Counted from the stretch's first letter, positions 1 through 64,000 are shown. The stretch: 64,000 nt of DNA from Candidatus Methylomirabilota bacterium (GCA_028870115.1 JAGWQH010000096.1:1242-65241), one strand, 5' to 3'. Notes: generated by a model not told the origin, from the letters alone. Made by a program: numbers and translations.

Positions 1-782
1 AGGATGAGATCGGGATGCTCCAGGCCGTACTTGCGCTTGGCGTCCGGGCCTGAGCCGACAAATGCCGTCGCGCGGGTGTCCTTGATCTTCCACAACAATT
101 GCCCGATTACTGCCGCGTCCGCTCTGGCCTTGATCGGTTTGCTGATCTCCCACCCCTTGCCTTTGGCGTGGCTGAGGCTGATCGGTTGTCCCTTGCCCGT
201 CAGTTCGACCTGGGTGACTTGGTTCGGCTCCAGTGTAAGTAGGGTCTTGTTACGAAAATCGTCCGGTTTCCGATCGGCGCGGAGCCGCACAATGACGGTC
301 GCCAGGAAGACCGCCGGCTCGTCGGGTCGTTTAGCATAGACGGAGCGGCCATTGGGGTTCAGATCGCCCAGCAGGAGAGCCGGTAATGTTTTCCCACCCT
401 TGAGTGTCACGCTGAGACGGAGCGAAGGATGCTCAAGCCCATAGTCAGCGAGGTTTCTTGGCGCCTCCTCAATGCGTCGTTCTTCCCTGGCTTCCAGCAA
501 CGTATGGAGCAGCGAGACGACCTCTGAGTCATCGGCCGCAGCCTGTACAGGCTCGATCAGCCGCCACCCGCCTGCCTGGCCGACAGACAGGTCGCCTTCA
601 TGCTTCAGCACGATCAGCGCGTCGCCCCGTGAGATGGAGATCTTCTCGACATCCTTCTCTTCGGCCAGGAATAATCGATTGGCGTCCGACCCGGATGGTG
701 TGCTCTTGCTCTCTATGGTGTAGTAGGCCACAACAACAAGCGCCAGCAGCAGCGCGAGCAGGCCAAGCGATCGCCACTTCAT
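1..782 (-). CDS. DUF4340-domain protein (partial, runs off window start)
   Basis: Manual translation from ATG 782 (ATGA overlap with upstream stop): MKWRSLGLLALLLALVVVAYY..., N-terminal TM anchor, WRLIEPVQAAAD and YGLEHP repeats typical of DUF4340; no stop inside window. Confidence 0.8.
   Translation of the reverse strand, partial: MKWRSLGLLALLLALVVVAYYTIESKSTPSGSDANRLFLAEEKDVEKISISRGDALIVLKHEGDLSVGQAGGWRLIEPVQAAADDSEVVSLLHTLLEAREERRIEEAPRNLADYGLEHPSLRLSVTLKGGKTLPALLLGDLNPNGRSVYAKRPDEPAVFLATVIVRLRADRKPDDFRNKTLLTLEPNQVTQVELTGKGQPISLSHAKGKGWEISKPIKARADAAVIGQLLWKIKDTRATAFVGSGPDAKRKYGLEHPDLI
571..591. repeat. 21-bp palindromic element, in frame inside DUF4340 gene
   Basis: CCTGCCTGGCCGACAGACAGG; reverse complement is 19/21 identical to 60634-60654. 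Confidence 0.75.
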
Positions 783-2383
783 CGCGACCGCCTTCGTCCG
801 AGGACTACCGATGTCCCGGAGACGAGGAACAGGCCCGGCACGACGACGACCAGCATCCAAAAAGTCATCCGCCCCTGCACCGCGCTCAGGATGATGGGGG
901 TACTTTTTGCCTCTCGCGGCCGGATGGAGATCATCGCCTCCTCCTCGGCCAGCCAACTGATGCTATTCAGGAAGAGATCCCGGTTACCCGAGAAGTTCAG
1001 AAAATTATTGCTGGCAAAGGCGGAGTTGCCGTACACCACCAATCGGGCTGCCCCTGGTTGCTTTTGCGTCTGCCCGTTGTTGGTCCCCTGCACGGTGGCT
1101 GCCGCCTTCCCAGCCTCGGGTCCCGGCGGCGTTACCGGCTTTACCTCTGCCGTAGCGACAACGCCGATCGACACCGGTCCCTGTCGATCCTTCCCTTTCT
1201 CAAAACTGAGCTGGCCGCGATTCAACTCGCCCTTGTCGGTCTCCGCCCAGCTTCCCGGCCCCGTCTCTCCGAGCTTCTGGACCGTCACCCCCTGCGGCGA
1301 CTGTTCTGCGACGTCTACAGAGCGCGCGAAGGGAAAGAGGGAGGCGAGAGTGAAATCCTGTGTGATCGCGTGCGGATAGTAAGTCGAGACGATGGGCATC
1401 AGGTAATCGCCGCCCATAGTACGAGCGTACTGATCCACAATCACATCATCCCCGACCTTGATGCCGTATCGGCTCACAAACGCTTTCAGACTCGGCGCCG
1501 TATACGGATCGAGTTGGATGAGCAGCTTCCCGCCTCGCCCAACAAACGCCTGCAGAGCTTGTAACTCCGATTCATCCAGATCACGTTTCGGCCCGCTGAT
1601 CACAAGTATCGAGGCGTCCTGCGGGACCTCACGTTCGCGAAGGAGCAACAACTCCTTGACCTGGTAGTTGGCTTTCTCGATGGCTTCCTTTGCCTGCCGG
1701 TAGCCGTTCCGCGATCTGTCCTCCAATTCGTTTTCCCCGTGCCCCTTCAGGAAATAGATCGTCCGCGTCCCTTCACGCAGCAGCCTCACCAGCCCATTCG
1801 TCAGGTGCTCCTCATCCACCTCAGCGATTTTTTCTTCCTTGTTCTTGGTCTCTAAGATCGTAGTGCCGTAGGTGGCGATGCCGTACCGCTTGGCGCTGCC
1901 GGGATTCCGGTCAGGATCGACCACCTCGAAACGGAACCGCTGCGAGAGGTCAGCATACTGGCGCAGGATATCTTCGGCAGGCCCGCGCTCCGCCTGGTCG
2001 GCTCGGAAAAAGGCTGTGACCTGGACATCCGTAGCGAGTCCTCTGACCACCTTCCTGGTCTGATCGGCGAGGGTGTACCGCTTCCCTGCGGTCAGATCGA
2101 ACCGCGTGTTGTGCTTGGCCGAGATGACCTCCACCAGCCCGATGATCCCCAGCACCAGCATCGTCATTAGAGCGACGTTCAGTCCGGAGATCGTGGAGCG
2201 TCGATTCAGCCAGGCCATAATCCCACCAAAGAAACGATACACGCTGACCAGGATGAGGACCGCCCCGAGCAAGAGGATACCCCCCATCCACGCCTTCAGA
2301 TCCGGACGGATGTTATAGGCAATACCGCCCGCGACAAGGAGGATGAGGCCGGCTGGTGCGGTGAAGCGAGCGAGTTTGTCCAT
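779..2383 (-). CDS. GldG-like ABC-transporter accessory/periplasmic protein
   Basis: N-terminal TM helices, RFDLT..KRYTL, YFLKGHGE, GDSxF-like (YGNSAFASN), N.DLFLNSISWL, C-terminal TM; start refined to ATG 2383. Confidence 0.85.
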   Translation of the reverse strand: MDKLARFTAPAGLILLVAGGIAYNIRPDLKAWMGGILLLGAVLILVSVYRFFGGIMAWLNRRSTISGLNVALMTMLVLGIIGLVEVISAKHNTRFDLTAGKRYTLADQTRKVVRGLATDVQVTAFFRADQAERGPAEDILRQYADLSQRFRFEVVDPDRNPGSAKRYGIATYGTTILETKNKEEKIAEVDEEHLTNGLVRLLREGTRTIYFLKGHGENELEDRSRNGYRQAKEAIEKANYQVKELLLLREREVPQDASILVISGPKRDLDESELQALQAFVGRGGKLLIQLDPYTAPSLKAFVSRYGIKVGDDVIVDQYARTMGGDYLMPIVSTYYPHAITQDFTLASLFPFARSVDVAEQSPQGVTVQKLGETGPGSWAETDKGELNRGQLSFEKGKDRQGPVSIGVVATAEVKPVTPPGPEAGKAAATVQGTNNGQTQKQPGAARLVVYGNSAFASNNFLNFSGNRDLFLNSISWLAEEEAMISIRPREAKSTPIILSAVQGRMTFWMLVVVVPGLFLVSGTSVVLGRRRSR

Positions 2384-2385
2384 GG

Positions 2386-3153
2386 TCAGCCTCTCCACCG
2401 TTTCGATTCCAGAGAACGGAGTGTCAGGAAGAGGCAGAGGAGCGTGAAATTGAGGTAGAAGATCACGTCCCTGCTTTCAATGGTACCCTTGGCAAAGCTG
2501 TCGTAATGGTTGATGATCGAGAGGTGCGAGAGGATGGGGCCCAGCGTTGGCCCGGCCGCCTCGGTGGACCAGCCGATGACCCACAGCAGCAGGAGTATAC
2601 CGAAGGCCCCGACGGCCGCGACGACCTGGTTTTCGGTGAGGGAGGAGGCTAAAATCCCGAGTCCCAGGAAGGCCATGCCGAGAAGCAGGAGACCAAGGTA
2701 GCCGCTCAGGATAAGTCCCCATTCCAGCATGGCGAAGGATCCGAGCATTGCGATATCCAGCAGAGTAATCCCGAGCATCATCGAGTACAGCGCGAGCGCC
2801 GCCAGAAACTTACCCAACAGCAGCTCCCAGTCCCTGATCGGATACGAGAAGAGTAGCTCGATAGTCCCCGTCTTCTTCTCTTCTGAAAACAGGCGCATGG
2901 TGGCCGCCGGCATCAGCAGCAGCATCGTGATGGCGATATCGCGAAAGAGCGGGCGAACGATCCACTCGGAGGCGTTCAGACCTCGACCGAACCCGGGGTT
3001 CATCGTGGCCTGCAGGCTGCTGAGCGAGAAGAAGGTGAAGAGGCTATAGAAAAAATAGCCCGAGATGAGCGCAAAGATGGTTAAGATCACGTAGGCGATC
3101 GGCGACGCAAAGTAGGCTCGCCATTCTTTCTTGAAGATCGCCAGGACATTCAT
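2386..3153 (-). CDS. ABC-2 type permease (GldF-like)
   Basis: KEWRAYFASPIAY, EEKKTGTIELLFSYP, multiple TM helices; ATG 3153 overlaps ATPase stop. Confidence 0.9.
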   Translation of the reverse strand: MNVLAIFKKEWRAYFASPIAYVILTIFALISGYFFYSLFTFFSLSSLQATMNPGFGRGLNASEWIVRPLFRDIAITMLLLMPAATMRLFSEEKKTGTIELLFSYPIRDWELLLGKFLAALALYSMMLGITLLDIAMLGSFAMLEWGLILSGYLGLLLLGMAFLGLGILASSLTENQVVAAVGAFGILLLLWVIGWSTEAAGPTLGPILSHLSIINHYDSFAKGTIESRDVIFYLNFTLLCLFLTLRSLESKRWRG

Positions 3154-4139
3154 TCCCGCACCTCCTGCGCTTCTTTGGTCACCAGGCGGACGAAGATCTC
3201 CTCCAGACTCATGTCGGCGGGGCGAAGTTCCAGCAGCCCCCATCCGCGCTCAATGATCAGGCGCGACACCTCGCGGCGCAGATCACAATTCCGCTCCGAC
3301 TCCACGACGAAGCTGTTGGCGGTCTCGCCTGTCGGTTCGGCAGACAGGTGGCACGCAGACAGGTGCGTTTCATCCTCCGCCACGACCCGCAGGACGCCTG
3401 GAAGCTGGGTCAGAGCGATCCCGACCTGGTTCACTGGCCCCTCGACCCTGATGCGCAGTTTGGTGGAACTCTGAAGCCCGGCTGTCAGGTTCTCCGGGGT
3501 GTCAACTGCTACGATCTGTCCATTGTTGATGATAATCACTCGATGACAGATCATGCTGACCTCGGGCAGAATGTGGGTCGACAGGATGATCGTACTTTGG
3601 CCGGCCAGCGCCTTGATGAGCTGCCTGATCTCGATGATCTGTTTCGGGTCAAGCCCGATGGTCGGCTCGTCCAGGATGAGCACCTCAGGATCGTTGAGCA
3701 GCGCCTGAGCGATCCCAACCCGCTGCCGATAACCGCGCGAGAGTGCCCCGATCAAGGTCCGCCGCACCCCGGCGACCCCGCACTTTTCCATCACCTCACC
3801 GATCTTACGCCGTCGATTCGCACGCTCCACGCCTTTGATCTCAGCCACGAACTCCAGGTAGTCGGCTACCTTCATATCGGTGTAGAGCGGCACGTTCTCC
3901 GGCAGGTAGCCGATGCGTCGCCGCATCTGAAGCGACTCGGTCAGGACGTCGAAGCCGGCGACGCGTGCCGTCCCGCTGTTGGGCGGCAGAAAACCGGTCA
4001 AAATCCGCATCGTTGTGGTCTTGCCGGCGCCATTCGGCCCGAGGAATCCTACGATCTCCCCTTTATCAACCGTGAAGGAGACATCGCGAATGGCAGTATG
4101 CTTGTCGTAATATTTCGTCAGCTTGTCCGCTTCGATCAT
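3150..4139 (-). CDS. ABC transporter ATP-binding protein (GldA/CcmA-like)
   Basis: Walker A GPNGAGKTT, signature LSRGYRQ, Walker B ILDEP, H-loop STHIL; SD AGGAGG upstream of ATG 4139. Confidence 0.95.
   Translation of the reverse strand: MIEADKLTKYYDKHTAIRDVSFTVDKGEIVGFLGPNGAGKTTTMRILTGFLPPNSGTARVAGFDVLTESLQMRRRIGYLPENVPLYTDMKVADYLEFVAEIKGVERANRRRKIGEVMEKCGVAGVRRTLIGALSRGYRQRVGIAQALLNDPEVLILDEPTIGLDPKQIIEIRQLIKALAGQSTIILSTHILPEVSMICHRVIIINNGQIVAVDTPENLTAGLQSSTKLRIRVEGPVNQVGIALTQLPGVLRVVAEDETHLSACHLSAEPTGETANSFVVESERNCDLRREVSRLIIERGWGLLELRPADMSLEEIFVRLVTKEAQEVRE
3328..3348. repeat. 21-bp palindromic element variant, in frame inside ABC ATPase
   Basis: Coding strand CCTGTCTGCCGAACCGACAGG, preceded by a half copy CACCTGTCTGCGTGC; encodes HLSAC-HLSAEPTG. 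Confidence 0.65.
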
Positions 4140-4204
4140 CCTGCCTCCTACAACCACCAGTCCATCTGTCAGGAAGGCTCAATTCTGGAGAGTCGCCCCC
4201 CGCC

Positions 4205-4234
4205 ATAATACACAATCGGGTCCGCTGGATGCAA
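4205..4234 (-). promoter_or_regulatory. Putative sigma70 promoter of the ABC cassette
   Basis: TTGCAT-N18-TATTAT on minus strand about 65 nt upstream of ATG 4139. Confidence 0.4.
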
Positions 4235-4421
4235 CACTGGGACGCTCTCCTGACAGTGGCGGAGTTGCCCTGATAAGGATGAAGAAGCGTGTGTCGTGTC
4301 GCAGAGTCAATCCCAATATGAGTTGAAAAATCGAAGCAGCCTCCCATGCATGTCACGCTACGCGCTCGTCTCGCTCGGTGGCTATCACGATCTCGCGCGC
4401 CACCATGTCATGCGGCGCTTT

Positions 4422-5538
4422 TTACTTCGCCGCGCCAGGCGAGGTGCGCCCTTTCAGCAGAAACGCATCGATGAACGGCTCGATCTCTCCGTCCAGGACC
4501 TTGTCGACATTAGAGGTCTCCAGCCCCGTCCGGTGATCCTTGACGAGTTGGTACGGGGCAAGAACGTAGGAACGGATCTGGCTGCCCCAGGCAATCTCCT
4601 TCTTTTCGCCTTCAAGCTTAGCCATCTCCTTCTCTTGCTCCCGACGATAGTGGTCGTACAGTCTGGCTCGAAGCACCTTCATGGCCATCGCCTTATTCTT
4701 GTGCTGCGATCGCTCATTCTGGCAGGAGACAACGATGCCTGTCGGCAGGTGCGTAATCCGCACCGCCGAGTCGGTGACGTTCACATGCTGTCCGCCCGCC
4801 CCGCTGGAGCGATAGGTGTCGATACGCAGATCCTTGTCGTCAATCGCCACCTCGATGGTCTCATCGATCTCCGGGAACACGAAGACCGACGCAAAGGACG
4901 TGTGACGGCGGTGGCTGGCATCGAACGGCGAGATGCGCACCAGACGGTGGACCCCGATTTCGGCTTTCAGGCGGCCGTACGCATACCTGCCCGTCACCGT
5001 CACCGTGGCGCTCTTGATCCCGGCCTCCTCCGCAGGGAGCAGGTCGATGATCTCGGTCTTATAACGACTGGTCTCCGCCCATCGCAGGTACATCCGCAGC
5101 AACATCTGCGCCCAGTCCTGCGACTCGGTACCGCCGGCGCCCGGATTGATGGAGAGGATCGCGTTGCCCGCGTCGTATTCTTCCGCCATGAAGGTGGTCA
5201 GCTCGAGCGCGGCAATCTGACCCTCCAGGCTCCGCAGCGAACTCCCCAACTCTTTCAGCGCGTGTGGGTCTTCTTCCTCCCGCAGCAGCCCGAGCAGGAC
5301 CGTCAGCTCGTCGAGTTCGCTCCCGATGGTCTCCAGTTGGTCAACAACATCCTTAAGCGCACGTTGCTCCTTCATGATCTCCCGAGCGCGGGAGGTGTCG
5401 GCCCAGAATTCCTGTGAATGGAGCATCTCTTCGATCGCGACCAGACGTGACTGTTTTCCCGCAACGTCAAAGATAGTCTCGGAGAATATGCAGCTTATCC
5501 TTCAGACCATCGAGCGTGCGCGCAAACTCCGCAATCAT
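4422..5538 (-). CDS. prfB: Peptide chain release factor 2 (programmed +1 frameshift)
   Basis: ORF1 MIAEFARTLDGLKDKLHILRDYL then CTT TGA C; +1 frame continues DVAGKQ... into SPF and GGQ motifs; 1117 nt = 3n+1. Confidence 0.97.
5466..5472 (-). other. RF2 +1 ribosomal frameshift site CTT-TGA-C
   Basis: TAT CTT TGA C at codon 23, canonical prfB slippery site. Confidence 0.95.
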
Positions 5539-7115
5539 CGCATCCTCCTCTGTGAAGTGACAGCGGGCACCGAAGCGGTTCTTACGACGCTCCTGGCCCA
5601 CGTTGCCATGAATACTGCAACAATAAAGATGACACAGATCCACGCAAAGAGATCACCATAACGGGTATAAAACGTGTACGTTCGCTCCATGCGAATCTGG
5701 TCTGTAATGACGGTTGGCACAAAGAGATCCGAGGCATGGAGGATCCGGCCGCTCGGATCCACAATAGCGGAAATGCCCGTATTGGCTGCCCGGACCAGGT
5801 AGCGGCGATTCTCGACCGCTCGAAGGACCGCCATGGCCAGGTGCTGGGTTGGAGCAGCCGACCGGCCGAACCAGGCATCGTTCGTGATATTGACCAGGAA
5901 CTCTGCCCCTTCTTTCACGTAGTGTCGAACCTGATCCGGGAAAATCGCCTCATAGCAGATGGTAACTCCAAAACGGCCGCCCGGCATGTCAAAAACGGTG
6001 TAGGTCTGGCCCGATTCGAAGTCGCCAATTCCATACGCTAGCTTCTGCACAAAAAACAGAACCGATTTGAGGGGGACATACTCCCCAAAAGGAACCATAT
6101 GCATCTTATCGTACCGGTTGAGGAGTGTCCGCTGGGGAGAGATCAGGAACGCGCTATTCCGATACCGTGTACCGCCATCGGCGGACGCGGGCGGCTCGGC
6201 ATCCGGGCTGCCTACCAGGAGATAGCTGCCGGTCTCAGCAGCGATGTCTGAGACGCGACCCAGTAACGCCGGTTCATACCGAAGAAAAAAAGGAACGGCG
6301 GTTTCAGGCCATACGATGAGGGCAGGTGTATCCTTTACCGCCTCCAGACTGAGGCGACGATATCGCTCGATGGTGGCGGCCTGCATCGCCGGATCCCACT
6401 TCACCCCCTGATCGATGTTACCCTGCACGAGGGCGACTCTAAGTGTTTGTCCGGAACCAACAGGTGCAGAAGGCCCTGTACTGAGCGCCGTCGAAGCGGG
6501 TGAAAGGAGTCTGGGGGACCACAATAGGGCCATGACAACCGCGCCGGTCAAGCCGATCGTTTGAAGACGGTACGGCGCGCCTCCAACCAGTTGCGTCAGA
6601 GCGATATTGATGAGGACCACGATAAACGACAGGCCGTATACCCCAGCGACGGAGGCAATCGGTAAGAGCAAACTATTTCGGTATTGCGTGTACCCCAGGA
6701 GGATCCAGGGAAATCCTGTCAGCGCATAGGTCCGCAGGTACTCTAAACCGACCCATAAGGCTGAGGGACCAAGCAGGTTGAGAGGCCACGGAACATTCGC
6801 TGTCCAAGAAACGCCCAGCGCGAACACGCCGAGATAGAGCGCGAGGTATGCGGCCAGAATGAAAAGCGCAAGCGCGCTGAGAGCAAACGGCACGCCGCCG
6901 TATGCCGTCATCGAATGCGTCACCCAGGAGACGCTGATAAGATAAAAGAGTAGTCCTGCAAGCGTCCCCAGATAAAAAGCTCGAACCGGGGTCTGGTCTC
7001 GAATAGCCGACAGTAATGGGACAAGGGCCACGAACGTCAGCCATCCCAGGTCTGGTGCCGGGAACGCGAGGATGAGGAGCCCGCCGGAAAGCGCAGCCAG
7101 CAAGACCGGTATCAT
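5535..7115 (-). CDS. lnt: Apolipoprotein N-acyltransferase
   Basis: TGFPW, VQGNI, WPETA, KxHxVPFGEY, ICYE, NITNDAWFG, RAANTGIS; ATGA overlap with cdsA. Confidence 0.97.
   Translation of the reverse strand: MIPVLLAALSGGLLILAFPAPDLGWLTFVALVPLLSAIRDQTPVRAFYLGTLAGLLFYLISVSWVTHSMTAYGGVPFALSALALFILAAYLALYLGVFALGVSWTANVPWPLNLLGPSALWVGLEYLRTYALTGFPWILLGYTQYRNSLLLPIASVAGVYGLSFIVVLINIALTQLVGGAPYRLQTIGLTGAVVMALLWSPRLLSPASTALSTGPSAPVGSGQTLRVALVQGNIDQGVKWDPAMQAATIERYRRLSLEAVKDTPALIVWPETAVPFFLRYEPALLGRVSDIAAETGSYLLVGSPDAEPPASADGGTRYRNSAFLISPQRTLLNRYDKMHMVPFGEYVPLKSVLFFVQKLAYGIGDFESGQTYTVFDMPGGRFGVTICYEAIFPDQVRHYVKEGAEFLVNITNDAWFGRSAAPTQHLAMAVLRAVENRRYLVRAANTGISAIVDPSGRILHASDLFVPTVITDQIRMERTYTFYTRYGDLFAWICVIFIVAVFMATWARSVVRTASVPAVTSQRRMR
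6477..6496. repeat. CTTCG-N-GCTCAG-type repeat half, in frame inside lnt
   Basis: Coding strand CTTCGACGGCGCTCAGTACA (S-T-A-L-S-T); 17/20 identical to 51391-51410 and similar to the arms of 7946-8021. Confidence 0.65.
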
Positions 7116-7915
7116 ACCCACCCCGCGAGGACAGCCCCATAGAGGATAGGCCCGGCGAAGAGGAGGCTATCCACTCGGTCCAGCAGACCACCGTGGCCTG
7201 GGATCAGCGCGCCGGTATCCTTCACCCCGAAACTCCGTTTCAACATCGATTCGCACAGATCCCCGACCTGGCCCATCACGCCCACTCCCAATCCCATCGC
7301 CACACTCTCAACGGCCCCGAGCCCCTCCCAGAACCAGAACGTGGCCAAGCCGGAGGCCAATACAGAACAGATCAGCCCACCCACGCTCCCTTCTATGGTC
7401 TTGCGGGGACTTACGGTGGGACAGAGTAATCGCTTTCCCATCGCCGAGCCTACATAGAACGCCCCGGTATCCCCTGCCCAAGTGACAAACACAAGATAAA
7501 AGATATAGGTACGCCCCAACGCCATGGCTCGCAGGAGCGCCGGAAAGCTCAGTAACCCTGCGACATACATAAGACCGAGCAGGGTGATTGCCCCTCGCGA
7601 GACAGCCTCTTTCCGATCCGTGCCTGCAACCAGGAGGCTGATCAGCAAAAGAACGATCACCCCCGCGAAGGCCGATATCAGCCAGGGCGCCGGCGCCCCG
7701 AAAAACTCCATACAACTCAGCGCCACACCACACCCGATTCCCAGGCGTGTTAACGGATGCCAACCGCCGGCCTTTGCCATCCCATAGAACTCATACAGTC
7801 CAACCAGAATCGCGAGAGTCACAAGCAAGAAGAAATGAAGAGCGGTTCCGAACTGAACCAGCAGGAGAAAAGCCGGGAGGAGGATGGCAGCGCTAAGGAT
7901 CCTTTTCAGATGCAT
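7112..7915 (-). CDS. cdsA: Phosphatidate cytidylyltransferase
   Basis: SPRKTIEG, GDLCESMLKRSFGVKDTGALIPGHGGLLDRVDS; start refined to ATG 7915. Confidence 0.97.
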   Translation of the reverse strand: MHLKRILSAAILLPAFLLLVQFGTALHFFLLVTLAILVGLYEFYGMAKAGGWHPLTRLGIGCGVALSCMEFFGAPAPWLISAFAGVIVLLLISLLVAGTDRKEAVSRGAITLLGLMYVAGLLSFPALLRAMALGRTYIFYLVFVTWAGDTGAFYVGSAMGKRLLCPTVSPRKTIEGSVGGLICSVLASGLATFWFWEGLGAVESVAMGLGVGVMGQVGDLCESMLKRSFGVKDTGALIPGHGGLLDRVDSLLFAGPILYGAVLAGWV

Positions 7916-7945
7916 TTGAGCCTGTCCTGTACACCCCTTGTTGTG

Positions 7946-8021
7946 CTTCGACGGGCTCAGCACGAACGGGAGGCCACCAATCATTTCAATGCAAGTGCCG
8001 TTCGCCCTGAGCATGTCGAAG
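7946..8021. repeat. REP/MITE-like inverted repeat
   Basis: Arms CTTCGACGGGCTCAGCACGAACGG (7946-7969) and CCGTTCGCCCTGAGCATGTCGAAG (7998-8021) are imperfect reverse complements. Confidence 0.8.
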
Positions 8022-8057
8022 GGTGAACGGGGGATTGCAGGGCAAGCTCATCCAACA

Positions 8058-8095
8058 CAGCGATCAGCTTTCAGCTATCGACTGATCGCTGACAG
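8058..8095. repeat. Heptamer hairpin array (CAGCNNT / CTGANNG)
   Basis: CAGCGAT CAGCTTT CAGCTAT cga CTGATCG CTGACAG, just downstream of the frr stop. Confidence 0.7.
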
Positions 8096-8098
8096 TCC

Positions 8099-10043
<1,945 letters not shown>

Positions 10044-10073
10044 CCTCACCCTCTTTCCTGAAGTCGTCGCGTC

Positions 10074-10877
10074 TCAGATCTGTTGAAAAGCCTCCAGTGG
10101 CGCTTCAGCCTGACCCGTTTCTTCTACTGAAGGGGCCGGCTCGGTCTGAGCAACTGCCATTGCCTCAGCCGCCAATTCCCCGGCCGCCTTCAGCCGCACG
10201 GCTCGGCCCTCCTGGATAACGTCAGCCATACGGACCGCCATCAATCGAATGGCTCGAATCGCATCGTCATTACCAGGGATCGGGTAATCGATCTCGTCGG
10301 GGTCGCAGTTTGTGTCCACAACGGCGACGACCGGAATTCCGAGGCGTCTGGCCTCACACACGGCGATCCGCTCCTTCTTGGTGTCGATCACAAATATCGC
10401 GCCGGGCAGACGCTCCATCCCTTTAATCCCGCCCAGGGTATATTCGAGTTTCTGTCGCTCCCGCTGCAGCTTTGCAATCTCCTTCTTCGTAAGACGCTCG
10501 CACTCACCCTTGGCCTCCATCTCTTCAATATGGCGCAGCCGACTCACGCTCTTCCTGATAGTCTGGAAGTTAGTGAGGGTCCCGCCCAGCCAACGGTGGT
10601 TTACAAAGAATTGCTCACAACGATTGGCCTCCTGCTCGATCACATCAGCGGCCTGTTTTTTTGTTCCGACAAACACGACCGGCAGACCTTCGGTTGCCAC
10701 ATCCCTCACGAACTCAATAGCTTCGTGAAATTTCTTCAGGGTTTTTTGCAGATCGATGATATAGATACCGTTCTGCTCCCCAAAGAGAAACTTCTTCATC
10801 TTCGGGTTCCAACGCTTAGTCTGATGCCCGAAGTGGACCCCTGCTTCCAATAGCTCCTTAATCGTGACCGTTACCAC
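10074..10877 (-). CDS. rpsB: 30S ribosomal protein S2
   Basis: [38 protein letters not shown]. Confidence 0.99.
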
Positions 10878-10904
10878 ACCGCTCCTCCGTTCGGCTGAAC
10901 GTTT

Positions 10905-11010
10905 CGCGCAGCCCTCTAGGTTTTGTGTCCTCCGCCCTCGTCACCTCCCTGCGAGACCCCTGCACAACCGGTGGGGGCACCCTTGCAGGAATCAGGGGGC
11001 GTGTGAAGTT
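10905..11010 (-). promoter_or_regulatory. rpsB (S2 / t44-type) leader
   Basis: Minus strand CACACGC...GGTGCC...TTG...GGCGGAGG...AAACC resembles the conserved S2-binding leader; position directly upstream of rpsB. Confidence 0.55.
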
Positions 11011-11150
11011 GATACGAGTTCTTTTATTCGTCAACGCCCTGCATTTATACCACGTCAAAATAGATCGGAACAAGCGAAAACAGGAGGTTGCCCACAACAC
11101 CTCATATGTCTACAATACACCCATAAGTACGAAAGTTCGGACTCCATGCA

Positions 11151-11243
11151 TCCCCTTGCCTTCAGCCTCTCCCCGGAAGGGATGAGGAAATGTTTTTCTG
11201 GTGCCCCTCGCCCCTATTTGGGGAAGAGGGCGAGGGTGAGGGG
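11151..11243. repeat. CCCTCNCCC...GGGAGAGGG-type composite palindrome
   Basis: TCCCCTTGCCTTCAGCCTCTCCCC...GGGAAGAGGGCGAGGGTGAGGGG abutting argJ stop; related copies at 19641-19687 and inside metG. Confidence 0.7.
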
Positions 11244-12461
11244 TCAGCTCCGGTACCCGGCGTTGATCCTGACATACGCTTCACTCAAATCGGTGGTCAG
11301 GACGACCGCTCCTGCTGCGCCCTCGTGCAGATGAACGGTTAGGTCAAACTCGGGCCGGCGCATTCGTGCGGCCGCCTGTCGCTCTGCCGCCGCGCCCATG
11401 CCAACCCCCTTTCGGACCACAGGAATCCTATCCAGGGCGATCTCCACGCGGCTGGGATCGAATCGCATCCCCGAGGCGCCGATGGCCGACATGATCCGTC
11501 CCCAATTACAATCCTCCCCAAAGAAGGCCGTCTTGACAAGTGCGGAGTTGGCAATCGCCTTCGCCGCAACCCTGGCATCACGTGTCGTCCGCGCTCCCAT
11601 CACCTCTATCCGAACAAGTTTGGTCGCTCCCTCCCCATCCTTTACAATCATTGTAGCCAGACGAGAGAGAACCTGAAAGAGGGCCTCTTCAAACGCGGCT
11701 AACTTTGGAGTACCGGCTTTCAGCGGCGGCGTATCGCTCATCCCATTCGCAAACAGCAAGACGGTATCGTTCGTACTCATACACCCATCCACCGTGATGG
11801 CGTTAAAGGAATCCTTGATTGTCCGCCGCAGAGCCCGACGCAGAAGAGGGGCGGAGACCTGGGCATCGGTGCCCACGAAACAAAGCATCGTAGCCAGATT
11901 CGGCGCGATCATCCCGGATCCCTTTGTCATTCCACCGATCACCACGGGTTTGCCGTCCAGTTCAAAGCTGACCGCTGCCTCCTTTGGATGGGTATCGGTG
12001 GTCATGATCGCCCTGGCCGCCGCCTCGCCGCCGCGAACCGAGAGACACCCGACCCCCTCGCGAATCCCAGAAAGAATCTTGGAGATTGGAAGCCGCCTGC
12101 CGATCACCCCGGTGGAGGCGACAAAGACTTCGCCTGCGGGACGGTCGAGGAGTCCGGCAAGTCGATCGCGCATCTGCGCTGCGTCCCGTTCGCCTTGCGG
12201 TCCGGTGCAGGCGTTGGCATTACCGCTATTTGCCACAATCGCGGAGAAATTACCGCCCTTCAGTTGCCGCTCGCAGAGAAGCACCGAGGCCGCCTTCGAC
12301 CGATTGCTGGTTGTGACCCCGGCCACGGTGGCGGGTCGATCCGAGACGACGAGAGCAAGGTCGAGCCCGGCCTTTTTGATACCGCAGTAGAGTCCGGCAG
12401 CCCTGATACCTTTGGCCGCCGTCACCCCACCGGGGATGTCCCGTATCGTCAGCTGCTCCAC
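11244..12461 (-). CDS. argJ: Bifunctional ornithine acetyltransferase / N-acetylglutamate synthase
   Basis: NSGNANACTG, ASTGVIG, IMTTDT, KGSGMIAPN, DGCMSTNDT (autocleavage), DGEGATK; start tentatively GTG 12461. Confidence 0.96.
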   Translation of the reverse strand: MEQLTIRDIPGGVTAAKGIRAAGLYCGIKKAGLDLALVVSDRPATVAGVTTSNRSKAASVLLCERQLKGGNFSAIVANSGNANACTGPQGERDAAQMRDRLAGLLDRPAGEVFVASTGVIGRRLPISKILSGIREGVGCLSVRGGEAAARAIMTTDTHPKEAAVSFELDGKPVVIGGMTKGSGMIAPNLATMLCFVGTDAQVSAPLLRRALRRTIKDSFNAITVDGCMSTNDTVLLFANGMSDTPPLKAGTPKLAAFEEALFQVLSRLATMIVKDGEGATKLVRIEVMGARTTRDARVAAKAIANSALVKTAFFGEDCNWGRIMSAIGASGMRFDPSRVEIALDRIPVVRKGVGMGAAAERQAAARMRRPEFDLTVHLHEGAAGAVVLTTDLSEAYVRINAGYRS

Positions 12462-12483
12462 AAACGGAACGCCTTTGCCTGGG

Positions 12484-13566
12484 TTAGGGGAAGAGCGGGG
12501 GGATTTGCAACCCCGTCCGTTCATCGAGACCCATCATCACGTTCATGGCCTGGATTGCCTGTCCCGAGGCGCCCTTGACGAGATTGTCGATGGCCGTCAC
12601 GACGATGGCGCGCCGTGTCCTGGTATCGACGGCGAAGCCGATATCGCAGAAGTTGGAACCGCGCACCTGCTTGGTCTCAGGAAATCGACCCTCAGGAAGG
12701 ACCCTCACGAACGGCTCGTTTCGATACCAATCCCGGTAAAGCGCGCGCAGTTGCTCTATATCTTTAGAGGTCACGAGGGTGGCGGTGATGGTGGCCAGGA
12801 TTCCTCGGACTGTTCCCACCAGGTGTGGCGTAAACGTCACCAGCACCTCCCGGCCGATGCAGCGGCTGAGTTCCTGCTCAATCTCCGGCGTATGCCGGTG
12901 GCTCGCGACTTTGTACGCCCTACAATTGCCATGAAGCTCCGCGAAGTGCAGCGGAAGGTCCGGCTTTCGCCCGGCGCCTGAGGCGCCAGAGATCGCATCA
13001 ATGACCAGGGAGTCCGGGTCGATGACCTCCCGCTTCAACAGGGGGAGCAGCCCAAGCAGGACAGCCGTGGGGTAGCAGCCTGGCACCGCTGCCAGTCGCG
13101 CGGTGATAAGCTGCTGGCGGTAGAACTCTGGAAGGGCATAGACCACTTCTTTCAGCAGCTCCGGCGCCGTATGATCCACGCCATACCACTGGCGATAGAC
13201 AGCGGGATCGCGTAGACGAAAATCAGCACTCAGGTCAATGACCTTTCTCCCCAAGGGTAGCAACTCGACCGCTGCGGTCATCGCCGTTTTGTGGGGCACG
13301 GCCAGGAAGACTACGTCAGCATGCTTCGTCACCTCACGCGAATCGAACTTTTTGCATGTCAGCTTAAGCATGCCAAAGAGACTGGGAAACACCTCTTCGA
13401 TCGACGAATCCGCATAACTCTCCGAGGTAAGCGCGGTGATCTCCACAGCCGGATGGTTGATCAGGAGACGGAGAAGCTCCACGCCGGTATAGCCGCTGGC
13501 TCCGACCACCGCTGCCCTGATCTTACGCCCCGTATCGTCCATCTGCGCTTTCATAAATACAGCCAT
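12484..13566 (-). CDS. argC: N-acetyl-gamma-glutamyl-phosphate reductase
   Basis: GASGYTG, DLSADFRL, PGCYPT, SGASGAGR, DNLVKGASGQA. Confidence 0.98.
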   Translation of the reverse strand: MAVFMKAQMDDTGRKIRAAVVGASGYTGVELLRLLINHPAVEITALTSESYADSSIEEVFPSLFGMLKLTCKKFDSREVTKHADVVFLAVPHKTAMTAAVELLPLGRKVIDLSADFRLRDPAVYRQWYGVDHTAPELLKEVVYALPEFYRQQLITARLAAVPGCYPTAVLLGLLPLLKREVIDPDSLVIDAISGASGAGRKPDLPLHFAELHGNCRAYKVASHRHTPEIEQELSRCIGREVLVTFTPHLVGTVRGILATITATLVTSKDIEQLRALYRDWYRNEPFVRVLPEGRFPETKQVRGSNFCDIGFAVDTRTRRAIVVTAIDNLVKGASGQAIQAMNVMMGLDERTGLQIPPLFP

Positions 13567-13580
13567 CAGTTGTCAACGAT

Positions 13581-13632
13581 GTAGGGTGCTGCTTGCTGCG
13601 CCCCTGTTGGGCATGGCAAGCCCTGCCCCTAC
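13581..13632. repeat. GTAG-type REP doublet
   Basis: GTAGGGTGCTGCTTGCTGCGCCCC...GGGCATGGCAAGCCCTGCCCCTAC; GTAG/CTAC ends. Confidence 0.75.
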
Positions 13633-13657
13633 ACTACCCGCTCAAAACATAAGCGGC

Positions 13658-13702
13658 CAGCCATCAGCAAAAGCTACCTGCTGAAAGCTGACCGCTGATC
13701 GC
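13658..13702. repeat. Heptamer hairpin array (CAGCNNN / CTGANNG)
   Basis: CAGCCAT CAGCAAA ... CTGAAAG CTGACCG CTGATCG; same family as 8058-8095, just downstream of the rpsI stop. Confidence 0.7.
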
Positions 13703-13711
13703 TTCTAACAA

Positions 13712-14110
13712 TTAGCGCTTTGAGAATTGGAACCGTGCGCGGGCTCCCTTCTGGCCATATTTTTTCCGCTCCTTCACTCGAGGGTCCCGCGTGAGGAGCC
13801 CGGCCTTCCGAAGCGTCGGCCGCAAGGAAGCATCTACAGCCAGGAGAGCGCGGGCGATGCCCAGTCGAACGGCTCCGGCCTGGCCGGTCAACCCCCCACC
13901 GGCCACGTTAGCGCGCAGGTCGAACTTCCCCTCCACCCCTATCGTCTTCAGAGGCTGAACGGCCAAGGTTTGATTGCTCGGGCGGCTGAAGTACTCCTGC
14001 AGGGGCCGCCGATTGATCACCATCTTCCCGTCACCGGGCGACAACCACACCCTGGCTACAGACGATTTTCGTCGGCCCGTCCCATACAACAACGCCTCTT
14101 CCGCTGGCAT
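13712..14110 (-). CDS. rpsI: 30S ribosomal protein S9
   Basis: [28 protein letters not shown]...[10 protein letters not shown]. Confidence 0.99.
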
Positions 14111-14119
14111 AGCTGAAAT

Positions 14120-14593
14120 TTATCCCTCCTTGACTGTCCCTTCGACTGAGCTGAGGGCAGGCTTTTTAACGAATGGTGTCGGCTGCTGCGATGCATGCGG
14201 GTGAGTGGGACCGGCATACACCTTGAGTTTACGAAACAGCGCATCGCCCAGCTTTGTTTTGGGCAACATCCCACGAACCGCGGCCTCCAGGATCCTCGTT
14301 GGGTGACTCTTCATCATCCGCTCAGCCGTGGTCGTCTTCAGCCCACCCGGATAGCCCGAATGGCGGTGATAAAGCTTATCTTTCAGCTTCTTACCCGTTA
14401 ATACCACTCGCTCGGCATTCACAATCACCACGAAATCCCCGGTATCCAGGTGCGGACTGAAGATCGGCTTGTGCTTCCCTCGCAGGAGCACAGCCACCTC
14501 AGTGGCCAGCCTCCCAAGCACCAGTCCAGACGCGTCGATCAGATGCCACCGCCTGTCGATTTCATTAACGGAGCGATGAATTGTCTTGCTCAT
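14120..14593 (-). CDS. rplM: 50S ribosomal protein L13
   Basis: [40 protein letters not shown]. Confidence 0.99.
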
Positions 14594-14638
14594 GACGTAA
14601 CCTTCCCCCCTTCATACTTGCTGTCTCAGAACCGTTGT

Positions 14639-14667
14639 AGGTTAAAGGTAGAGGTTACAATTGTCAA
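14639..14667 (-). promoter_or_regulatory. sigma70 promoter for rplM-rpsI
   Basis: TTGACA-N17-TAACCT. Confidence 0.7.
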
Positions 14668-14784
14668 GGAAAAAATCGTCAGAGTGCGACGCCAACTCCG
14701 TTTTTGATGGAATTCCGCAGTCTGATAGGCTAGTATAATTTTAAAATGTTGGGTGTTAAGGCGCGGAAGGGATTGGAGGAGTAG

Positions 14785-15036
14785 ATGTTCGGACTCGGAA
14801 TGCCGGAACTGCTGGTAATCTTACTGATTGCCCTCGTCGTGTTTGGCGCTGCCAAGCTGCCGCAAATTGGCAGCTCTCTCGGCACGGCAATTCGCGAATT
14901 CAAGAAGTCCGTCGAATCGCCCGAAAGGGAAGTGCCGCCTGCACCCCCCGAGGAGATCCTCTGTAGTCAGTGTCGCCGGTCTTTACAGAAGGATTGGCTG
15001 GCCTGTCCTCATTGCGGCACGAAGCGCGAGGCGTAG
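14785..15036 (+). CDS. tatA: TatA/E-family subunit with C-terminal zinc ribbon
   Basis: MFGLGMPELLVILLIALVVFGAAKLPQIGSSLG.AIREFKK, then CSQC-x10-CPHC; SD GGAGGAG. Confidence 0.9.
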   Translation: MFGLGMPELLVILLIALVVFGAAKLPQIGSSLGTAIREFKKSVESPEREVPPAPPEEILCSQCRRSLQKDWLACPHCGTKREA

Positions 15037-15060
15037 GGGCGACCGGTCGGTCGGCCCTAC
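15033..15060. repeat. GTAG-type REP between convergent tatA and coaX stops (possible terminator)
   Basis: GTAGGGGCGACCGGTCGGTCGGCCCTAC; contains the tatA TAG. Confidence 0.8.
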
Positions 15061-15825
15061 CTATATGTTGCGCTCGTAGATGATCCGTAGGCCGGTCAAT
15101 GTGAGCAGCGGGTCTACATGCTTGACGCTTGGCGACTCGGCAAGGATCAGGTGGGCAAGACCTCCAGTACCGATGACGATGGGATCGCCCCCCAACTCTT
15201 CACGCATCCGCGTCACGATCCCTTCCACCAGCCCGAGATAGCCGAAGAACAGGCCGGATTGCATGCTGGCCACTGTCGTTTTTCCCACCACAGTTTTCGG
15301 CTTGGCGATATCGATTCGAGGTAGTTTGGCTGTCCGCTCAAAGAGAGCCTCAGCGGCAATCCCGATACCAGGAGCGATGACGCCTCCTACATACTCCCCT
15401 TGGGCCGAGACCGCGTCAAAGGTGGTCGCGGTGCCAAAATCCACCACAATCGCCGGGCCGCCGTAGACCTCGAACGCCGCTACCGCATTGACGATCCGAT
15501 CGGCCCCCACCTCTCGCGGACTATCGTATAGGATCGGCATACCAATCTTGATCCCAGAGCCGACAACCAGGGGGACGATCCCGAAGTAACGATGGCCCAT
15601 CTCCTCGAGGGATGATTGGAGCGGCGGGACCACTGAGGCGATAATAAGCGCCGAGATCTGCTCCGGCCCCAGCCCGCCGAGGTGTAACAGATTACTGATC
15701 AACATCCCGTATTCGTCGCCGGTCCCTTCCCGCCTGGTACTGAGCCGCCAATGCACCCGGAGCTCCTTGTCCTCGAATACCCCGACCACCGTATTGGTAT
15801 TACCCACGTCCAAGGCGAGCAGCAT
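15061..15825 (-). CDS. coaX: Type III pantothenate kinase
   Basis: LALDVGNTN, GADRIVN, VVDFGTATTFD, GGVIAPG, TGGLA. Confidence 0.97.
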   Translation of the reverse strand: MLLALDVGNTNTVVGVFEDKELRVHWRLSTRREGTGDEYGMLISNLLHLGGLGPEQISALIIASVVPPLQSSLEEMGHRYFGIVPLVVGSGIKIGMPILYDSPREVGADRIVNAVAAFEVYGGPAIVVDFGTATTFDAVSAQGEYVGGVIAPGIGIAAEALFERTAKLPRIDIAKPKTVVGKTTVASMQSGLFFGYLGLVEGIVTRMREELGGDPIVIGTGGLAHLILAESPSVKHVDPLLTLTGLRIIYERNI

Positions 15826-15831
15826 ACGTCT

Positions 15832-16650
15832 CTACCCTGTAAGCGTGACATCACCGGCAACCAGGTGATGCAACGTACCCCTTGCATCGCGGATCACCAG
15901 CCGCCCTTTGCCATCCAGCTCGACCGCGAAACCGGACACCTCTTCATCGCCGGATCGGGCCACGACCATCCGACCCAAGGTCAGACAGCGGCGCCGGACC
16001 TGTTCCAGAATGGGCTGGGGTCCATCACACAAGAACCGCTCGTACCAACCGTCGAGGCGCTCGCAGAGTGACCGCACGACCGCTGTTCGATCTATGGGAT
16101 AGCCGGCCTCAACTCGGAGCGAACCGGCAGTCTGGCGTAGCTCTCCTGCGAAGTCCGTCTCGGTCTGGTTCACGTTGATGCCGATCCCAAGGATGACATA
16201 AAGGATGCGGGAGCCCTCTGCCGCCATCTCGCCCAGGATGCCGCCCACCTTCCGGCCGTGCAAGATCAGATCATTCGGCCACTTGAGCGCTGTCGTGAAC
16301 CCCGTGGTCCGTTCTATCGCCTCGGCCCCTGCTACCGCACCCATGAGAGCGAGCACGGGGGCGCCCTGCGGCGGAATCGGCGGTCTCAGTATGACGGAGA
16401 AATACAGCCCCAGCCCCATCGGCGATTCCCATTGACGACCCAGCCGACCACGCCCACGGTACTGCCGCTCCGCAATGACGATCATCCCCTCCGTCTCGCC
16501 ACGGTCGGCCAGCACGGCCGCTTCGTCATTCGTCGACTCGACCTCCTGGAACAGGTGGATCGCGGTCCCGATCCGCCGCGTGGTCAAGCTGACCCGGATC
16601 CCTGTCTCTCGTAACGGCGCCAGGAGTTCCTGATGGTTCCTTACAGCCAC
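15832..16650 (-). CDS. birA: Biotin-[ACC] ligase (no N-terminal HTH evident)
   Basis: STNDEA, QYRGRGRLGRQW, KWPND, KVGGIL, GIGINVN. Confidence 0.95.
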   Translation of the reverse strand: MAVRNHQELLAPLRETGIRVSLTTRRIGTAIHLFQEVESTNDEAAVLADRGETEGMIVIAERQYRGRGRLGRQWESPMGLGLYFSVILRPPIPPQGAPVLALMGAVAGAEAIERTTGFTTALKWPNDLILHGRKVGGILGEMAAEGSRILYVILGIGINVNQTETDFAGELRQTAGSLRVEAGYPIDRTAVVRSLCERLDGWYERFLCDGPQPILEQVRRRCLTLGRMVVARSGDEEVSGFAVELDGKGRLVIRDARGTLHHLVAGDVTLTG

Positions 16651-16679
16651 TTCGAATCTCTTTTTCTGCCCGCCTGTCG

Positions 16680-19394
<2,715 letters not shown>

Positions 19395-19434
19395 CTCAGA
19401 TCCTGTTAGCGTGCCTCTTCCCTTCTCTCTCCAG

Positions 19435-19456
19435 CCTGTGCGTGTCCGCACGCAGG
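19435..19456. repeat. Short CCTG...CAGG palindrome upstream of valS
   Basis: CCTGTGCGTGTCCGCACGCAGG; shares GCACGCAG with the half copy in the ABC ATPase. Confidence 0.5.
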
Positions 19457-19543
19457 CAGACGGCATCATCGTTCGACAACGTAACACATCCTGGATAACA
19501 GATCAAGGCTGGTTCAGCTTCTCAAGAGTGAGGATTGGGGCGC

Positions 19544-19579
19544 GTTATTGCCAGCGACCAGCGGGAGCGCGACAATCTC
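19544..19579. repeat. GTCATTGCGAG-type REP-like element (degenerate)
   Basis: GTTATTGCCAGCGACCAGCGGGAGCGCGACAATCTC; related to reverse complement of 59188-59214. Confidence 0.5.
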
Positions 19580-19640
19580 ACCGTCAAATCTCTCCTCGCC
19601 AGACGGATACCCTATGGGCGCCGCAAGAGCGCCTTTTCTA

Positions 19641-19687
19641 TTCCCCTCGCCCCCCCCATCTTGGAGGAGAGGGTGCGGGTGAGGGGG
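19641..19687. repeat. CCCTCNCCC...GGAGAGGG-type palindrome
   Basis: TTCCCCTCGCCCCCCC...GGAGGAGAGGGTGCGGGTGAGGGGG; 22-mer 19663-19684 is 21/22 identical to 47693-47714 in metG. Confidence 0.75.
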
Positions 19688-19707
19688 AACTTACGGTAGC
19701 GTACTCG

Positions 19708-20007
19708 TTACACAACCACAGTATACCGGCGGATATCCGGATCGGCGGCAGCCAAATCCGGCAACTTCACACGAGCGCGTTGCAGGTGTGGCGACTGTAG
19801 GTGCGCATCAAGATCGCCTTCGCTTCGCCACTCTTCCACAAAAGTAAAATCTGTCGGATCGGTCTTATTTTGAAGCAACTCGTACGTCACGCAGCCAGGC
19901 TCCCTGCGCGTGGGCTCGACCAGGCCCTGCAGCAAGGTCCGGAGTTCTTCTACCTTTCCATGACGGGCAACAACTCGGGCCACCACTCGTACCCCTTGAT
20001 TCGGCAT
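19708..20007 (-). CDS. Antibiotic biosynthesis monooxygenase / quinol monooxygenase family protein
   Basis: TRREPGCVTYEL, FTFVEEW, LDAHLQSPH; SD AGGAG. Confidence 0.9.
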   Translation of the reverse strand: MPNQGVRVVARVVARHGKVEELRTLLQGLVEPTRREPGCVTYELLQNKTDPTDFTFVEEWRSEGDLDAHLQSPHLQRARVKLPDLAAADPDIRRYTVVV

Positions 20008-20128
20008 TCCGACCACTCCTTTCTCGGCTGACCTTCACCAGCCCCGGCTCGAAGGCATCGCCGATGACGGCACGGTCACCAACGTAGGCCATCGGTCAGT
20101 TCGCCCGTAAGTTCGCCGTCCTCGCGCG

Positions 20129-20329
20129 TCAGAGCGCGACTTCCAGGGGTTTCTTACTTAGGGCGCTCACCTTGAGCACCGAGAAGCCGAGTAAGTTTCC
20201 CTCCGCGTCTATCTTTTCCATGACCTGATCATTCTCGGTTTCGTGAAAATAGCCCGGACGCTGGTCGAATATAACCTCCAGGTAGTCGCCTTCCGGGTCG
20301 TACCAGATCTTTACTTTCCTTTCGGCCAT
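20129..20329 (-). CDS. DUF2283 family protein (putative antitoxin)
   Basis: KIWYDPEGDYLEV...IDAEGNLLGFSVL. Confidence 0.85.
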   Translation of the reverse strand: MAERKVKIWYDPEGDYLEVIFDQRPGYFHETENDQVMEKIDAEGNLLGFSVLKVSALSKKPLEVAL

Positions 20330-20624
20330 AACTGCTCTCCTTTCTTTACCTTGTCGGTCAGATACGCCGTAAGCACAAACGCGGTGACTGCGTGCACCTT
20401 AACGACCACACAGAGATACTTGTCTCCCACCATTGTACCCACATAGAGACGATAGTAAAATCTGGCCTGCTCGTCGCTCAGCGACTGAATCGCAGCCTAA
20501 GAATGTTGAAGCGTTTCCTCGATCGCCTTCTCCATGCCCGCCATTTCCGGATGCTCCAGGATGTAGACAAAACGTTCATCCGTAAGACGGTCGCAAGCTT
20601 CTGATAATCGCGCAAGATCGTCAT
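20311..20624 (-). pseudogene. Disrupted toxin-like partner of DUF2283 (RelE/DUF4258/PBECR-like)
   Basis: MTILRDYQKLA / 1-nt frameshift / RLTDERFVYILEHPEM...TLQHS*AAIQSLSD...KYLCVVVK...FVLTAYLTDKVKKGEQLWPKGK; 314 nt; internal TAG 20497-20499. Confidence 0.75.
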
Positions 20625-20675
20625 TCCAGGTCTCGCGCGACGGTGGACTCGTTGTTATGCACAACGGGGGCATTC

Positions 20676-20840
20676 ATGAAAAGCATCAGAGCGTATAAGG
20701 CGAAAACGCATCTGCCTGAGCTCTTAGAGCGTGTCGCCAAAGGAGAGAAGATCACGATCACCAAGTACGGCGTCCCGGTAGCCACATTGCAGCCTGCGAA
20801 TACCGTGGAGCGCCGCCCTTGTATGGAATACCTCGCGTAG
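20676..20840 (+). CDS. Phd/YefM-family antitoxin, orphan and possibly truncated
   Basis: MKSIRAYKAKTHLPELLERVAKGEKITITKYGVPVATLQP; no toxin ORF follows. Confidence 0.8.
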   Translation: MKSIRAYKAKTHLPELLERVAKGEKITITKYGVPVATLQPANTVERRPCMEYLA

Positions 20841-20884
20841 CGAGTACACTCCAGTACGGTCAGGCAATGTGCGCACACCGCACC

Positions 20885-21397
20885 TCAACTCTTATCAGCA
20901 AGTAACGCGGTGTATGTGGCAAGGTCAGCGGTAGAGAAGCAGACAAAGATCACCTCCTTCACCCTCTGATCGCTCGCAACGAAATCGCGAACCGTTTCCA
21001 CAGCGACCTGCGCGGCCAACGCCTTCGGGTATCCATAGACGCCGGTACTGATACACGGAAAGGCCACTCTGGACAGCCCGGTATCGGCGGCCAGCCGTAA
21101 CGATGTGGTATAGCAGGAGGCGAGCACCTCTTTCTCGCCGTGGGAACCCCCTCGCCATATCGGGCCGACGGTATGGATGACATATTTCGCAGGCAGTCGA
21201 AAGCCCTTTGTCATCTTTGCATCGCCGGAATGACATCCACCCAGCGAACGACACTCGGCCAACAATCCAGGCCCTGCCGCCCGGTGAATCGCGCCATCCA
21301 CTCCACCCCCGCCCAGCAACGACGAATTCGCGGCGTTTACAATCGCATCGACAGCCAGCGTTGTAATATCGGCCTGTACTGCTCTGAGAATCGGCAT
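20885..21397 (-). CDS. Macrodomain O-acetyl-ADP-ribose deacetylase (YmdB/MacroD-like)
   Basis: [48 protein letters not shown]. Confidence 0.95.
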
Positions 21398-21675
21398 CCT
21401 GACCTCCGTTGCTAAAAGAGGCCCCAACCAAGTAATCGAATGGTAATTCCAGGACGTGGGGGCGTCAAGCCGAAAGGAGCGAAGGGATTACTGGTGCCGT
21501 CATCAGAGGAGAAGCACAATGCCCAAGGTAGAGGTCGAATTCAACTGAGGGCGGCTTGCCGCGATCCTGGCTAGCTTGTCGGCTGGCGACCAGGAAACGC
21601 CCACAAAGCACGTTAAGAAGATGAGGACGTGGCTCAGGCTCTTCAGCGGGTGGAATCAAGAAGGACTATCCTTGT

Positions 21676-21730
21676 TGGTGCCGGGGGCGGGAGTCGAACC
21701 CGCATGAGCCGAAGCCCGCAGGATTTTAAG
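21676..21730 (-). repeat. 55-bp duplication of tRNA-Leu 3' half (att site)
   Basis: Identical to 23858-23912; diverges at the anticodon-loop 5' edge. Confidence 0.97.
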
Positions 21731-21885
21731 ACCGCCTAACGGCTGGCCTGCAAATTCGCTACAGGCGCGGGTTTGTGAGGACAGACGCGGAGTTACCTGA
21801 GAAAAGCCTTGCGACTGAGTTGTACCATATGCGCCCATTTTTGATGCCGTACTAGCACCAGAACTGACACCAGGAATGGAGGAGA

Positions 21886-22113
21886 TTACGAATCCTGAAG
21901 GAGCGACAGGAACTCATCCACCGTGATCCCGGCATACCGGATGAGCTTGCGGAGGGTTCCCCGATCCAGTTCGTTATGATCCGGGATGGAGAGATGGCGG
22001 CCGGATAGGTGATAGTAGATCATGTGAGAGCCTCGGTGGTGATCATACGCAAAGCCAAGCTTAGCAAACGCTTTCCCGGCTTCCCGCCCTGAGATGACCG
22101 GAAGCTTCGCCAC
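21886..22113 (-). CDS. hicA: HicA-family mRNA interferase toxin
   Basis: LPVISGRE..KAF.KLGF, RGSH catalytic motif, IPDHNELDRGTLRKLIR.AG. Confidence 0.92.
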   Translation of the reverse strand: MAKLPVISGREAGKAFAKLGFAYDHHRGSHMIYYHLSGRHLSIPDHNELDRGTLRKLIRYAGITVDEFLSLLQDS

Positions 22114-22322
22114 TATGCCGGGACCGCGACCTCAACCACGTGCTCCTCGGGAATAGGGAGCCCGTGTTTTTGTCGAATGGCCACAATGCCCTGGATCGCC
22201 TCCCGAATGTTCGCCAGTGCTTCCTCGGCATTTCTCCCTTGGGAGATACACCCGGGCAAGGCCGGGCATTCAGCCACGATGTAGCCATCCTCTCCTTCTT
22301 CTAAAACCACGAGAAATTTCAT
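22113..22322 (-). CDS. hicB: Short HicB-family antitoxin (no DNA-binding domain)
   Basis: VVLEEGEDGYIVAECPALPGCISQG...EEALANIREAI; 69 aa; stop overlaps hicA GTG. Confidence 0.92.
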   Translation of the reverse strand: MKFLVVLEEGEDGYIVAECPALPGCISQGRNAEEALANIREAIQGIVAIRQKHGLPIPEEHVVEVAVPA

Positions 22323-22542
22323 AGGTTCCCAACCATGACGATTCTGCAACCTCGCTAGAAGAGCCGCTCTCCGAGCATTGACCGGTACTCGACTTCGGTG
22401 TAGGATTGCGACTGAAGCATACCATGTGCAACCAGATTTGACAAGTAACTCGCGCTGGAACTAGCCCCAGCGATTCGCCACGGTCTGGGTCTGCAGCCCG
22501 AAGAGCCGCTCCGAACGACCCTGGCGTTTTGAGATTCTTTTA

Positions 22543-23654
22543 TTACGGGGAGCATAATATATCTTGCCGTCAGGCGGTCGCATACCGGACTGAATCTTTG
22601 TGAAAAGAGCGGCTGACAACATCGGGTTGGCGTTGACAACCACGGAGGAAGCCTCGCACGGTCGACACCAGTTCCGACGGGGACCCGGCACGTCGACGAC
22701 CAACGACATTGCTTTTCACATCCTGGTTGAGCATCTCATCGGGATTGAGGTCGGGACTGTAGCTGGGCAGGCGGAACAGTTCGATCCTTGTGGCATGTGC
22801 GCGCACCCATCGCGTGACGCGTGCGGCCCGGTGCACCGGATGGCCGTCCACGATCAGGAACACCTTCTGTGGCACCTGACGGACCAATCGCGTGAGGAAG
22901 TTCAGGAACACCCGATCGTTAAACCGCTCACGAAAGACCATGAAGTTCAGGCGACCCCGGTTGGTGATGGCGGAGATCATGTTGCAGCCGAACCGCTGTC
23001 CCGTTCCAGGGATGACCGGCGTCTGCCCCCGGCGCCCGTACGACCGTCCCGCCACCTGGTCGGACCGCACCCCCATCTCGTCTCCCCAGTACAGCTCGGC
23101 GCCCTCTCGCGTTGCCCGCGACCGGATCGCCGGGTACTCCTCGTCCAGCCACCGGCGCACCTGTTCCGAATTCTGCTCAACGGCCCGACGCACCGGCTTC
23201 TGCGGGGTACACCCCCACTGCGCCAGATAGCGCCCCACCGTCCAGACCGACAGCTGGATGTCGAACCGATCCGTGATCAGGCGCCCCACGGCTTCCCGCG
23301 TCCACAGAGAGCACGGCAGTTTCAATTGGTCCGGCGTCCGATCCGTGATCGACCGGACGATCTGGGCCGCCTGCCAGGGACGCAGCGTGCCGCCCTTCGG
23401 ACGTCCCCGCTGCTTGGCCTTGAGCGATCGAAGGCCCCCACGTTGATGCGCCTTGACCCAGAGCCCGACTGTCTGCCGGGGCACGCCGAAGATCCCAGCG
23501 ACCTCGACCTGGGTATGTCCTGCCAGAACCGCTTTGACCGCCCGGATGCGAAGGCTTTCCTGGGCCGAAGGAGAGAGCGTGCGCGTGTCGATTTTCATGC
23601 ATCACGCGTACACCATCCGTTACCGTAATGCAATATATATTATGCTCTGCGTAA
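22543..23654 (-). mobile_element. IS630-family insertion sequence (1112 bp)
   Basis: 25-bp terminal IRs (22543-22567 / 23630-23654, 3 mismatches) flanked by TA at 22541-2 and 23655-6. Confidence 0.92.
22570..23598 (-). CDS. IS630 transposase (intact DDE)
   Basis: HTH and winged-HTH (LWT, WG.TPQKP); catalytic WGDE, IVDGH, LPSYSPDLNPDE. Confidence 0.96.
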   Translation of the reverse strand: MKIDTRTLSPSAQESLRIRAVKAVLAGHTQVEVAGIFGVPRQTVGLWVKAHQRGGLRSLKAKQRGRPKGGTLRPWQAAQIVRSITDRTPDQLKLPCSLWTREAVGRLITDRFDIQLSVWTVGRYLAQWGCTPQKPVRRAVEQNSEQVRRWLDEEYPAIRSRATREGAELYWGDEMGVRSDQVAGRSYGRRGQTPVIPGTGQRFGCNMISAITNRGRLNFMVFRERFNDRVFLNFLTRLVRQVPQKVFLIVDGHPVHRAARVTRWVRAHATRIELFRLPSYSPDLNPDEMLNQDVKSNVVGRRRAGSPSELVSTVRGFLRGCQRQPDVVSRSFHKDSVRYATA

Positions 23655-23857
23655 TAAGAGGATACCCGCTTAAGTAACACGGGGGGCGGAAAATACGGCA
23701 AGGGTGGATTGGATAGTGAGAAAGTCGGAGAAACAAATATCAGATCCTACTCTGGACTCTTGGAATACAGCGGGTGCGGAATGCTATTACAACGGGCACA
23801 ATTCGGGAGAGAAAGAGTTTATGAATCGAGGGAGGGTGAGATAAGCACCGGAATAAA

Positions 23858-23944
23858 TGGTGCCGGGGGCGGGAGTCGAACCCGCATGAGCCGAAGCCCG
23901 CAGGATTTTAAGTCCCGAGCGTCTCCCAGTTCCGCCACCCCGGC
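23858..23944 (-). tRNA. tRNA-Leu (TAA)
   Basis: Cloverleaf GCCGGGG...CCCCGGC-A-CCA, anticodon loop CT-TAA-AA, long variable arm, GGTTCGACTCC. Confidence 0.97.
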
Positions 23945-23959
23945 AAGGTCTTACTCGCG

Positions 23960-24229
23960 CTACTCGGACTGGCGACGGCGCAGCTTTTCTTTCAGCTCGT
24001 CCGGTGCTTTCGTAACCACGATATTCCCGGACCGGACGACATAGACCGGCTGATCCGCCTGGGTATCGAATTGGTCCGTGCGGATGATCTCAGTGACCAC
24101 CAGCTTCACACGGATCCGGCTTCCGTCCTCGGTTTCGTACTCGTTCCACTCCTCGCGCATCGTCCGGAAATCGAGGTCGACCCCGCCAACAGTCTCAGTG
24201 CCAAGTTGAACCTTGGTACGCTTCGCCAT
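23960..24229 (-). CDS. Conserved-looking small hypothetical protein (89 aa)
   Basis: Protein-like composition (EEWNEYETEDGSRIRVKLVV), SD-like GAAGGGG, tight spacing. Confidence 0.7.
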   Translation of the reverse strand: MAKRTKVQLGTETVGGVDLDFRTMREEWNEYETEDGSRIRVKLVVTEIIRTDQFDTQADQPVYVVRSGNIVVTKAPDELKEKLRRRQSE

Positions 24230-24248
24230 GCGCCATCCCCTTCTTTCG

Positions 24249-24686
24249 TTATAGTCCGCCGCGAACCAGCGGCTGAAGCTTCCTCCACTGCTCCGGTGTC
24301 AGTATTGCCTTCCCCTTCTCGATGGTCCTGATCCGACCCACACGGAGATCAGTCCGAAGTGCCTCTATCTTCCGCATCCTGGCCTCCACCTGCGCCAGGT
24401 CGATCGGCTCTCTGCTGAACAATCGCTGCAGCTCCTGTTCCATTCGTTGAAGCTCTGCGGCCTGCAGCTCGGCCTGTCGCTGGAAATCGCTGCGAAGACG
24501 GTCTAAAGCCTGGATCTGTGCAGGCGTGAGCGAGAGATCTCGGGCGTGCCACAGCATCAGGGTGATGAGGGGGAGTTGCTCCATGGGGCCTGGACGGCCT
24601 AGTGGTTCGCCCTCGAACGGGGTAGGCGGCTGAATCGACGTACAACCGATGACGGTTGTCAGTGACAGGATAACAGCCCACAACAA
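24249..24686 (-). CDS. Spy/CpxP-like periplasmic (lipo)protein
   Basis: Hydrophobic leader ending VIGC, LSLTPAQIQAL and ILTPEQW (LTxxQ motifs); start uncertain (TTG 24686). Confidence 0.75.
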   Translation of the reverse strand: MLWAVILSLTTVIGCTSIQPPTPFEGEPLGRPGPMEQLPLITLMLWHARDLSLTPAQIQALDRLRSDFQRQAELQAAELQRMEQELQRLFSREPIDLAQVEARMRKIEALRTDLRVGRIRTIEKGKAILTPEQWRKLQPLVRGGL

Positions 24687-24699
24687 GTGTCGGATCGAG

Positions 24700-24775
24700 T
24701 GGAGGCGGCGGGCGGACTCGAACCGCCGAATAAAGGTTTTGCAGACCTCTGCCTTAGCCACTTGGCTACGCCGCC
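24700..24775 (-). tRNA. tRNA-Cys (GCA)
   Basis: GGCGGCG acceptor, CT-GCA-AA loop, GGTTCGAGTCC, CCA end. Confidence 0.97.
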
Positions 24776-24902
24776 GCAAGACAGGCAATGATGACGTGAT
24801 CCAGCAATTGAGCCAGCAGGAAATCATAGGTGGGTACGGCCTTGGGCAACATACCGATTACATTATGTATTTGTTTGATAACGGTTTCCCAGGTCGCAAG
24901 GT

Positions 24903-24977
24903 TGGAGCGGGAAACGGGATTTGAACCCGCGACCCTCGCCTTGGCAAGGCGATGCTCTACCGCTGAGCTATTCCCGC
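24903..24977 (-). tRNA. tRNA-Gly (GCC)
   Basis: GCGGGAA acceptor, TT-GCC-AA loop, GGTTCAAATCC, CCA end. Confidence 0.98.
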
Positions 24978-25037
24978 ATCCGCAAAAAGACTATAGCGTC
25001 GGCGGTCCTCGCTGTCAAACGAAATTCGATGGGCCGG

Positions 25038-26102
25038 CTAGACCGATAGAAGCTTCTGCACAGCCTCGGGATCGGCCTTTACCGTGACAGGCTGCTGCGA
25101 GAGACGGATCGCAGCATCGGGTTCTTTCAGGCCGTGCCCGGTGAGCACGCACACCACAACCGCATCCTTCGGGAGACGATTCGACCGGCAATATTTGATG
25201 AGCCCGGCCACCGACGCCGCCGAGGCCAACTCGCAGAAGACCCCTTCCACAGAGGCCAAGAGACGATACGCGTCGGTGATCTCGCTGTCAGAAACCATAT
25301 CAATCCGTCCGCCGGACTCGGCAGCAGCAGCTACCGCCCCATGCCAGCTTGCCGGGTTGCCGATCCGGATGGCTGTGGCGACGGTCTCCGGCTGCTCGAC
25401 CACCTTCCCCAGGACGATCGGCGCCGCGCCTTCCGCCTGCCATCCCATCATCTTTGGTAGCGAGGTGATCTGTCCGGCCTTGAAATATTCCTGATACCCC
25501 TTCCAGTACGCGGTGATATTACCCGCGTTGCCAACCGGTGTAAAGTGGTAGTCCGGGCTCCGCCCGAGCCGCTCGCAAACCTCAAAGGCGGCGCTCTTCT
25601 GTCCCTCGATCCGATACGGGTTCACGGAGTTGACCAACACAATGGGCTGATCTGCAGCGATCCGCCTCACGATCTGCAGGGCTTGGTCGAAGTTGCCCTC
25701 GATCTGCAGCACCTGCGCACCATGGATCATCGCCTGAGCCAGCTTGCCCAGCGCGATCTTCCCCTCAGGGATCAGCACAAAGGCGCGCAGTCCTGCTCGA
25801 GCCGCGTATGCCGCGGCAGAGGCCGAGGTATTCCCGGTCGAGGCGCAGATGACGGCCCTGGCCCCTTCCTCCACCGCCTTGCTGATGGCGAGAGTCATCC
25901 CTCTGTCCTTGAAGGAGCCGGTTGGATTGAGCCCCTCATACTTCAAATATATCTCTGCCTCAATCTTAAGCGCAGCTTGGAGCCGTTCGGCGCGCACGAG
26001 CGGTGTATTTCCCTCGCCCAGGGTGACGACCGGCGTTCGATCGGTCACAGGCAAAAACGCCCGGTACTGCTCGATAATCCCCTTCCAGCTCATCGTCTTC
26101 AT
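25038..26102 (-). CDS. thrC: Threonine synthase
   Basis: [40 protein letters not shown]. Confidence 0.97.
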
Positions 26103-26109
26103 AGTTGGC

Positions 26110-27414
26110 TCAATCGGTGACTCCCTCGACCCTGAGGCACACGGTCTCTTCACTCACCACATCGAGTTGGTCGATGGCGCGAAGCGACCGTTGCATATCG
26201 CCCTCTACCGCCTCATGGGTCAACATGACAATCGGCACAGCGCTCTGTTCATGACGTCCTTTTTGGATGACGGAGACGATGCTGATGTTATTGCTGCCCA
26301 GGATTCCGGTGACCCTCGATAGGACCCCTGGCTTGTCGATCGCCATGATCCTGAGATAGTAACAGGAGCGAACGGCCGCCATCTCCTTGACCTCGGCCTC
26401 CGCCTCCGAGATCTGCGGAGGCGGAACACCCCTTGCGCCAGGATCGTGCAGCAGGCCTCTGGCGATCTCGGCGATGTCGCTGACGACGGCAGAAGCGGTC
26501 GGCATCTGGCCTGCCCCGCGCCCGTAGAACATCAGCGAGCCCACGGCATCGCCGACGACATAGACGGCGTTGTGAACGCCACCGACCGACGCCAACAGGT
26601 CATCCTCTGGGATGAGCGCCGGATGTACCCTCGCCTCCAACTCGCCATTCAGCTGCTTGGCGATCGCCAACAGCTTGATCCGATATCCCAACTCGCGCGC
26701 GTATTCGATGTCGGAGGCATCGATCTGCCGGATCCCCTCGACGTACATCCTGTTGAGGGGCACATAGGCCCCGAACGCCAGCGTCGCCAGAATCTGCAGC
26801 TTGTGTGCGGAGTCGATCCCGTCCACGTCCAAAGACGGATTCGCCTCGGCATAGCCGTGGACTTGGGCCTCGGCCAACACCTCAGCAAACGGCCTCTTGC
26901 TGTCCGTCATCGTCGTGAGGATGTAATTACAGGTGCCGTTCACGATGCCGACGATCGAACGGACCCGATCGGCGACCAGCCCCTCCTTCATAGCCCGGAT
27001 CAGCGGAATACCGCCGCAGACGCTGGCCTCAAACCCGATCGATACCCGGCGTGCCGCTGCAGTCCGATACAGTTCAAGCCCGTGGGTAGACAACAACGCC
27101 TTATTGGCCGTCACCAGATGCTTACCCCTGGCCAGCGCCTCCCGGCAAAACCTGAGCGCGACATCACAGCCCCCGATCAACTCCACAATGATGTCGATGG
27201 CGGGGTCTTCCAGCACGGCCATCGCATCGGTGGTCAGTATGGTCGGGTCCACGTCAACGTTTCGCCGTCGTTGGATATCGGTATCGGCGATCCGACGGAT
27301 GACGACCTGCCCGCCGAGCCGTTGCTCCAGGAGGGCCCTGTTTTCCTGAATCAGCTTCACCACCCCGGAGCCTACGGTCCCGAACCCCAAGATACCGATC
27401 TGTACCGATTTCAT
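26110..27414 (-). CDS. hom: Homoserine dehydrogenase (with ACT domain)
   Basis: [40 protein letters not shown]-terminal DKPGVL. Confidence 0.98.
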
Positions 27415-27431
27415 CGTACCTCGCTCCTGCC

Positions 27432-29648
27432 TTACGCGCCCAGTGCCGGCGCCAACCCGCCTCGCCAGGCGGCCTCGACCTCTGCCAGAGAAAGTTCAAC
27501 CCCGCATGCCGGGGCGCGAAGCTTCAATCTGGTCCCCCCGACCGTTCCAAGACGCGCCACAGGGACCTGGTACGCCGCTGCGATCTTCTCCAGTCTCGGC
27601 CAGTCGGACGGCTTGAGGGACACGACGATCCGGGATTGTGATTCCCCGAAGAGCAACGCATCGGGGCGAATCGCGTCCGTCAGTTGAACATCGACACCGA
27701 TCGGCGTCGCCCCCAGGCACGACTCCGCCAGCGCAACGGCCAGCCCGCCCTCCGAGCAGTCATGCGCCGAACTGATGATCCCCGCTCGAATCGCCTCGCG
27801 ACAGGCGCGCTGCACGGCCTGCTCCCTGGCCAGGTCCAACGAGGGGGGCGCGCCTTGAACCAACCCGAACCGGATCGCCAGGTATTCGCTCGCCCCCAGC
27901 TCTTCCCGCGTCTCGCCCAACAGCACCACCAGATCCCCTTCAGCCTTGAACCACTGGCCTGTCGCGTAGCTCACATCGTCCAGGAGGCCGACCATCCCGA
28001 TCATGGGCGTAGGAAAGATCGCCTGTCCAGATGTCTCATTGTATAAGCTCACGTTACCGCCGGTGACGGGGGTCTGCAAGGCCCGGCAGGCCTCGCCGAT
28101 TCCTTTGACCGCCTCAACGAACTGCCACATGATCTCCGGGCGCTCCGGATTGCCGAAGTTCAGGCAGTTGGTGATGGCGAGCGGCTCGCCGCCGGCGCAG
28201 ACGACGTTTCTGGCTGCCTCGGCGACGGCGATCATGGCTCCCCGATAGGGATCCACCGTGCAGTAGCGGTCATTGCCGTCAACGGAAAGCGCAATGGCGC
28301 GTGTGCCTCCGGCCAGTCGCAGGACGACGGCGTCCGATCCCGGCCCGACAATCGTGCCCAGGAACAGCATGTGGTCATAGCGCTCCCAGATCCGTTCCTT
28401 GCAGCAGAGGTTTGGCGACCGCAACAGCTCCAACAGGACAGCCGAATAGTCGTCAGGGAGTGGGAGGCGATCCAGGTCGAGCCGTTGCCACGCATCGGCC
28501 TCGACGGGACGGAGGCTCGGCCGGTGATACGCGGGCGCCTCGGATGCCAGGGCGTCGGCCGGAATCTCTGCCACCGGCCTACCATGGTCCAGGACCCGCA
28601 GCAACTCCCCCTCGGTTACCCGCCCGATGACAGCCGCATCGAGATCCCACTTCTCAAAGGCGGTTCGAACCCGCTCCTCGCTTCCCGCTTTTGCGACCAC
28701 GAGCATCCGCTCCTGCGACTCCGAGAGCATCAGCTCGTAGGCCGTCATTCCCGGTTCTCGCCGGGGGACGTGGGCGAGGTCAATCTCGATCCCGGTACCG
28801 CCGCGGCTCGCCATCTCGGCGGTCGCGCAGGTCAATCCCGCCGCCCCCATATCCTGGACCGCAACCAAGTCGTCCCCCTCCATCAACTCCAGGCAGGCCT
28901 CGATCAACAACTTTTCGCGAAAGGGGTCACCAACCTGGACGGTCGGCCTTCTCGCCTCGGCTCCCTCATCGAAGACGCCGGAGGCCATCGTGGCGCCATG
29001 GATCCCGTCGCGTCCGGTCTTGGCCCCAACGTAGATCACCGGGTTCCCAATTCCACCGGCCCCGGAAAAGAACAGCCGATCTTTCCGCGCGATCCCGACG
29101 CACAGCACGTTCACCAGCGGGTTGCCGCTATACGGCTCGGCGAAGCACGCCTCTCCGCCCACGGTCGGCACGCCCACCGCATTCCCGTACCCGGCAATGC
29201 CGGCCACCACACGGCCGAACAGGTAGCGGTTCTTCGGATCGGTCAGCGGTCCGAAGCGGAGCGAATCACAGAGCGCAATCGGCCGCGCCCCCATAGTGAA
29301 GATATCCCGGATAATTCCCCCTACGCCTGTGGCTGCTCCCTGGTACGGCTCGATAAAGGACGGGTGGTTATGGCTTTCCATCTTGAAGACCAGCGCCAGC
29401 CCGTCCCCGATGTCAAGGACACCCGCGTTCTCCCCCGGCCCCTGAAGGATGCGCGGCCCTTCCGTCGGCAGCGTCGCCAGATGCACCCGCGAGCTTTTGT
29501 AGCTGCAGTGTTCCGACCACATCGCACCGAACATCCCCAACTCGACTAGGTTCGGTTCACGACCGATGGTGGCTATGATCCTGTCGTACTCGTCGGTCGT
29601 CAGGCCGTGTGACGCGATCAGATCCGGGGAGACAGCCGATACGGTCAT
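27432..29648 (-). CDS. purL: FGAM synthase subunit PurL
   Basis: [40 protein letters not shown]; start refined to ATG 29648. Confidence 0.98.
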
Positions 29649-29658
29649 AGTCCAAGCC

Positions 29659-30381
29659 TCAGGCCCTGTCCCCGCATGTCGTGAGCGGGGAGCGGACGAA
29701 GCTGTCAAGGATCGACGCGAACATCAGGCCGCCATCTTCAGAGCCCAGGATCGGTTCGGCGGCCCGCTCCGGATGCGGCATCAATCCGAGAACATTGCGG
29801 CGTTCGTTGCAGATGCCGGCGATAGAATCCAGCGACCCGTTCGGGTTCGCATCGTCCGCGAGCGCCCCCGTCGCATCACAGTAGCGAAAGATAACCTGAT
29901 CACCGTCCACCAGCCTTTTCCACCCCACCTGGTCGATATAGTATCGCCCGTCGCCGTGCGAAATCGGCATCCGCACCACCTGTCCCGGTTGCATGGCAGA
30001 CGTAAAGGGAGTCTGCCGGCTCTCCGTCCTCAGGTGGACCCATCGACACCGGTAGTGCAGGCAATCGTTAGGCAACAGCGCGCCCGGCAGCAGTCCCGCC
30101 TCGGTTAAGATTTGAAACCCGTTGCAACTGCCAAGGACCGGGCCGCCTGCGTCCGCAAAGGCCGCCACTGCGCCCATGACAGGGGACAGTCGCGCGATGG
30201 CACCCGACCGCAGATAGTCACCATGCGCGAATCCGCCCGGGAGGATCACGCAATCCACACCGTGAAGATTGGCCTCCTTATGCCAGAGGTAGCAGGCCTC
30301 CTCCTTCAGGACGTTCACAATAACATGGTGGAAGTCCTGGTGACTCCAGGAGCCGGGAAAGACCACAATGCCGAATTTCAT
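29659..30381 (-). CDS. purQ: FGAM synthase subunit PurQ
   Basis: [32 protein letters not shown]. Confidence 0.97.
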
Positions 30382-30632
30382 CCGGTGGCCCCCTCCAACT
30401 CGAAGCAGTAGTCTTCAATCACCGGATTGGCGAGCAGCCGCCTGCACATCTCATCAACCTGCGCAGTCGCCTGCTCCTTCGTGAGACTGTTCAGCGTCAG
30501 CACCATGAACTTTCCGACCCGTACGTCCGCCAGCCCCTTAAACCCCAGCGTCTCAAGGGCCGATCGTACCGTGTCTCCCTGGGCGTCGAGGACACCAGGC
30601 TTCAAGGTCACATAAATCTTCGCAGTCAACAT
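30378..30632 (-). CDS. purS: FGAM synthase subunit PurS
   Basis: LKPGVLDAQG, VRVGK, LLANPVIEDY. Confidence 0.97.
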   Translation of the reverse strand: MLTAKIYVTLKPGVLDAQGDTVRSALETLGFKGLADVRVGKFMVLTLNSLTKEQATAQVDEMCRRLLANPVIEDYCFELEGATG

Positions 30633-30633
30633 C

Positions 30634-30675
30634 TTTGAGTTTTCAGTTTTTAGTCTTGAGTGTTCAGTTTCGAGT
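30634..30675. repeat. Six tandem heptamers (NTTNAGT)
   Basis: TTTGAGT TTTCAGT TTTTAGT CTTGAGT GTTCAGT TTCGAGT. Confidence 0.8.
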
Positions 30676-30692
30676 AGTAATGTCTAACGTCG

Positions 30693-31985
30693 TTAGAGAC
30701 CTACACGCGCAAAGATGTCATCCAGATGTCGCAGATGATAGCCCAGGTCAAAGCAGCTTTCAACCTCGTCAGGCGAGAGATGCCGGCAAATCTCCGGGTC
30801 GGCCAGCAGAAGCGGCTTGAACGGTTCACCCGACTCCCACGCCCGCATGGCGTGCCGCTGCACCAGCCGGTAGCCTTCTTCCCTGGTAAGCCCCTTGCCA
30901 ACCAGCGCGAGTAACACGGCCTCAGAAAACACCAGCCCCCCCGTCATCTCCAGGTTGCGACGCATTCGATCCGGATAGACCCGCAGTCCCTCAAGAACCT
31001 CTCGGAACCGGACCAGAAGGTAGTCAAGCAGGATGGTCGCATCGGGCAGAATCACCCGTTCCACGGATGAGTGGCTGATGTCGCGCTCGTGCCATAACGG
31101 CACGTTCTCCAGGCCAGACTGGGCGTAACTTCTCAGCAATCTCGCTAGTCCGGACACCTGTTCACAGGCAACCGGGTTCCGCTTGTGAGGCATGGCTGAA
31201 GAACCCTTCTGTCCTTCGACAAACGGCTCCTCGACCTCACGCACCTCAGTCCGCTGCAGGTGGCGGATCTCCGTGGCGAACTTATCGAGAGAGGTTCCGA
31301 TCAGGGCGAGCGTGAGCACAAATTCAGCGTGTCGATCCCTGGAGAGAATCTGGCTGGAGATCGGCGCCGGCTTCAGCCCGAGCCGGGCGCAGACATGCTG
31401 CTCCACAAACAGCGGCAGGTGGGCGAAGGTCCCGACGGCGCCGGAGAGCTTGCCGTACGCAACGGTCTCCCTGGCCCGGCGGAGGCGATCAAGATTGCGC
31501 TCCACTTCGCAATACCAGAGCGCCAGCTTCAAACCAAAGGTTGTTGGCTCGGCATGGATCCCATGCGTCCGCCCGATCATCATCGTATGCTTATGGCGTC
31601 TGGCGAGGCCGGCGAGCGTTTGAGAGAGCGCCTCCAGGTCTTCCAGCAGAATGCCGGCAGCCTGCTGAAGTTGCACCGCGAGAGCCGTGTCGACGACATC
31701 ATAGGACGTCAGCCCGAAATGAAGGTAGCGCGCCTCCGGGCCGACCCGCTCCGCCACCGCCGAGACAAAGGCGATGACATCGTGGCGAACTTCCCTTTCG
31801 ATCTCCTGGATGCGGTTAAGGTCGAAGCCGGCCCGCTCCTGGATGACAGCTAACGCCTCGCGCGGAACGACGCCCAGCTCGGTCCACGCCTCGCACGCCA
31901 ACAGCTCGATCCGTAACCAGGCGGCGTAGCGGTTCTGCGGTTCCCATACAGAGACCATCCGGGGAAGCGTATAGCGTGGGATCAT
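30693..31985 (-). CDS. purB: Adenylosuccinate lyase
   Basis: HFGLTSYD, GRTHGIHAEPTT, GSSAMPHKRNP, ERDISHSS. Confidence 0.98.
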   Translation of the reverse strand: MIPRYTLPRMVSVWEPQNRYAAWLRIELLACEAWTELGVVPREALAVIQERAGFDLNRIQEIEREVRHDVIAFVSAVAERVGPEARYLHFGLTSYDVVDTALAVQLQQAAGILLEDLEALSQTLAGLARRHKHTMMIGRTHGIHAEPTTFGLKLALWYCEVERNLDRLRRARETVAYGKLSGAVGTFAHLPLFVEQHVCARLGLKPAPISSQILSRDRHAEFVLTLALIGTSLDKFATEIRHLQRTEVREVEEPFVEGQKGSSAMPHKRNPVACEQVSGLARLLRSYAQSGLENVPLWHERDISHSSVERVILPDATILLDYLLVRFREVLEGLRVYPDRMRRNLEMTGGLVFSEAVLLALVGKGLTREEGYRLVQRHAMRAWESGEPFKPLLLADPEICRHLSPDEVESCFDLGYHLRHLDDIFARVGL

Positions 31986-31997
31986 CGGGATTTGTGA

Positions 31998-33251
31998 TCA
32001 AGAGAGGAGGGCCGTCTGAGCGACAGGGCCGATCGTAGTGATGGCAAACGCCTCGTCGCGCAAAATCCTTCTCGTCAGCGACTCGAACTGATTAATGGAC
32101 ACCGCATCGATCCCGGCGATGATTTCTTCCAGGCCATAGGTGCCCTCGAAATAGATCTCTGTCTTGGCAAGGCGAGTCATCCGACTGCTGGTTCCCTCGA
32201 GCCCGAGGAGCAGGCCGCCCTTCAGCTGATCCTTCGCCCGTTGGAGATCGCTGGGATCGACCGGCTGATTCCGCAAGCGGGCGCACTCACCACGAATCAG
32301 GTCCACGACCAGGCCTGAGGACTCCGGATTGGTCCCCGCATAAATGACCAGCAGCCCACAATCACGATATGATGCCTGGTAGGAGTAGATTGAATACGCC
32401 AAACCCCGTTTTTCACGAATCTCCTGAAAGAGTCTGGAGCTCATGCTGCCGCCCAGCATGGCGTTTAACAGGTAGAGCGCATAGCGATCCTGATGCGCAT
32501 GCGGCAGGCCGTCCATGCCGAGGCACAGGTGAAGCTGGGCCGTATCACGCTCCTCCACCCTGACCGCCGCCGTACAACTTGGAGGTGGAAGATCGACGTG
32601 AACGGATCGACCTTCAAACCCATTGAACGCTTGCGCCACCAGCTCCACGAGGTGCTCGTGCTCCAGATCGCCAGCCGCCACCACTACGGTGCGATCAGGA
32701 CGGTAGAAGCGATCCATGTGACAACGGACGTCGTCTTGTGTAAAGGCGCGCACCGTCTCCTTGCGCCCCAGGATCGGTCTAGCCACCGGGTGATCACTCC
32801 AGATCGCCTCCGCAAAGAGGTCGTGGACCAGGTCATCGGGGGTATCCTCCACCATCTTGATCTCCTGAAGAACCACCTCTTGCTCCCGCTCAATATCTTT
32901 GGAATTAAGACTGGAGTGGAGAAAGGTATCAGCCAGGATATCAATGGCCAGAGGCAGGTGCTCGCCCAAAACCTTGGCATAGAAACAGGTGCTCTCGCGA
33001 CTCGTGAAGGCGTCAAGCGTGCCGCCAACGGCGTCAATCGCCCTGGCGATCTCCTGCGCGCTCCGCCGCTGGGTCCCCTTAAAGAGCATGTGCTCGATGA
33101 AATGCGAGACGCCGGCTACCTCTCCCGCCTCGTCCCGCGATCCGACCCGCACCCAGACGCCGATCGTAGCCGACTTGACGGCAGGCATCCGCTCGCTGAG
33201 CACGACCATCCCGTTCGGCAATACCTGGCGATTATAGGAGAGAAGGCTCAT
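31998..33251 (-). CDS. M16-family zinc peptidase
   Basis: GVSHFIEHMLFKGT (HxxEH), LGGSMSSRLFQEIREKRGLAY; usual position after pnp. Confidence 0.95.
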   Translation of the reverse strand: MSLLSYNRQVLPNGMVVLSERMPAVKSATIGVWVRVGSRDEAGEVAGVSHFIEHMLFKGTQRRSAQEIARAIDAVGGTLDAFTSRESTCFYAKVLGEHLPLAIDILADTFLHSSLNSKDIEREQEVVLQEIKMVEDTPDDLVHDLFAEAIWSDHPVARPILGRKETVRAFTQDDVRCHMDRFYRPDRTVVVAAGDLEHEHLVELVAQAFNGFEGRSVHVDLPPPSCTAAVRVEERDTAQLHLCLGMDGLPHAHQDRYALYLLNAMLGGSMSSRLFQEIREKRGLAYSIYSYQASYRDCGLLVIYAGTNPESSGLVVDLIRGECARLRNQPVDPSDLQRAKDQLKGGLLLGLEGTSSRMTRLAKTEIYFEGTYGLEEIIAGIDAVSINQFESLTRRILRDEAFAITTIGPVAQTALLS

Positions 33252-33266
33252 TACTTAGGAGGACCT

Positions 33267-35366
33267 CTACTCCGCCTTAACCTGCGTCTCCGACTGTACC
33301 ACCTCTTTCCGACTCAACCGGATCTTCCCGTTCTTGTCGACGTCGATCACTTTTACCATGACCTCATCCCCTTCCGACAAGATATCCTCGACCCTCTTCA
33401 CCCGGTGTTCGGCAATTTGAGAGATATGCAGAAGGCCATCAGTGCCGGGAAGGATCTGGACAAAAGCACCAAAGTCCATAATCTTGACTACCTTCCCTTG
33501 ATAGACCTTGCCTACCTCAGGAACCTCGACGATCTTGCTGATGATCGACAAAGCCTTCTGTGCTGCCTCTTCGTCAACCGAGGCGATCTCAATCCGCCCG
33601 TCGTCAGAGACATCGATCTTCGCCCCGGAGTCTGCCACAATCCCGCGGATCACCTTACCGCCAGGGCCGATGACGTCACGGATTTTGTCCACCGGAATCA
33701 TCAGCGTGATGATGCGTGGGGCATACGCCGACATATTCGGCCTTGGCTCCGCAATGGCGCGATCCATTTGATCCAAAATATGGAGACGAGCGCGTCTGGC
33801 CTGATCCAGCGCCTTCGGCATGAGGCTAGGCGTGATACCTTGGGTCTTGATATCCAGTTGCAGCGCCGTGATCCCTTTCCGGGTGCCGGCCACCTTAAAG
33901 TCCATGTCGCCAAGGTGATCCTCAAGTCCGATGATATCGGTGAGAATCGCCGCCTGCTCATTTTCCATGACGAGCCCCATCGCTACTCCGGCCACCGCTG
34001 ACCGGATCGGAACCCCGGCATCCATTAAGCTGAGGCTCGCGCCGCAGACCGTCGCCATGGAAGACGACCCGTTCGACTCGAGGATATCTGAGACAATCCG
34101 AAGGGTATACGAAAACTCCTCCTTCGTCGGCAGCGCCGCGAGAAGGGCTCGCTCGGCGAGGGCCCCGTGCCCAATCTCGCGTCGACCGGGACCGCGCATG
34201 AACTTAACCTCGCCGACGCTGAACGGTGGAAAGTTGTAATGGAGCATAAACCGTTTAGTACCCTCTCCCTCGAGATTATCCAGACGCTGTTCATCTTCCG
34301 AGGTGCCGAGCGTGGTGGTCACAAGAGCCTGCGTCTGACCCCTTGTGAAGAGGGCTGATCCATGAGTCCTTGGCAGGACACCGACCTCGGCGGTAATCGG
34401 TCGAACATCCTCGAGCGATCTTCCGTCCGCCCGCTTCCCGTCTTCCAGGATCATTCGGCGTAACTCCTCGTGCTCGATCTGCTCAAACAGCCTCCTGACG
34501 ACTGCTGTCCGGTCCTCCGCCTCATTGCTGAACGCCGCCATGACCTCATCAAAGAGCTGCTGTCGACGGCTCCGCTGTTCCTCCTTCTCCGCGATCCCGG
34601 TCAGGGTCCGAAGCCCTTGGCGGGCCAGGTGGTTCACGCGCTCACCTAACTCGGGATCCACAGGGCAAATACTGAATGGCGCCTTTTCAACCCGAAGCTC
34701 TTTCGCCAGCTCCAGCGCCATGTTAATCATGGGCTGGATCCCCTTATGCCCAAACTCGATCGCCTCCATCATCAACTCTTCAGGGACCTCGTTGGCTCCG
34801 GCCTCAAGCATCACTACAGCGCTTTGGGTCCCCGCGACCACCATATCGATGTCGGATCCTTCCATCTGGGCATAGGTGGGATTGAGGACCAACTTGCCCC
34901 CCACCCGACCCACCCGGACCGCACCGATCGGCCCGAGGAACGGGATGGGCGCTATGGTGAGAGCGGCGGAGGCGCCCAACACCGCCAAGACGTCAGGGTC
35001 GTTTTCCTGGTCTGCGGACAGAACCGTGGCGATAATCTGGACGTCATGCCGATAGCCATCCGGGAAGAGGGGACGGAGTGGACGATCGATAAGGCGCGAG
35101 GTCAGCGTCTCCTTCTCATGAGGCCGACCCTCTCGCTTAAAGAAGCCACCAGGGATTTTACCGGCTGCGTAGGCCCGTTCCTGGTAATCGACAGTGAGTG
35201 GAAAGAAATCGATCCCCTGTCGCATCTGTTTCGACGCCACCGCCGTAACCAGCACGACCGTATCGCCATACCGGACTAGCACAGCGCCATCGGCCTGCCT
35301 GGCCACACGCCCAGCCTCGATACTCAAGAGTTTCCCTTCAATGATCCGCTCGACACGGCAACTCAT
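33267..35366 (-). CDS. pnp: Polyribonucleotide nucleotidyltransferase
   Basis: [45 protein letters not shown] and S1 domains. Confidence 0.99.
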
Positions 35367-35632
35367 TTACGGATTCCCAACCTTTCGATGATCTGTTTAT
35401 ACCTGTTCGTATCTTTGCTCCTGAGATAGTCCAAGAGTTTCCGGCGCCGTGCGACGAGGCGGAGCAGCCCTCTCCTGGAGTGAAAGTCTTTCTTGTGGCC
35501 ATTCAGGTGTTCGGTCAGGTAGCCGATTCGCCCGGTCAGAAGCGCGATCTGTACATCCGGGGAGCCGGAGTCGGTGTCATGTAGCCGATACTGCCCAATG
35601 ATCTCTTGCTTATTTGTAGACGCCTTACCCAC
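35363..35632 (-). CDS. rpsO: 30S ribosomal protein S15
   Basis: [25 protein letters not shown]; GTG 35632 with SD AGGAGG gives 89 aa. Confidence 0.98.
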
Positions 35633-35654
35633 GAAGCCGCATCCTCCTTTCTTC

Positions 35655-36662
35655 TTAAGTAGATACCTGAAACCGGGAGTACGATAGCATAGGCCTTTCC
35701 GGGAGTAAAGCCCATTCTTCCGGAGAAAACTGCGGGAAGGCAGCAAACACCGCATCCGCTTGCCGCTTGTCGCAGTCGATCTGCTGTCGGAGCAACGACG
35801 GGTCATCGAAGCGCCGCTCGTCCCGCAAAAGTTCAAGGAAGAAGAGTGTGAGCGTCTCCCCGTACAATTCCCCCTCTTCAGTCTCTAACAGGTGGACTTC
35901 CACTCGCCTGGCCTCACCCCCAAAGGTCGGAGCTCTGCCGACATTAATCAGCGCCTTGTGTAACTCGTGCTTCAACCATGCCAAGCCGGCATATACGCCA
36001 TCCGGAACGATCAAATCAGCGGTCGCGGCAAGATTGGCCGTCGGGTACCCCAGCCCCCTGCCTCGTTTAGCGCCACGTTCTATATGTCCAAGAATCGCGT
36101 ACGGTCGCCCCAAAAAGTGGGTTGCCCGGCGCAACTCCCCTCCGGCAAGCAGGCGGCGGATCAGAGTAGAACTGACCACATGACCGTCCGCTGTCATCGC
36201 AGGAACCACTTCAAGCTCGAACCGATACTCCTCCCCAAGTGTCCTGAGCAGTTCCGGCGAGCCAGCCCTGGCCTTACCAAAGGCAAAGTCGTATCCGATA
36301 CACACAAAACGCGCTCGAAGTCGATCGACCAGGTAGGTCTTCACAAAATCGCGCGGCGAGGTGACGGCCAGAAAAGGAGTAAAGCCGACGGCGATCATCA
36401 GATCGATGCCGAGCGCAGCCATGATGTCCCGCTTGATCGACAGTGGCGTAATGAGAGGCGGAGCCTTTAAAGGGTTCACCACTTCTAACGGATGTCGCGC
36501 GAAGGTAAAGACAACTGCCGTTCCGCCTTCCTGGCGGGCACGCCGCACCACGCGACCCAGGATCTCACGGTGTCCAAGATGGACCCCATCGAATGTCCCG
36601 ACCGCTACCGCAGCGGAGGGATATTCGTCTTCCAGATCCTCAATCTGCTCGATGACAATCAT
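35655..36662 (-). CDS. ribF: Bifunctional riboflavin kinase / FAD synthetase
   Basis: [34 protein letters not shown]. Confidence 0.97.
35681..35709 (-). promoter_or_regulatory. Putative internal promoter for rpsO-pnp inside ribF 3' end
   Basis: TTTACT-N17-TATCGT with TG extended -10. Confidence 0.35.
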
Positions 36663-37609
36663 TGCCCGGCGAGGACCCGTACCGGTTTTAAGACGATCCG
36701 ACGCGGATCGACTGCGGAGAATTCCCGGCCCGCAACCGTTACCTCGGCCAGCGAAAGAAGCTGGCGCCGATATCCCAGGACCCGGACAAGGTCGCCCTTC
36801 TCCACCTCCATCGGGAAACTGAGCAGCGCGCCAGCCACCATCCCGCCTCCCTGAACAACCCCTCGAGAGGACTCGGGGTGAATCCTGACAACCGGCAGGT
36901 GCCCGAGAGCTTCTCCGATCGGGATCAGCACATCCCGGATACGCCCCTCCATGACGGTCTGCTCGAGCTGCTCCAGCGTCAACGCGTCGTCAACCAGGAA
37001 ACGGCCTGATCGGACGCGAGTCAACGCATACAGGTGCGCGCCGCACCCGAGGATCCGACCAATGTCATCACACAGAGTACGAGCGTACGTCCCCTTGGAA
37101 CAACTCACCCGGAATCGAACGAAGGGGAAGTCGATCTCCAGCAGCGTCAGCTCATGAATCCGCACCGCAATCGGCTGCCGTTCGACTGTTTCGCCTCGGC
37201 GAGCCAGGCGATAGAGGCGCTCTCCATGATGCTTCTTCGCGGAGAAAAGGGGCGGCACCTGCTGGATCTCTCCGACAAAACTCTCCAGAACTTCTCGCAG
37301 TCTGGCAGAGTCTACGTCAACATGATCCGTCTGGGACAGCACTTTCCCATCAGCATCCAAGGTGTCAGTGGTGATACCCAGCCGCATCGTGATCAGGTAC
37401 TCCTTGTCGGCTTGCGTAAGAAATTGTGCGATTCGAGTCGCCCGTCCGATGCAGAGCGGCAGCACGCCGGTCGCCCTCGGATCAAGCGTACCGGTATGAC
37501 CAACACGGCGCATCTTCAGCAGACGCCGCACCACGTCCACTACATCATGGGAGGTCATCCCCCCAGGCTTATTGATATTCAAGACTCCGCTGAGTTCCAT
37601 GGCACGCAC
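36659..37609 (-). CDS. truB: tRNA pseudouridine(55) synthase
   Basis: KPGGMTSHD, GHTGTLDP, QVPPLFSAKK, CSKGTYAR. Confidence 0.98.
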   Translation of the reverse strand: MRAMELSGVLNINKPGGMTSHDVVDVVRRLLKMRRVGHTGTLDPRATGVLPLCIGRATRIAQFLTQADKEYLITMRLGITTDTLDADGKVLSQTDHVDVDSARLREVLESFVGEIQQVPPLFSAKKHHGERLYRLARRGETVERQPIAVRIHELTLLEIDFPFVRFRVSCSKGTYARTLCDDIGRILGCGAHLYALTRVRSGRFLVDDALTLEQLEQTVMEGRIRDVLIPIGEALGHLPVVRIHPESSRGVVQGGGMVAGALLSFPMEVEKGDLVRVLGYRRQLLSLAEVTVAGREFSAVDPRRIVLKPVRVLAGQ

Positions 37610-37615
37610 CAGAGA

Positions 37616-38488
37616 TTAGTCAGAGATGACCGGTCCAGAGTCCAACTCCCCTTTTCTGATCCGCAGACGCTCGACGGTCTCCAAGGGTACCTCTACCCCA
37701 CCCAACTCGGCATCGGCAACCACCCCACCACCATGGAAATCGCTCCCACCGGTGGGTATAAGTCGATGCCGCCCGGCGACGGCAAGCAGGGTCGCTGTGA
37801 TTTCCGGGGTATACCCCTTGTAGTAGGTCTCGATCCCTTCCAAGCCCGCCTCCATCATCATCGGCAGAAGTCGCTCGAGATCCAGATGGTAATCGCTTGC
37901 GCCTACGATAATCGGGTGCGCCAGCGAGGGCACACCCTGAGCCTGCCTGATCAGGCTGACCGCCTCTTGCGGGAGGAACTTCGGGCTCTCAACATAGCCA
38001 GGGCCCCCTCGTCTCAGAAAACGCGCGAACGCCTCATCCACCGATGCGACGGCGCCGCGCTCTACAAGGGCCTTGGCGATATGCGGCCGTCCGACCGATC
38101 CCCCATTCGCAATGGCCATGACGCGATCCCACTCGAGCGGATGCCCGAGCGCGCCTAACCGCTCGACCATGGCCTGGGCCTGAACGAGCCTGTCTTCCTG
38201 CAGTCGACGGAGAGCCTTTTGCAGTGACGAATCGCCCGCGTCAAGCAGGTAGCCCAGGACATGGATCTCGTCGCCATCGAGGTTCGCGCTCACCTCGATC
38301 CCAGGAATCACGTCAATTGCCAGATCAGAGGCGGCCTCTTGCGCCTCGGCGATCCCATCCACGCTGTCATGGTCGGTCACCGCTATAACGCGGATCCCAA
38401 TACGGGCGGCGGTCTCTACCAGCTCCGCCGGCTGAAGCGCGCCATCGGAGGCCTTTGTATGGAGGTGCAGATCGACACGACTCGCCAT
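37616..38488 (-). CDS. PHP-domain phosphoesterase (YciV/TrpH/Rnm-like)
   Basis: DLHLHT..SDG, VTDHD, IPGIEVS, IHVLGY, GRPHIA, LAHP, TGGSDFHG. Confidence 0.92.
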   Translation of the reverse strand: MASRVDLHLHTKASDGALQPAELVETAARIGIRVIAVTDHDSVDGIAEAQEAASDLAIDVIPGIEVSANLDGDEIHVLGYLLDAGDSSLQKALRRLQEDRLVQAQAMVERLGALGHPLEWDRVMAIANGGSVGRPHIAKALVERGAVASVDEAFARFLRRGGPGYVESPKFLPQEAVSLIRQAQGVPSLAHPIIVGASDYHLDLERLLPMMMEAGLEGIETYYKGYTPEITATLLAVAGRHRLIPTGGSDFHGGGVVADAELGGVEVPLETVERLRIRKGELDSGPVISD

Positions 38489-38490
38489 CG

Positions 38491-38853
38491 TTATTGCTCC
38501 TTTGTCTCGGTCGCTTCGATCTGCCGGAATAGCTCGTCCAGATGCATCTCCTGCTCCAGCGAATCATCAGGTAAAAACAGAAGCTCCGGGGCGTAGCGCA
38601 GGCACAATCGGCGTCCTAATTCCCCACGGAGAAAGCCGGCCGCACACTTCAGGCCGATCAGCGTCTCCTGACGCTGTTTCTCTTCGCCTCCCATCGAGGC
38701 GATATAAACCCTCGCATGCCGTAAATCGTCGCTCACCCTGACGCGGGTGACTGTGGCAAAACGGATCCTCGGGTCCTTGACCGACTGTAAGATCAGGCGA
38801 CTAATCTCTTCCTGTATCAAGGTACCGACCCGATCGGCGCGCCTGCCTTGCAT
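38491..38853 (-). CDS. rbfA: Ribosome-binding factor A
   Basis: RADRV, KDPRI, VTRVRVSDDLRHARVY, LRYAPELLF..DDS. Confidence 0.96.
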   Translation of the reverse strand: MQGRRADRVGTLIQEEISRLILQSVKDPRIRFATVTRVRVSDDLRHARVYIASMGGEEKQRQETLIGLKCAAGFLRGELGRRLCLRYAPELLFLPDDSLEQEMHLDELFRQIEATETKEQ

Positions 38854-38887
38854 CACCATTCTCTCCGCAGCCAACAGACCAGGATCG

Positions 38888-39175
38888 TCAATGGGCCATC
38901 AGATCGATCTCATAATCGAGAATCAGGGCGTCGGCGTCAGCCTCGATAAGGTTGACTACTTTGGTCAGGATTTCGTCCACCAATCGGGAGCTGTTGCTGA
39001 CGCAGGCGATCCCCAGTGTGGCGCGTTGCCATTCGTCAAGACGATCCACCTCGGCGACCGAGACATTGAAGCGGCCTCGGATCCGATCTTTGATGCTCTT
39101 CACAACCCGCCGCTTACCCTTGAGGGAGTTATTGCCGGCCAGGCGCAACTCGACGCGGCACGTTCCAACCGTCAT
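38888..39175 (-). CDS. DUF503 (YlxP-like) protein
   Basis: SLKGKRRVVKS, FNVSVAEV...D.WQRA.LG.ACVS; start refined to ATG 39175. Confidence 0.9.
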   Translation of the reverse strand: MTVGTCRVELRLAGNNSLKGKRRVVKSIKDRIRGRFNVSVAEVDRLDEWQRATLGIACVSNSSRLVDEILTKVVNLIEADADALILDYEIDLMAH

Positions 39176-39188
39176 GAGATAAAACAGT

Positions 39189-39247
39189 TTCGAGTTTTTA
39201 GTTTCGAGTGCAGCGTAACTCGCAACCCGAAATTCGAAACCCAAAAC
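39189..39247. repeat. Inverted heptamer arrays (TTCGAGT / ACTCGAA)
   Basis: TTCGAGT TTTTAGT TTCGAGT loop ACTCGCA ACCCGAA ATTCGAA ACCCAAA; same family as 30634-30675. Confidence 0.75.
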
Positions 39248-39251
39248 CTCA

Positions 39252-41639
39252 CTATAATTTTTGGGCTACCGATTCCAGCTCGAAGACTTCCAGGATATCG
39301 CCAACCTTGATGTCATTAAAGTTCATCAGACCGACGCCGCACTCAAACCCACTTTGCACCTCTCGGACATCCTCTTTGAAGCGGCGAAGCGATCCAACTC
39401 GCCCCTTATGGACTACCTTGCCGTCCCGAATAAGGCGGACTTGGCTGTCTCTGGCGACCTTTCCCTCCACAACCATTGAGCCGGCAATCGCACCTATTTT
39501 CGGTACAGCGAAGACCTGACGAACCTCCACGCGACCGATCGACCGTTCGATATACTTGGGCTCCAGCAGCCCCTCCATCGCCTGCCGAATCTCATTGATG
39601 GCGTCATAGATCACAGTGTAGAGTCGAATTTCGACGCCTTCCTGCTCGGCCAGCTTCTGGGCCTTTGGCTCAGGACGCACATGGAAACCTACGATCACCG
39701 CGTTGGAGGCTGACGCCAACATCACGTCAGTCTCGGTAATAGCGCCGACCGACGCATGAATCACCTTTAATCTGACCGCGTCGGTGCCGATCCGTCCCAG
39801 CGATTCACGGAACGGCCCGATGGAGCCCTGGACATCCCCCTTGATAATCATCCGAAGTTCTTTGACCTCGCCCTCCTGGATGCGACGGTGCAAATCCTCC
39901 AGGGTCACGCGGTGCTTCGAAACGATCATCTCCTCGCGATGTTTCTGCTGCCGGCTGAGCGCGATTTGCCGTCCTTTTCGTTCATCGGATACTACAACGA
40001 ACGTATCTCCGGCCATGGGGACACCCGACAGACCCAGCACCTCCACCGGAGTCGCTGGTCCGGCCAACTGAACCCTTTTCCCTTTCTCATTGTTCATCGC
40101 CCGCACCCGGCCCGAATGCAATCCGGCAACGATCACGTCCCCCACCTTCAGGGTTCCCTGCTGAACCAACACGGTGGCGACCGGTCCCCGACCACGATCC
40201 AGTTCGGCCTCAATGATCACGCCCTTCGCTGCTCTGTGCGGGTTAGCCTTCAGTTCCTGGATCTCGGCCAGCAGAAGCAGCATCTCGAGCAGGTGATCGA
40301 TACCGATCTTCTTTTTGGCCGAGACCTCCACATAGATCGTCTGTCCTCCCCACTCTTCCGAAACCAGACCCTGTTCCGCTAACTGTTGCATGACACGGTT
40401 CGGATCGGCCCCCGGCTTATCGATCTTGTTAATTGCCACCAGGATCGGGACGCCCGCGTCCTTGGCGTGGCTGATCGCCTCCAGCGTCTGAGGCATCACC
40501 CCGTCATCGGCCGCCACGACCAAAACCACGATGTCGGTCGCCTGGGCCCCACGCGCCCGCATGGCGGTAAACGCCTCGTGGCCCGGTGTATCCAGAAACG
40601 TGATCTTGCCACCCGGTAGATCGACTTGATAGGCGCCGATGTGTTGAGTAATCCCACCGGCCTCCGAGGCGATGACATTGGTTTGCCGGATCGCATCCAG
40701 CAGAGAGGTTTTGCCGTGATCGACATGGCCCATGATCGTCACGACCGGAGATCTGGGCAGGAGCAGCGAAAGATCCTCAACTTCCTTGGCCTCAGCCGTA
40801 GTCTCTTCCAGGGGGGTCACTTCCACTGAGAACCCCAGCCGTTCGCCTGCGCGTTTCACTACCTCCACATCAAGCGGCTGATTGATCGTGGTCATAATTC
40901 CCAACTTGATCAACTGCTTAATGATCTCGCTGGAGCTCATTGAGATGCTGTCCGCCAGCTCCTTGACAGTGATCGTCTCCGCAATTTTGACTATCGGGCG
41001 TGACGGAGCAGAGGGCTCGCGCTCGACTTGCTCTACCTGGACCTGTGGCTCCGGTGCCGGCAGAATCTCAGTCACCCTCTGCCCTGAGCCGGAGATAATT
41101 GGGGTCCGGGATGGCGCCTCTTTCAAGCCTGCCTGCGCTACCGGAGCCTCGCGACCAGGCTCCAACGGCACAGCGGATGGCTGTTCGGAAACTGCGGCCC
41201 CTGCAGATGGCTGCAGGACAGATACTGCCTTGGGCTTCTGAGGTCCCTTTTGCTCAACCGGACTCAATACCCCGATGGATCTTACCCCTTCGGTTATTGG
41301 CTTAGTTCTGGATGGCGCCTTTGTCTCGGTGAGCTTGGATCGAGCGGGCTTACGAACCGAGGTCTTGATCATTGTTGTCTGCGCTTCGGCCTTTCCTGTC
41401 CTGAGACGTCGGCCCTCCACGGGCTTAGCGTGGGCCGACGGAGCCGCCTCCAGAGGTTTGGACTTGGGACGGCTTTTTTTCTGAGACGGTGCGGCTGCCA
41501 GGAGCGACCTGACATGGTCCTCATCCACGTTGCTGCTGTGGCTCTTGAGTTGCAAGCCCGACCGCTCAAGCCGGTCAAGAAGCTCTTTGCTTGATATACC
41601 AAGCACTTTCGCCAGATCGTAAACCCTAATCATTCCCAC
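39252..41639 (-). CDS. infB: Translation initiation factor IF-2
   Basis: RVYDLAK N-domain, [30 protein letters not shown]. Confidence 0.99.
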
Positions 41640-42288
41640 GCCGGATCACCTCCACACCTTCCGAGGCTCCGCTCTGCCCCCCGACTCGGCGGTCTGACCA
41701 TGTAGCCTCTCTCGCCTGCATCTCCACCGGTATCTTTTCCAGCACCGACATCACCGCCCCCGCAAAGTGCGGATCCATGATAGCAATGCATGCTCGAGGA
41801 GCCCCCCCGAGAGCGGCCCCTAACTCTTCCTTCTCCATGGCCTGCACCCATGTGATGCCAACCGTTGCGGCCAAACTCCGCGACTTCGCAACCGAGTTCG
41901 CCGACGCGTCTGTCGCGCTCAGGATTAACCGGGCCGAATGACGCTTCACGGCCGAATCCACCGCTTCTGCACCTGAGACGACCTTACGGGCCCGGCGGGC
42001 AAGTCCAAGGAGCGCGGCGACCTTGCGCGACACACGTTCCCGGATCAACCCCTCAAGAGCCTCCACTGTCATCGGTGCGAGCACCGCCTTCAGGCAACGC
42101 GCAAACTCACCTCTTTTCACTGCCTGCTCCAGGCATGAGCGGCGCGGACATACATAGGCGCCACGATCAGATCCCCCGCCCAGATCCACACCCAGCCTCC
42201 CGCCCGGAACCTGATGTACGCGAACAAGCTCCCTCTTCGGCCGGCTGGTGCGACAGGCAACACAAGAGCGAAAAGGCTCAGATACCAC
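41626..42288 (-). CDS. YlxR(RnpM/DUF448)-L7Ae(YlxQ) fusion protein
   Basis: RSCVACR...RGAYVC..C followed in the same ORF by [13 protein letters not shown]...A.DAS...ELG.ALG. Confidence 0.88.
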
Positions 42289-43590
42289 CTATTGTGCATC
42301 CCTCGAGGCGAGAGCGGCTTTCGCGGCCTCAATTAATTTTTGAGCTGTCTTTTGACCAATCCCCTCTATCTGGACCAAGGCTTCATCCGACGCGTCAGCC
42401 AACTTCTGGCAACTGTCCAGACCGACCTCGATCAGGCGATCGACCAATTTCTCACCTAGACCCGGCAAGTTCGCCAACGGCAGGGCAGCGCCAGCCGAAC
42501 TCTCCGCCACTGACGTTGCGGCCTCACACTCCGGCTGGACCTGCTTTTCCGGTTCTTTCTGAACCTCACCCCGGCCCTTGACATCCACTTTCCATCCCAG
42601 TAGCTTGGCCGCCAGACGAGCGTTTTGTCCTCGTTTCCCAATGGCCAGAGAGAGCTGACCATCAGCCACCAACACATGAAGGGTGTGCGTCTCCTGGACC
42701 ACTTCAACGTTCTCAATTTCGGCCGGGGCAAGCGCACTCCGGACGAAGGAAGCCGGATCGTCCTTCCAGGCGATCACATCGATCTTTTCGCCCATCAACT
42801 CCCTGACGATGGCCTGAATCCGACTACCACGATATCCAACGCAGGCCCCTACGGGATCCACATTGCTGTCTCGGGAGGCCACAGCCACTTTGGCTCGTTC
42901 ACCCGCATCCCTGGCAACTGCCTTGATCTCAACGATTCCCTCGTAGATCTCGGGCACCTCGATCTCGAGCAGCTTAGCTAGGAGGCCGGGATGGGTTCGT
43001 GACAGGATAATCTGGGACCCTCTCGACAATTTCTTCACATCCAGCACGTACGCTCGAACCCGATCGCCGATCCTGTAATCCTCCCTGGGGAGCTGCTCTC
43101 TAGGGGGGAGAATCGCTTCCGCCTTCCCGAGATTGACGATGACGTTGCCCTTCGCAACTCGCTGCACGACGCCACCCACCAATTCACCCACTCTGGCCTT
43201 AAAGGCCTGAAATACGCTCTCCCGTTCGGCTTCCTTGACTCGCTGGATGATCACCTGCTTCGCCGTTTGGGCAGCGATCCGGCCGAACTCTCTTGCCTTC
43301 ATCTCAGATTTGATCTCATCGCCAAGTTGGGCCCCAGGGTTGAGCCGCTGGGCCTCATCTATGGAGATCTCGACGTGGGGATTCAGAACCTGTTCGACAA
43401 CCTTTCGTACCGCATACAGCATAAAGCAACGGGACCGTTGGTCGAACTCCACACGCAGGTCAAGCGCGGCCCCAAGACTCTTACGAGACGCGGAGAGGAT
43501 TGCCGCACCGACAGCCTCGATCAGCACTGCCGGATCGATCTCTTTTTCGCGTCCGACTTGTTCTATCACCTGCAGCAAATCAATGCCCAT
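42289..43590 (-). CDS. nusA: Transcription termination/antitermination factor NusA
   Basis: FGRIAAQTAKQVI, SRTHP, DPVGACVG, SLAIGKRGQNARLA, C-terminal HhH. Confidence 0.99.
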   Translation of the reverse strand: MGIDLLQVIEQVGREKEIDPAVLIEAVGAAILSASRKSLGAALDLRVEFDQRSRCFMLYAVRKVVEQVLNPHVEISIDEAQRLNPGAQLGDEIKSEMKAREFGRIAAQTAKQVIIQRVKEAERESVFQAFKARVGELVGGVVQRVAKGNVIVNLGKAEAILPPREQLPREDYRIGDRVRAYVLDVKKLSRGSQIILSRTHPGLLAKLLEIEVPEIYEGIVEIKAVARDAGERAKVAVASRDSNVDPVGACVGYRGSRIQAIVRELMGEKIDVIAWKDDPASFVRSALAPAEIENVEVVQETHTLHVLVADGQLSLAIGKRGQNARLAAKLLGWKVDVKGRGEVQKEPEKQVQPECEAATSVAESSAGAALPLANLPGLGEKLVDRLIEVGLDSCQKLADASDEALVQIEGIGQKTAQKLIEAAKAALASRDAQ

Positions 43591-43597
43591 CGTGTCA

Positions 43598-43625
43598 ACA
43601 CCCTATCCCCTAACCCCTATACGCT
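43598..43625. repeat. Four tandem heptamers (A[AT]CCCCT-like)
   Basis: ACACCCT ATCCCCT AACCCCT ATACGCT between rimP and nusA. Confidence 0.6.
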
Positions 43626-43629
43626 GCCT

Positions 43630-44091
43630 TTACAGGACTGGATCCAGTCGAGCCTTCGAAATCAGCGCATAAGGGATGAGGACAATGCTGCCGTCCTCCC
43701 GTTCCAGTAATACCCGCCCATCCTCGTAACCCCTAAGGACGCCAAGAAACCGCCGTTGACCCGCAACGGCCTGAGAGGTCGTGACTCTCGCCCGTTGACC
43801 CGCGAAGCGAAGAAAATCCGACTCCCGGCGGAGTGGCCGGTTTAAACCAGGAGAGGAGACTTCAAGCGTGTAGGGGTGATCGATAAGATTCTCTACGTCG
43901 AGAAGGTCACTCAGCTCTTCGCTCACTCGCTGGCAATCCCCCAGAGTCACCCCATCACGCTTGTCGAGATAGAGGCGAAGGGTCCATCCGCTTGCTTCCC
44001 GACGGAACTCAACGTCTACCAGCTCCAGTCCCAACTCCGTAAAGAGCGGAAGGGCGATCGACTTGACTCGCTCTACGACCTCCCCAGCCAT
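43630..44091 (-). CDS. rimP: Ribosome maturation factor RimP
   Basis: LRLYLDK, DCQRVS..LS..LDV, YTLEVSSPGLNRPL; start refined to ATG 44091. Confidence 0.97.
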   Translation of the reverse strand: MAGEVVERVKSIALPLFTELGLELVDVEFRREASGWTLRLYLDKRDGVTLGDCQRVSEELSDLLDVENLIDHPYTLEVSSPGLNRPLRRESDFLRFAGQRARVTTSQAVAGQRRFLGVLRGYEDGRVLLEREDGSIVLIPYALISKARLDPVL

Positions 44092-44113
44092 ATCATACCA
44101 CCCCTTATAAAAC

Positions 44114-44143
44114 AAAGAGCGGGCATTATTGGCCCACCTCTTT
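44114..44143 (-). promoter_or_regulatory. rimP leader hairpin (attenuator-like)
   Basis: AAAGAGGTGGGC-CAATAAT-GCCCGCTCTTT followed by GTTTTAT; resembles the AGAGTGGG...CCCACTCT hairpin commonly found before rimP. Confidence 0.55.
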
Positions 44144-44217
44144 TAAAATAGCACGCTTCTCTTACATTGTACAGGGGAAATCAAGGGAAAGATTGGGCGG
44201 AACGGATAGGGAGCGGC

Positions 44218-46302
44218 CTACGCTTCTTTCGCCTTTTTCAAATCGGCGATTACTCGCTCCCTCAGATGCGGAGGGACCTCGTCGTAGTGAGAGAACTCCA
44301 CTGTGTAGTCACCGCGGTCGCCGGTGATGGCCTTAAGCTGCGTGGCATACTCCAACACTTCAGCCAGAGGGACCTGGGCCTTGATGGTCTGCGCTTTCCC
44401 TTTGGTCTCTACGCCCATCACGCGTCCCCGTTTGCTGTTCAGATCGCCGATCACATCTCCCATACACTCATCAGGAACCATCACCTCGATCGTCATGATC
44501 GGCTCCAGGAGCGTTGGGCTCGCCTGCAGGACGCCCTTCTTAAATGCCAACGAACCGGCAATCTTGAAGGCCATTTCCGAGGAGTCAACAGTGTGGTATG
44601 AGCCGTCGTAGAGGATAACCTTCACATCCACAACAGGATACCCGGCCAGACTCCCTTCTTCCATCGCCTCTATGATCCCTTTCTCCACCGCTGGGATATA
44701 CTGCTTGGGGATCACGCCCCCCACAATTTGGTTCACGAATTCGTATCCCGCACCCCGAGGGAGCGGCTCAAGCCTGATCCAGCAATCGCCGTACTGTCCA
44801 TGACCCCCGGTCTGTTTTTTGTGCTTCCCCTGAACCTCGGTCCGCCCGTGAATGGTCTCCTTGTACGGCACGCGTGGCGTCTTCATCTGGACCTCGAGTC
44901 CGAACTTCCGCTTGAGGCGGTCGACCGCGATCTCTAAGTGGCTCTTGCCCATCCCAGCCAAAATAATCTCCTTGGTCTGCGGATCGCGTCGAATCTGAAG
45001 GGATGGATCCTCTTCCTGAAGCCGGTGGAGCCCCGAGCTCATCTTCTCCTCATCCCCTCTTGTCTTGGGCATGATGGCATACTCGATGATCGGACTTGGG
45101 ATCCCAACCGGTTTCAGGCGGATCGGGTTCCGTTCGTCGCAAAGGGTATCCCCTGTGGCGGTCTCCTTCAGCTTCACCACAGCCCCAAGATCTCCCGCCC
45201 CGATTGTGGGAACCGGAATCTGAGTCTTACCACGGAGCAACACCACTTGACCGATCCTTTCCTTACACCCTTTGGTACTGTTGTAGACACCGGAATCGGA
45301 AGAAAGCGCCCCGGAGTAGACGCGAAAAAGCGTAATCTTTCCGGCGTAGGGATCAACAAGTGTCTTACATACCAGCGCAGAGAATGGGGCATCCTCTCGG
45401 CTTTCTCGGGTCAGTCGCTCCCCGCTCCTCGGATCGACACCCGCGACGGCTTCACGATCCGCCGGAGATGGAAAGAGCTCCGTCAGAAGATCGAGTAAGG
45501 GGTGTACGCCAATATTCTTCAGGGCCGAACCGCAGAGGACCGGAACGAGCTTCCCCCTGATCACCGCCCGCTGTAGCCCGGCTTTCAACTCCTCGTACGA
45601 GAGTGCCCCGACTTCCAGATACCTCTCCAGCAGCTTATCGTCACTGTCCGCAACGGCCTCCACCAGCGTCGATCGAAGCTGTTCCGCTTTCGGTCTCAGG
45701 TCGGGCGAAATCTCGCCTTCGGAGAACTTCCCCGTCCGCTCGTCCTGGTAGATCAGGGCCTTCATCCGCAGCAAATCGATCACACCCATGAAGGACGCTT
45801 GCGCACCTATTGGGAGCTGGATGGGTGTCGCCACCGGGCAGAGGTTCTTACGAATATCTTCCAAGGCTCGCGAAAAGTCGGCCTGCTCCTTATCCATCTT
45901 ATTGATATAGATCATTCTGGTAAGACCTTCTGCTTCAGCGCATGCCCACACCTTCTCTGTCTGTACCTTTACGCCGGAGATGCTACTTACCACCACAACC
46001 GCGCCGTCAACGACCCTGAGACAGTTTCTGGTATCCGTCAGGAAGATCGACGCGCCAGGGGTATCAATCAGGTTGAGCTTGTGCCCTTTCCACTCACAAA
46101 AGGCGAAGGCTGAGCTGACGCTCATCTTCCGTTTGATCTCGTCCTCGTCGAAGTCGGTGACGGTCGTTCCATCTTCGACCCTCCCGAGGCGGGAAGTAGC
46201 GCCGGCATCAAACAGCATCGCCTCAGTCAGCGTCGTCTTGCCTGCGCCTCCGTGGGCGACAATCGCTACGTTGCGAATCCTGGAAATCTCGACCCCACTC
46301 AT
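44218..46302 (-). CDS. Elongation factor G paralogue (EF-G2/EFG-II type)
   Basis: G1 AHGGAGKTT, G2 RKMSV, G3 DTPGA, G4 NKMD; domain IV KHKKQTGGHGQYG; start refined to ATG 46302. Confidence 0.92.
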   Translation of the reverse strand: MSGVEISRIRNVAIVAHGGAGKTTLTEAMLFDAGATSRLGRVEDGTTVTDFDEDEIKRKMSVSSAFAFCEWKGHKLNLIDTPGASIFLTDTRNCLRVVDGAVVVVSSISGVKVQTEKVWACAEAEGLTRMIYINKMDKEQADFSRALEDIRKNLCPVATPIQLPIGAQASFMGVIDLLRMKALIYQDERTGKFSEGEISPDLRPKAEQLRSTLVEAVADSDDKLLERYLEVGALSYEELKAGLQRAVIRGKLVPVLCGSALKNIGVHPLLDLLTELFPSPADREAVAGVDPRSGERLTRESREDAPFSALVCKTLVDPYAGKITLFRVYSGALSSDSGVYNSTKGCKERIGQVVLLRGKTQIPVPTIGAGDLGAVVKLKETATGDTLCDERNPIRLKPVGIPSPIIEYAIMPKTRGDEEKMSSGLHRLQEEDPSLQIRRDPQTKEIILAGMGKSHLEIAVDRLKRKFGLEVQMKTPRVPYKETIHGRTEVQGKHKKQTGGHGQYGDCWIRLEPLPRGAGYEFVNQIVGGVIPKQYIPAVEKGIIEAMEEGSLAGYPVVDVKVILYDGSYHTVDSSEMAFKIAGSLAFKKGVLQASPTLLEPIMTIEVMVPDECMGDVIGDLNSKRGRVMGVETKGKAQTIKAQVPLAEVLEYATQLKAITGDRGDYTVEFSHYDEVPPHLRERVIADLKKAKEA

Positions 46303-46540
46303 CACCCTTACCCCATATATCGTGCGGGCCACTCAACCGTTCGAGGTCTTTTTCGTATCACAGCGGCGGTCCCGTTGTAAAGGGGAAAGCATCTTCTCGA
46401 ATGGGAAATGGAGCAAACATGGTGCCACATCTTAATCGTAGCGCGACACTGGGAAGCGATGCGCTCAGGACCTCCCCGATGACAAGCGGCTCAGAAAATG
46501 TGTATCCAAATCTCCTGTGAGCCGAGTCAACAAGTGGCAT

Positions 46541-47311
46541 TCATCCCAATGGCGGAAGTCGGAACAGGCGGCGGGCGTTGTCGGTGGTGAGACGACCGAG
46601 CTCGTCAAGACCCATTCCCAAAACGCGGGCGATCTCCTGGGCCGCGTAGAGGAGATAGGCGGGCTCGTTCCGCTGGCCTCGGAACGCTTGGGGCGGCAAG
46701 TAGGGGCAGTCCGTCTCTAAGACCAGGCGATCCGTCTTGACCTTTCGCACGATCTCGCGAAGCGTCTCATTCTTCGGGTAGGTCACCGGCCCGCCGATAG
46801 AGACATAGTAGCCTCTCTGCCAGGCCTCTTCCGCCATGGCGAGATCGCCGGAAAAACAGTGCAGAAGCACTTCCTGGGCCCCTTCTTCTTTGAGGAGCCG
46901 CATTGTCTCCTGATGGGCGTCACGGTCGTGGACGATGAGCGGCAGATCCAGCTCTCTGGCCAGACGAATCTGGCGGCGAAAGGCGTCGGCCTGGACTGCA
47001 CGCGGGGCGCGGTCACGAAAGAAGTCGAGACCCGCTTCACCGATCGCCACAACCTTGGGCTGCTTGGCGAGGGCGCGAAGGGTCTCTTCGGCAGCATCAT
47101 CGTAGGTCCCGGCGTCGTGGGGATGGATGCCGACGCCAGCGTACACCTGCGGGTAACACTGCGCGGCCTCCACCGCCTTCCGGCTGGCCGCCAGATGATA
47201 GCCCACAGAAACCATAAGCCCGATTCCGGCAGCCTTGGCCCGCGCGAGCGCTTCGGCTCGGTCGGGGTCGAACTCCCGCATCTGAATATGGCTGTGCGTA
47301 TCGACAAACAC
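46541..47311 (-). CDS. tatD: TatD-family nuclease
   Basis: DTHSH, GIHPH, AIGEAGLD, IVHDRDA, LHCFSG, LETDCPYL. Confidence 0.95.
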   Translation of the reverse strand: MFVDTHSHIQMREFDPDRAEALARAKAAGIGLMVSVGYHLAASRKAVEAAQCYPQVYAGVGIHPHDAGTYDDAAEETLRALAKQPKVVAIGEAGLDFFRDRAPRAVQADAFRRQIRLARELDLPLIVHDRDAHQETMRLLKEEGAQEVLLHCFSGDLAMAEEAWQRGYYVSIGGPVTYPKNETLREIVRKVKTDRLVLETDCPYLPPQAFRGQRNEPAYLLYAAQEIARVLGMGLDELGRLTTDNARRLFRLPPLG

Positions 47312-49273
47312 TCAGCGGACCGTGGAGCCGGAATCGATGAGCGCCTCCGGCGTGAGCAGCACGATCCGGCCTGCGTCGTCCTCGGCGGCAAGCACCATCC
47401 CCTGAGACGTAATCCCCATCAGACTGGTTGGCTTCAGGTTGGCGACAAGGATGATCCGCTTCCCAGACCAGCTTTCCGGCGGATAATGCTGCTTCAAACC
47501 AGCGACGACAGTCCGCTCTTCGTCCTTGAGCCTGACTCGAAGCTTTACCAGCTTTTTGGAGCCTGGAATCGCCGCTGCCTCTACCACTTCCGCAACGCGC
47601 AGATCGACGCGCCGGAACTCCTCGATCGTGATCTGCTCGACTCCTCCACGTCTAGGAGAGGAGATTGTCTTGACGCCCATCGCCTCCTCTTGGGAGGAGA
47701 GGGTGGGGGTGAGGCGGGGCTCTCGTGGCAACGGTTTAGCGGTAGTCGCCTGGATGCGGGGAAAAAGCGACTGCACATCCTGGACTCGCCACTCCCGTGC
47801 CTCGATTTGTGTCGGTGACAGGCACGCTTCCTCGAGGCGAAGAGGAGTTCTCGGCTCAGTGACGCCCAGACCCCAGAGCATGCGTTCCGCTGTCTGGGGA
47901 AGAAACGGTAACAGGAGCGTAGCAATGATACGGAGGGTCTCGGCTGCAGTGGACAGGACCGCTTTCGTTCGAGGATCTCCCGGATCTCGCTTCCACGGTT
48001 CGTTAGTCACGAGGTATTTGTTTGTGGCTGAGACCAGGTTCCAGACAGTCGATAGTGCCTCGCTGAACGCAAAGCGCTCCATGGCGGCTGTCACGTCCGT
48101 GACGGCAGCGCGTGCGACATCAGCCAGGTCTCGATTATCAGACGATTGCGTAATTCTACCGTCGTAGTATCGCTGGATCAGCTTGAGCACGCGGCTGTAG
48201 AGATTCCCCAGATCATTGGCCAGATCTGCGTTCAACCGGGCCACCAGCGCGTCCTCGCTGAAACCGGCATCCAGGCCAAACGTCATCTCCCGTAGAACGA
48301 AGTAGCGAAAGGCATCCACGCCATACTTGTCGGCCAGATCAAGAGGTCGGACGACCGAGCCTCTGCTCTTGGACATCTTAGCCTCTTCAATCTTCCAGTA
48401 GCCGTGTACGTTCAGGTGTCGATATGGTGGAAGCCCGGCAGCCTTCAGCATGGTCGGCCAGTAGATGGCATGCGGTTTCAGGATATCTTTGGCGATCAGA
48501 TGTTGGGTAGCGGGCCAGAAACGCCGGAATGCTTCGCCATCGGGCCAGCCCAGTGCCGAGATATAGTTGATGAGGGCATCGAACCAGACATAGGTGACAT
48601 ACCGATCATCAAAGGGGAGCGGGATCCCCCACGTGAGGCGCGCCGAAGGTCGAGAGATACAGAGGTCCTCCAGCGGCTCCTTAAGAAAGGACAGCACCTC
48701 GTTCCGAAAACGCTCCGGCCGAATGAAGTCGGGGTGGCGGTGGATATGGTCGATCAGCCAATCCTGATATTTCCCCATCCGAAAGAAGTAGTTCTGCTCC
48801 TTGATAAAGGCCGGGGCCGTTCGGTGATCTGGGCAATTACCGTCCTCCAGCTCTTTCTCAGTGTAGAACCGCTCGCAGCCGAAGCAGTAATGGCCGCCAT
48901 ACTCCCCGAAATAGATGTCCCCGGCATCGTATATCTGTTGCAGGAACTGCTGTACGGCACGCTTGTGAGGTTCGCTGGTCGTGCGAATAAACTGATTCGG
49001 CGCGAGTCCCAGCCGCTTCCACGTCTCCTGAAAGATACTGCTGATCCGGTCAGCATAGGCCTGCGGGCTCTCGCCGGCCTGCGCAGCCGCTTGGGCGATC
49101 TTGTCACCGTGCTCATCGGTACCGGTGAGGAAATAGACCTGCTCCGGTCCCAGCCGAAGCTTCTGGAAGCGGGCCATCGTGTCGGCCAGAATAGTGGTAT
49201 AGGCGTGTCCCAGATGCGGGGTAGCGTTGACGTAATAGATCGGGGTAGTAAGGTAGAAGGTCTCGTCGCTCAT
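47312..49273 (-). CDS. metG: Methionine-tRNA ligase with C-terminal tRNA-binding domain
   Basis: YYVNATPHLGHAY, YVWFDALINY, KMSKSRG, C-terminal DLRVAEV...NLKP...SQGMVLAA. Confidence 0.98.
   Translation of the reverse strand: MSDETFYLTTPIYYVNATPHLGHAYTTILADTMARFQKLRLGPEQVYFLTGTDEHGDKIAQAAAQAGESPQAYADRISSIFQETWKRLGLAPNQFIRTTSEPHKRAVQQFLQQIYDAGDIYFGEYGGHYCFGCERFYTEKELEDGNCPDHRTAPAFIKEQNYFFRMGKYQDWLIDHIHRHPDFIRPERFRNEVLSFLKEPLEDLCISRPSARLTWGIPLPFDDRYVTYVWFDALINYISALGWPDGEAFRRFWPATQHLIAKDILKPHAIYWPTMLKAAGLPPYRHLNVHGYWKIEEAKMSKSRGSVVRPLDLADKYGVDAFRYFVLREMTFGLDAGFSEDALVARLNADLANDLGNLYSRVLKLIQRYYDGRITQSSDNRDLADVARAAVTDVTAAMERFAFSEALSTVWNLVSATNKYLVTNEPWKRDPGDPRTKAVLSTAAETLRIIATLLLPFLPQTAERMLWGLGVTEPRTPLRLEEACLSPTQIEAREWRVQDVQSLFPRIQATTAKPLPREPRLTPTLSSQEEAMGVKTISSPRRGGVEQITIEEFRRVDLRVAEVVEAAAIPGSKKLVKLRVRLKDEERTVVAGLKQHYPPESWSGKRIILVANLKPTSLMGITSQGMVLAAEDDAGRIVLLTPEALIDSGSTVR
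47641..47720. repeat. CCCTCNCCC-family element forming the metG interdomain linker
   Basis: Coding strand CGCCTCACCCCCACCCTCTCCTCCCAAGAGGAGG...TCTCCTCTCCTAGACGTGGAGGAG; 47693-47714 is 21/22 identical to intergenic 19663-19684. Confidence 0.75.
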
Positions 49274-50169
49274 GAGTTGGTGTGGTCCGGCGCAGAGCCA
49301 CCCCCGCAGCCGCCACTGCTGCAGCCTCCGCCGCCGCAACTATTCCGGGGTGAGTTCTCGTCCAGGGGGGGGCCGATGTGAATCAGGTCGGCCGCCTTCA
49401 CAGTGATCTGCACGCTGTCTTCCAGTTCGATCACCACCGATTCAGTCAGAATATTCCTCGCCTTGACAATCCCCACCCCCTCAGGCGCCTCGACCGGGGA
49501 ACCAACCTTGGGTAGACGCCGCTTCAACTCCTCATACATTGAGTGCTCATAGCGGAGGCAGCACTTCAGCCGCCCGCACATCCCCGCCAGCTTACTCGGA
49601 TTAAGAGGAAGGTTCTGGTCCTTGGCCATCCGGACCGAGATCGGTTCGTACTCCTTCAGAAAGGTCTTACAGCACAGCTCCCGGCCGCACGGACCAACGC
49701 AGCCCAACTTGCTGGCGACATCCCTGGCCCGAATCTGTCGCATCTCGATGCGGGTGTGAAGTTGCTGAGCCAGCCCCTTCACCAGATCGCGGAAATCGAT
49801 CCGCTCGTCAGCGTAGAAATAGAAGGTGACCCGGCTCCGATCGAAGCTTGCCTTGACATCGACCAGCTTCATCGGCAACTCTAATTCTGTAATCCTCCGC
49901 GAGCAGACGGCTTTCCCGTCAAATTCCAGACGTCTGATCCGTTCCTCATTGGCGCGGTCGCGCGCGGTTGCCACACGGAGGACGGCGGGAAGCGGTTCCG
50001 TAGCCTTCTGGTCGGGAAAGAGTGGGAACGTGGCGAACACCCGGCCCAGCCCCTGTCCCCACTTGGTCTCGACCACCACATGGTCGCCCGGCTGCACCTT
50101 CACCCCTCGCGGATCGTAGTGTTGCTCCTGGTACTCGGTCTCTCCCAGGCTGATACGTACCGTTTTCAT
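49270..50169 (-). CDS. PSP1 / RicT(YaaT)-family protein
   Basis: FYFYADERIDFRDLVK.L, RIEMRQI, GPCGRELCC, MAKDQNL.LNPSKLAGMCGRLKCCLRYE. Confidence 0.93.
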   Translation of the reverse strand: MKTVRISLGETEYQEQHYDPRGVKVQPGDHVVVETKWGQGLGRVFATFPLFPDQKATEPLPAVLRVATARDRANEERIRRLEFDGKAVCSRRITELELPMKLVDVKASFDRSRVTFYFYADERIDFRDLVKGLAQQLHTRIEMRQIRARDVASKLGCVGPCGRELCCKTFLKEYEPISVRMAKDQNLPLNPSKLAGMCGRLKCCLRYEHSMYEELKRRLPKVGSPVEAPEGVGIVKARNILTESVVIELEDSVQITVKAADLIHIGPPLDENSPRNSCGGGGCSSGGCGGGSAPDHTNS

Positions 50170-51203
50170 GCCGACACCGCCGAAAGACCGGACGGAAGTA
50201 CCTCCCGCAGCCGGAGCAAAAGATCCTCCATCGACAGACGTGGATTCGCGTTGCGGGTGAGATTGTCCATCGCGGCGTGGACTGCACGAAGCCCATCCAG
50301 AATGGCGTCCATGGGCAAGTTCTCCGCCTGGCGGGCGACCGCTTCACCGCGATCGTCGTTTACAAGCCACTCCGTTCGTCCTGATGCCTTCTCGACCATA
50401 AGATCACGAAACCAGGCCGAAAGGATTTCCAACTGCTGCTGAAGCTTCTCCCGATCCTTCGCCAGCTTCTCGGCCAGTTCGACGAGGGCATTGGGTCCAT
50501 CCTGAAGCCCTCGCCCAACGCCTTCGAGCAGCAGATCCCTCATCGCTGGCATGGACGCCACATCCGGACTGAAGGCGCGCTCGATGCTGCCCCGGCTCAT
50601 GGAGGCGATCAATCTGGCTCGAGACGCTTCCATCCCCTTCTCTCTCAGGAGGGCTTCAATCTCTCCGTGTGGGAGCGGGGAGAAGGTGACACTTTGGCAT
50701 CGAGAGACAATCGTGGGAAGCAGGGCCGATACTGTACTGGCCAGGAGGATGAATACTGTGTCCTTAACCGGTTCTTCCAGGGTCTTCAGGAGCGCATTAG
50801 CCGCCTGCTCCGTCATTCGCTCCGCGCCGTCGAGAATAAATACCTTCCACTGAGCCTCATAGGGCACCAGGGCAGCGTCGGCCTCAAGCGTCCGGATTTG
50901 TTCAATCTTTACGGTCGCGCCGTCCGGTTCGATAATCTGTACGTCCGGATGTAGTCCGTTGGCGATGTTGCGACACGCGCGGCAGTCCCCACACCCATCC
51001 TGCGTAGCCGTTAGCTGACGGTTGTCAGCTGATCGCTGATTCATATCGCAGTTGAGCGCCTGGGCAAAGGCGAGCGCGGCGGCTCGCTTGCCCACCCCGG
51101 CTGGCCCGCTGAAGAGATAGGCATGGGCGATCCGTCCGGTTATAAGCGCCCGGTGAAGGAACCGAATGGCTCGCGCCTGTCCTATAACGTCACGAAATGG
51201 CAT
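50166..51203 (-). CDS. holB: DNA polymerase III delta' subunit
   Basis: HAYLFSGPAGVGK, C..CG.C..C, HPD, ANALLKTLEEP, TIVSRC. Confidence 0.96.
   Translation of the reverse strand: MPFRDVIGQARAIRFLHRALITGRIAHAYLFSGPAGVGKRAAALAFAQALNCDMNQRSADNRQLTATQDGCGDCRACRNIANGLHPDVQIIEPDGATVKIEQIRTLEADAALVPYEAQWKVFILDGAERMTEQAANALLKTLEEPVKDTVFILLASTVSALLPTIVSRCQSVTFSPLPHGEIEALLREKGMEASRARLIASMSRGSIERAFSPDVASMPAMRDLLLEGVGRGLQDGPNALVELAEKLAKDREKLQQQLEILSAWFRDLMVEKASGRTEWLVNDDRGEAVARQAENLPMDAILDGLRAVHAAMDNLTRNANPRLSMEDLLLRLREVLPSGLSAVSA
51005..51041. repeat. CAGCNNN heptamer array in frame inside holB
   Basis: Coding strand CAGCGAT CAGCTGA CAACCGT CAGCTAA CGGCTA (NQRSADNRQLTAT); same unit as 8058 and 13658. 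Confidence 0.7.
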
Positions 51204-51870
51204 AGCCGCTCCGCTCCTCAAGCCTGATAAACTCGGTCCACACGACCGCCTCGATCCCAGCAACACTTAGTGTAGCATCGATTACAGCAATCCGATCTGA
51301 CTCTTCGCGCGCCAACGCAAGGTATCCTTCTCTGATCCGCTGATGAAAGTCAAGCGGCTCGGACTCGATCCTGTCCCAGCAAGACGACTCTGTATTGAGC
51401 CCCGCCGAAGTATCGGCGCCTACGCCTCGCCTGCACCGCATCAGTCCGATCCTCGGGTCGAGATCCAGCAGGATGGTGAGATCCGGAGCAAGATCGCCGG
51501 TAGCAAACCGGTTCAGCCGTTGTATCAGGTCGAGGTCAAGGCTCCTTCCATATCCTTGGTAGGCTACCGTAGAATCCGTAAAACGGTCACAAAGCACAAT
51601 GGTTCCCCGTGCCATGGCCGGCGCCACCACCTCCCGGACAAGCTGCGCGCGGCTGGCCTCATACAGCAGTAGTTCCGTGGCAGCGGCTATGGGGGCCGAT
51701 CCCGGATGGAGCAGGAGCGTCCGGATCTCCTTCCCGATGGCGGTCCCTCCGGGATCGTGGGCTTCGACGACCTCTTTGCCGGAAGCGCGAATTCGATTGG
51801 CCAACAGCTTGAGCTGGGTCGTCTTCCCGGATCCCTCGCCCCCTTCAAAGGTGATAAACAGACCGCTCAT
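51190..51870 (-). CDS. tmk: Thymidylate kinase
   Basis: FITFEGGEGSGKTTQ, LCDRFTDSTVAYQG, PDLTILLD, DRIE. Confidence 0.97.
   Translation of the reverse strand: MSGLFITFEGGEGSGKTTQLKLLANRIRASGKEVVEAHDPGGTAIGKEIRTLLLHPGSAPIAAATELLLYEASRAQLVREVVAPAMARGTIVLCDRFTDSTVAYQGYGRSLDLDLIQRLNRFATGDLAPDLTILLDLDPRIGLMRCRRGVGADTSAGLNTESSCWDRIESEPLDFHQRIREGYLALAREESDRIAVIDATLSVAGIEAVVWTEFIRLEERSGYAIS
51391..51410. repeat. CTTCG-N-GCTCA-type repeat half, in frame inside tmk
   Basis: Coding strand CTTCGGCGGGGCTCAATACA (T-S-A-G-L-N-T); 17/20 to the lnt copy, same codon phase. Confidence 0.65.
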
Positions 51871-51889
51871 CCTTCGCATCATGCACTCC

Positions 51890-51940
51890 AAATCCCCCCG
51901 TGCCCCCCTTTGCTAAAAAGGGGGGGTGGAGGGGGATTTT
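51890..51940. repeat. AATCCCCC...CCCCCCTTT/AAAGGGGGG...GGGGGATTT palindrome
   Basis: Long G/C-tract inverted repeat immediately upstream of tmk. Confidence 0.75.
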
Positions 51941-51989
51941 ACACCTCACATCGAGCATAGTAAGCCGCGTCCCTACGCACCTTAAACCT

Positions 51990-53411
51990 CTACGGCGCAG
52001 CAACCGAAACCACCAGATTGGCCAGCGTATCCAGATCATCTTCCGAGACCGTGCGAGGGTCCAAGACAATCCGGTCGTCTTTGATTCGAATCATCACCGG
52101 TGGGTCAGTCCGGCGCAGGCGTCCCTCCAAAACCGATGCGGTCAAGTGGACGCCCCGCACCGCCACTAGCCGCGTCGGGATTGCCTCGAGGGGCAGTGCG
52201 CCACCACCGACCTCTGAGGTTCCCTCGATGATCGAGACCTCAAGATGACCCGAGGTGAGCGCGGCAATCCGGTCGCGCAGATGCCTGGCCCGCCGATCAA
52301 TCTCTTGAAGCGGCATCACGAGCGCTCGGAGCACCGGAACGTGGGCAAAGGCTCGCCCTTCATCGAGGTAGAGGCACAACGTCGCCTCCAGGGCGGCTAA
52401 CGAGAGCTTGTCAATCCGCACAGCGCGCGCAAGTGGATTGCGGCGGAGCTTCTCGACCAGCAGTCGCTTCCCCACGATCAGGCCCGCTTGGGGTCCTCCA
52501 AGCAGCTTATCCCCGCTGAAGGTCACCAGGTCTGCTCCGGTGCGGATGCTCTCCGATGGCATCGGCTCTTTGGAAAGCCCGAACTGTGACAGATCGACGA
52601 GGGCACCGCTGCCCACGTCCTCCACCACCGGAAGATCGGTCTTCTCGCCCAAGCCGGCCAACTCGGCCACCGGCACCTGGTTGGCAAAGCCCTGGATTCG
52701 GAAGTTGCTGGTATGCACCTTCAGGATGATTGCGCTCGCCGCCCCGACAGCTTCCTCGTAATCCCTAAGGTAGGTCCGGTTGGTCGTCCCTACTTCCCGC
52801 AAGATCCCGCCCGCGCGACGCATGATATCGGGGATCCGAAACGAGTCGCCGATCTCCACCAACTCCCCGCGTGAGACGATGACTTCTTTCCCCTCGGCCA
52901 GTGTATTGATAGCCAGCAGCACAGCCGCCGCATTATTGTTTACGGCAAGCGCGGCCTCGGCCCCAGTAAGACGACGTAAAAGCCGCTCCACATGGTCCTG
53001 CCTGGACCCGCGGTCCCCTCGTTCAAGGTCGTACTCCAGATTCGAGTAGCCCCGCGCCACCTCGACCACGCGCTCGACTGCAACCTCTGCGAGCGGGGCG
53101 CGGCCGAGGTTTGTATGGATGACCACGCCTGTTGCGTTAATGAGACGCCGCAGGGCCGGTCGATTCAGCCGCAGAGCGATTCGCTGCGCCTCAGCAACCA
53201 GCATGGTCCTGGATGGCAGATCGGCCGTGATCGCTCCTGACTGCCCTGTGGCTATACTCCTCCGCCGACGCTCCAATACCTCTCGGATCGCCTCAACAAC
53301 CGCCCAGCGCGGCAGTGTCTGGGCTGTCTCCCGGATCGACGGCTCCTGCAATAGCTCATCCACCGAGGGAAGCTGCCTGAGTTGGGCCCTGGTTTGACTA
53401 TCTACTGACAC
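51990..53411 (-). CDS. selA: L-seryl-tRNA(Sec) selenium transferase
   Basis: INATGVVIHTNLGRA, YSNLEYDL..G.RGSR, EVGTTNRT, FSGDKLLGGPQAG; start tentative (GTG 53411). Confidence 0.96.
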   Translation of the reverse strand: MSVDSQTRAQLRQLPSVDELLQEPSIRETAQTLPRWAVVEAIREVLERRRRSIATGQSGAITADLPSRTMLVAEAQRIALRLNRPALRRLINATGVVIHTNLGRAPLAEVAVERVVEVARGYSNLEYDLERGDRGSRQDHVERLLRRLTGAEAALAVNNNAAAVLLAINTLAEGKEVIVSRGELVEIGDSFRIPDIMRRAGGILREVGTTNRTYLRDYEEAVGAASAIILKVHTSNFRIQGFANQVPVAELAGLGEKTDLPVVEDVGSGALVDLSQFGLSKEPMPSESIRTGADLVTFSGDKLLGGPQAGLIVGKRLLVEKLRRNPLARAVRIDKLSLAALEATLCLYLDEGRAFAHVPVLRALVMPLQEIDRRARHLRDRIAALTSGHLEVSIIEGTSEVGGGALPLEAIPTRLVAVRGVHLTASVLEGRLRRTDPPVMIRIKDDRIVLDPRTVSEDDLDTLANLVVSVAAP

Positions 53412-53677
53412 TTTCTCTTCAGCCAATGCCTGACCGCTATACACTGTTAGCTGATAGCTACTTTACCGTCACGCTATCATACTTACCCGCCCGATTCAAC
53501 CCCGCATTGCCGAAGCCCCGGACCTAAATGGTCCCCAACGGCACCAGACATCGGACGTCGCCCGTCGCTCAACCTGACCTCGGAGCCGCGGCCTCATCAA
53601 CACCTTGACAACCTCGCCCGCCTCACAGTCAACGTCCCTGCCGAACCGCGACAACAGATCATATTCGCCACCACTTG

Positions 53678-53706
53678 TTGCTCATAACGTCAGAAGGTCC
53701 TATAAT
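53678..53706 (+). promoter_or_regulatory. sigma70 promoter of the R-M gene
   Basis: TTGCTC-N17-TATAAT, about 80 nt upstream of ATG 53788. Confidence 0.65.
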
Positions 53707-53787
53707 CCGCTTTAATATCATCACTTATGGACTTGGACGACCCGTTCCTGATCGGCTGCAACTGCACAAACACGGAGAGGGCAAGCG

Positions 53788-56700
53788 ATGACGCGTAAGT
53801 CCAAGGACGCATCTTCCAAAAACAACCAGTTGGGTTTGGGGATTCAGTACGACGACCACACGTCGGCGTTCGCGTGTCGAGGCGTTTTCTCTCTCAATTA
53901 CCTCAATCAGCATTTTGCCAAGTCAGAAAGTTTCCCGTCCCCCGACGAGGCACGGCCCATTTACGAAAAACTCAAGGCGCGTTGGTTTGAAGATTACGCT
54001 GGCCTTTGCAAACGAAACGAGGCTTACACGCGCACGCAATTCCTTAACCCGCTGTTGAACGAATTAGATTGGACGTTTATTCCTGAACAGGGCTTGCCGT
54101 CAAAGGGTGCGCCGCGCAAACAGCCTGACTACTGTCTGTTTCTCGACGACGAAACACGCCAGCGAGCCGCAAAAGAAACGGAGACTGCCGACGTTTTTCG
54201 CGAGGCCGTGACCGTTTTAGAAGCCAAGAAAGTCCAACACTCTCTCGATGAGATTTCCAACAGAGAGACGCCCGGCTGGTTTCCGAGCCAGCAAATTCAA
54301 GACTATCTCCGCAAAGCAAAGGACAAAACCGGCAATCGTTATTTCAACTGGGCGATTTTGACCAACGGCAACGAATGGCGTCTCTACTGTGAGCAAGCTC
54401 CCAATGACGCCTATTTCGCGTTCCACCTGGCCTACCGCGAAGAATTCTGTTCGTTGGAAGATTTCCGTTTGTTCCTGGCTCTCTTCCGGCCGCAGTCGTT
54501 TGAATTGAACGGCGAACGGCGTTGCCTGCTGGACACCCTTCGCGAGGAAGCTCTCACGCGCCAGGCCGAACTCGAAAGCAATTTGCGCAAGCGCATCTTC
54601 GACGTTCTCGAAGATTTGGCCAACGGCTTCCGCGATTATCCGGACAACAAGATCACCAAAGACAATTTTGCGGCGCTCTACGAGACGTTGCTGATTTTTC
54701 TCTATCGCTTGCTGTTTGTTCTCTATGCCGAAAGCCGCGGTCTGCTGCCTGTCAAACCAAGCGGCTACGGCTCAAGCAAACTGTACCGGGACAAATTTTC
54801 TCTCGCCCGTCTGGTCAACACACTTCGCGACAAAGCCAGTTATTCCAGCGAACACTTCACGGACCTTTACGAGGATCTGCTGAGACTGTTCGGGCTGATT
54901 AACGGCGACAAACCGAAGCAGAACGAGGAGTGCAAAGTTACCCGTTACAACGGCGGTTTATTCAATCCGCAACCGCATCGCAACATCGAAAAATGGCGCG
55001 TCAGCGACAAGCATCTCGCCAGCGTCCTGCGCCAACTGATTTTTTCGCAACCGCCCGCGCGAAGTTCCGCCCGGCAGCAACAGATCACCACCGACGAAAC
55101 GATTGATTACGGCCTGCTGGAGGTCCGGCAGCTTGGCGACATTTACGAGGGCTTGCTCGGCGCAGTGCTGGAAGTCAACGACAAGGGACGGCTGGAATTA
55201 CGAAGCGCCAACGGTGAGAACCATCGCCACGGCATTATTTACACGCCTGATTGGATTGTCTGTTATCTTCTGCGTGAATCCCTGCAACCGCTGATTAACG
55301 GAATCGAAGCCAGCCCGGAAGTGCGGGCCGCACTCAAGGCCAATTCCAACGAAAAGAAGCGCGACAATAGCTTCGCGCTCGCCGTATTGCGCCTGAATCT
55401 GCTTGATCCCACGATGGGCAGCGGCCATTTCCTCGTTCGCGCCACGGAATGGCTCGCGGAGCAGATCGTGTATCATCCCACGACGCAGACCATGACCGAA
55501 AAGGTCGTCGCTACCGGCGCAAGCCGCCGCTCGCGTGAAGACATTTTGAAGAGGGGCAAAATCCCCGTCGCGCCCGGCGCGTCGCAGGAGCAGGCGGAAA
55601 TTGCCTACTGGCGTCGCCGCGTTGTTGAATCCTGCATTTACGGCGTGGACGTAAATCCCCTCGCGGTGGAACTGGCCAAACTTTCGCTCTGGCTCACCTG
55701 CATCGCCGCTGATGAGCCGCTGAATTTCCTCGATCACCATTTACGCACAGGTAATTCCCTGCTCTCGGTGAACCCTGGCGAGCTGCGGCATCTACCGGTC
55801 GCTACCAAAGCTGAAACAGCGCAACTGACTTTTAACATCGGAGGGCGCATGACCGAAGCGATCAAGGCGGTCATTGCCGAAAACGTCCACATCGAAGAAA
55901 CGGCCAGTACCGAAATGGACTTGGTGAAGGGCAAGGAAACGCGCTGGAAAAACGTCCGCGAAAAACTCCGCCCATTCCTTTACCTTGCCGACGTGTGGCT
56001 CGCGGCGCTGGATGGCCTGCCGCTTAATGAACTGAATTACCAAATGCTCGCCCGCGCCGAACTTGCGCCGGGCGAACTGGACCACAAAGAGAAGGCCGAC
56101 GCCAAAAAGCTCCGCGATTCGCTCGCCAAGGACCTTCATGCGAAGCACAAGGCGCTCACTCCGTTCCACTGGCGCCTGGAATTTCCCGACGTCTTTTTTG
56201 AAACCGACGGCCAGCCCCGCTCGGAAGCCGAGTGCGGCTTCGACTGTCTACTGGGCAACCCGCCGTACATTTCCACACACACCAGCAGCGCCGAAAGTTG
56301 GCGCGACGCCCTTCATAAACGCACCGGATACCTGGAAGACCTCTACGTCCATTTCACCGATTTGGGTTTTCAGATTCTTCGTCCCGGTGGACGATTCGGG
56401 TTCATCGTCTCTGACACGTTCTTCACGCTGGCGAGTAAGTTGCGAATGCGGAAAATACTCCAGACGCATGCCCTGACCCACCTCGGTCAGTGTGACCCAT
56501 TTGACGCGACCGTGGACGCCGCTATTTTCGTCGCCACCAAAACCACGCCGACTTGTCCGGCCAAGTTTGATGACATGCTCTTTGTTCAGGCCCGCCCGCG
56601 CAAAGTCGCCAACGGCAAATCAACCAACCCGGAAAAGGATTTGCCGACACTGAAATCGGCTAACGAAATTGACTTTTCCGGTTCGACCGCGCTTGCCGCA

Positions 56701-58266
56701 ATTGCTGGCGAAGTGAAACACGGCGAGCATGGCTGCCTGCGCTTTCATCGCGTGCCTGGCGCGCTTTACCGCGCCGCGCACAAGCAGGTTTTCTTTGAGC
56801 CGCGCCCCGGCACTCTCATGCTCTTTGAAAGGTTCAACGAGCCGGTGAAACAACTTGTCGCGGAATGGTGGGAGCGGATCGAGACTTCGCAGAAATTTTC
56901 CGACAACCACGCGAACATCCACGCTTATCACGCCTCACTAAGACCGGGCACCGTTACACTCGTTGGGCTGATTGCCGAAGGCGGCCAAGGAATGCGGACT
57001 GCGAACAACGCCCGTTTTCTCGGCTACCTGCACGGCACGCCCGCCGCCGATGATATTCTTGCCAAGCGCGAGGAATGGACAAAACGCTGGCTGGCTGACG
57101 CAGAAATCAAACCGGTATTTCTCAGATTGCTTGCGAAGAACGGTGGCGATGCCAATAAGCCGACACGAAACAGTGCCGCCTGGGAAGCCTGCGTTGAACC
57201 GTTGAAAGCACAATTCACACAGGCAAAACTCGGCTTCACTAAAACTGATCTTTACCGCATTGTGTTGCCTGATTTGATAGCCAAGCCGGCAGATTTTGAA
57301 TTTGCCTTTTCCGAACGCAAAAAGGAGTTGCTCACGCTGTGGCGTACGGCAAGGGACTTGAAAGATTTTTGGGAGGCTGACCTGGAACTCGGTTTCAGCA
57401 AGGGCACACGGAAAAAACTCCAGACACAAGCTGACGTTTCCGACAAGGATTTTTGGGAGCTGTGCCAGGAATTGCAGTCATGGGTGAAATCACGGCGTAA
57501 GGCGGGAAAGGCTCTTGGCTTGCGCTCGGCTGAAAATTACACCGACCCCGTCGACGCGCCGCGCATTGCCGCGATTTACAACGGCCTGAGCGGACATGGC
57601 CAGTTTGTTCCATTCCGCAAAGGCGACCCCGAAGGTAATCGCTGGGTGGATAACGAGCCGCTCTTCATTGATTGGTCGAAGGCATCAGTGGATTGGCTTT
57701 CAGGAGCGCCCGAAGCTCGTTGGCAAGGTCACAAATATTTCTTCACAAGCGGGATAACTTGGACAGCCGTTGCCAATCACGTCGCCATGAAAGCCCGCTA
57801 CCAGGAACCATGCGTTTTCGACGCCGACAGTATGCGGCTGACGCCGCAACCAAGCGTGATTGAACCGTTGGCCTTTCTCGCGTTGCTCAATTCAGATGTG
57901 ATGAGTTTCATCAAAATGAAGTTCATCAAGCACACGCAGAAATGGGAGATCGGCGACTTGCGCCAGTTGCCGCTGGTGATGCCGACGAAAGCGCAAGAAA
58001 AGCGGCTGAAAGAATTGGCCGAGCAAGCCATGGAAGCCAAGCGGCTCACCTTCACCGGCGCTACGCCGTCGAACGAATTGGTGGCGTCTATCCGCAACCT
58101 CTCGGAAAAACTCGTCGCCACCGCCCCGACGTATCTGCGCCCGACGGCGCAATTTAAACTTCTGCACACCGCGGCCGATTGTCTGGCTGTAATTGAACTG
58201 ACCGTGAATTGGGAAGCCGAAAAGCTTTACGGCGTGGAAGGCTTGGGCCCATTTAATGAATTCTAG
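53788..58266 (+). CDS. Type IIG/Eco57I-like restriction endonuclease-N6-adenine methyltransferase fusion
   Basis: N-terminal PDY...LEAK nuclease motif, ILTNG.EWRLY, YNGGLF, LG.IYEGLL, YTP.WIV, motif I DPTMGSGHFL, IYGVD.NP.AVEL..LSLWL, motif IV GNPPY, C-terminal TRD. Confidence 0.9.
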   Translation: MTRKSKDASSKNNQLGLGIQYDDHTSAFACRGVFSLNYLNQHFAKSESFPSPDEARPIYEKLKARWFEDYAGLCKRNEAYTRTQFLNPLLNELDWTFIPEQGLPSKGAPRKQPDYCLFLDDETRQRAAKETETADVFREAVTVLEAKKVQHSLDEISNRETPGWFPSQQIQDYLRKAKDKTGNRYFNWAILTNGNEWRLYCEQAPNDAYFAFHLAYREEFCSLEDFRLFLALFRPQSFELNGERRCLLDTLREEALTRQAELESNLRKRIFDVLEDLANGFRDYPDNKITKDNFAALYETLLIFLYRLLFVLYAESRGLLPVKPSGYGSSKLYRDKFSLARLVNTLRDKASYSSEHFTDLYEDLLRLFGLINGDKPKQNEECKVTRYNGGLFNPQPHRNIEKWRVSDKHLASVLRQLIFSQPPARSSARQQQITTDETIDYGLLEVRQLGDIYEGLLGAVLEVNDKGRLELRSANGENHRHGIIYTPDWIVCYLLRESLQPLINGIEASPEVRAALKANSNEKKRDNSFALAVLRLNLLDPTMGSGHFLVRATEWLAEQIVYHPTTQTMTEKVVATGASRRSREDILKRGKIPVAPGASQEQAEIAYWRRRVVESCIYGVDVNPLAVELAKLSLWLTCIAADEPLNFLDHHLRTGNSLLSVNPGELRHLPVATKAETAQLTFNIGGRMTEAIKAVIAENVHIEETASTEMDLVKGKETRWKNVREKLRPFLYLADVWLAALDGLPLNELNYQMLARAELAPGELDHKEKADAKKLRDSLAKDLHAKHKALTPFHWRLEFPDVFFETDGQPRSEAECGFDCLLGNPPYISTHTSSAESWRDALHKRTGYLEDLYVHFTDLGFQILRPGGRFGFIVSDTFFTLASKLRMRKILQTHALTHLGQCDPFDATVDAAIFVATKTTPTCPAKFDDMLFVQARPRKVANGKSTNPEKDLPTLKSANEIDFSGSTALAAIAGEVKHGEHGCLRFHRVPGALYRAAHKQVFFEPRPGTLMLFERFNEPVKQLVAEWWERIETSQKFSDNHANIHAYHASLRPGTVTLVGLIAEGGQGMRTANNARFLGYLHGTPAADDILAKREEWTKRWLADAEIKPVFLRLLAKNGGDANKPTRNSAAWEACVEPLKAQFTQAKLGFTKTDLYRIVLPDLIAKPADFEFAFSERKKELLTLWRTARDLKDFWEADLELGFSKGTRKKLQTQADVSDKDFWELCQELQSWVKSRRKAGKALGLRSAENYTDPVDAPRIAAIYNGLSGHGQFVPFRKGDPEGNRWVDNEPLFIDWSKASVDWLSGAPEARWQGHKYFFTSGITWTAVANHVAMKARYQEPCVFDADSMRLTPQPSVIEPLAFLALLNSDVMSFIKMKFIKHTQKWEIGDLRQLPLVMPTKAQEKRLKELAEQAMEAKRLTFTGATPSNELVASIRNLSEKLVATAPTYLRPTAQFKLLHTAADCLAVIELTVNWEAEKLYGVEGLGPFNEF

Positions 58267-58577
58267 TCACGCGCGTTGGTGATGGATTGAGAGACTCCAG
58301 CGAACAATGATATTACGCCTAGCGCGCCATTTCGGAACCGATGCCCAATCCTGGCTGAACTTGCAAACTGTCTATAAACTGCCTGTTGCGGAGCTGGCAT
58401 TCGGCCATGCCATCGATCGCCAAGTACAGCCCCCCGCGAAGCGGCGCGATTAAGGTACCGCACAGACTTGACAACTTCCTGGCAAGACAGCAGAATCGCT
58501 GTAGTCGCCAAATGTGTCGGGTAGCGATGCATCGGTCAATACACTCAACGGTCGGCCAGCACTGCAACGAGGCGTTA

Positions 58578-59039
58578 TTGAGTACCCGGTCGTCTGGCGC
58601 CATCCGCACGGTCGCGCTACTTGAAGCCATGAAAGGCTCACTCGTCCTCCTGGCCGGAATTGGCGCATTGTCTCTCATTCATCATGATGCCCAACGGTTC
58701 GCCGAACGGTTGGTGGGTCACTTACACCTCAATCCGGCCAGCAGTTACCCGCGCATTTTCCTTGACTTCGCCGCGAAGGCCACGGATTCGCGATTAAGAA
58801 CACTGGCAGCATTCGCTGCAGGGTATGCGTTGGTACGCTTAATAGAGGCTTATGGCCTATGGCGAGAAAGACATTGGGCGGAGTGGTTCGCAGCAGTAAG
58901 CGGGGGCATCTATATCCCTTTTGAGATATACAAATTGTTTCGCGGCGATGCGTGGCTTTCCCTTGGAGCGCTTTCAGCCAACATCGTCGTCGTAGGGTTG
59001 ATGATCAAAGCGTTGCTTCGCGGACACCCTGTGGAATAG
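58578..59039 (+). CDS. DUF2127 membrane protein
   Basis: ALLEAMKG, YALVRLIEAYGLW....WAEW, IYIPFEIY; start tentative (TTG 58578 after GAGG). Confidence 0.85.
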   Translation: MSTRSSGAIRTVALLEAMKGSLVLLAGIGALSLIHHDAQRFAERLVGHLHLNPASSYPRIFLDFAAKATDSRLRTLAAFAAGYALVRLIEAYGLWRERHWAEWFAAVSGGIYIPFEIYKLFRGDAWLSLGALSANIVVVGLMIKALLRGHPVE

Positions 59040-59107
59040 AAAAGCGACGATGCATTTTGTCAAAGTAGCTTCTGTGGACGTGCCCATGAATCCGTCTTCT
59101 GGATTTT

Positions 59108-59214
59108 GGAACCTGCCCCGAACCCGATCCGCGGTCAAGCCCGGAATGACAATCCATGACTATGGAGCACGTGAGGAAAGAACGGTTGGATCGCTTCCCT
59201 ACGCTCGCAATGAC
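59108..59214. repeat. Two REP-like elements ending in AATGAC between convergent genes
   Basis: ...GGTCAAGCCCGGAATGAC (to 59150) and GGATCGCTTCCCTACGCTCGCAATGAC (59188-59214). Confidence 0.6.
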
Positions 59215-59304
59215 GGATCCCGGAAAGCAAAGGGCCGGACGACCATAGACTCGCCCGGCCCTTCACGCACGCTTATAATGACGCGCTATTCAGATTTGTA
59301 CATC

Positions 59305-59595
59305 TTACGTCATCGCCGATCGCTTGGCCACGAAGCAGGGCTTGCAGAAGACCGGTTTGTCGAGGATCGGCTTGAAGGGAACGGAAGTCTGCTGGCCACA
59401 GGCCGAGCAGACGACCTCGTACTCCTGGCGGGGGCCTCCATGGCCGCCTACCCCTTTGCGTACCGACTTGCAGCCCTTGCACCGTTTCGGCTCATTCATG
59501 AATCCTTTCTGTGCATAAAACTCCTGCTCGCCCGCGGTGAAGGTAAACTGCTGTCCACAATCAACACACGTCAGTGACTTATCCTGGAATGCCAT
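59305..59595 (-). CDS. Zinc-ribbon plus CxxC-x17-CxxC domain protein
   Basis: MAFQDKSLTCVDCG..F.FT.GEQEFY..KGF.NEPKRC..C, then CSACG...VPF.P....PVFC..CF. Confidence 0.92.
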   Translation of the reverse strand: MAFQDKSLTCVDCGQQFTFTAGEQEFYAQKGFMNEPKRCKGCKSVRKGVGGHGGPRQEYEVVCSACGQQTSVPFKPILDKPVFCKPCFVAKRSAMT

Positions 59596-59726
59596 TGGCT
59601 GCCTCCTGCCAAACCGAAACCCATTGTTGCCCCGTTCCTATACCTCAACGCTCCCTGAGTACACCGTTCCCGCCTAGCCTCGATCTTTAGCTCGTCATAG
59701 GCCCTCCCCTCGTGTAAGATCCAACG

Positions 59727-60887
59727 TCAGATGCCGTGCCGTGGAAACACTACCCGTCTGAGAAATCCCACTGTCTCCCTGACCTCCTTCCAGGCGCACG
59801 CCTTGGCTGTCCCCTCAATGATTGCAGGGGCATCTATGAATGCCGTACCGTTCCACTCGATCCCCTTGTGTCGGGCCAGGAAGAATTCTGGAAGCAAAGC
59901 CGGCGGCTCACAATCGTTCATGATAGCCCAGGCGGCCGTCCAGGCGCGAGCGACGTTTCTGAGGTCATATCCACCTCCGCCGAGCGCCACCCATCGGTCG
60001 CAGAGATCTTTCAGACGCCGGACTGCCTTGACGAATGCCCCAAGGCTGATTCCAATGTGGGAGAGGGGATCGGTCCGGTGTGCATCGATGCCAAGCTGAG
60101 TAATCAAGATATCGGGTTGAAAGGCCTCCACAAGAGGCGGGATCACTTCATTGAAACACCAGAGGAAGATCTCGTCATCCGTAGAGGGCGGGAGAGGGAC
60201 ATTGACTGAGTACCCCTTCCCCTTCCCCTCACCGACTTCGTTCACGAACCCGGTGCCAGGAAACAGGGTGCTGCCGCTCTCGTGGATTGACAGCGTCAAG
60301 ACTTGATCCGTATCGTAAAATGCCCACTGAACGCCATCGCCGTGGTGCGCGTCGATGTCCACGTAGGCCACTCGATGCCCGCGCCGACAGAGGTCAGCGA
60401 TGATCAGCGCAGCATCATTGATGTAACAGAATCCGGATGCCCTTCCAGGTCCGGCATGGTGGAGACCTCCGGACATATTAAACGCCGTCCACACCTCGCC
60501 CGATTCCACCAGGCGCATGGCACGCAGCGAGGCGCCGGCCACCAGCGCAGACCATCGGTAGATTCCTGGAAGGATCGGGTTATCGGGAGTGCCGAGGCCA
60601 TACCGGGCCGCTTCCAGGGGAGAGTGACCGGCACCTGTCTGCCCGCCAGGCAGGTCGGCCGCCTTGAGAACCTTCAGGTAGTCAGGCTTCAGAAAGACCA
60701 GGAGTTCATCGTCAGTGGCAGGTTCAGGTTCGACAGAACGGGTTGAAGGAAAGGATAGTAACTCGCACGCATTAATCAGATCGTAGGTGAGCCCAAGCCG
60801 CTCATTGCGAAGCGGATGCCCCGGTCCATAGTCGAACTCCAGGAACCGCGGGGTATAAATAAACGCTGCCCTGAATTCAGAAGACAT
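59727..60887 (-). CDS. Histone-deacetylase/AcuC-family Zn deacetylase
   Basis: GHP....R, GGLHHA, SGFCYIND, DIDAHHGDG, SIHE, GIDAH..DPL, GGGGY. Confidence 0.95.
   Translation of the reverse strand: MSSEFRAAFIYTPRFLEFDYGPGHPLRNERLGLTYDLINACELLSFPSTRSVEPEPATDDELLVFLKPDYLKVLKAADLPGGQTGAGHSPLEAARYGLGTPDNPILPGIYRWSALVAGASLRAMRLVESGEVWTAFNMSGGLHHAGPGRASGFCYINDAALIIADLCRRGHRVAYVDIDAHHGDGVQWAFYDTDQVLTLSIHESGSTLFPGTGFVNEVGEGKGKGYSVNVPLPPSTDDEIFLWCFNEVIPPLVEAFQPDILITQLGIDAHRTDPLSHIGISLGAFVKAVRRLKDLCDRWVALGGGGYDLRNVARAWTAAWAIMNDCEPPALLPEFFLARHKGIEWNGTAFIDAPAIIEGTAKACAWKEVRETVGFLRRVVFPRHGI
60634..60654. repeat. 21-bp palindromic element, in frame inside HDAC gene
   Basis: CCTGTCTGCCCGCCAGGCAGG; coding strand encodes DLPGGQTG. 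Confidence 0.75.
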
Positions 60888-60937
60888 CCTGAGCGCCTAG
60901 CTGCGTACCGGAGGTCTTAATCCTTGTCGGGAGGCTA

Positions 60938-61435
60938 TCAGACGCCGGCTCCGTTCTCGCCAGGCCGACAATACACCCCGCTCTTCCCCCCTGTCTTCCC
61001 GATCAGACGGATTGCGCCGATCACCATCTCCCTGTCTACCGCCTTGCACATATCGTAGACGGTCAGGGCTGCCATCGCTACGGCCGTAAGGGCTTCCATT
61101 TCTGCCCCGGTTCGTCCCGTGACCTTGATCCGTGATTCGATGTCCAGACGCCCTGCTTTCTCGACCGGCGTGAATTCGACTTCGGCACTGGAGAGGAGGA
61201 GGGGATGACAGAGTGGAATAAGGTCAGACACCCTTTTTGCCGCCATGAGCCCGGCGAGCCTGGCAGCCGCCAGGACATCGCCCTTCGGGACCCTTCCCTT
61301 CTCGATCATGCGAAGGGTCTCGGGCTGCATGGTGATTGTACCTCTGGCTACGGCCTCCCGCCTGGTCTCGTCTTTCTCACTGATATCGACCATGCGGGCG
61401 TGGCCATGCCGGTCGACGTGAGTCAGCCGCTTCAT
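60938..61435 (-). CDS. moaC: Cyclic pyranopterin monophosphate synthase
   Basis: LTHVD..G.ARMVDIS.K, KGDVL..AR.AG, LIPLCHPL, TGAEMEALT, YDMCKAVD; ATGA overlap at 61432-61435. Confidence 0.97.
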   Translation of the reverse strand: MKRLTHVDRHGHARMVDISEKDETRREAVARGTITMQPETLRMIEKGRVPKGDVLAAARLAGLMAAKRVSDLIPLCHPLLLSSAEVEFTPVEKAGRLDIESRIKVTGRTGAEMEALTAVAMAALTVYDMCKAVDREMVIGAIRLIGKTGGKSGVYCRPGENGAGV

Positions 61436-61680
61436 TTTTGGGACGTGGCCGGCATGTGATTGCGCCGGTGCTGACGCATAATCACGTGCATCTGATCTTT
61501 GATTGTCAGTTTGAGCTTTTGTAGCTCCTTCCGTTTTCGCTCCTGCTCGCTCGTCAGGTAATAGATCCGGTCCAACTCGTTGATCTTCACATCGAATTCT
61601 CTGTGCTTCTCGGCCAGTCGCTGAAACTCCGGATTCTCCTCCCTGAGACGAGCAAAGAGTTGTGCTTCCGTCTCCTCCAT
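61432..61680 (-). CDS. DUF465 (YdcH-like) coiled-coil protein
   Basis: L.EEN.EF..L..KH.E.D..I..L...LKKLKL..KD pattern; SD GGAGG. Confidence 0.85.
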   Translation of the reverse strand: MEETEAQLFARLREENPEFQRLAEKHREFDVKINELDRIYYLTSEQERKRKELQKLKLTIKDQMHVIMRQHRRNHMPATSQK

Positions 61681-61848
61681 CTTTTACCTCCTCTCGGGTG
61701 GATTGTGACCGCGATGGCGACACCTCGTCGCTGAATGGCACTCAACGCCCAAGGGCTCGCGCTGACGAGCGCCTCTCAGCGTTGACAGGCTGGACTGCTC
61801 GTACGTAAAGGCAGGCATATGTCGTGAGGGAAATTCCATTTTGACCTT

Positions 61849-61877
61849 AACTTACCCAACCGTCGAACGAAAGTCAA
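61849..61877 (-). promoter_or_regulatory. sigma70 promoter for DUF465-moaC(-HDAC)
   Basis: TTGACT-N17-TAAGTT. Confidence 0.55.
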
Positions 61878-61889
61878 GGACAAAAACCA

Positions 61890-62981
61890 TCAGGCACAGT
61901 GGATGACATGGGGAGCGGTGGCTTTGAATGTGGCCACCACGTCAGCTCCGTCCTGCAGGCCGAGTTGCTCCCACGACTGCCGGGTGACTGTCGCCACGAT
62001 CAGGACGCCGCAGTCAATTGTCACCCGATAGGTGGAGCCGGCCGGCAGATGGCGGACCACCCGACCGTAGAGCCGATTTCGCGCGCTGGAGGTGGTCAGG
62101 GTTGCTCGGGAAGGGAAGAGCGTGATTTCCTCCGGCCTGAGGCAGACCAGCACGCGCTCCCCCGGTGTCAATGGCGCGGCCACTTCCAGGGCCCACCCCT
62201 GGACCTCAACGGTGGTAAGCCCGTGGCTCACGGACTGCACATGGCCCCTCAGAATCGTTTCAATGCCGACGAAACGGGCTACCTCCTCGTTGATCGGCTC
62301 GGCAAAGACCCGCTCCGGCGTGTCCACCTGCAGCACCCGACCACCTATCATGACGGCGACCTGAGTGCTCAGTGCCAACGCCTCATTCCGATCGTGCGTC
62401 ACGAAGATCGTGGTGATCCGTCGCTTGTCGAGAATCGCCTTAAGGTCAACCAGCAGCCCCTCGCGGGCCGGAGGGTCCAGGGCCGCGAACGGCTCATCCA
62501 GCAGGAAGACCTCCGGGTCGAGGACCAGGGCCCGCGCCAGACTTACCCTTTGCGCCTCTCCACCTGAAAGGGTCCGGGTGCGCCGTGTGGCCAGATGTCC
62601 GATGCCAAGGGTGGCCATGCTCTCCTGCACGCGCCTGCTCACCTCGATCGAATCGACACGCCGGAGTCTGAGTCCGAGCGCTACGTTTGCCTCCACAGTT
62701 CCATCAGTCAGCAATGACTCCTGAAAGACGCTGGCCATACGGCGGCGGACCACCAGCAGATTGCCGTACGACTGGACCGGCTGACCCCTGAAGAGGACGC
62801 GCCCTTCAGTGGGGTGCTCCAAAAATCCGAGGAGTCGAAGCAGTGTTGATTTGCCGGCCCCGTTTGGACCGATGACGGCCAGAGTCTGTCCCTCCTGGAC
62901 CTCAAATGCCGGCGCGTCAAGGACCAGCATGCCGTCGTAGGTCACTGTGACCCGCTCGAGGCGGAGTATCGGCCCGCTCAC
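61890..62981 (-). CDS. Tungstate/molybdate ABC ATPase with TOBE domains (TupC/WtpC-like)
   Basis: GPNGAGKST, LSGGEAQR, LLDEPF, C-terminal SSARN...G.V and TOBE (ATFKATA). Confidence 0.9.
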   Translation of the reverse strand: MSGPILRLERVTVTYDGMLVLDAPAFEVQEGQTLAVIGPNGAGKSTLLRLLGFLEHPTEGRVLFRGQPVQSYGNLLVVRRRMASVFQESLLTDGTVEANVALGLRLRRVDSIEVSRRVQESMATLGIGHLATRRTRTLSGGEAQRVSLARALVLDPEVFLLDEPFAALDPPAREGLLVDLKAILDKRRITTIFVTHDRNEALALSTQVAVMIGGRVLQVDTPERVFAEPINEEVARFVGIETILRGHVQSVSHGLTTVEVQGWALEVAAPLTPGERVLVCLRPEEITLFPSRATLTTSSARNRLYGRVVRHLPAGSTYRVTIDCGVLIVATVTRQSWEQLGLQDGADVVATFKATAPHVIHCA

Positions 62982-63676
62982 GGTGTCCGCCCTCGTTGCT
63001 GGATCCAGGTGAGGGTCACATTCACGCCAAAGGTCAGGAGCATCAGCAGAAGCGACAGTGCGATCGCCATATCGAAATTCCCCCGGCTGGTTTCCAGGAC
63101 CGTAGCGGTGGTGAGCACCCGCGTCTGCCGGTAGATATTGCCGCCCACCATCATAGAAGCGCCGATTTCGGAGATGACCGCACCGAAGCCGGCCATCAGC
63201 GCCGCCAAGAGCGGCAGGCGCGCCTCTTTGAGGAGGAGATACACGACCTGAAGCCTCGAGGCGCCCAGCCCCATAAGCTGCAGGCGCAGGCGCGGGTTCA
63301 ACTGCTGCACGGCGGCGACGGTGAGGCCGGTGACGACCGGGCCGGCGATCACGAGTTGGGCGAGAATAATGGCAATTGGCGTATAGAGTAACTCCAAAAA
63401 GCCCAGTGGGCCACTCCGCCAGAGGAAGATACTCACGAATAAGCCCACGACGACCGGCGGCACGCCCATTCCGGTGTTGACCAGACTGATGGCGAGGCCT
63501 CGCCCGGGAAAGCGGCTCAAGGCCAAGATGGTGCCCAGCGGAATGCCGATCAGCAGGCTGAGCAGGGTCGCGGTTCCCGAGACCTGCAGCGACAGCAGCA
63601 TAATCCGCCGCACCTCCGGGTCGCCGTAAATGAGGAGCAGGACAGCCTGCTTGGTGCCTTGCCAGATCAGCTCCAT
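62978..63676 (-). CDS. Tungstate ABC permease (TupB-like)
   Basis: VNTGMGVPPVVVGL, LLYTP.AII.AQ, ISEIGASMMVGGNI..QTRVLTTA.VLETSRG. Confidence 0.9.
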   Translation of the reverse strand: MELIWQGTKQAVLLLIYGDPEVRRIMLLSLQVSGTATLLSLLIGIPLGTILALSRFPGRGLAISLVNTGMGVPPVVVGLFVSIFLWRSGPLGFLELLYTPIAIILAQLVIAGPVVTGLTVAAVQQLNPRLRLQLMGLGASRLQVVYLLLKEARLPLLAALMAGFGAVISEIGASMMVGGNIYRQTRVLTTATVLETSRGNFDMAIALSLLLMLLTFGVNVTLTWIQQRGRTP

Positions 63677-63707
63677 GTTCGCTCCTCCACGCAGCTACTG
63701 TCGATCA

Positions 63708-64000
63708 TCACTCGTCAGGCGCCAACAGGTGGAGACGATCCGGGGGCAACGACAGCCAGACTTCTTTTCCCGCATGCAGCCCCATCAAGTGGTGCAGGCG
63801 GCTTCGGACCTGGACTTCCAGGTCATACTTCCCGCGATCGCTCCCATCGACGAGACTGACAAAAAGCAGGTAGTCAAGCCCACGCCCTAGCTCGTGAACG
63901 ATCCGGCCGCGCAGGAGGTTGACCCGCTGCTCCGCCCTGTCCGGCCACACCAGCCTGACATCCTCCGGTCGGATACAGAATTCGACCTCCCCCGGCATCG
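63708..64000 (-). CDS. C-terminus of ABC ATPase with TOBE domain (partial)
   Basis: CIRPEDVRL...NLLRGRIV...V.LSLPP..LH; open to window end. Confidence 0.75.
   Translation of the reverse strand, partial: MPGEVEFCIRPEDVRLVWPDRAEQRVNLLRGRIVHELGRGLDYLLFVSLVDGSDRGKYDLEVQVRSRLHHLMGLHAGKEVWLSLPPDRLHLLAPDE

Follow-up and report, generated by a model that had tools for sequence, protein, structure and literature searches.

Three palindromes in frame within unrelated genes

The window, a 64,000-nucleotide stretch of DNA from a Candidatus Methylomirabilota bacterium, contains three minus-strand genes of unrelated function, each of which carries in frame a copy of a short palindrome with the consensus CCTGYCTG-N5-CAGRCAGG. 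A degenerate relative of the palindrome lies between genes. The positions and host genes given for the three copies in the initial annotation agree with the sequence and with the Pfam matches:

3..956, minus strand: gene of a DUF4340-domain protein, the first host (ORF list; Pfam PF14238, E = 2.4e-31), running off the window start
571..591, minus strand: in-frame 21-nt element in the DUF4340 gene; window sequence CCTGCCTGGCCGACAGACAGG, coding strand CCTGTCTGTCGGCCAGGCAGG
3150..4157, minus strand: gene of an ABC transporter ATPase (ABC_tran), the second host (ORF list; Pfam PF00005, E = 1.3e-31)
3328..3363, minus strand: composite insert of 36 nt in the ABC ATPase gene, made of a 21-mer (3328-3348) and the 15-nt left half of a 27-mer (3349-3363)
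19431..19460, no strand assigned: degenerate intergenic 30-nt family member, CCAGCCTG TGCGTGTCCGCACG CAGGCAGA; window position 19431 is C77:20672
59727..60887, minus strand: gene of a Hist_deacetyl family protein (AcuC/HDAC-like), the third host (ORF; Pfam PF00850, E = 2.7e-83)
60634..60654, minus strand: in-frame 21-nt element in the HDAC gene; window sequence CCTGTCTGCCCGCCAGGCAGG, coding strand CCTGCCTGGCGGGCAGACAGG

In each of the three copies, the first base is the third position of a GAC or CAC codon, and the first and last copies, read on the same strand, are identical at 19 of 21 positions, both as had been noted from the window. The DUF4340 copy adds LSVGQAG after an aspartate (D-LSVGQAG), and the HDAC copy adds LPGGQTG after Asp78 (D-LPGGQTG). 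The 21-mer of the ABC ATPase gene, CCTGTCGGTTCGGCAGACAGG, has one mismatch to the palindrome pattern and encodes H-LSAEPTG; the adjacent half copy contributes the LSAC-H ahead of it, and the composite insert as a whole is translated as LSACHLSAEPTG. A pattern search of the window returned six strand-hits, against 0.01 expected from 100 dinucleotide shuffles. The intergenic relative had been placed at 19435-19456; it is real, but is better delimited as the 30-nt member listed above, which differs from the canonical 30-mer CCTGCCTGTGCGTGTCCGCACGCAGACAGG, found in G018, G023, and G040, by two arm mismatches, one base per arm.

The HDAC-like protein was the only one to be modelled. In its AF2 model (pLDDT 89, pTM 0.91), insert residues 79-85 form a coil that follows the helix of residues 68-78 and are the block with the lowest pLDDT (60).

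Empty sites in orthologues

The proposal that the palindromes are real insertions has been borne out, because orthologues of the host genes have clean empty sites. The HDAC orthologues exhibit an exact 21-nt gap in 18 of 20 cases, with the empty site reading GCCGA^TGCC, and the insert is present only in the genome under study and in G010. In the DUF4340 gene an exact 21-nt gap is found in 11 of 14 orthologues (empty site GGCGA^YGGG), with the genome under study, G010, and G012 being filled. The ABC ATPase site is empty in 8 of 16 orthologues, including those of G006, G009, G002, G008, and other genera, in which it reads GCGCA^CGAG, and is filled with 21, 27, 33, or 36 nt in eight members of the genus. 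By these counts, the seven-residue peptides are missing from distant and most close orthologues. Judged by their sequences, the length forms of the ABC ATPase site may have arisen by nesting of a 21-mer in a 27-mer at CCA^C and subsequent slippage deletions of 12 or 15 nt.

No target-site duplication was found at the three aligned junctions (HDAC, ABC ATPase, and DUF4340). By contrast, MITEs have terminal inverted repeats and target-site duplications generated by a DDE transposase; here a single hairpin of 21-33 nt makes up the entire element.

Length differences between orthologues of exactly 21, 27, or 30 nt occur in five more genes, encoding ThrRS, MeaB, RecD2, DUF6754, and NFACT. The PyrK gene is 27 nt shorter in two relatives and has unclear differences in two others, and the comparison of dnaE2 and imuB with those of G007 and G012 reveals gaps of 9, 10, and 21 residues. 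The patterns of filled and empty sites in seven congeners disagree from locus to locus, which implies repeated gain, precise loss, or recombination. The species tree of the congeners is derived from two proteins and is poorly resolved, and recombination or composite metagenome bins could account for part of the apparent homoplasy. The hairpin family appears to be mobile on indirect, comparative support, namely presence and absence among species that are 7-25% apart in protein sequence.

The element family within the genome and its canonical form

The initial annotation described a family of 21-bp palindromes. The 21-nt copies are real; however, they are a minor form of a family with total lengths of 20-36 nt and the ends CCTGYCTG ... 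CAGRCAGG, in which 27- and 30-nt members dominate. The genome contains about 53 copies that share these 8-nt ends and do not overlap, and the pattern CCTGYCTG-N4-17-CAGRCAGG has 39 exact matches, compared to none for the reversed-pattern control. The 27-nt class comprises 14 exact and eight one-mismatch copies, and the 30-nt class 11 exact and two one-mismatch copies.

About 40% of the copies in the genome are intragenic and in frame, for example in the genes for ThrRS, MeaB, RecD2, and PyrK, and the imuB-dnaE2 pair carries at least eight. Just over half are intergenic or at gene ends, and five of the 15 canonical copies are intragenic. The description of the palindrome as a coding parasite therefore holds for its in-frame occurrence in genes, but the family is not specific to coding sequence. 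Similarly, the codon phase common to the three copies of the window is preferred genome-wide without being exclusive: about 15 in-gene copies are in phase 2, five in phase 0, and one to three in phase 1. The excess of phase 2, approximately 15 of 22 in-gene copies, has a binomial p of ~0.0009 relative to equal thirds.

The flanks of the 53 copies have the consensus S-A, element, C-G-G, with A preceding the element in 36 cases and C following it in 32. Copies of the element are themselves insertion sites, as nested copies are inserted at A^C sites of other copies. A 33-mer is nested within a canonical 30-mer in dnaE2, and triple nests in three places, on C94, C32, and C28, consist of a 30-mer in a 30-mer in an NTS-like hairpin.

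Canonical copies of the family are 27 nt (87 copies), 28 nt (3), 29 nt (10), or 30 nt (54) long, and none of their six reading frames is interrupted by a stop. In the stem there are two G.T pairs and a fixed C.A mismatch; the mismatch, at positions 9.19, is retained in 31 of 32 distinct 27-mers. The evidence for a hairpin is weak: the stabilities predicted for it are modest (z from -1 to -3), and no compensatory covariation was found in the inner stem.

Distribution across phyla and phages

Exact matches of the canonical 27- or 30-mer occur in more than 120 species genomes or contigs from over 15 phyla. Individual genomes contain 1-199 copies, and the reversed control gave none in 13 of 14 genomes. 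The highest count belongs to a closed 5.4-Mb chromosome, and the next-richest genome has 135 copies. Among viral contigs, 27 carry the 27- or 30-mer and 35 carry a 20-mer. In other phyla, 116 of 123 copies are outside long ORFs, and the element is mostly intergenic; the flanks follow the pattern Y-R, element, C, with C at +1 in 105 of 123 (85%). The hairpin family is therefore common to many bacterial phyla and some phages, almost letter for letter. The family had been thought to be possibly new for this kind of genome; however, it is not restricted to a genome type, and repeats of the REP class have already been described within genes (PMC3733652).

This distribution bears on two explanations that do not involve mobile DNA. 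One is that selection for the peptide motif D-L-S-x-G-Q-A-G, or local formation of palindromes by template switching, produced the inserts. The inserted peptides are small, loop-like, and rich in Gly, Ala, and Ser, and phase 2 is over-represented among in-gene copies, which speaks for this reading. However, the same DNA is found between genes, in either orientation, and in each of the three phases, so that it yields unrelated peptides such as PVCVPRTGR and TCLRxxHRQ, and orthologues lack the inserted residues altogether. The recurrence of identical 27- and 30-mers in unrelated phyla and phages cannot be the product of independent template switching. Copies between genes and in several phases contradict an origin without mobility, which is highly improbable.

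The other explanation is an assembly, binning, or library artefact, in which adapter-like sequence was spliced into contigs. Most of the genomes concerned are metagenome-assembled, and the identical sequence occurs in very different bins. Nevertheless, copies occupy orthologous codons in independent assemblies, including the closed 2.75-Mb genome G007, and carry lineage-specific substitutions and length variants. The reading frames stay open, the nesting is defined, and 199 copies reside in one closed chromosome. These observations contradict an artefact, which is almost inconceivable.

Search for a mobilising enzyme

No mobilising protein was identified among the Y1/RAYT genes and GIY-YIG modules examined. 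The hairpins could be classical REP or REPIN sequences mobilised by a RAYT, a Y1 HUH enzyme, of the same genome. Intragenic REPs are 20-40-nt repeats, some of which are in frame in genes (Di Nocera et al. 2013, PMC3733652). The element resembles them in its size, imperfect palindrome, G.T pairs, dispersal, and seamless junctions. The likeness is striking in the choice of hosts, dnaE2, repair helicases, and aminoacyl-tRNA synthetases, because documented intragenic REPs are often in dnaE2 and repair genes (PMC3733652). In addition, PF01797 is matched at least once in every tested element-bearing genome that lies outside the genus, and a 227-aa class of Y1 proteins is present in several congeners. 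The REP trait of being mostly extragenic is seen in the other phyla, with about 40% of all copies being intragenic here.

By contrast, REP superfamilies have a GTAG or CGTC tetranucleotide at one end (PMC3733652), a tag that is absent from the element, the ends of which are CCTG and CAGG. REPs are species- or genus-specific, whereas the same sequence of the element recurs in more than 15 phyla, and its copies are single hairpins that may be nested but do not form head-to-head dimers. No REPtron, in which a Y1 gene is flanked by the repeat, was found for the element among the Y1 loci examined. The genome under study has a sole Y1 gene, at C46:13770-14129, which is of the IS200 type and bounded by different, unrelated end hairpins, and genes of the 227-aa class are not flanked by CCTG hairpins. 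Of 11 Y1 loci in relatives, not one has the element within 1.5 kb, and of 29 in other phyla two do, which is about the chance expectation at those densities. Furthermore, Y1 matches are absent from G001 (10 copies) and G009 (6 copies), whereas G021 has nine Y1 matches and no element. The RAYT or IS200/605 TnpA partner that had been suggested was thus not found beside the element in this genome, its relatives, or other phyla, and mobilisation by a RAYT is distinctly unlikely.

Alternatively, the hairpins may be the cognate motif of small GIY-YIG (Ssn/UPF0213-like) single-stranded DNA nucleases, comparable to the NTS/SRM repeats that flank ssnA. Such a nuclease would nick hairpin DNA and thereby cause the hairpin, and in some cases the nuclease gene as well, to be copied. 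Ssn nucleases cut single-stranded DNA beside their own hairpin repeats (PMC11893778), and the element is similar to NTS/SRM in being a hairpin repeat in tens to hundreds of copies in which sequence matters beside structure. A perfect 20-nt variant, CCTGCCTGCCGGCAGGCAGG, lies upstream of a GIY-YIG module, at a distance of 22-66 nt, in three unrelated replicons: C5:32601-32896 of this genome, in frame within a DUF1156 methylase ORF; a Thermodesulfobacteriota hsdS gene; and viral contig L276.

However, a GIY-YIG module adjoins one of 35 viral 20-mer loci and none of approximately 150 loci of the 27- or 30-mer. Homologues of the C5 module are present in only six of 16 element-bearing genomes, and in the genomes with 199 and 135 copies GIY-YIG matches are confined to frames of 563-631 aa, the size of UvrC, with no small gene. 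Most copies and carrier genomes therefore have no adjacent or detectable small GIY-YIG gene. By inspection, the element departs from the SRM consensus as published, HGTCWYN(0-2)YYVSBRH... (PMC11893778), because TGTCTG fails at the Y position, and it has no CGTC tag. The Ssn/NTS system, moreover, is described as restricting transforming single-stranded DNA and not as an insertion system (Chenal et al. 2025, PMC11893778). A role of the hairpins as GIY-YIG motifs is possible but unlikely.

Relationship to other palindromic elements

Rickettsia palindromic elements (RPEs), for which PMC3733652 cites Ogata et al. (2000/2002), are not known outside Rickettsia. The RPE-1 element is about 100-150 bp long and adds 30-50 residues. 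RPEs are reported to insert in frame into unrelated, functional housekeeping genes, with the inserts in loops. The analogy to RPEs drawn in the initial annotation is apt in that the present copies are in-frame inserts in unrelated genes, have orthologous empty sites, and, in the model of the HDAC-like protein, occupy a low-confidence loop after a helix. The differences are that the inserts here are 21-36 nt long and add 7-12 residues, that the host is a relative of Methylomirabilis, and that the family is cross-phylum and elsewhere mostly intergenic.

The small dispersed repeats (SDRs) SDR1-8 of heterocystous cyanobacteria are reportedly 21-27-nt, hairpin-capable units that insert exactly and nest, with no transposase identified; they are said to belong to one cyanobacterial subgroup and to be often embedded in heptamer arrays or HIP1. 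The element shares exact insertion and nesting in its own copies (dnaE2; C94, C32, and C28; and probably the ABC ATPase site). In contrast to SDRs, it has an apparently different sequence and an R^C target and occurs in many phyla and phages, a distribution that is plainly not cyanobacterial. The family can be classed with REPs, RPEs, and SDRs, as a hairpin mini-element that crosses phyla, is free of stop codons, and in most copies has a length of 3n.

Proposed mode of spread and persistence

The best explanation, to which we assign a probability of about 80%, is that each of the three palindromes represents a mini insertion element, non-autonomous and hairpin-forming, that is mobilised in trans and survives in genes by frame neutrality. 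The initial annotation is supported: neither of the two outcomes that it named as refuting was observed, since distant orthologues lack the peptides and the motif is far more frequent than in the shuffled and reversed controls. As judged from the aligned junctions, the element enters DNA as a complete unit, precisely at the boundary of a purine and a following pyrimidine, without target-site duplication; in this genome the insertion sites are mostly A^C or A^T, and its own copies can also serve as targets. A nuclease or transposase that acts in trans and is specific for single-stranded DNA hairpins may catalyse its movement. HUH-type 'peel and paste' or structure-specific nicking would be expected to give seamless junctions without duplications, and also the precise losses that are apparent here. 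The strict conservation of the sequence, including the C.A mismatch and two G.T pairs, suggests that a protein recognises the sequence and not the hairpin shape alone.

Because the main forms are multiples of three and free of stop codons in six frames, insertion into a gene would add only 7-12 small residues. Copies are probably kept where the added peptide falls in a tolerant loop, and phase 2, with the peptide L-S/P-A-...-Q-A/T-G, appears to be the best tolerated. The hairpin may thus persist inside genes because the reading frame is never broken.

In-frame insertions in the window

Three palindromes of the CCTGYCTG...CAGRCAGG type are present in the window at the positions reported in the initial annotation. 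A degenerate pattern of the motif gives six strand-hits in the window, compared with 0.01 expected from dinucleotide shuffles. The genes hosting the palindromes are unrelated, as identified by Pfam, and all are encoded on the minus strand. The first base of each copy occupies the third position of a GAC or CAC codon, and each copy adds the peptide L-S/P-x-x-Q/P-A/T-G to the protein, as had been claimed. The half copy adjacent to the ABC-transporter palindrome was located, and the intergenic relative is real; however, it is better placed at 19431–19460 than where it was first drawn.

571–591, 21-nt copy in a DUF4340 gene, minus strand
3328–3348, 21-nt copy in an ABC-transporter ATPase gene, minus strand
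3349–3363, half copy adjacent to the preceding one
19431–19460, slightly degenerate 30-nt member, intergenic
60634–60654, 21-nt copy in a gene for a histone-deacetylase-family enzyme (HDAC), minus strand
23861–24977, three tRNA genes, minus strand

Searches of the whole window against Rfam at the gathering threshold matched the three tRNAs only.

The initial annotation interpreted the palindromes as insertions, and this reading is supported by exact empty alleles in related genomes at each of the three sites. The proposed comparison for empty sites and target duplications detected no duplicated base at the junctions. Among 20 aligned HDAC orthologues, the seven additional residues are found only in the source genome and in the related genome G010, and the DNA alignment reads GCCGA|21 nt|TGCC in filled and GCCGA^TGCC in empty alleles. 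The DUF4340 site is filled in the source genome, G010, and G012, and is empty (GGCGA^YGGG) in 11 others. The ABC site is empty (GCGCA^CGAG) in G006, G009, G002, G008, and all other genera, and its content differs among eight members of the genus: 21 nt in G001 and G010, a canonical 27-mer in G003, G011, and G004, 33 nt in G012 and G007, and 36 nt in the source genome. The 33- and 36-nt forms read as a 21-mer fused to half of a 27-mer, either the right or the left one. In the simplest history, the 21-mer would have nested in the 27-mer at CCA^C, and slippage between the duplicated arms would then have deleted 15 or 12 nt.

The insert was mapped on an AlphaFold model of the HDAC (pLDDT 89, pTM 0.91), where it is predicted to form a coil directly after the helix of residues 68–78, in the lowest-confidence block of the model. 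The element survives in frame in loops, the loop placement being that of the HDAC model. The arms of the element carry 0 changes in 16 positions at the DUF4340 and HDAC sites, where the flanks diverge by 13–19%, and 0–3 changes in 16 at the ABC site. This comparison of aligned sequences is suggestive, but not significant, of better conservation of arms than of flanks inside genes.

The HDAC orthologues of G011 (C35:63981-64461), G012 (C77:5640-5949), and G003 (C29:2106-2558) match that of the source genome only in residues ~1–115 and ~358–386, which indicates an internal deletion that removed most of the deacetylase domain. The orthologue in G004 matches in residues 1–116 only, and the match stops at the end of a contig.

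Element family in the source genome

The assembly of the source genome (2.81 Mb, 58.6% GC), in which the window corresponds to C77:1242-65241, was searched for the pair of 8-nt arms, whatever the distance between them, and the removal of overlaps left 53 copies. The lengths fall into classes of 21 nt (five exact copies and one with a single mismatch), 27 nt (14 and 8), 30 nt (11 and 2), and 33 nt (4 and 2), with few copies at 20, 29, 31, or 40 nt and nearly none at other spacings. The 21-nt unit described initially is therefore one class of the family, but the 27- and 30-nt classes are more numerous genome-wide. The 20-mer at C6:35854, which most relatives have at the same length, probably does not belong to the family.

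In 40 of the 53 copies the arms are asymmetric, one being CCTGTCTG and the other CAGGCAGG, so that the folded strand has a G.T pair and the opposite strand a C.A mismatch. The stem of the long forms is extended to CCTGTCTG-CGTGC...GCACA-CAGGCAGG. The C.A mismatch at positions 9.19 is fixed in 31 of 32 distinct 27-mers, and the inner stem of these 32 sequences contains no compensatory covariation; the conservation is at the level of sequence.

Gene context was assigned with a codon-usage model trained on long open reading frames (ORFs). The element is coding, as initially described, in the approximately 21–24 copies located inside well-scoring ORFs, but just over half of the copies are intergenic or at gene ends. 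Most host genes were confirmed by Pfam, whereas threonyl-tRNA synthetase (ThrRS) and the type III restriction helicase were read from the translated sequence. The hosts include:

Threonyl-tRNA synthetase
MeaB GTPase
NFACT/RqcH-like protein
PyrK-like flavoprotein
RecD2 helicase
Type III restriction helicase
DUF6754 protein
imuB-like (PF00817) and dnaE2-like (Pol III alpha) pair, C43:11219-16478

The imuB–dnaE2 pair contains at least eight in-frame copies, compared with ~0.1 expected per 5.3 kb, the size of this region, from the genome-wide density.

Additional sites were compared among six congeners using a query of concatenated flanks (7054 nt), and interpretation was restricted to the pieces located before position 4768 of this query. 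At the ThrRS, MeaB, DUF6754, and NFACT sites, the alleles differ by the exact length of the element, and the NFACT copy is found in the source genome only. The difference is also exact for RecD2 in three relatives, with 1–2-nt discrepancies in two filled ones, and for PyrK in two of four relatives. The imuB and dnaE2 genes were compared separately by tblastn with G007, which is assembled into one contig of 2,752,854 bp, and with G012. Of the four inserts in dnaE2, three are missing in both genomes, and the fourth is 30 nt long in the source genome, 27 nt in G007, and absent in G012. Three inserts of imuB are absent from G007, and one, DLSACGHAQAG, is common to the source genome and G007.

The presence of the element is specific to lineages. 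In addition to the source genome, the DUF4340 copy is shared by G010 and G012, the ThrRS copy by G001 and G012, the RecD2 copy by G006, G007, and G010, and the DUF6754 copy by G011. These patterns are mutually incompatible, and their history must therefore involve precise loss, recombination, or more than one gain of the element at a given site, among which the resolution of a two-protein species tree is too low to choose. Approximately nine sites are polymorphic in this way, and a copy at C42:10128 occurs in the source genome alone.

The source genome contains other repeats. The stems ATTCCCGC, ATTCCGGC, and ATACCGGC of NTS/SRM-like hairpins are among its commonest perfect hairpins, and the most frequent perfect stem, with 24 copies, belongs to the family CCCCCTTT...AAAGGGGG. 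The peptides PFSKGGHGGI, PPFTKGGHGGI, and SPLSQRGDGGDF, encoded in C1:38522-39505 (PyrK-like) and C1:7-2772 (DUF1156 methylase), look like in-frame copies of this different family. In general, the lineage seems to tolerate the insertion of repeats into its genes.

Target site, nesting, and codon phase

The element inserts seamlessly between a purine and a pyrimidine. It is preceded by A in 36 of the 53 copies and followed by C in 32 and by T in 13. Because the flanking bases are present in empty alleles, they belong to the target and not to the element.

Copies of the element insert into each other. In dnaE2, a 33-mer follows GGA^C inside an otherwise perfect canonical 30-mer (C43:16325-16387). 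At three other sites, a 30-mer follows GCA^C inside another 30-mer, which is itself positioned in the loop of an NTS/SRM-like hairpin CGTCATTCCG...CGGAATCC:

C94:~205-270, double-nested composite in hairpin CGTCATTCCG...CGGAATCCAG
C32:~1760-1830, double-nested composite in the same hairpin
C28:~21420-21500, double-nested composite in the same hairpin

The occurrence of identical double-nested elements at three sites indicates that the composite itself was copied.

The in-gene copies are distributed unevenly among codon phases, with ~15 in phase 2, ~5 in phase 0, and 1–3 in phase 1. Candidate targets such as GA^Y are found in phases 1 and 2 at ~40–50% each and are rare in phase 0. The scarcity of phase-1 copies despite available targets points to selection on the encoded peptide, in addition to target choice.

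Distribution across bacteria and phages

Within the order, the element is absent from six congeners and from several other genera, and the highest number of copies per genome is 40, whereas a control search with the reversed pattern gives 0–1. The exact canonical core, with 24 fixed bases, was sought across phyla in one genome per GTDB species, and was found in at least 120 contigs from more than 15 phyla. The matches listed include Thermodesulfobacteriota, Zetaproteobacteria, Planctomycetota (Kuenenia, Brocadiaceae), Verrucomicrobiota, Latescibacterota, Nitrospirota, Nitrospinota, Acidobacteriota, WOR-3, Bipolaricaulota, Firmicutes, Campylobacterota, Spirochaetota, Binatia, Chloroflexota, and Methylomirabilota. 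Counted over whole genomes, 14 of the carriers have between 1 and 199 copies, and the reversed pattern has no match in 13 of them; one of the 14 is a closed Latescibacterota chromosome. Viral contigs also carry the element, the 27/30-mer being present in 27 and the perfect 20-mer in 35.

In genomes from other phyla, 116 of 123 copies are located outside long ORFs. By contrast, 5 of 15 canonical copies of the source genome are inside long ORFs (5/15 versus 7/123; Fisher p = 0.004). Across phyla, C follows the element in 105 of the 123 copies. Canonical copies are 27 nt (87), 30 nt (54), and 28 or 29 nt (13) long and are open in all six frames. Therefore, the multiple-of-three length and the lack of stop codons are properties of the family itself and not just the result of a filter in the source genome.

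The 1.8-Mb genome of a member of the Bipolaricaulota (G040) contains 135 copies. A 750-bp intergenic stretch of its contig C47 (L213:180-800) includes five different CCTG subfamily members interleaved with another short repeat (TTGGCGTCCTTTGCG...), and looks like a BIME-like mosaic. No gene for a mobiliser was found near this cluster, where the only neighbours are radical-SAM and ABC-F genes.

Search for a mobilising enzyme

The initial annotation suggested a REP-associated tyrosine transposase (RAYT) or an IS200-type partner with matching ends. HUH-type Y1 transposases (PF01797) were sought in the source genome, 30 relatives, and 10 other carriers, and the 40 loci obtained were scanned for the element within 1.5 kb on either side; the association is at chance level. 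The sole Y1 gene of the source genome (C46:13770-14129; PF01797 E = 5.6e-41) is of the IS200 type, and its end hairpins ctcgccttcaggcgag and ctaccgccttccaggcggtag are unrelated to the CCTG family. Among these loci, the expected partner was thus not found beside the element, and a RAYT/IS200 mobiliser was rejected as unlikely.

Ssn nucleases provided a second candidate, the GIY-YIG domain (PMC11893778). In three replicons that are unrelated to each other, a perfect 20-nt palindrome, CCTGCCTGCCGGCAGGCAGG, lies upstream of a small GIY-YIG module at a distance of 22–66 nt:

C5:32601-32896 of the source genome, 20-mer and ~83-residue GIY-YIG module, in frame inside a DUF1156 methyltransferase ORF
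L204:1413-1737, the same layout in a Thermodesulfobacteriota hsdS
L276:515-792, the same layout in a viral contig

The link is real for the 20-mer in these three replicons. However, it does not extend to the 27- and 30-mers or to the two richest genomes, in which GIY-YIG matches occur only in frames of 563–631 residues, the size of UvrC, and a GIY-YIG partner is unlikely to be a general mobiliser. The methyltransferase ORF on C5 belongs to a defence-like gene cluster. The source genome also encodes a free-standing GIY-YIG protein of ~100 residues (Ssn/UPF0213-like; C105:236-540), the gene of which is bracketed by another dispersed repeat, GTTCGTCCTGAGCCTGTCGAAGGA / CCTTCGACAGGCTCAGGA.

Comparison with known repeats and possible mechanism

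Short palindromic repeats are usually viewed as lineage-specific, extragenic, and RAYT-driven. The closest in size and nesting to the CCTG element are the cyanobacterial SDRs, reportedly described by Elhai et al. in 2008. The effect on proteins resembles that of the Rickettsia palindromic elements, which are much larger. Literature searches by organism and by sequence words found no report of such repeats in Methylomirabilis. REPs located in genes, with a preference for dnaE2, repair helicases, and tRNA synthetases, have been catalogued (Di Nocera et al., PMC3733652), so the phenomenon is not new in kind, and the CCTG element shares this host bias. Unlike REPs, it has no GTAG or CGTC tag and no REPtron, and forms single hairpins that can be nested instead of dimers. 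Furthermore, it is near-identical across phyla and phages, whereas REP families are normally specific to a species or genus.

A trans-acting enzyme would recognize the folded single strand by its sequence, since the mismatch and wobble positions are fixed and covariation is lacking. The putative enzyme would join the strand seamlessly, in the manner of HUH Y1 transposases. Seamless strand joining is carried out by these enzymes for IS200/IS605 and has been proposed for REPs. It is possible that the CCTG hairpin represents a pan-bacterial "nano-transposon" and ranks with the smallest known mobile DNAs. Its unit would be 27/30 nt long and stop-free in all six frames, and an enzyme acting on single-stranded DNA, other than a RAYT or a typical Ssn nuclease, would move it in trans. 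Phages would carry it between phyla, its length and composition would have been selected for harmlessness inside coding sequences, and Methylomirabilis-type lineages would steadily gain loop peptides in housekeeping and mutagenesis (imuB–dnaE2) proteins. This joint proposal is tentative, with a probability of about 0.3.

The main interest of the element lies in the agent that carries a hairpin of 27 nt across this many phyla. Its 24 fixed bases are found in over 15 phyla as well as in phages, and no known transposase is encoded close by. A dedicated enzyme, should there be one, would represent a new tool for single-stranded DNA with specificity for both site and structure, comparable to the recently described Ssn nucleases. 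The insertions are clean natural cases of tolerance, with junctions resolved to single bases, in which a 21–36-nt hairpin has entered essential or conserved enzymes (HDAC, ABC ATPase, ThrRS, MeaB, PyrK, RecD2, and dnaE2) with the frame intact. LSACGHAQAG, PVCVPRTGR, and similar peptides account for unusual insertions that keep recurring in the annotation of metagenomes and for "hypothetical" ORFs there, and the presence or absence of the element provides typing markers for Methylomirabilis lineages.
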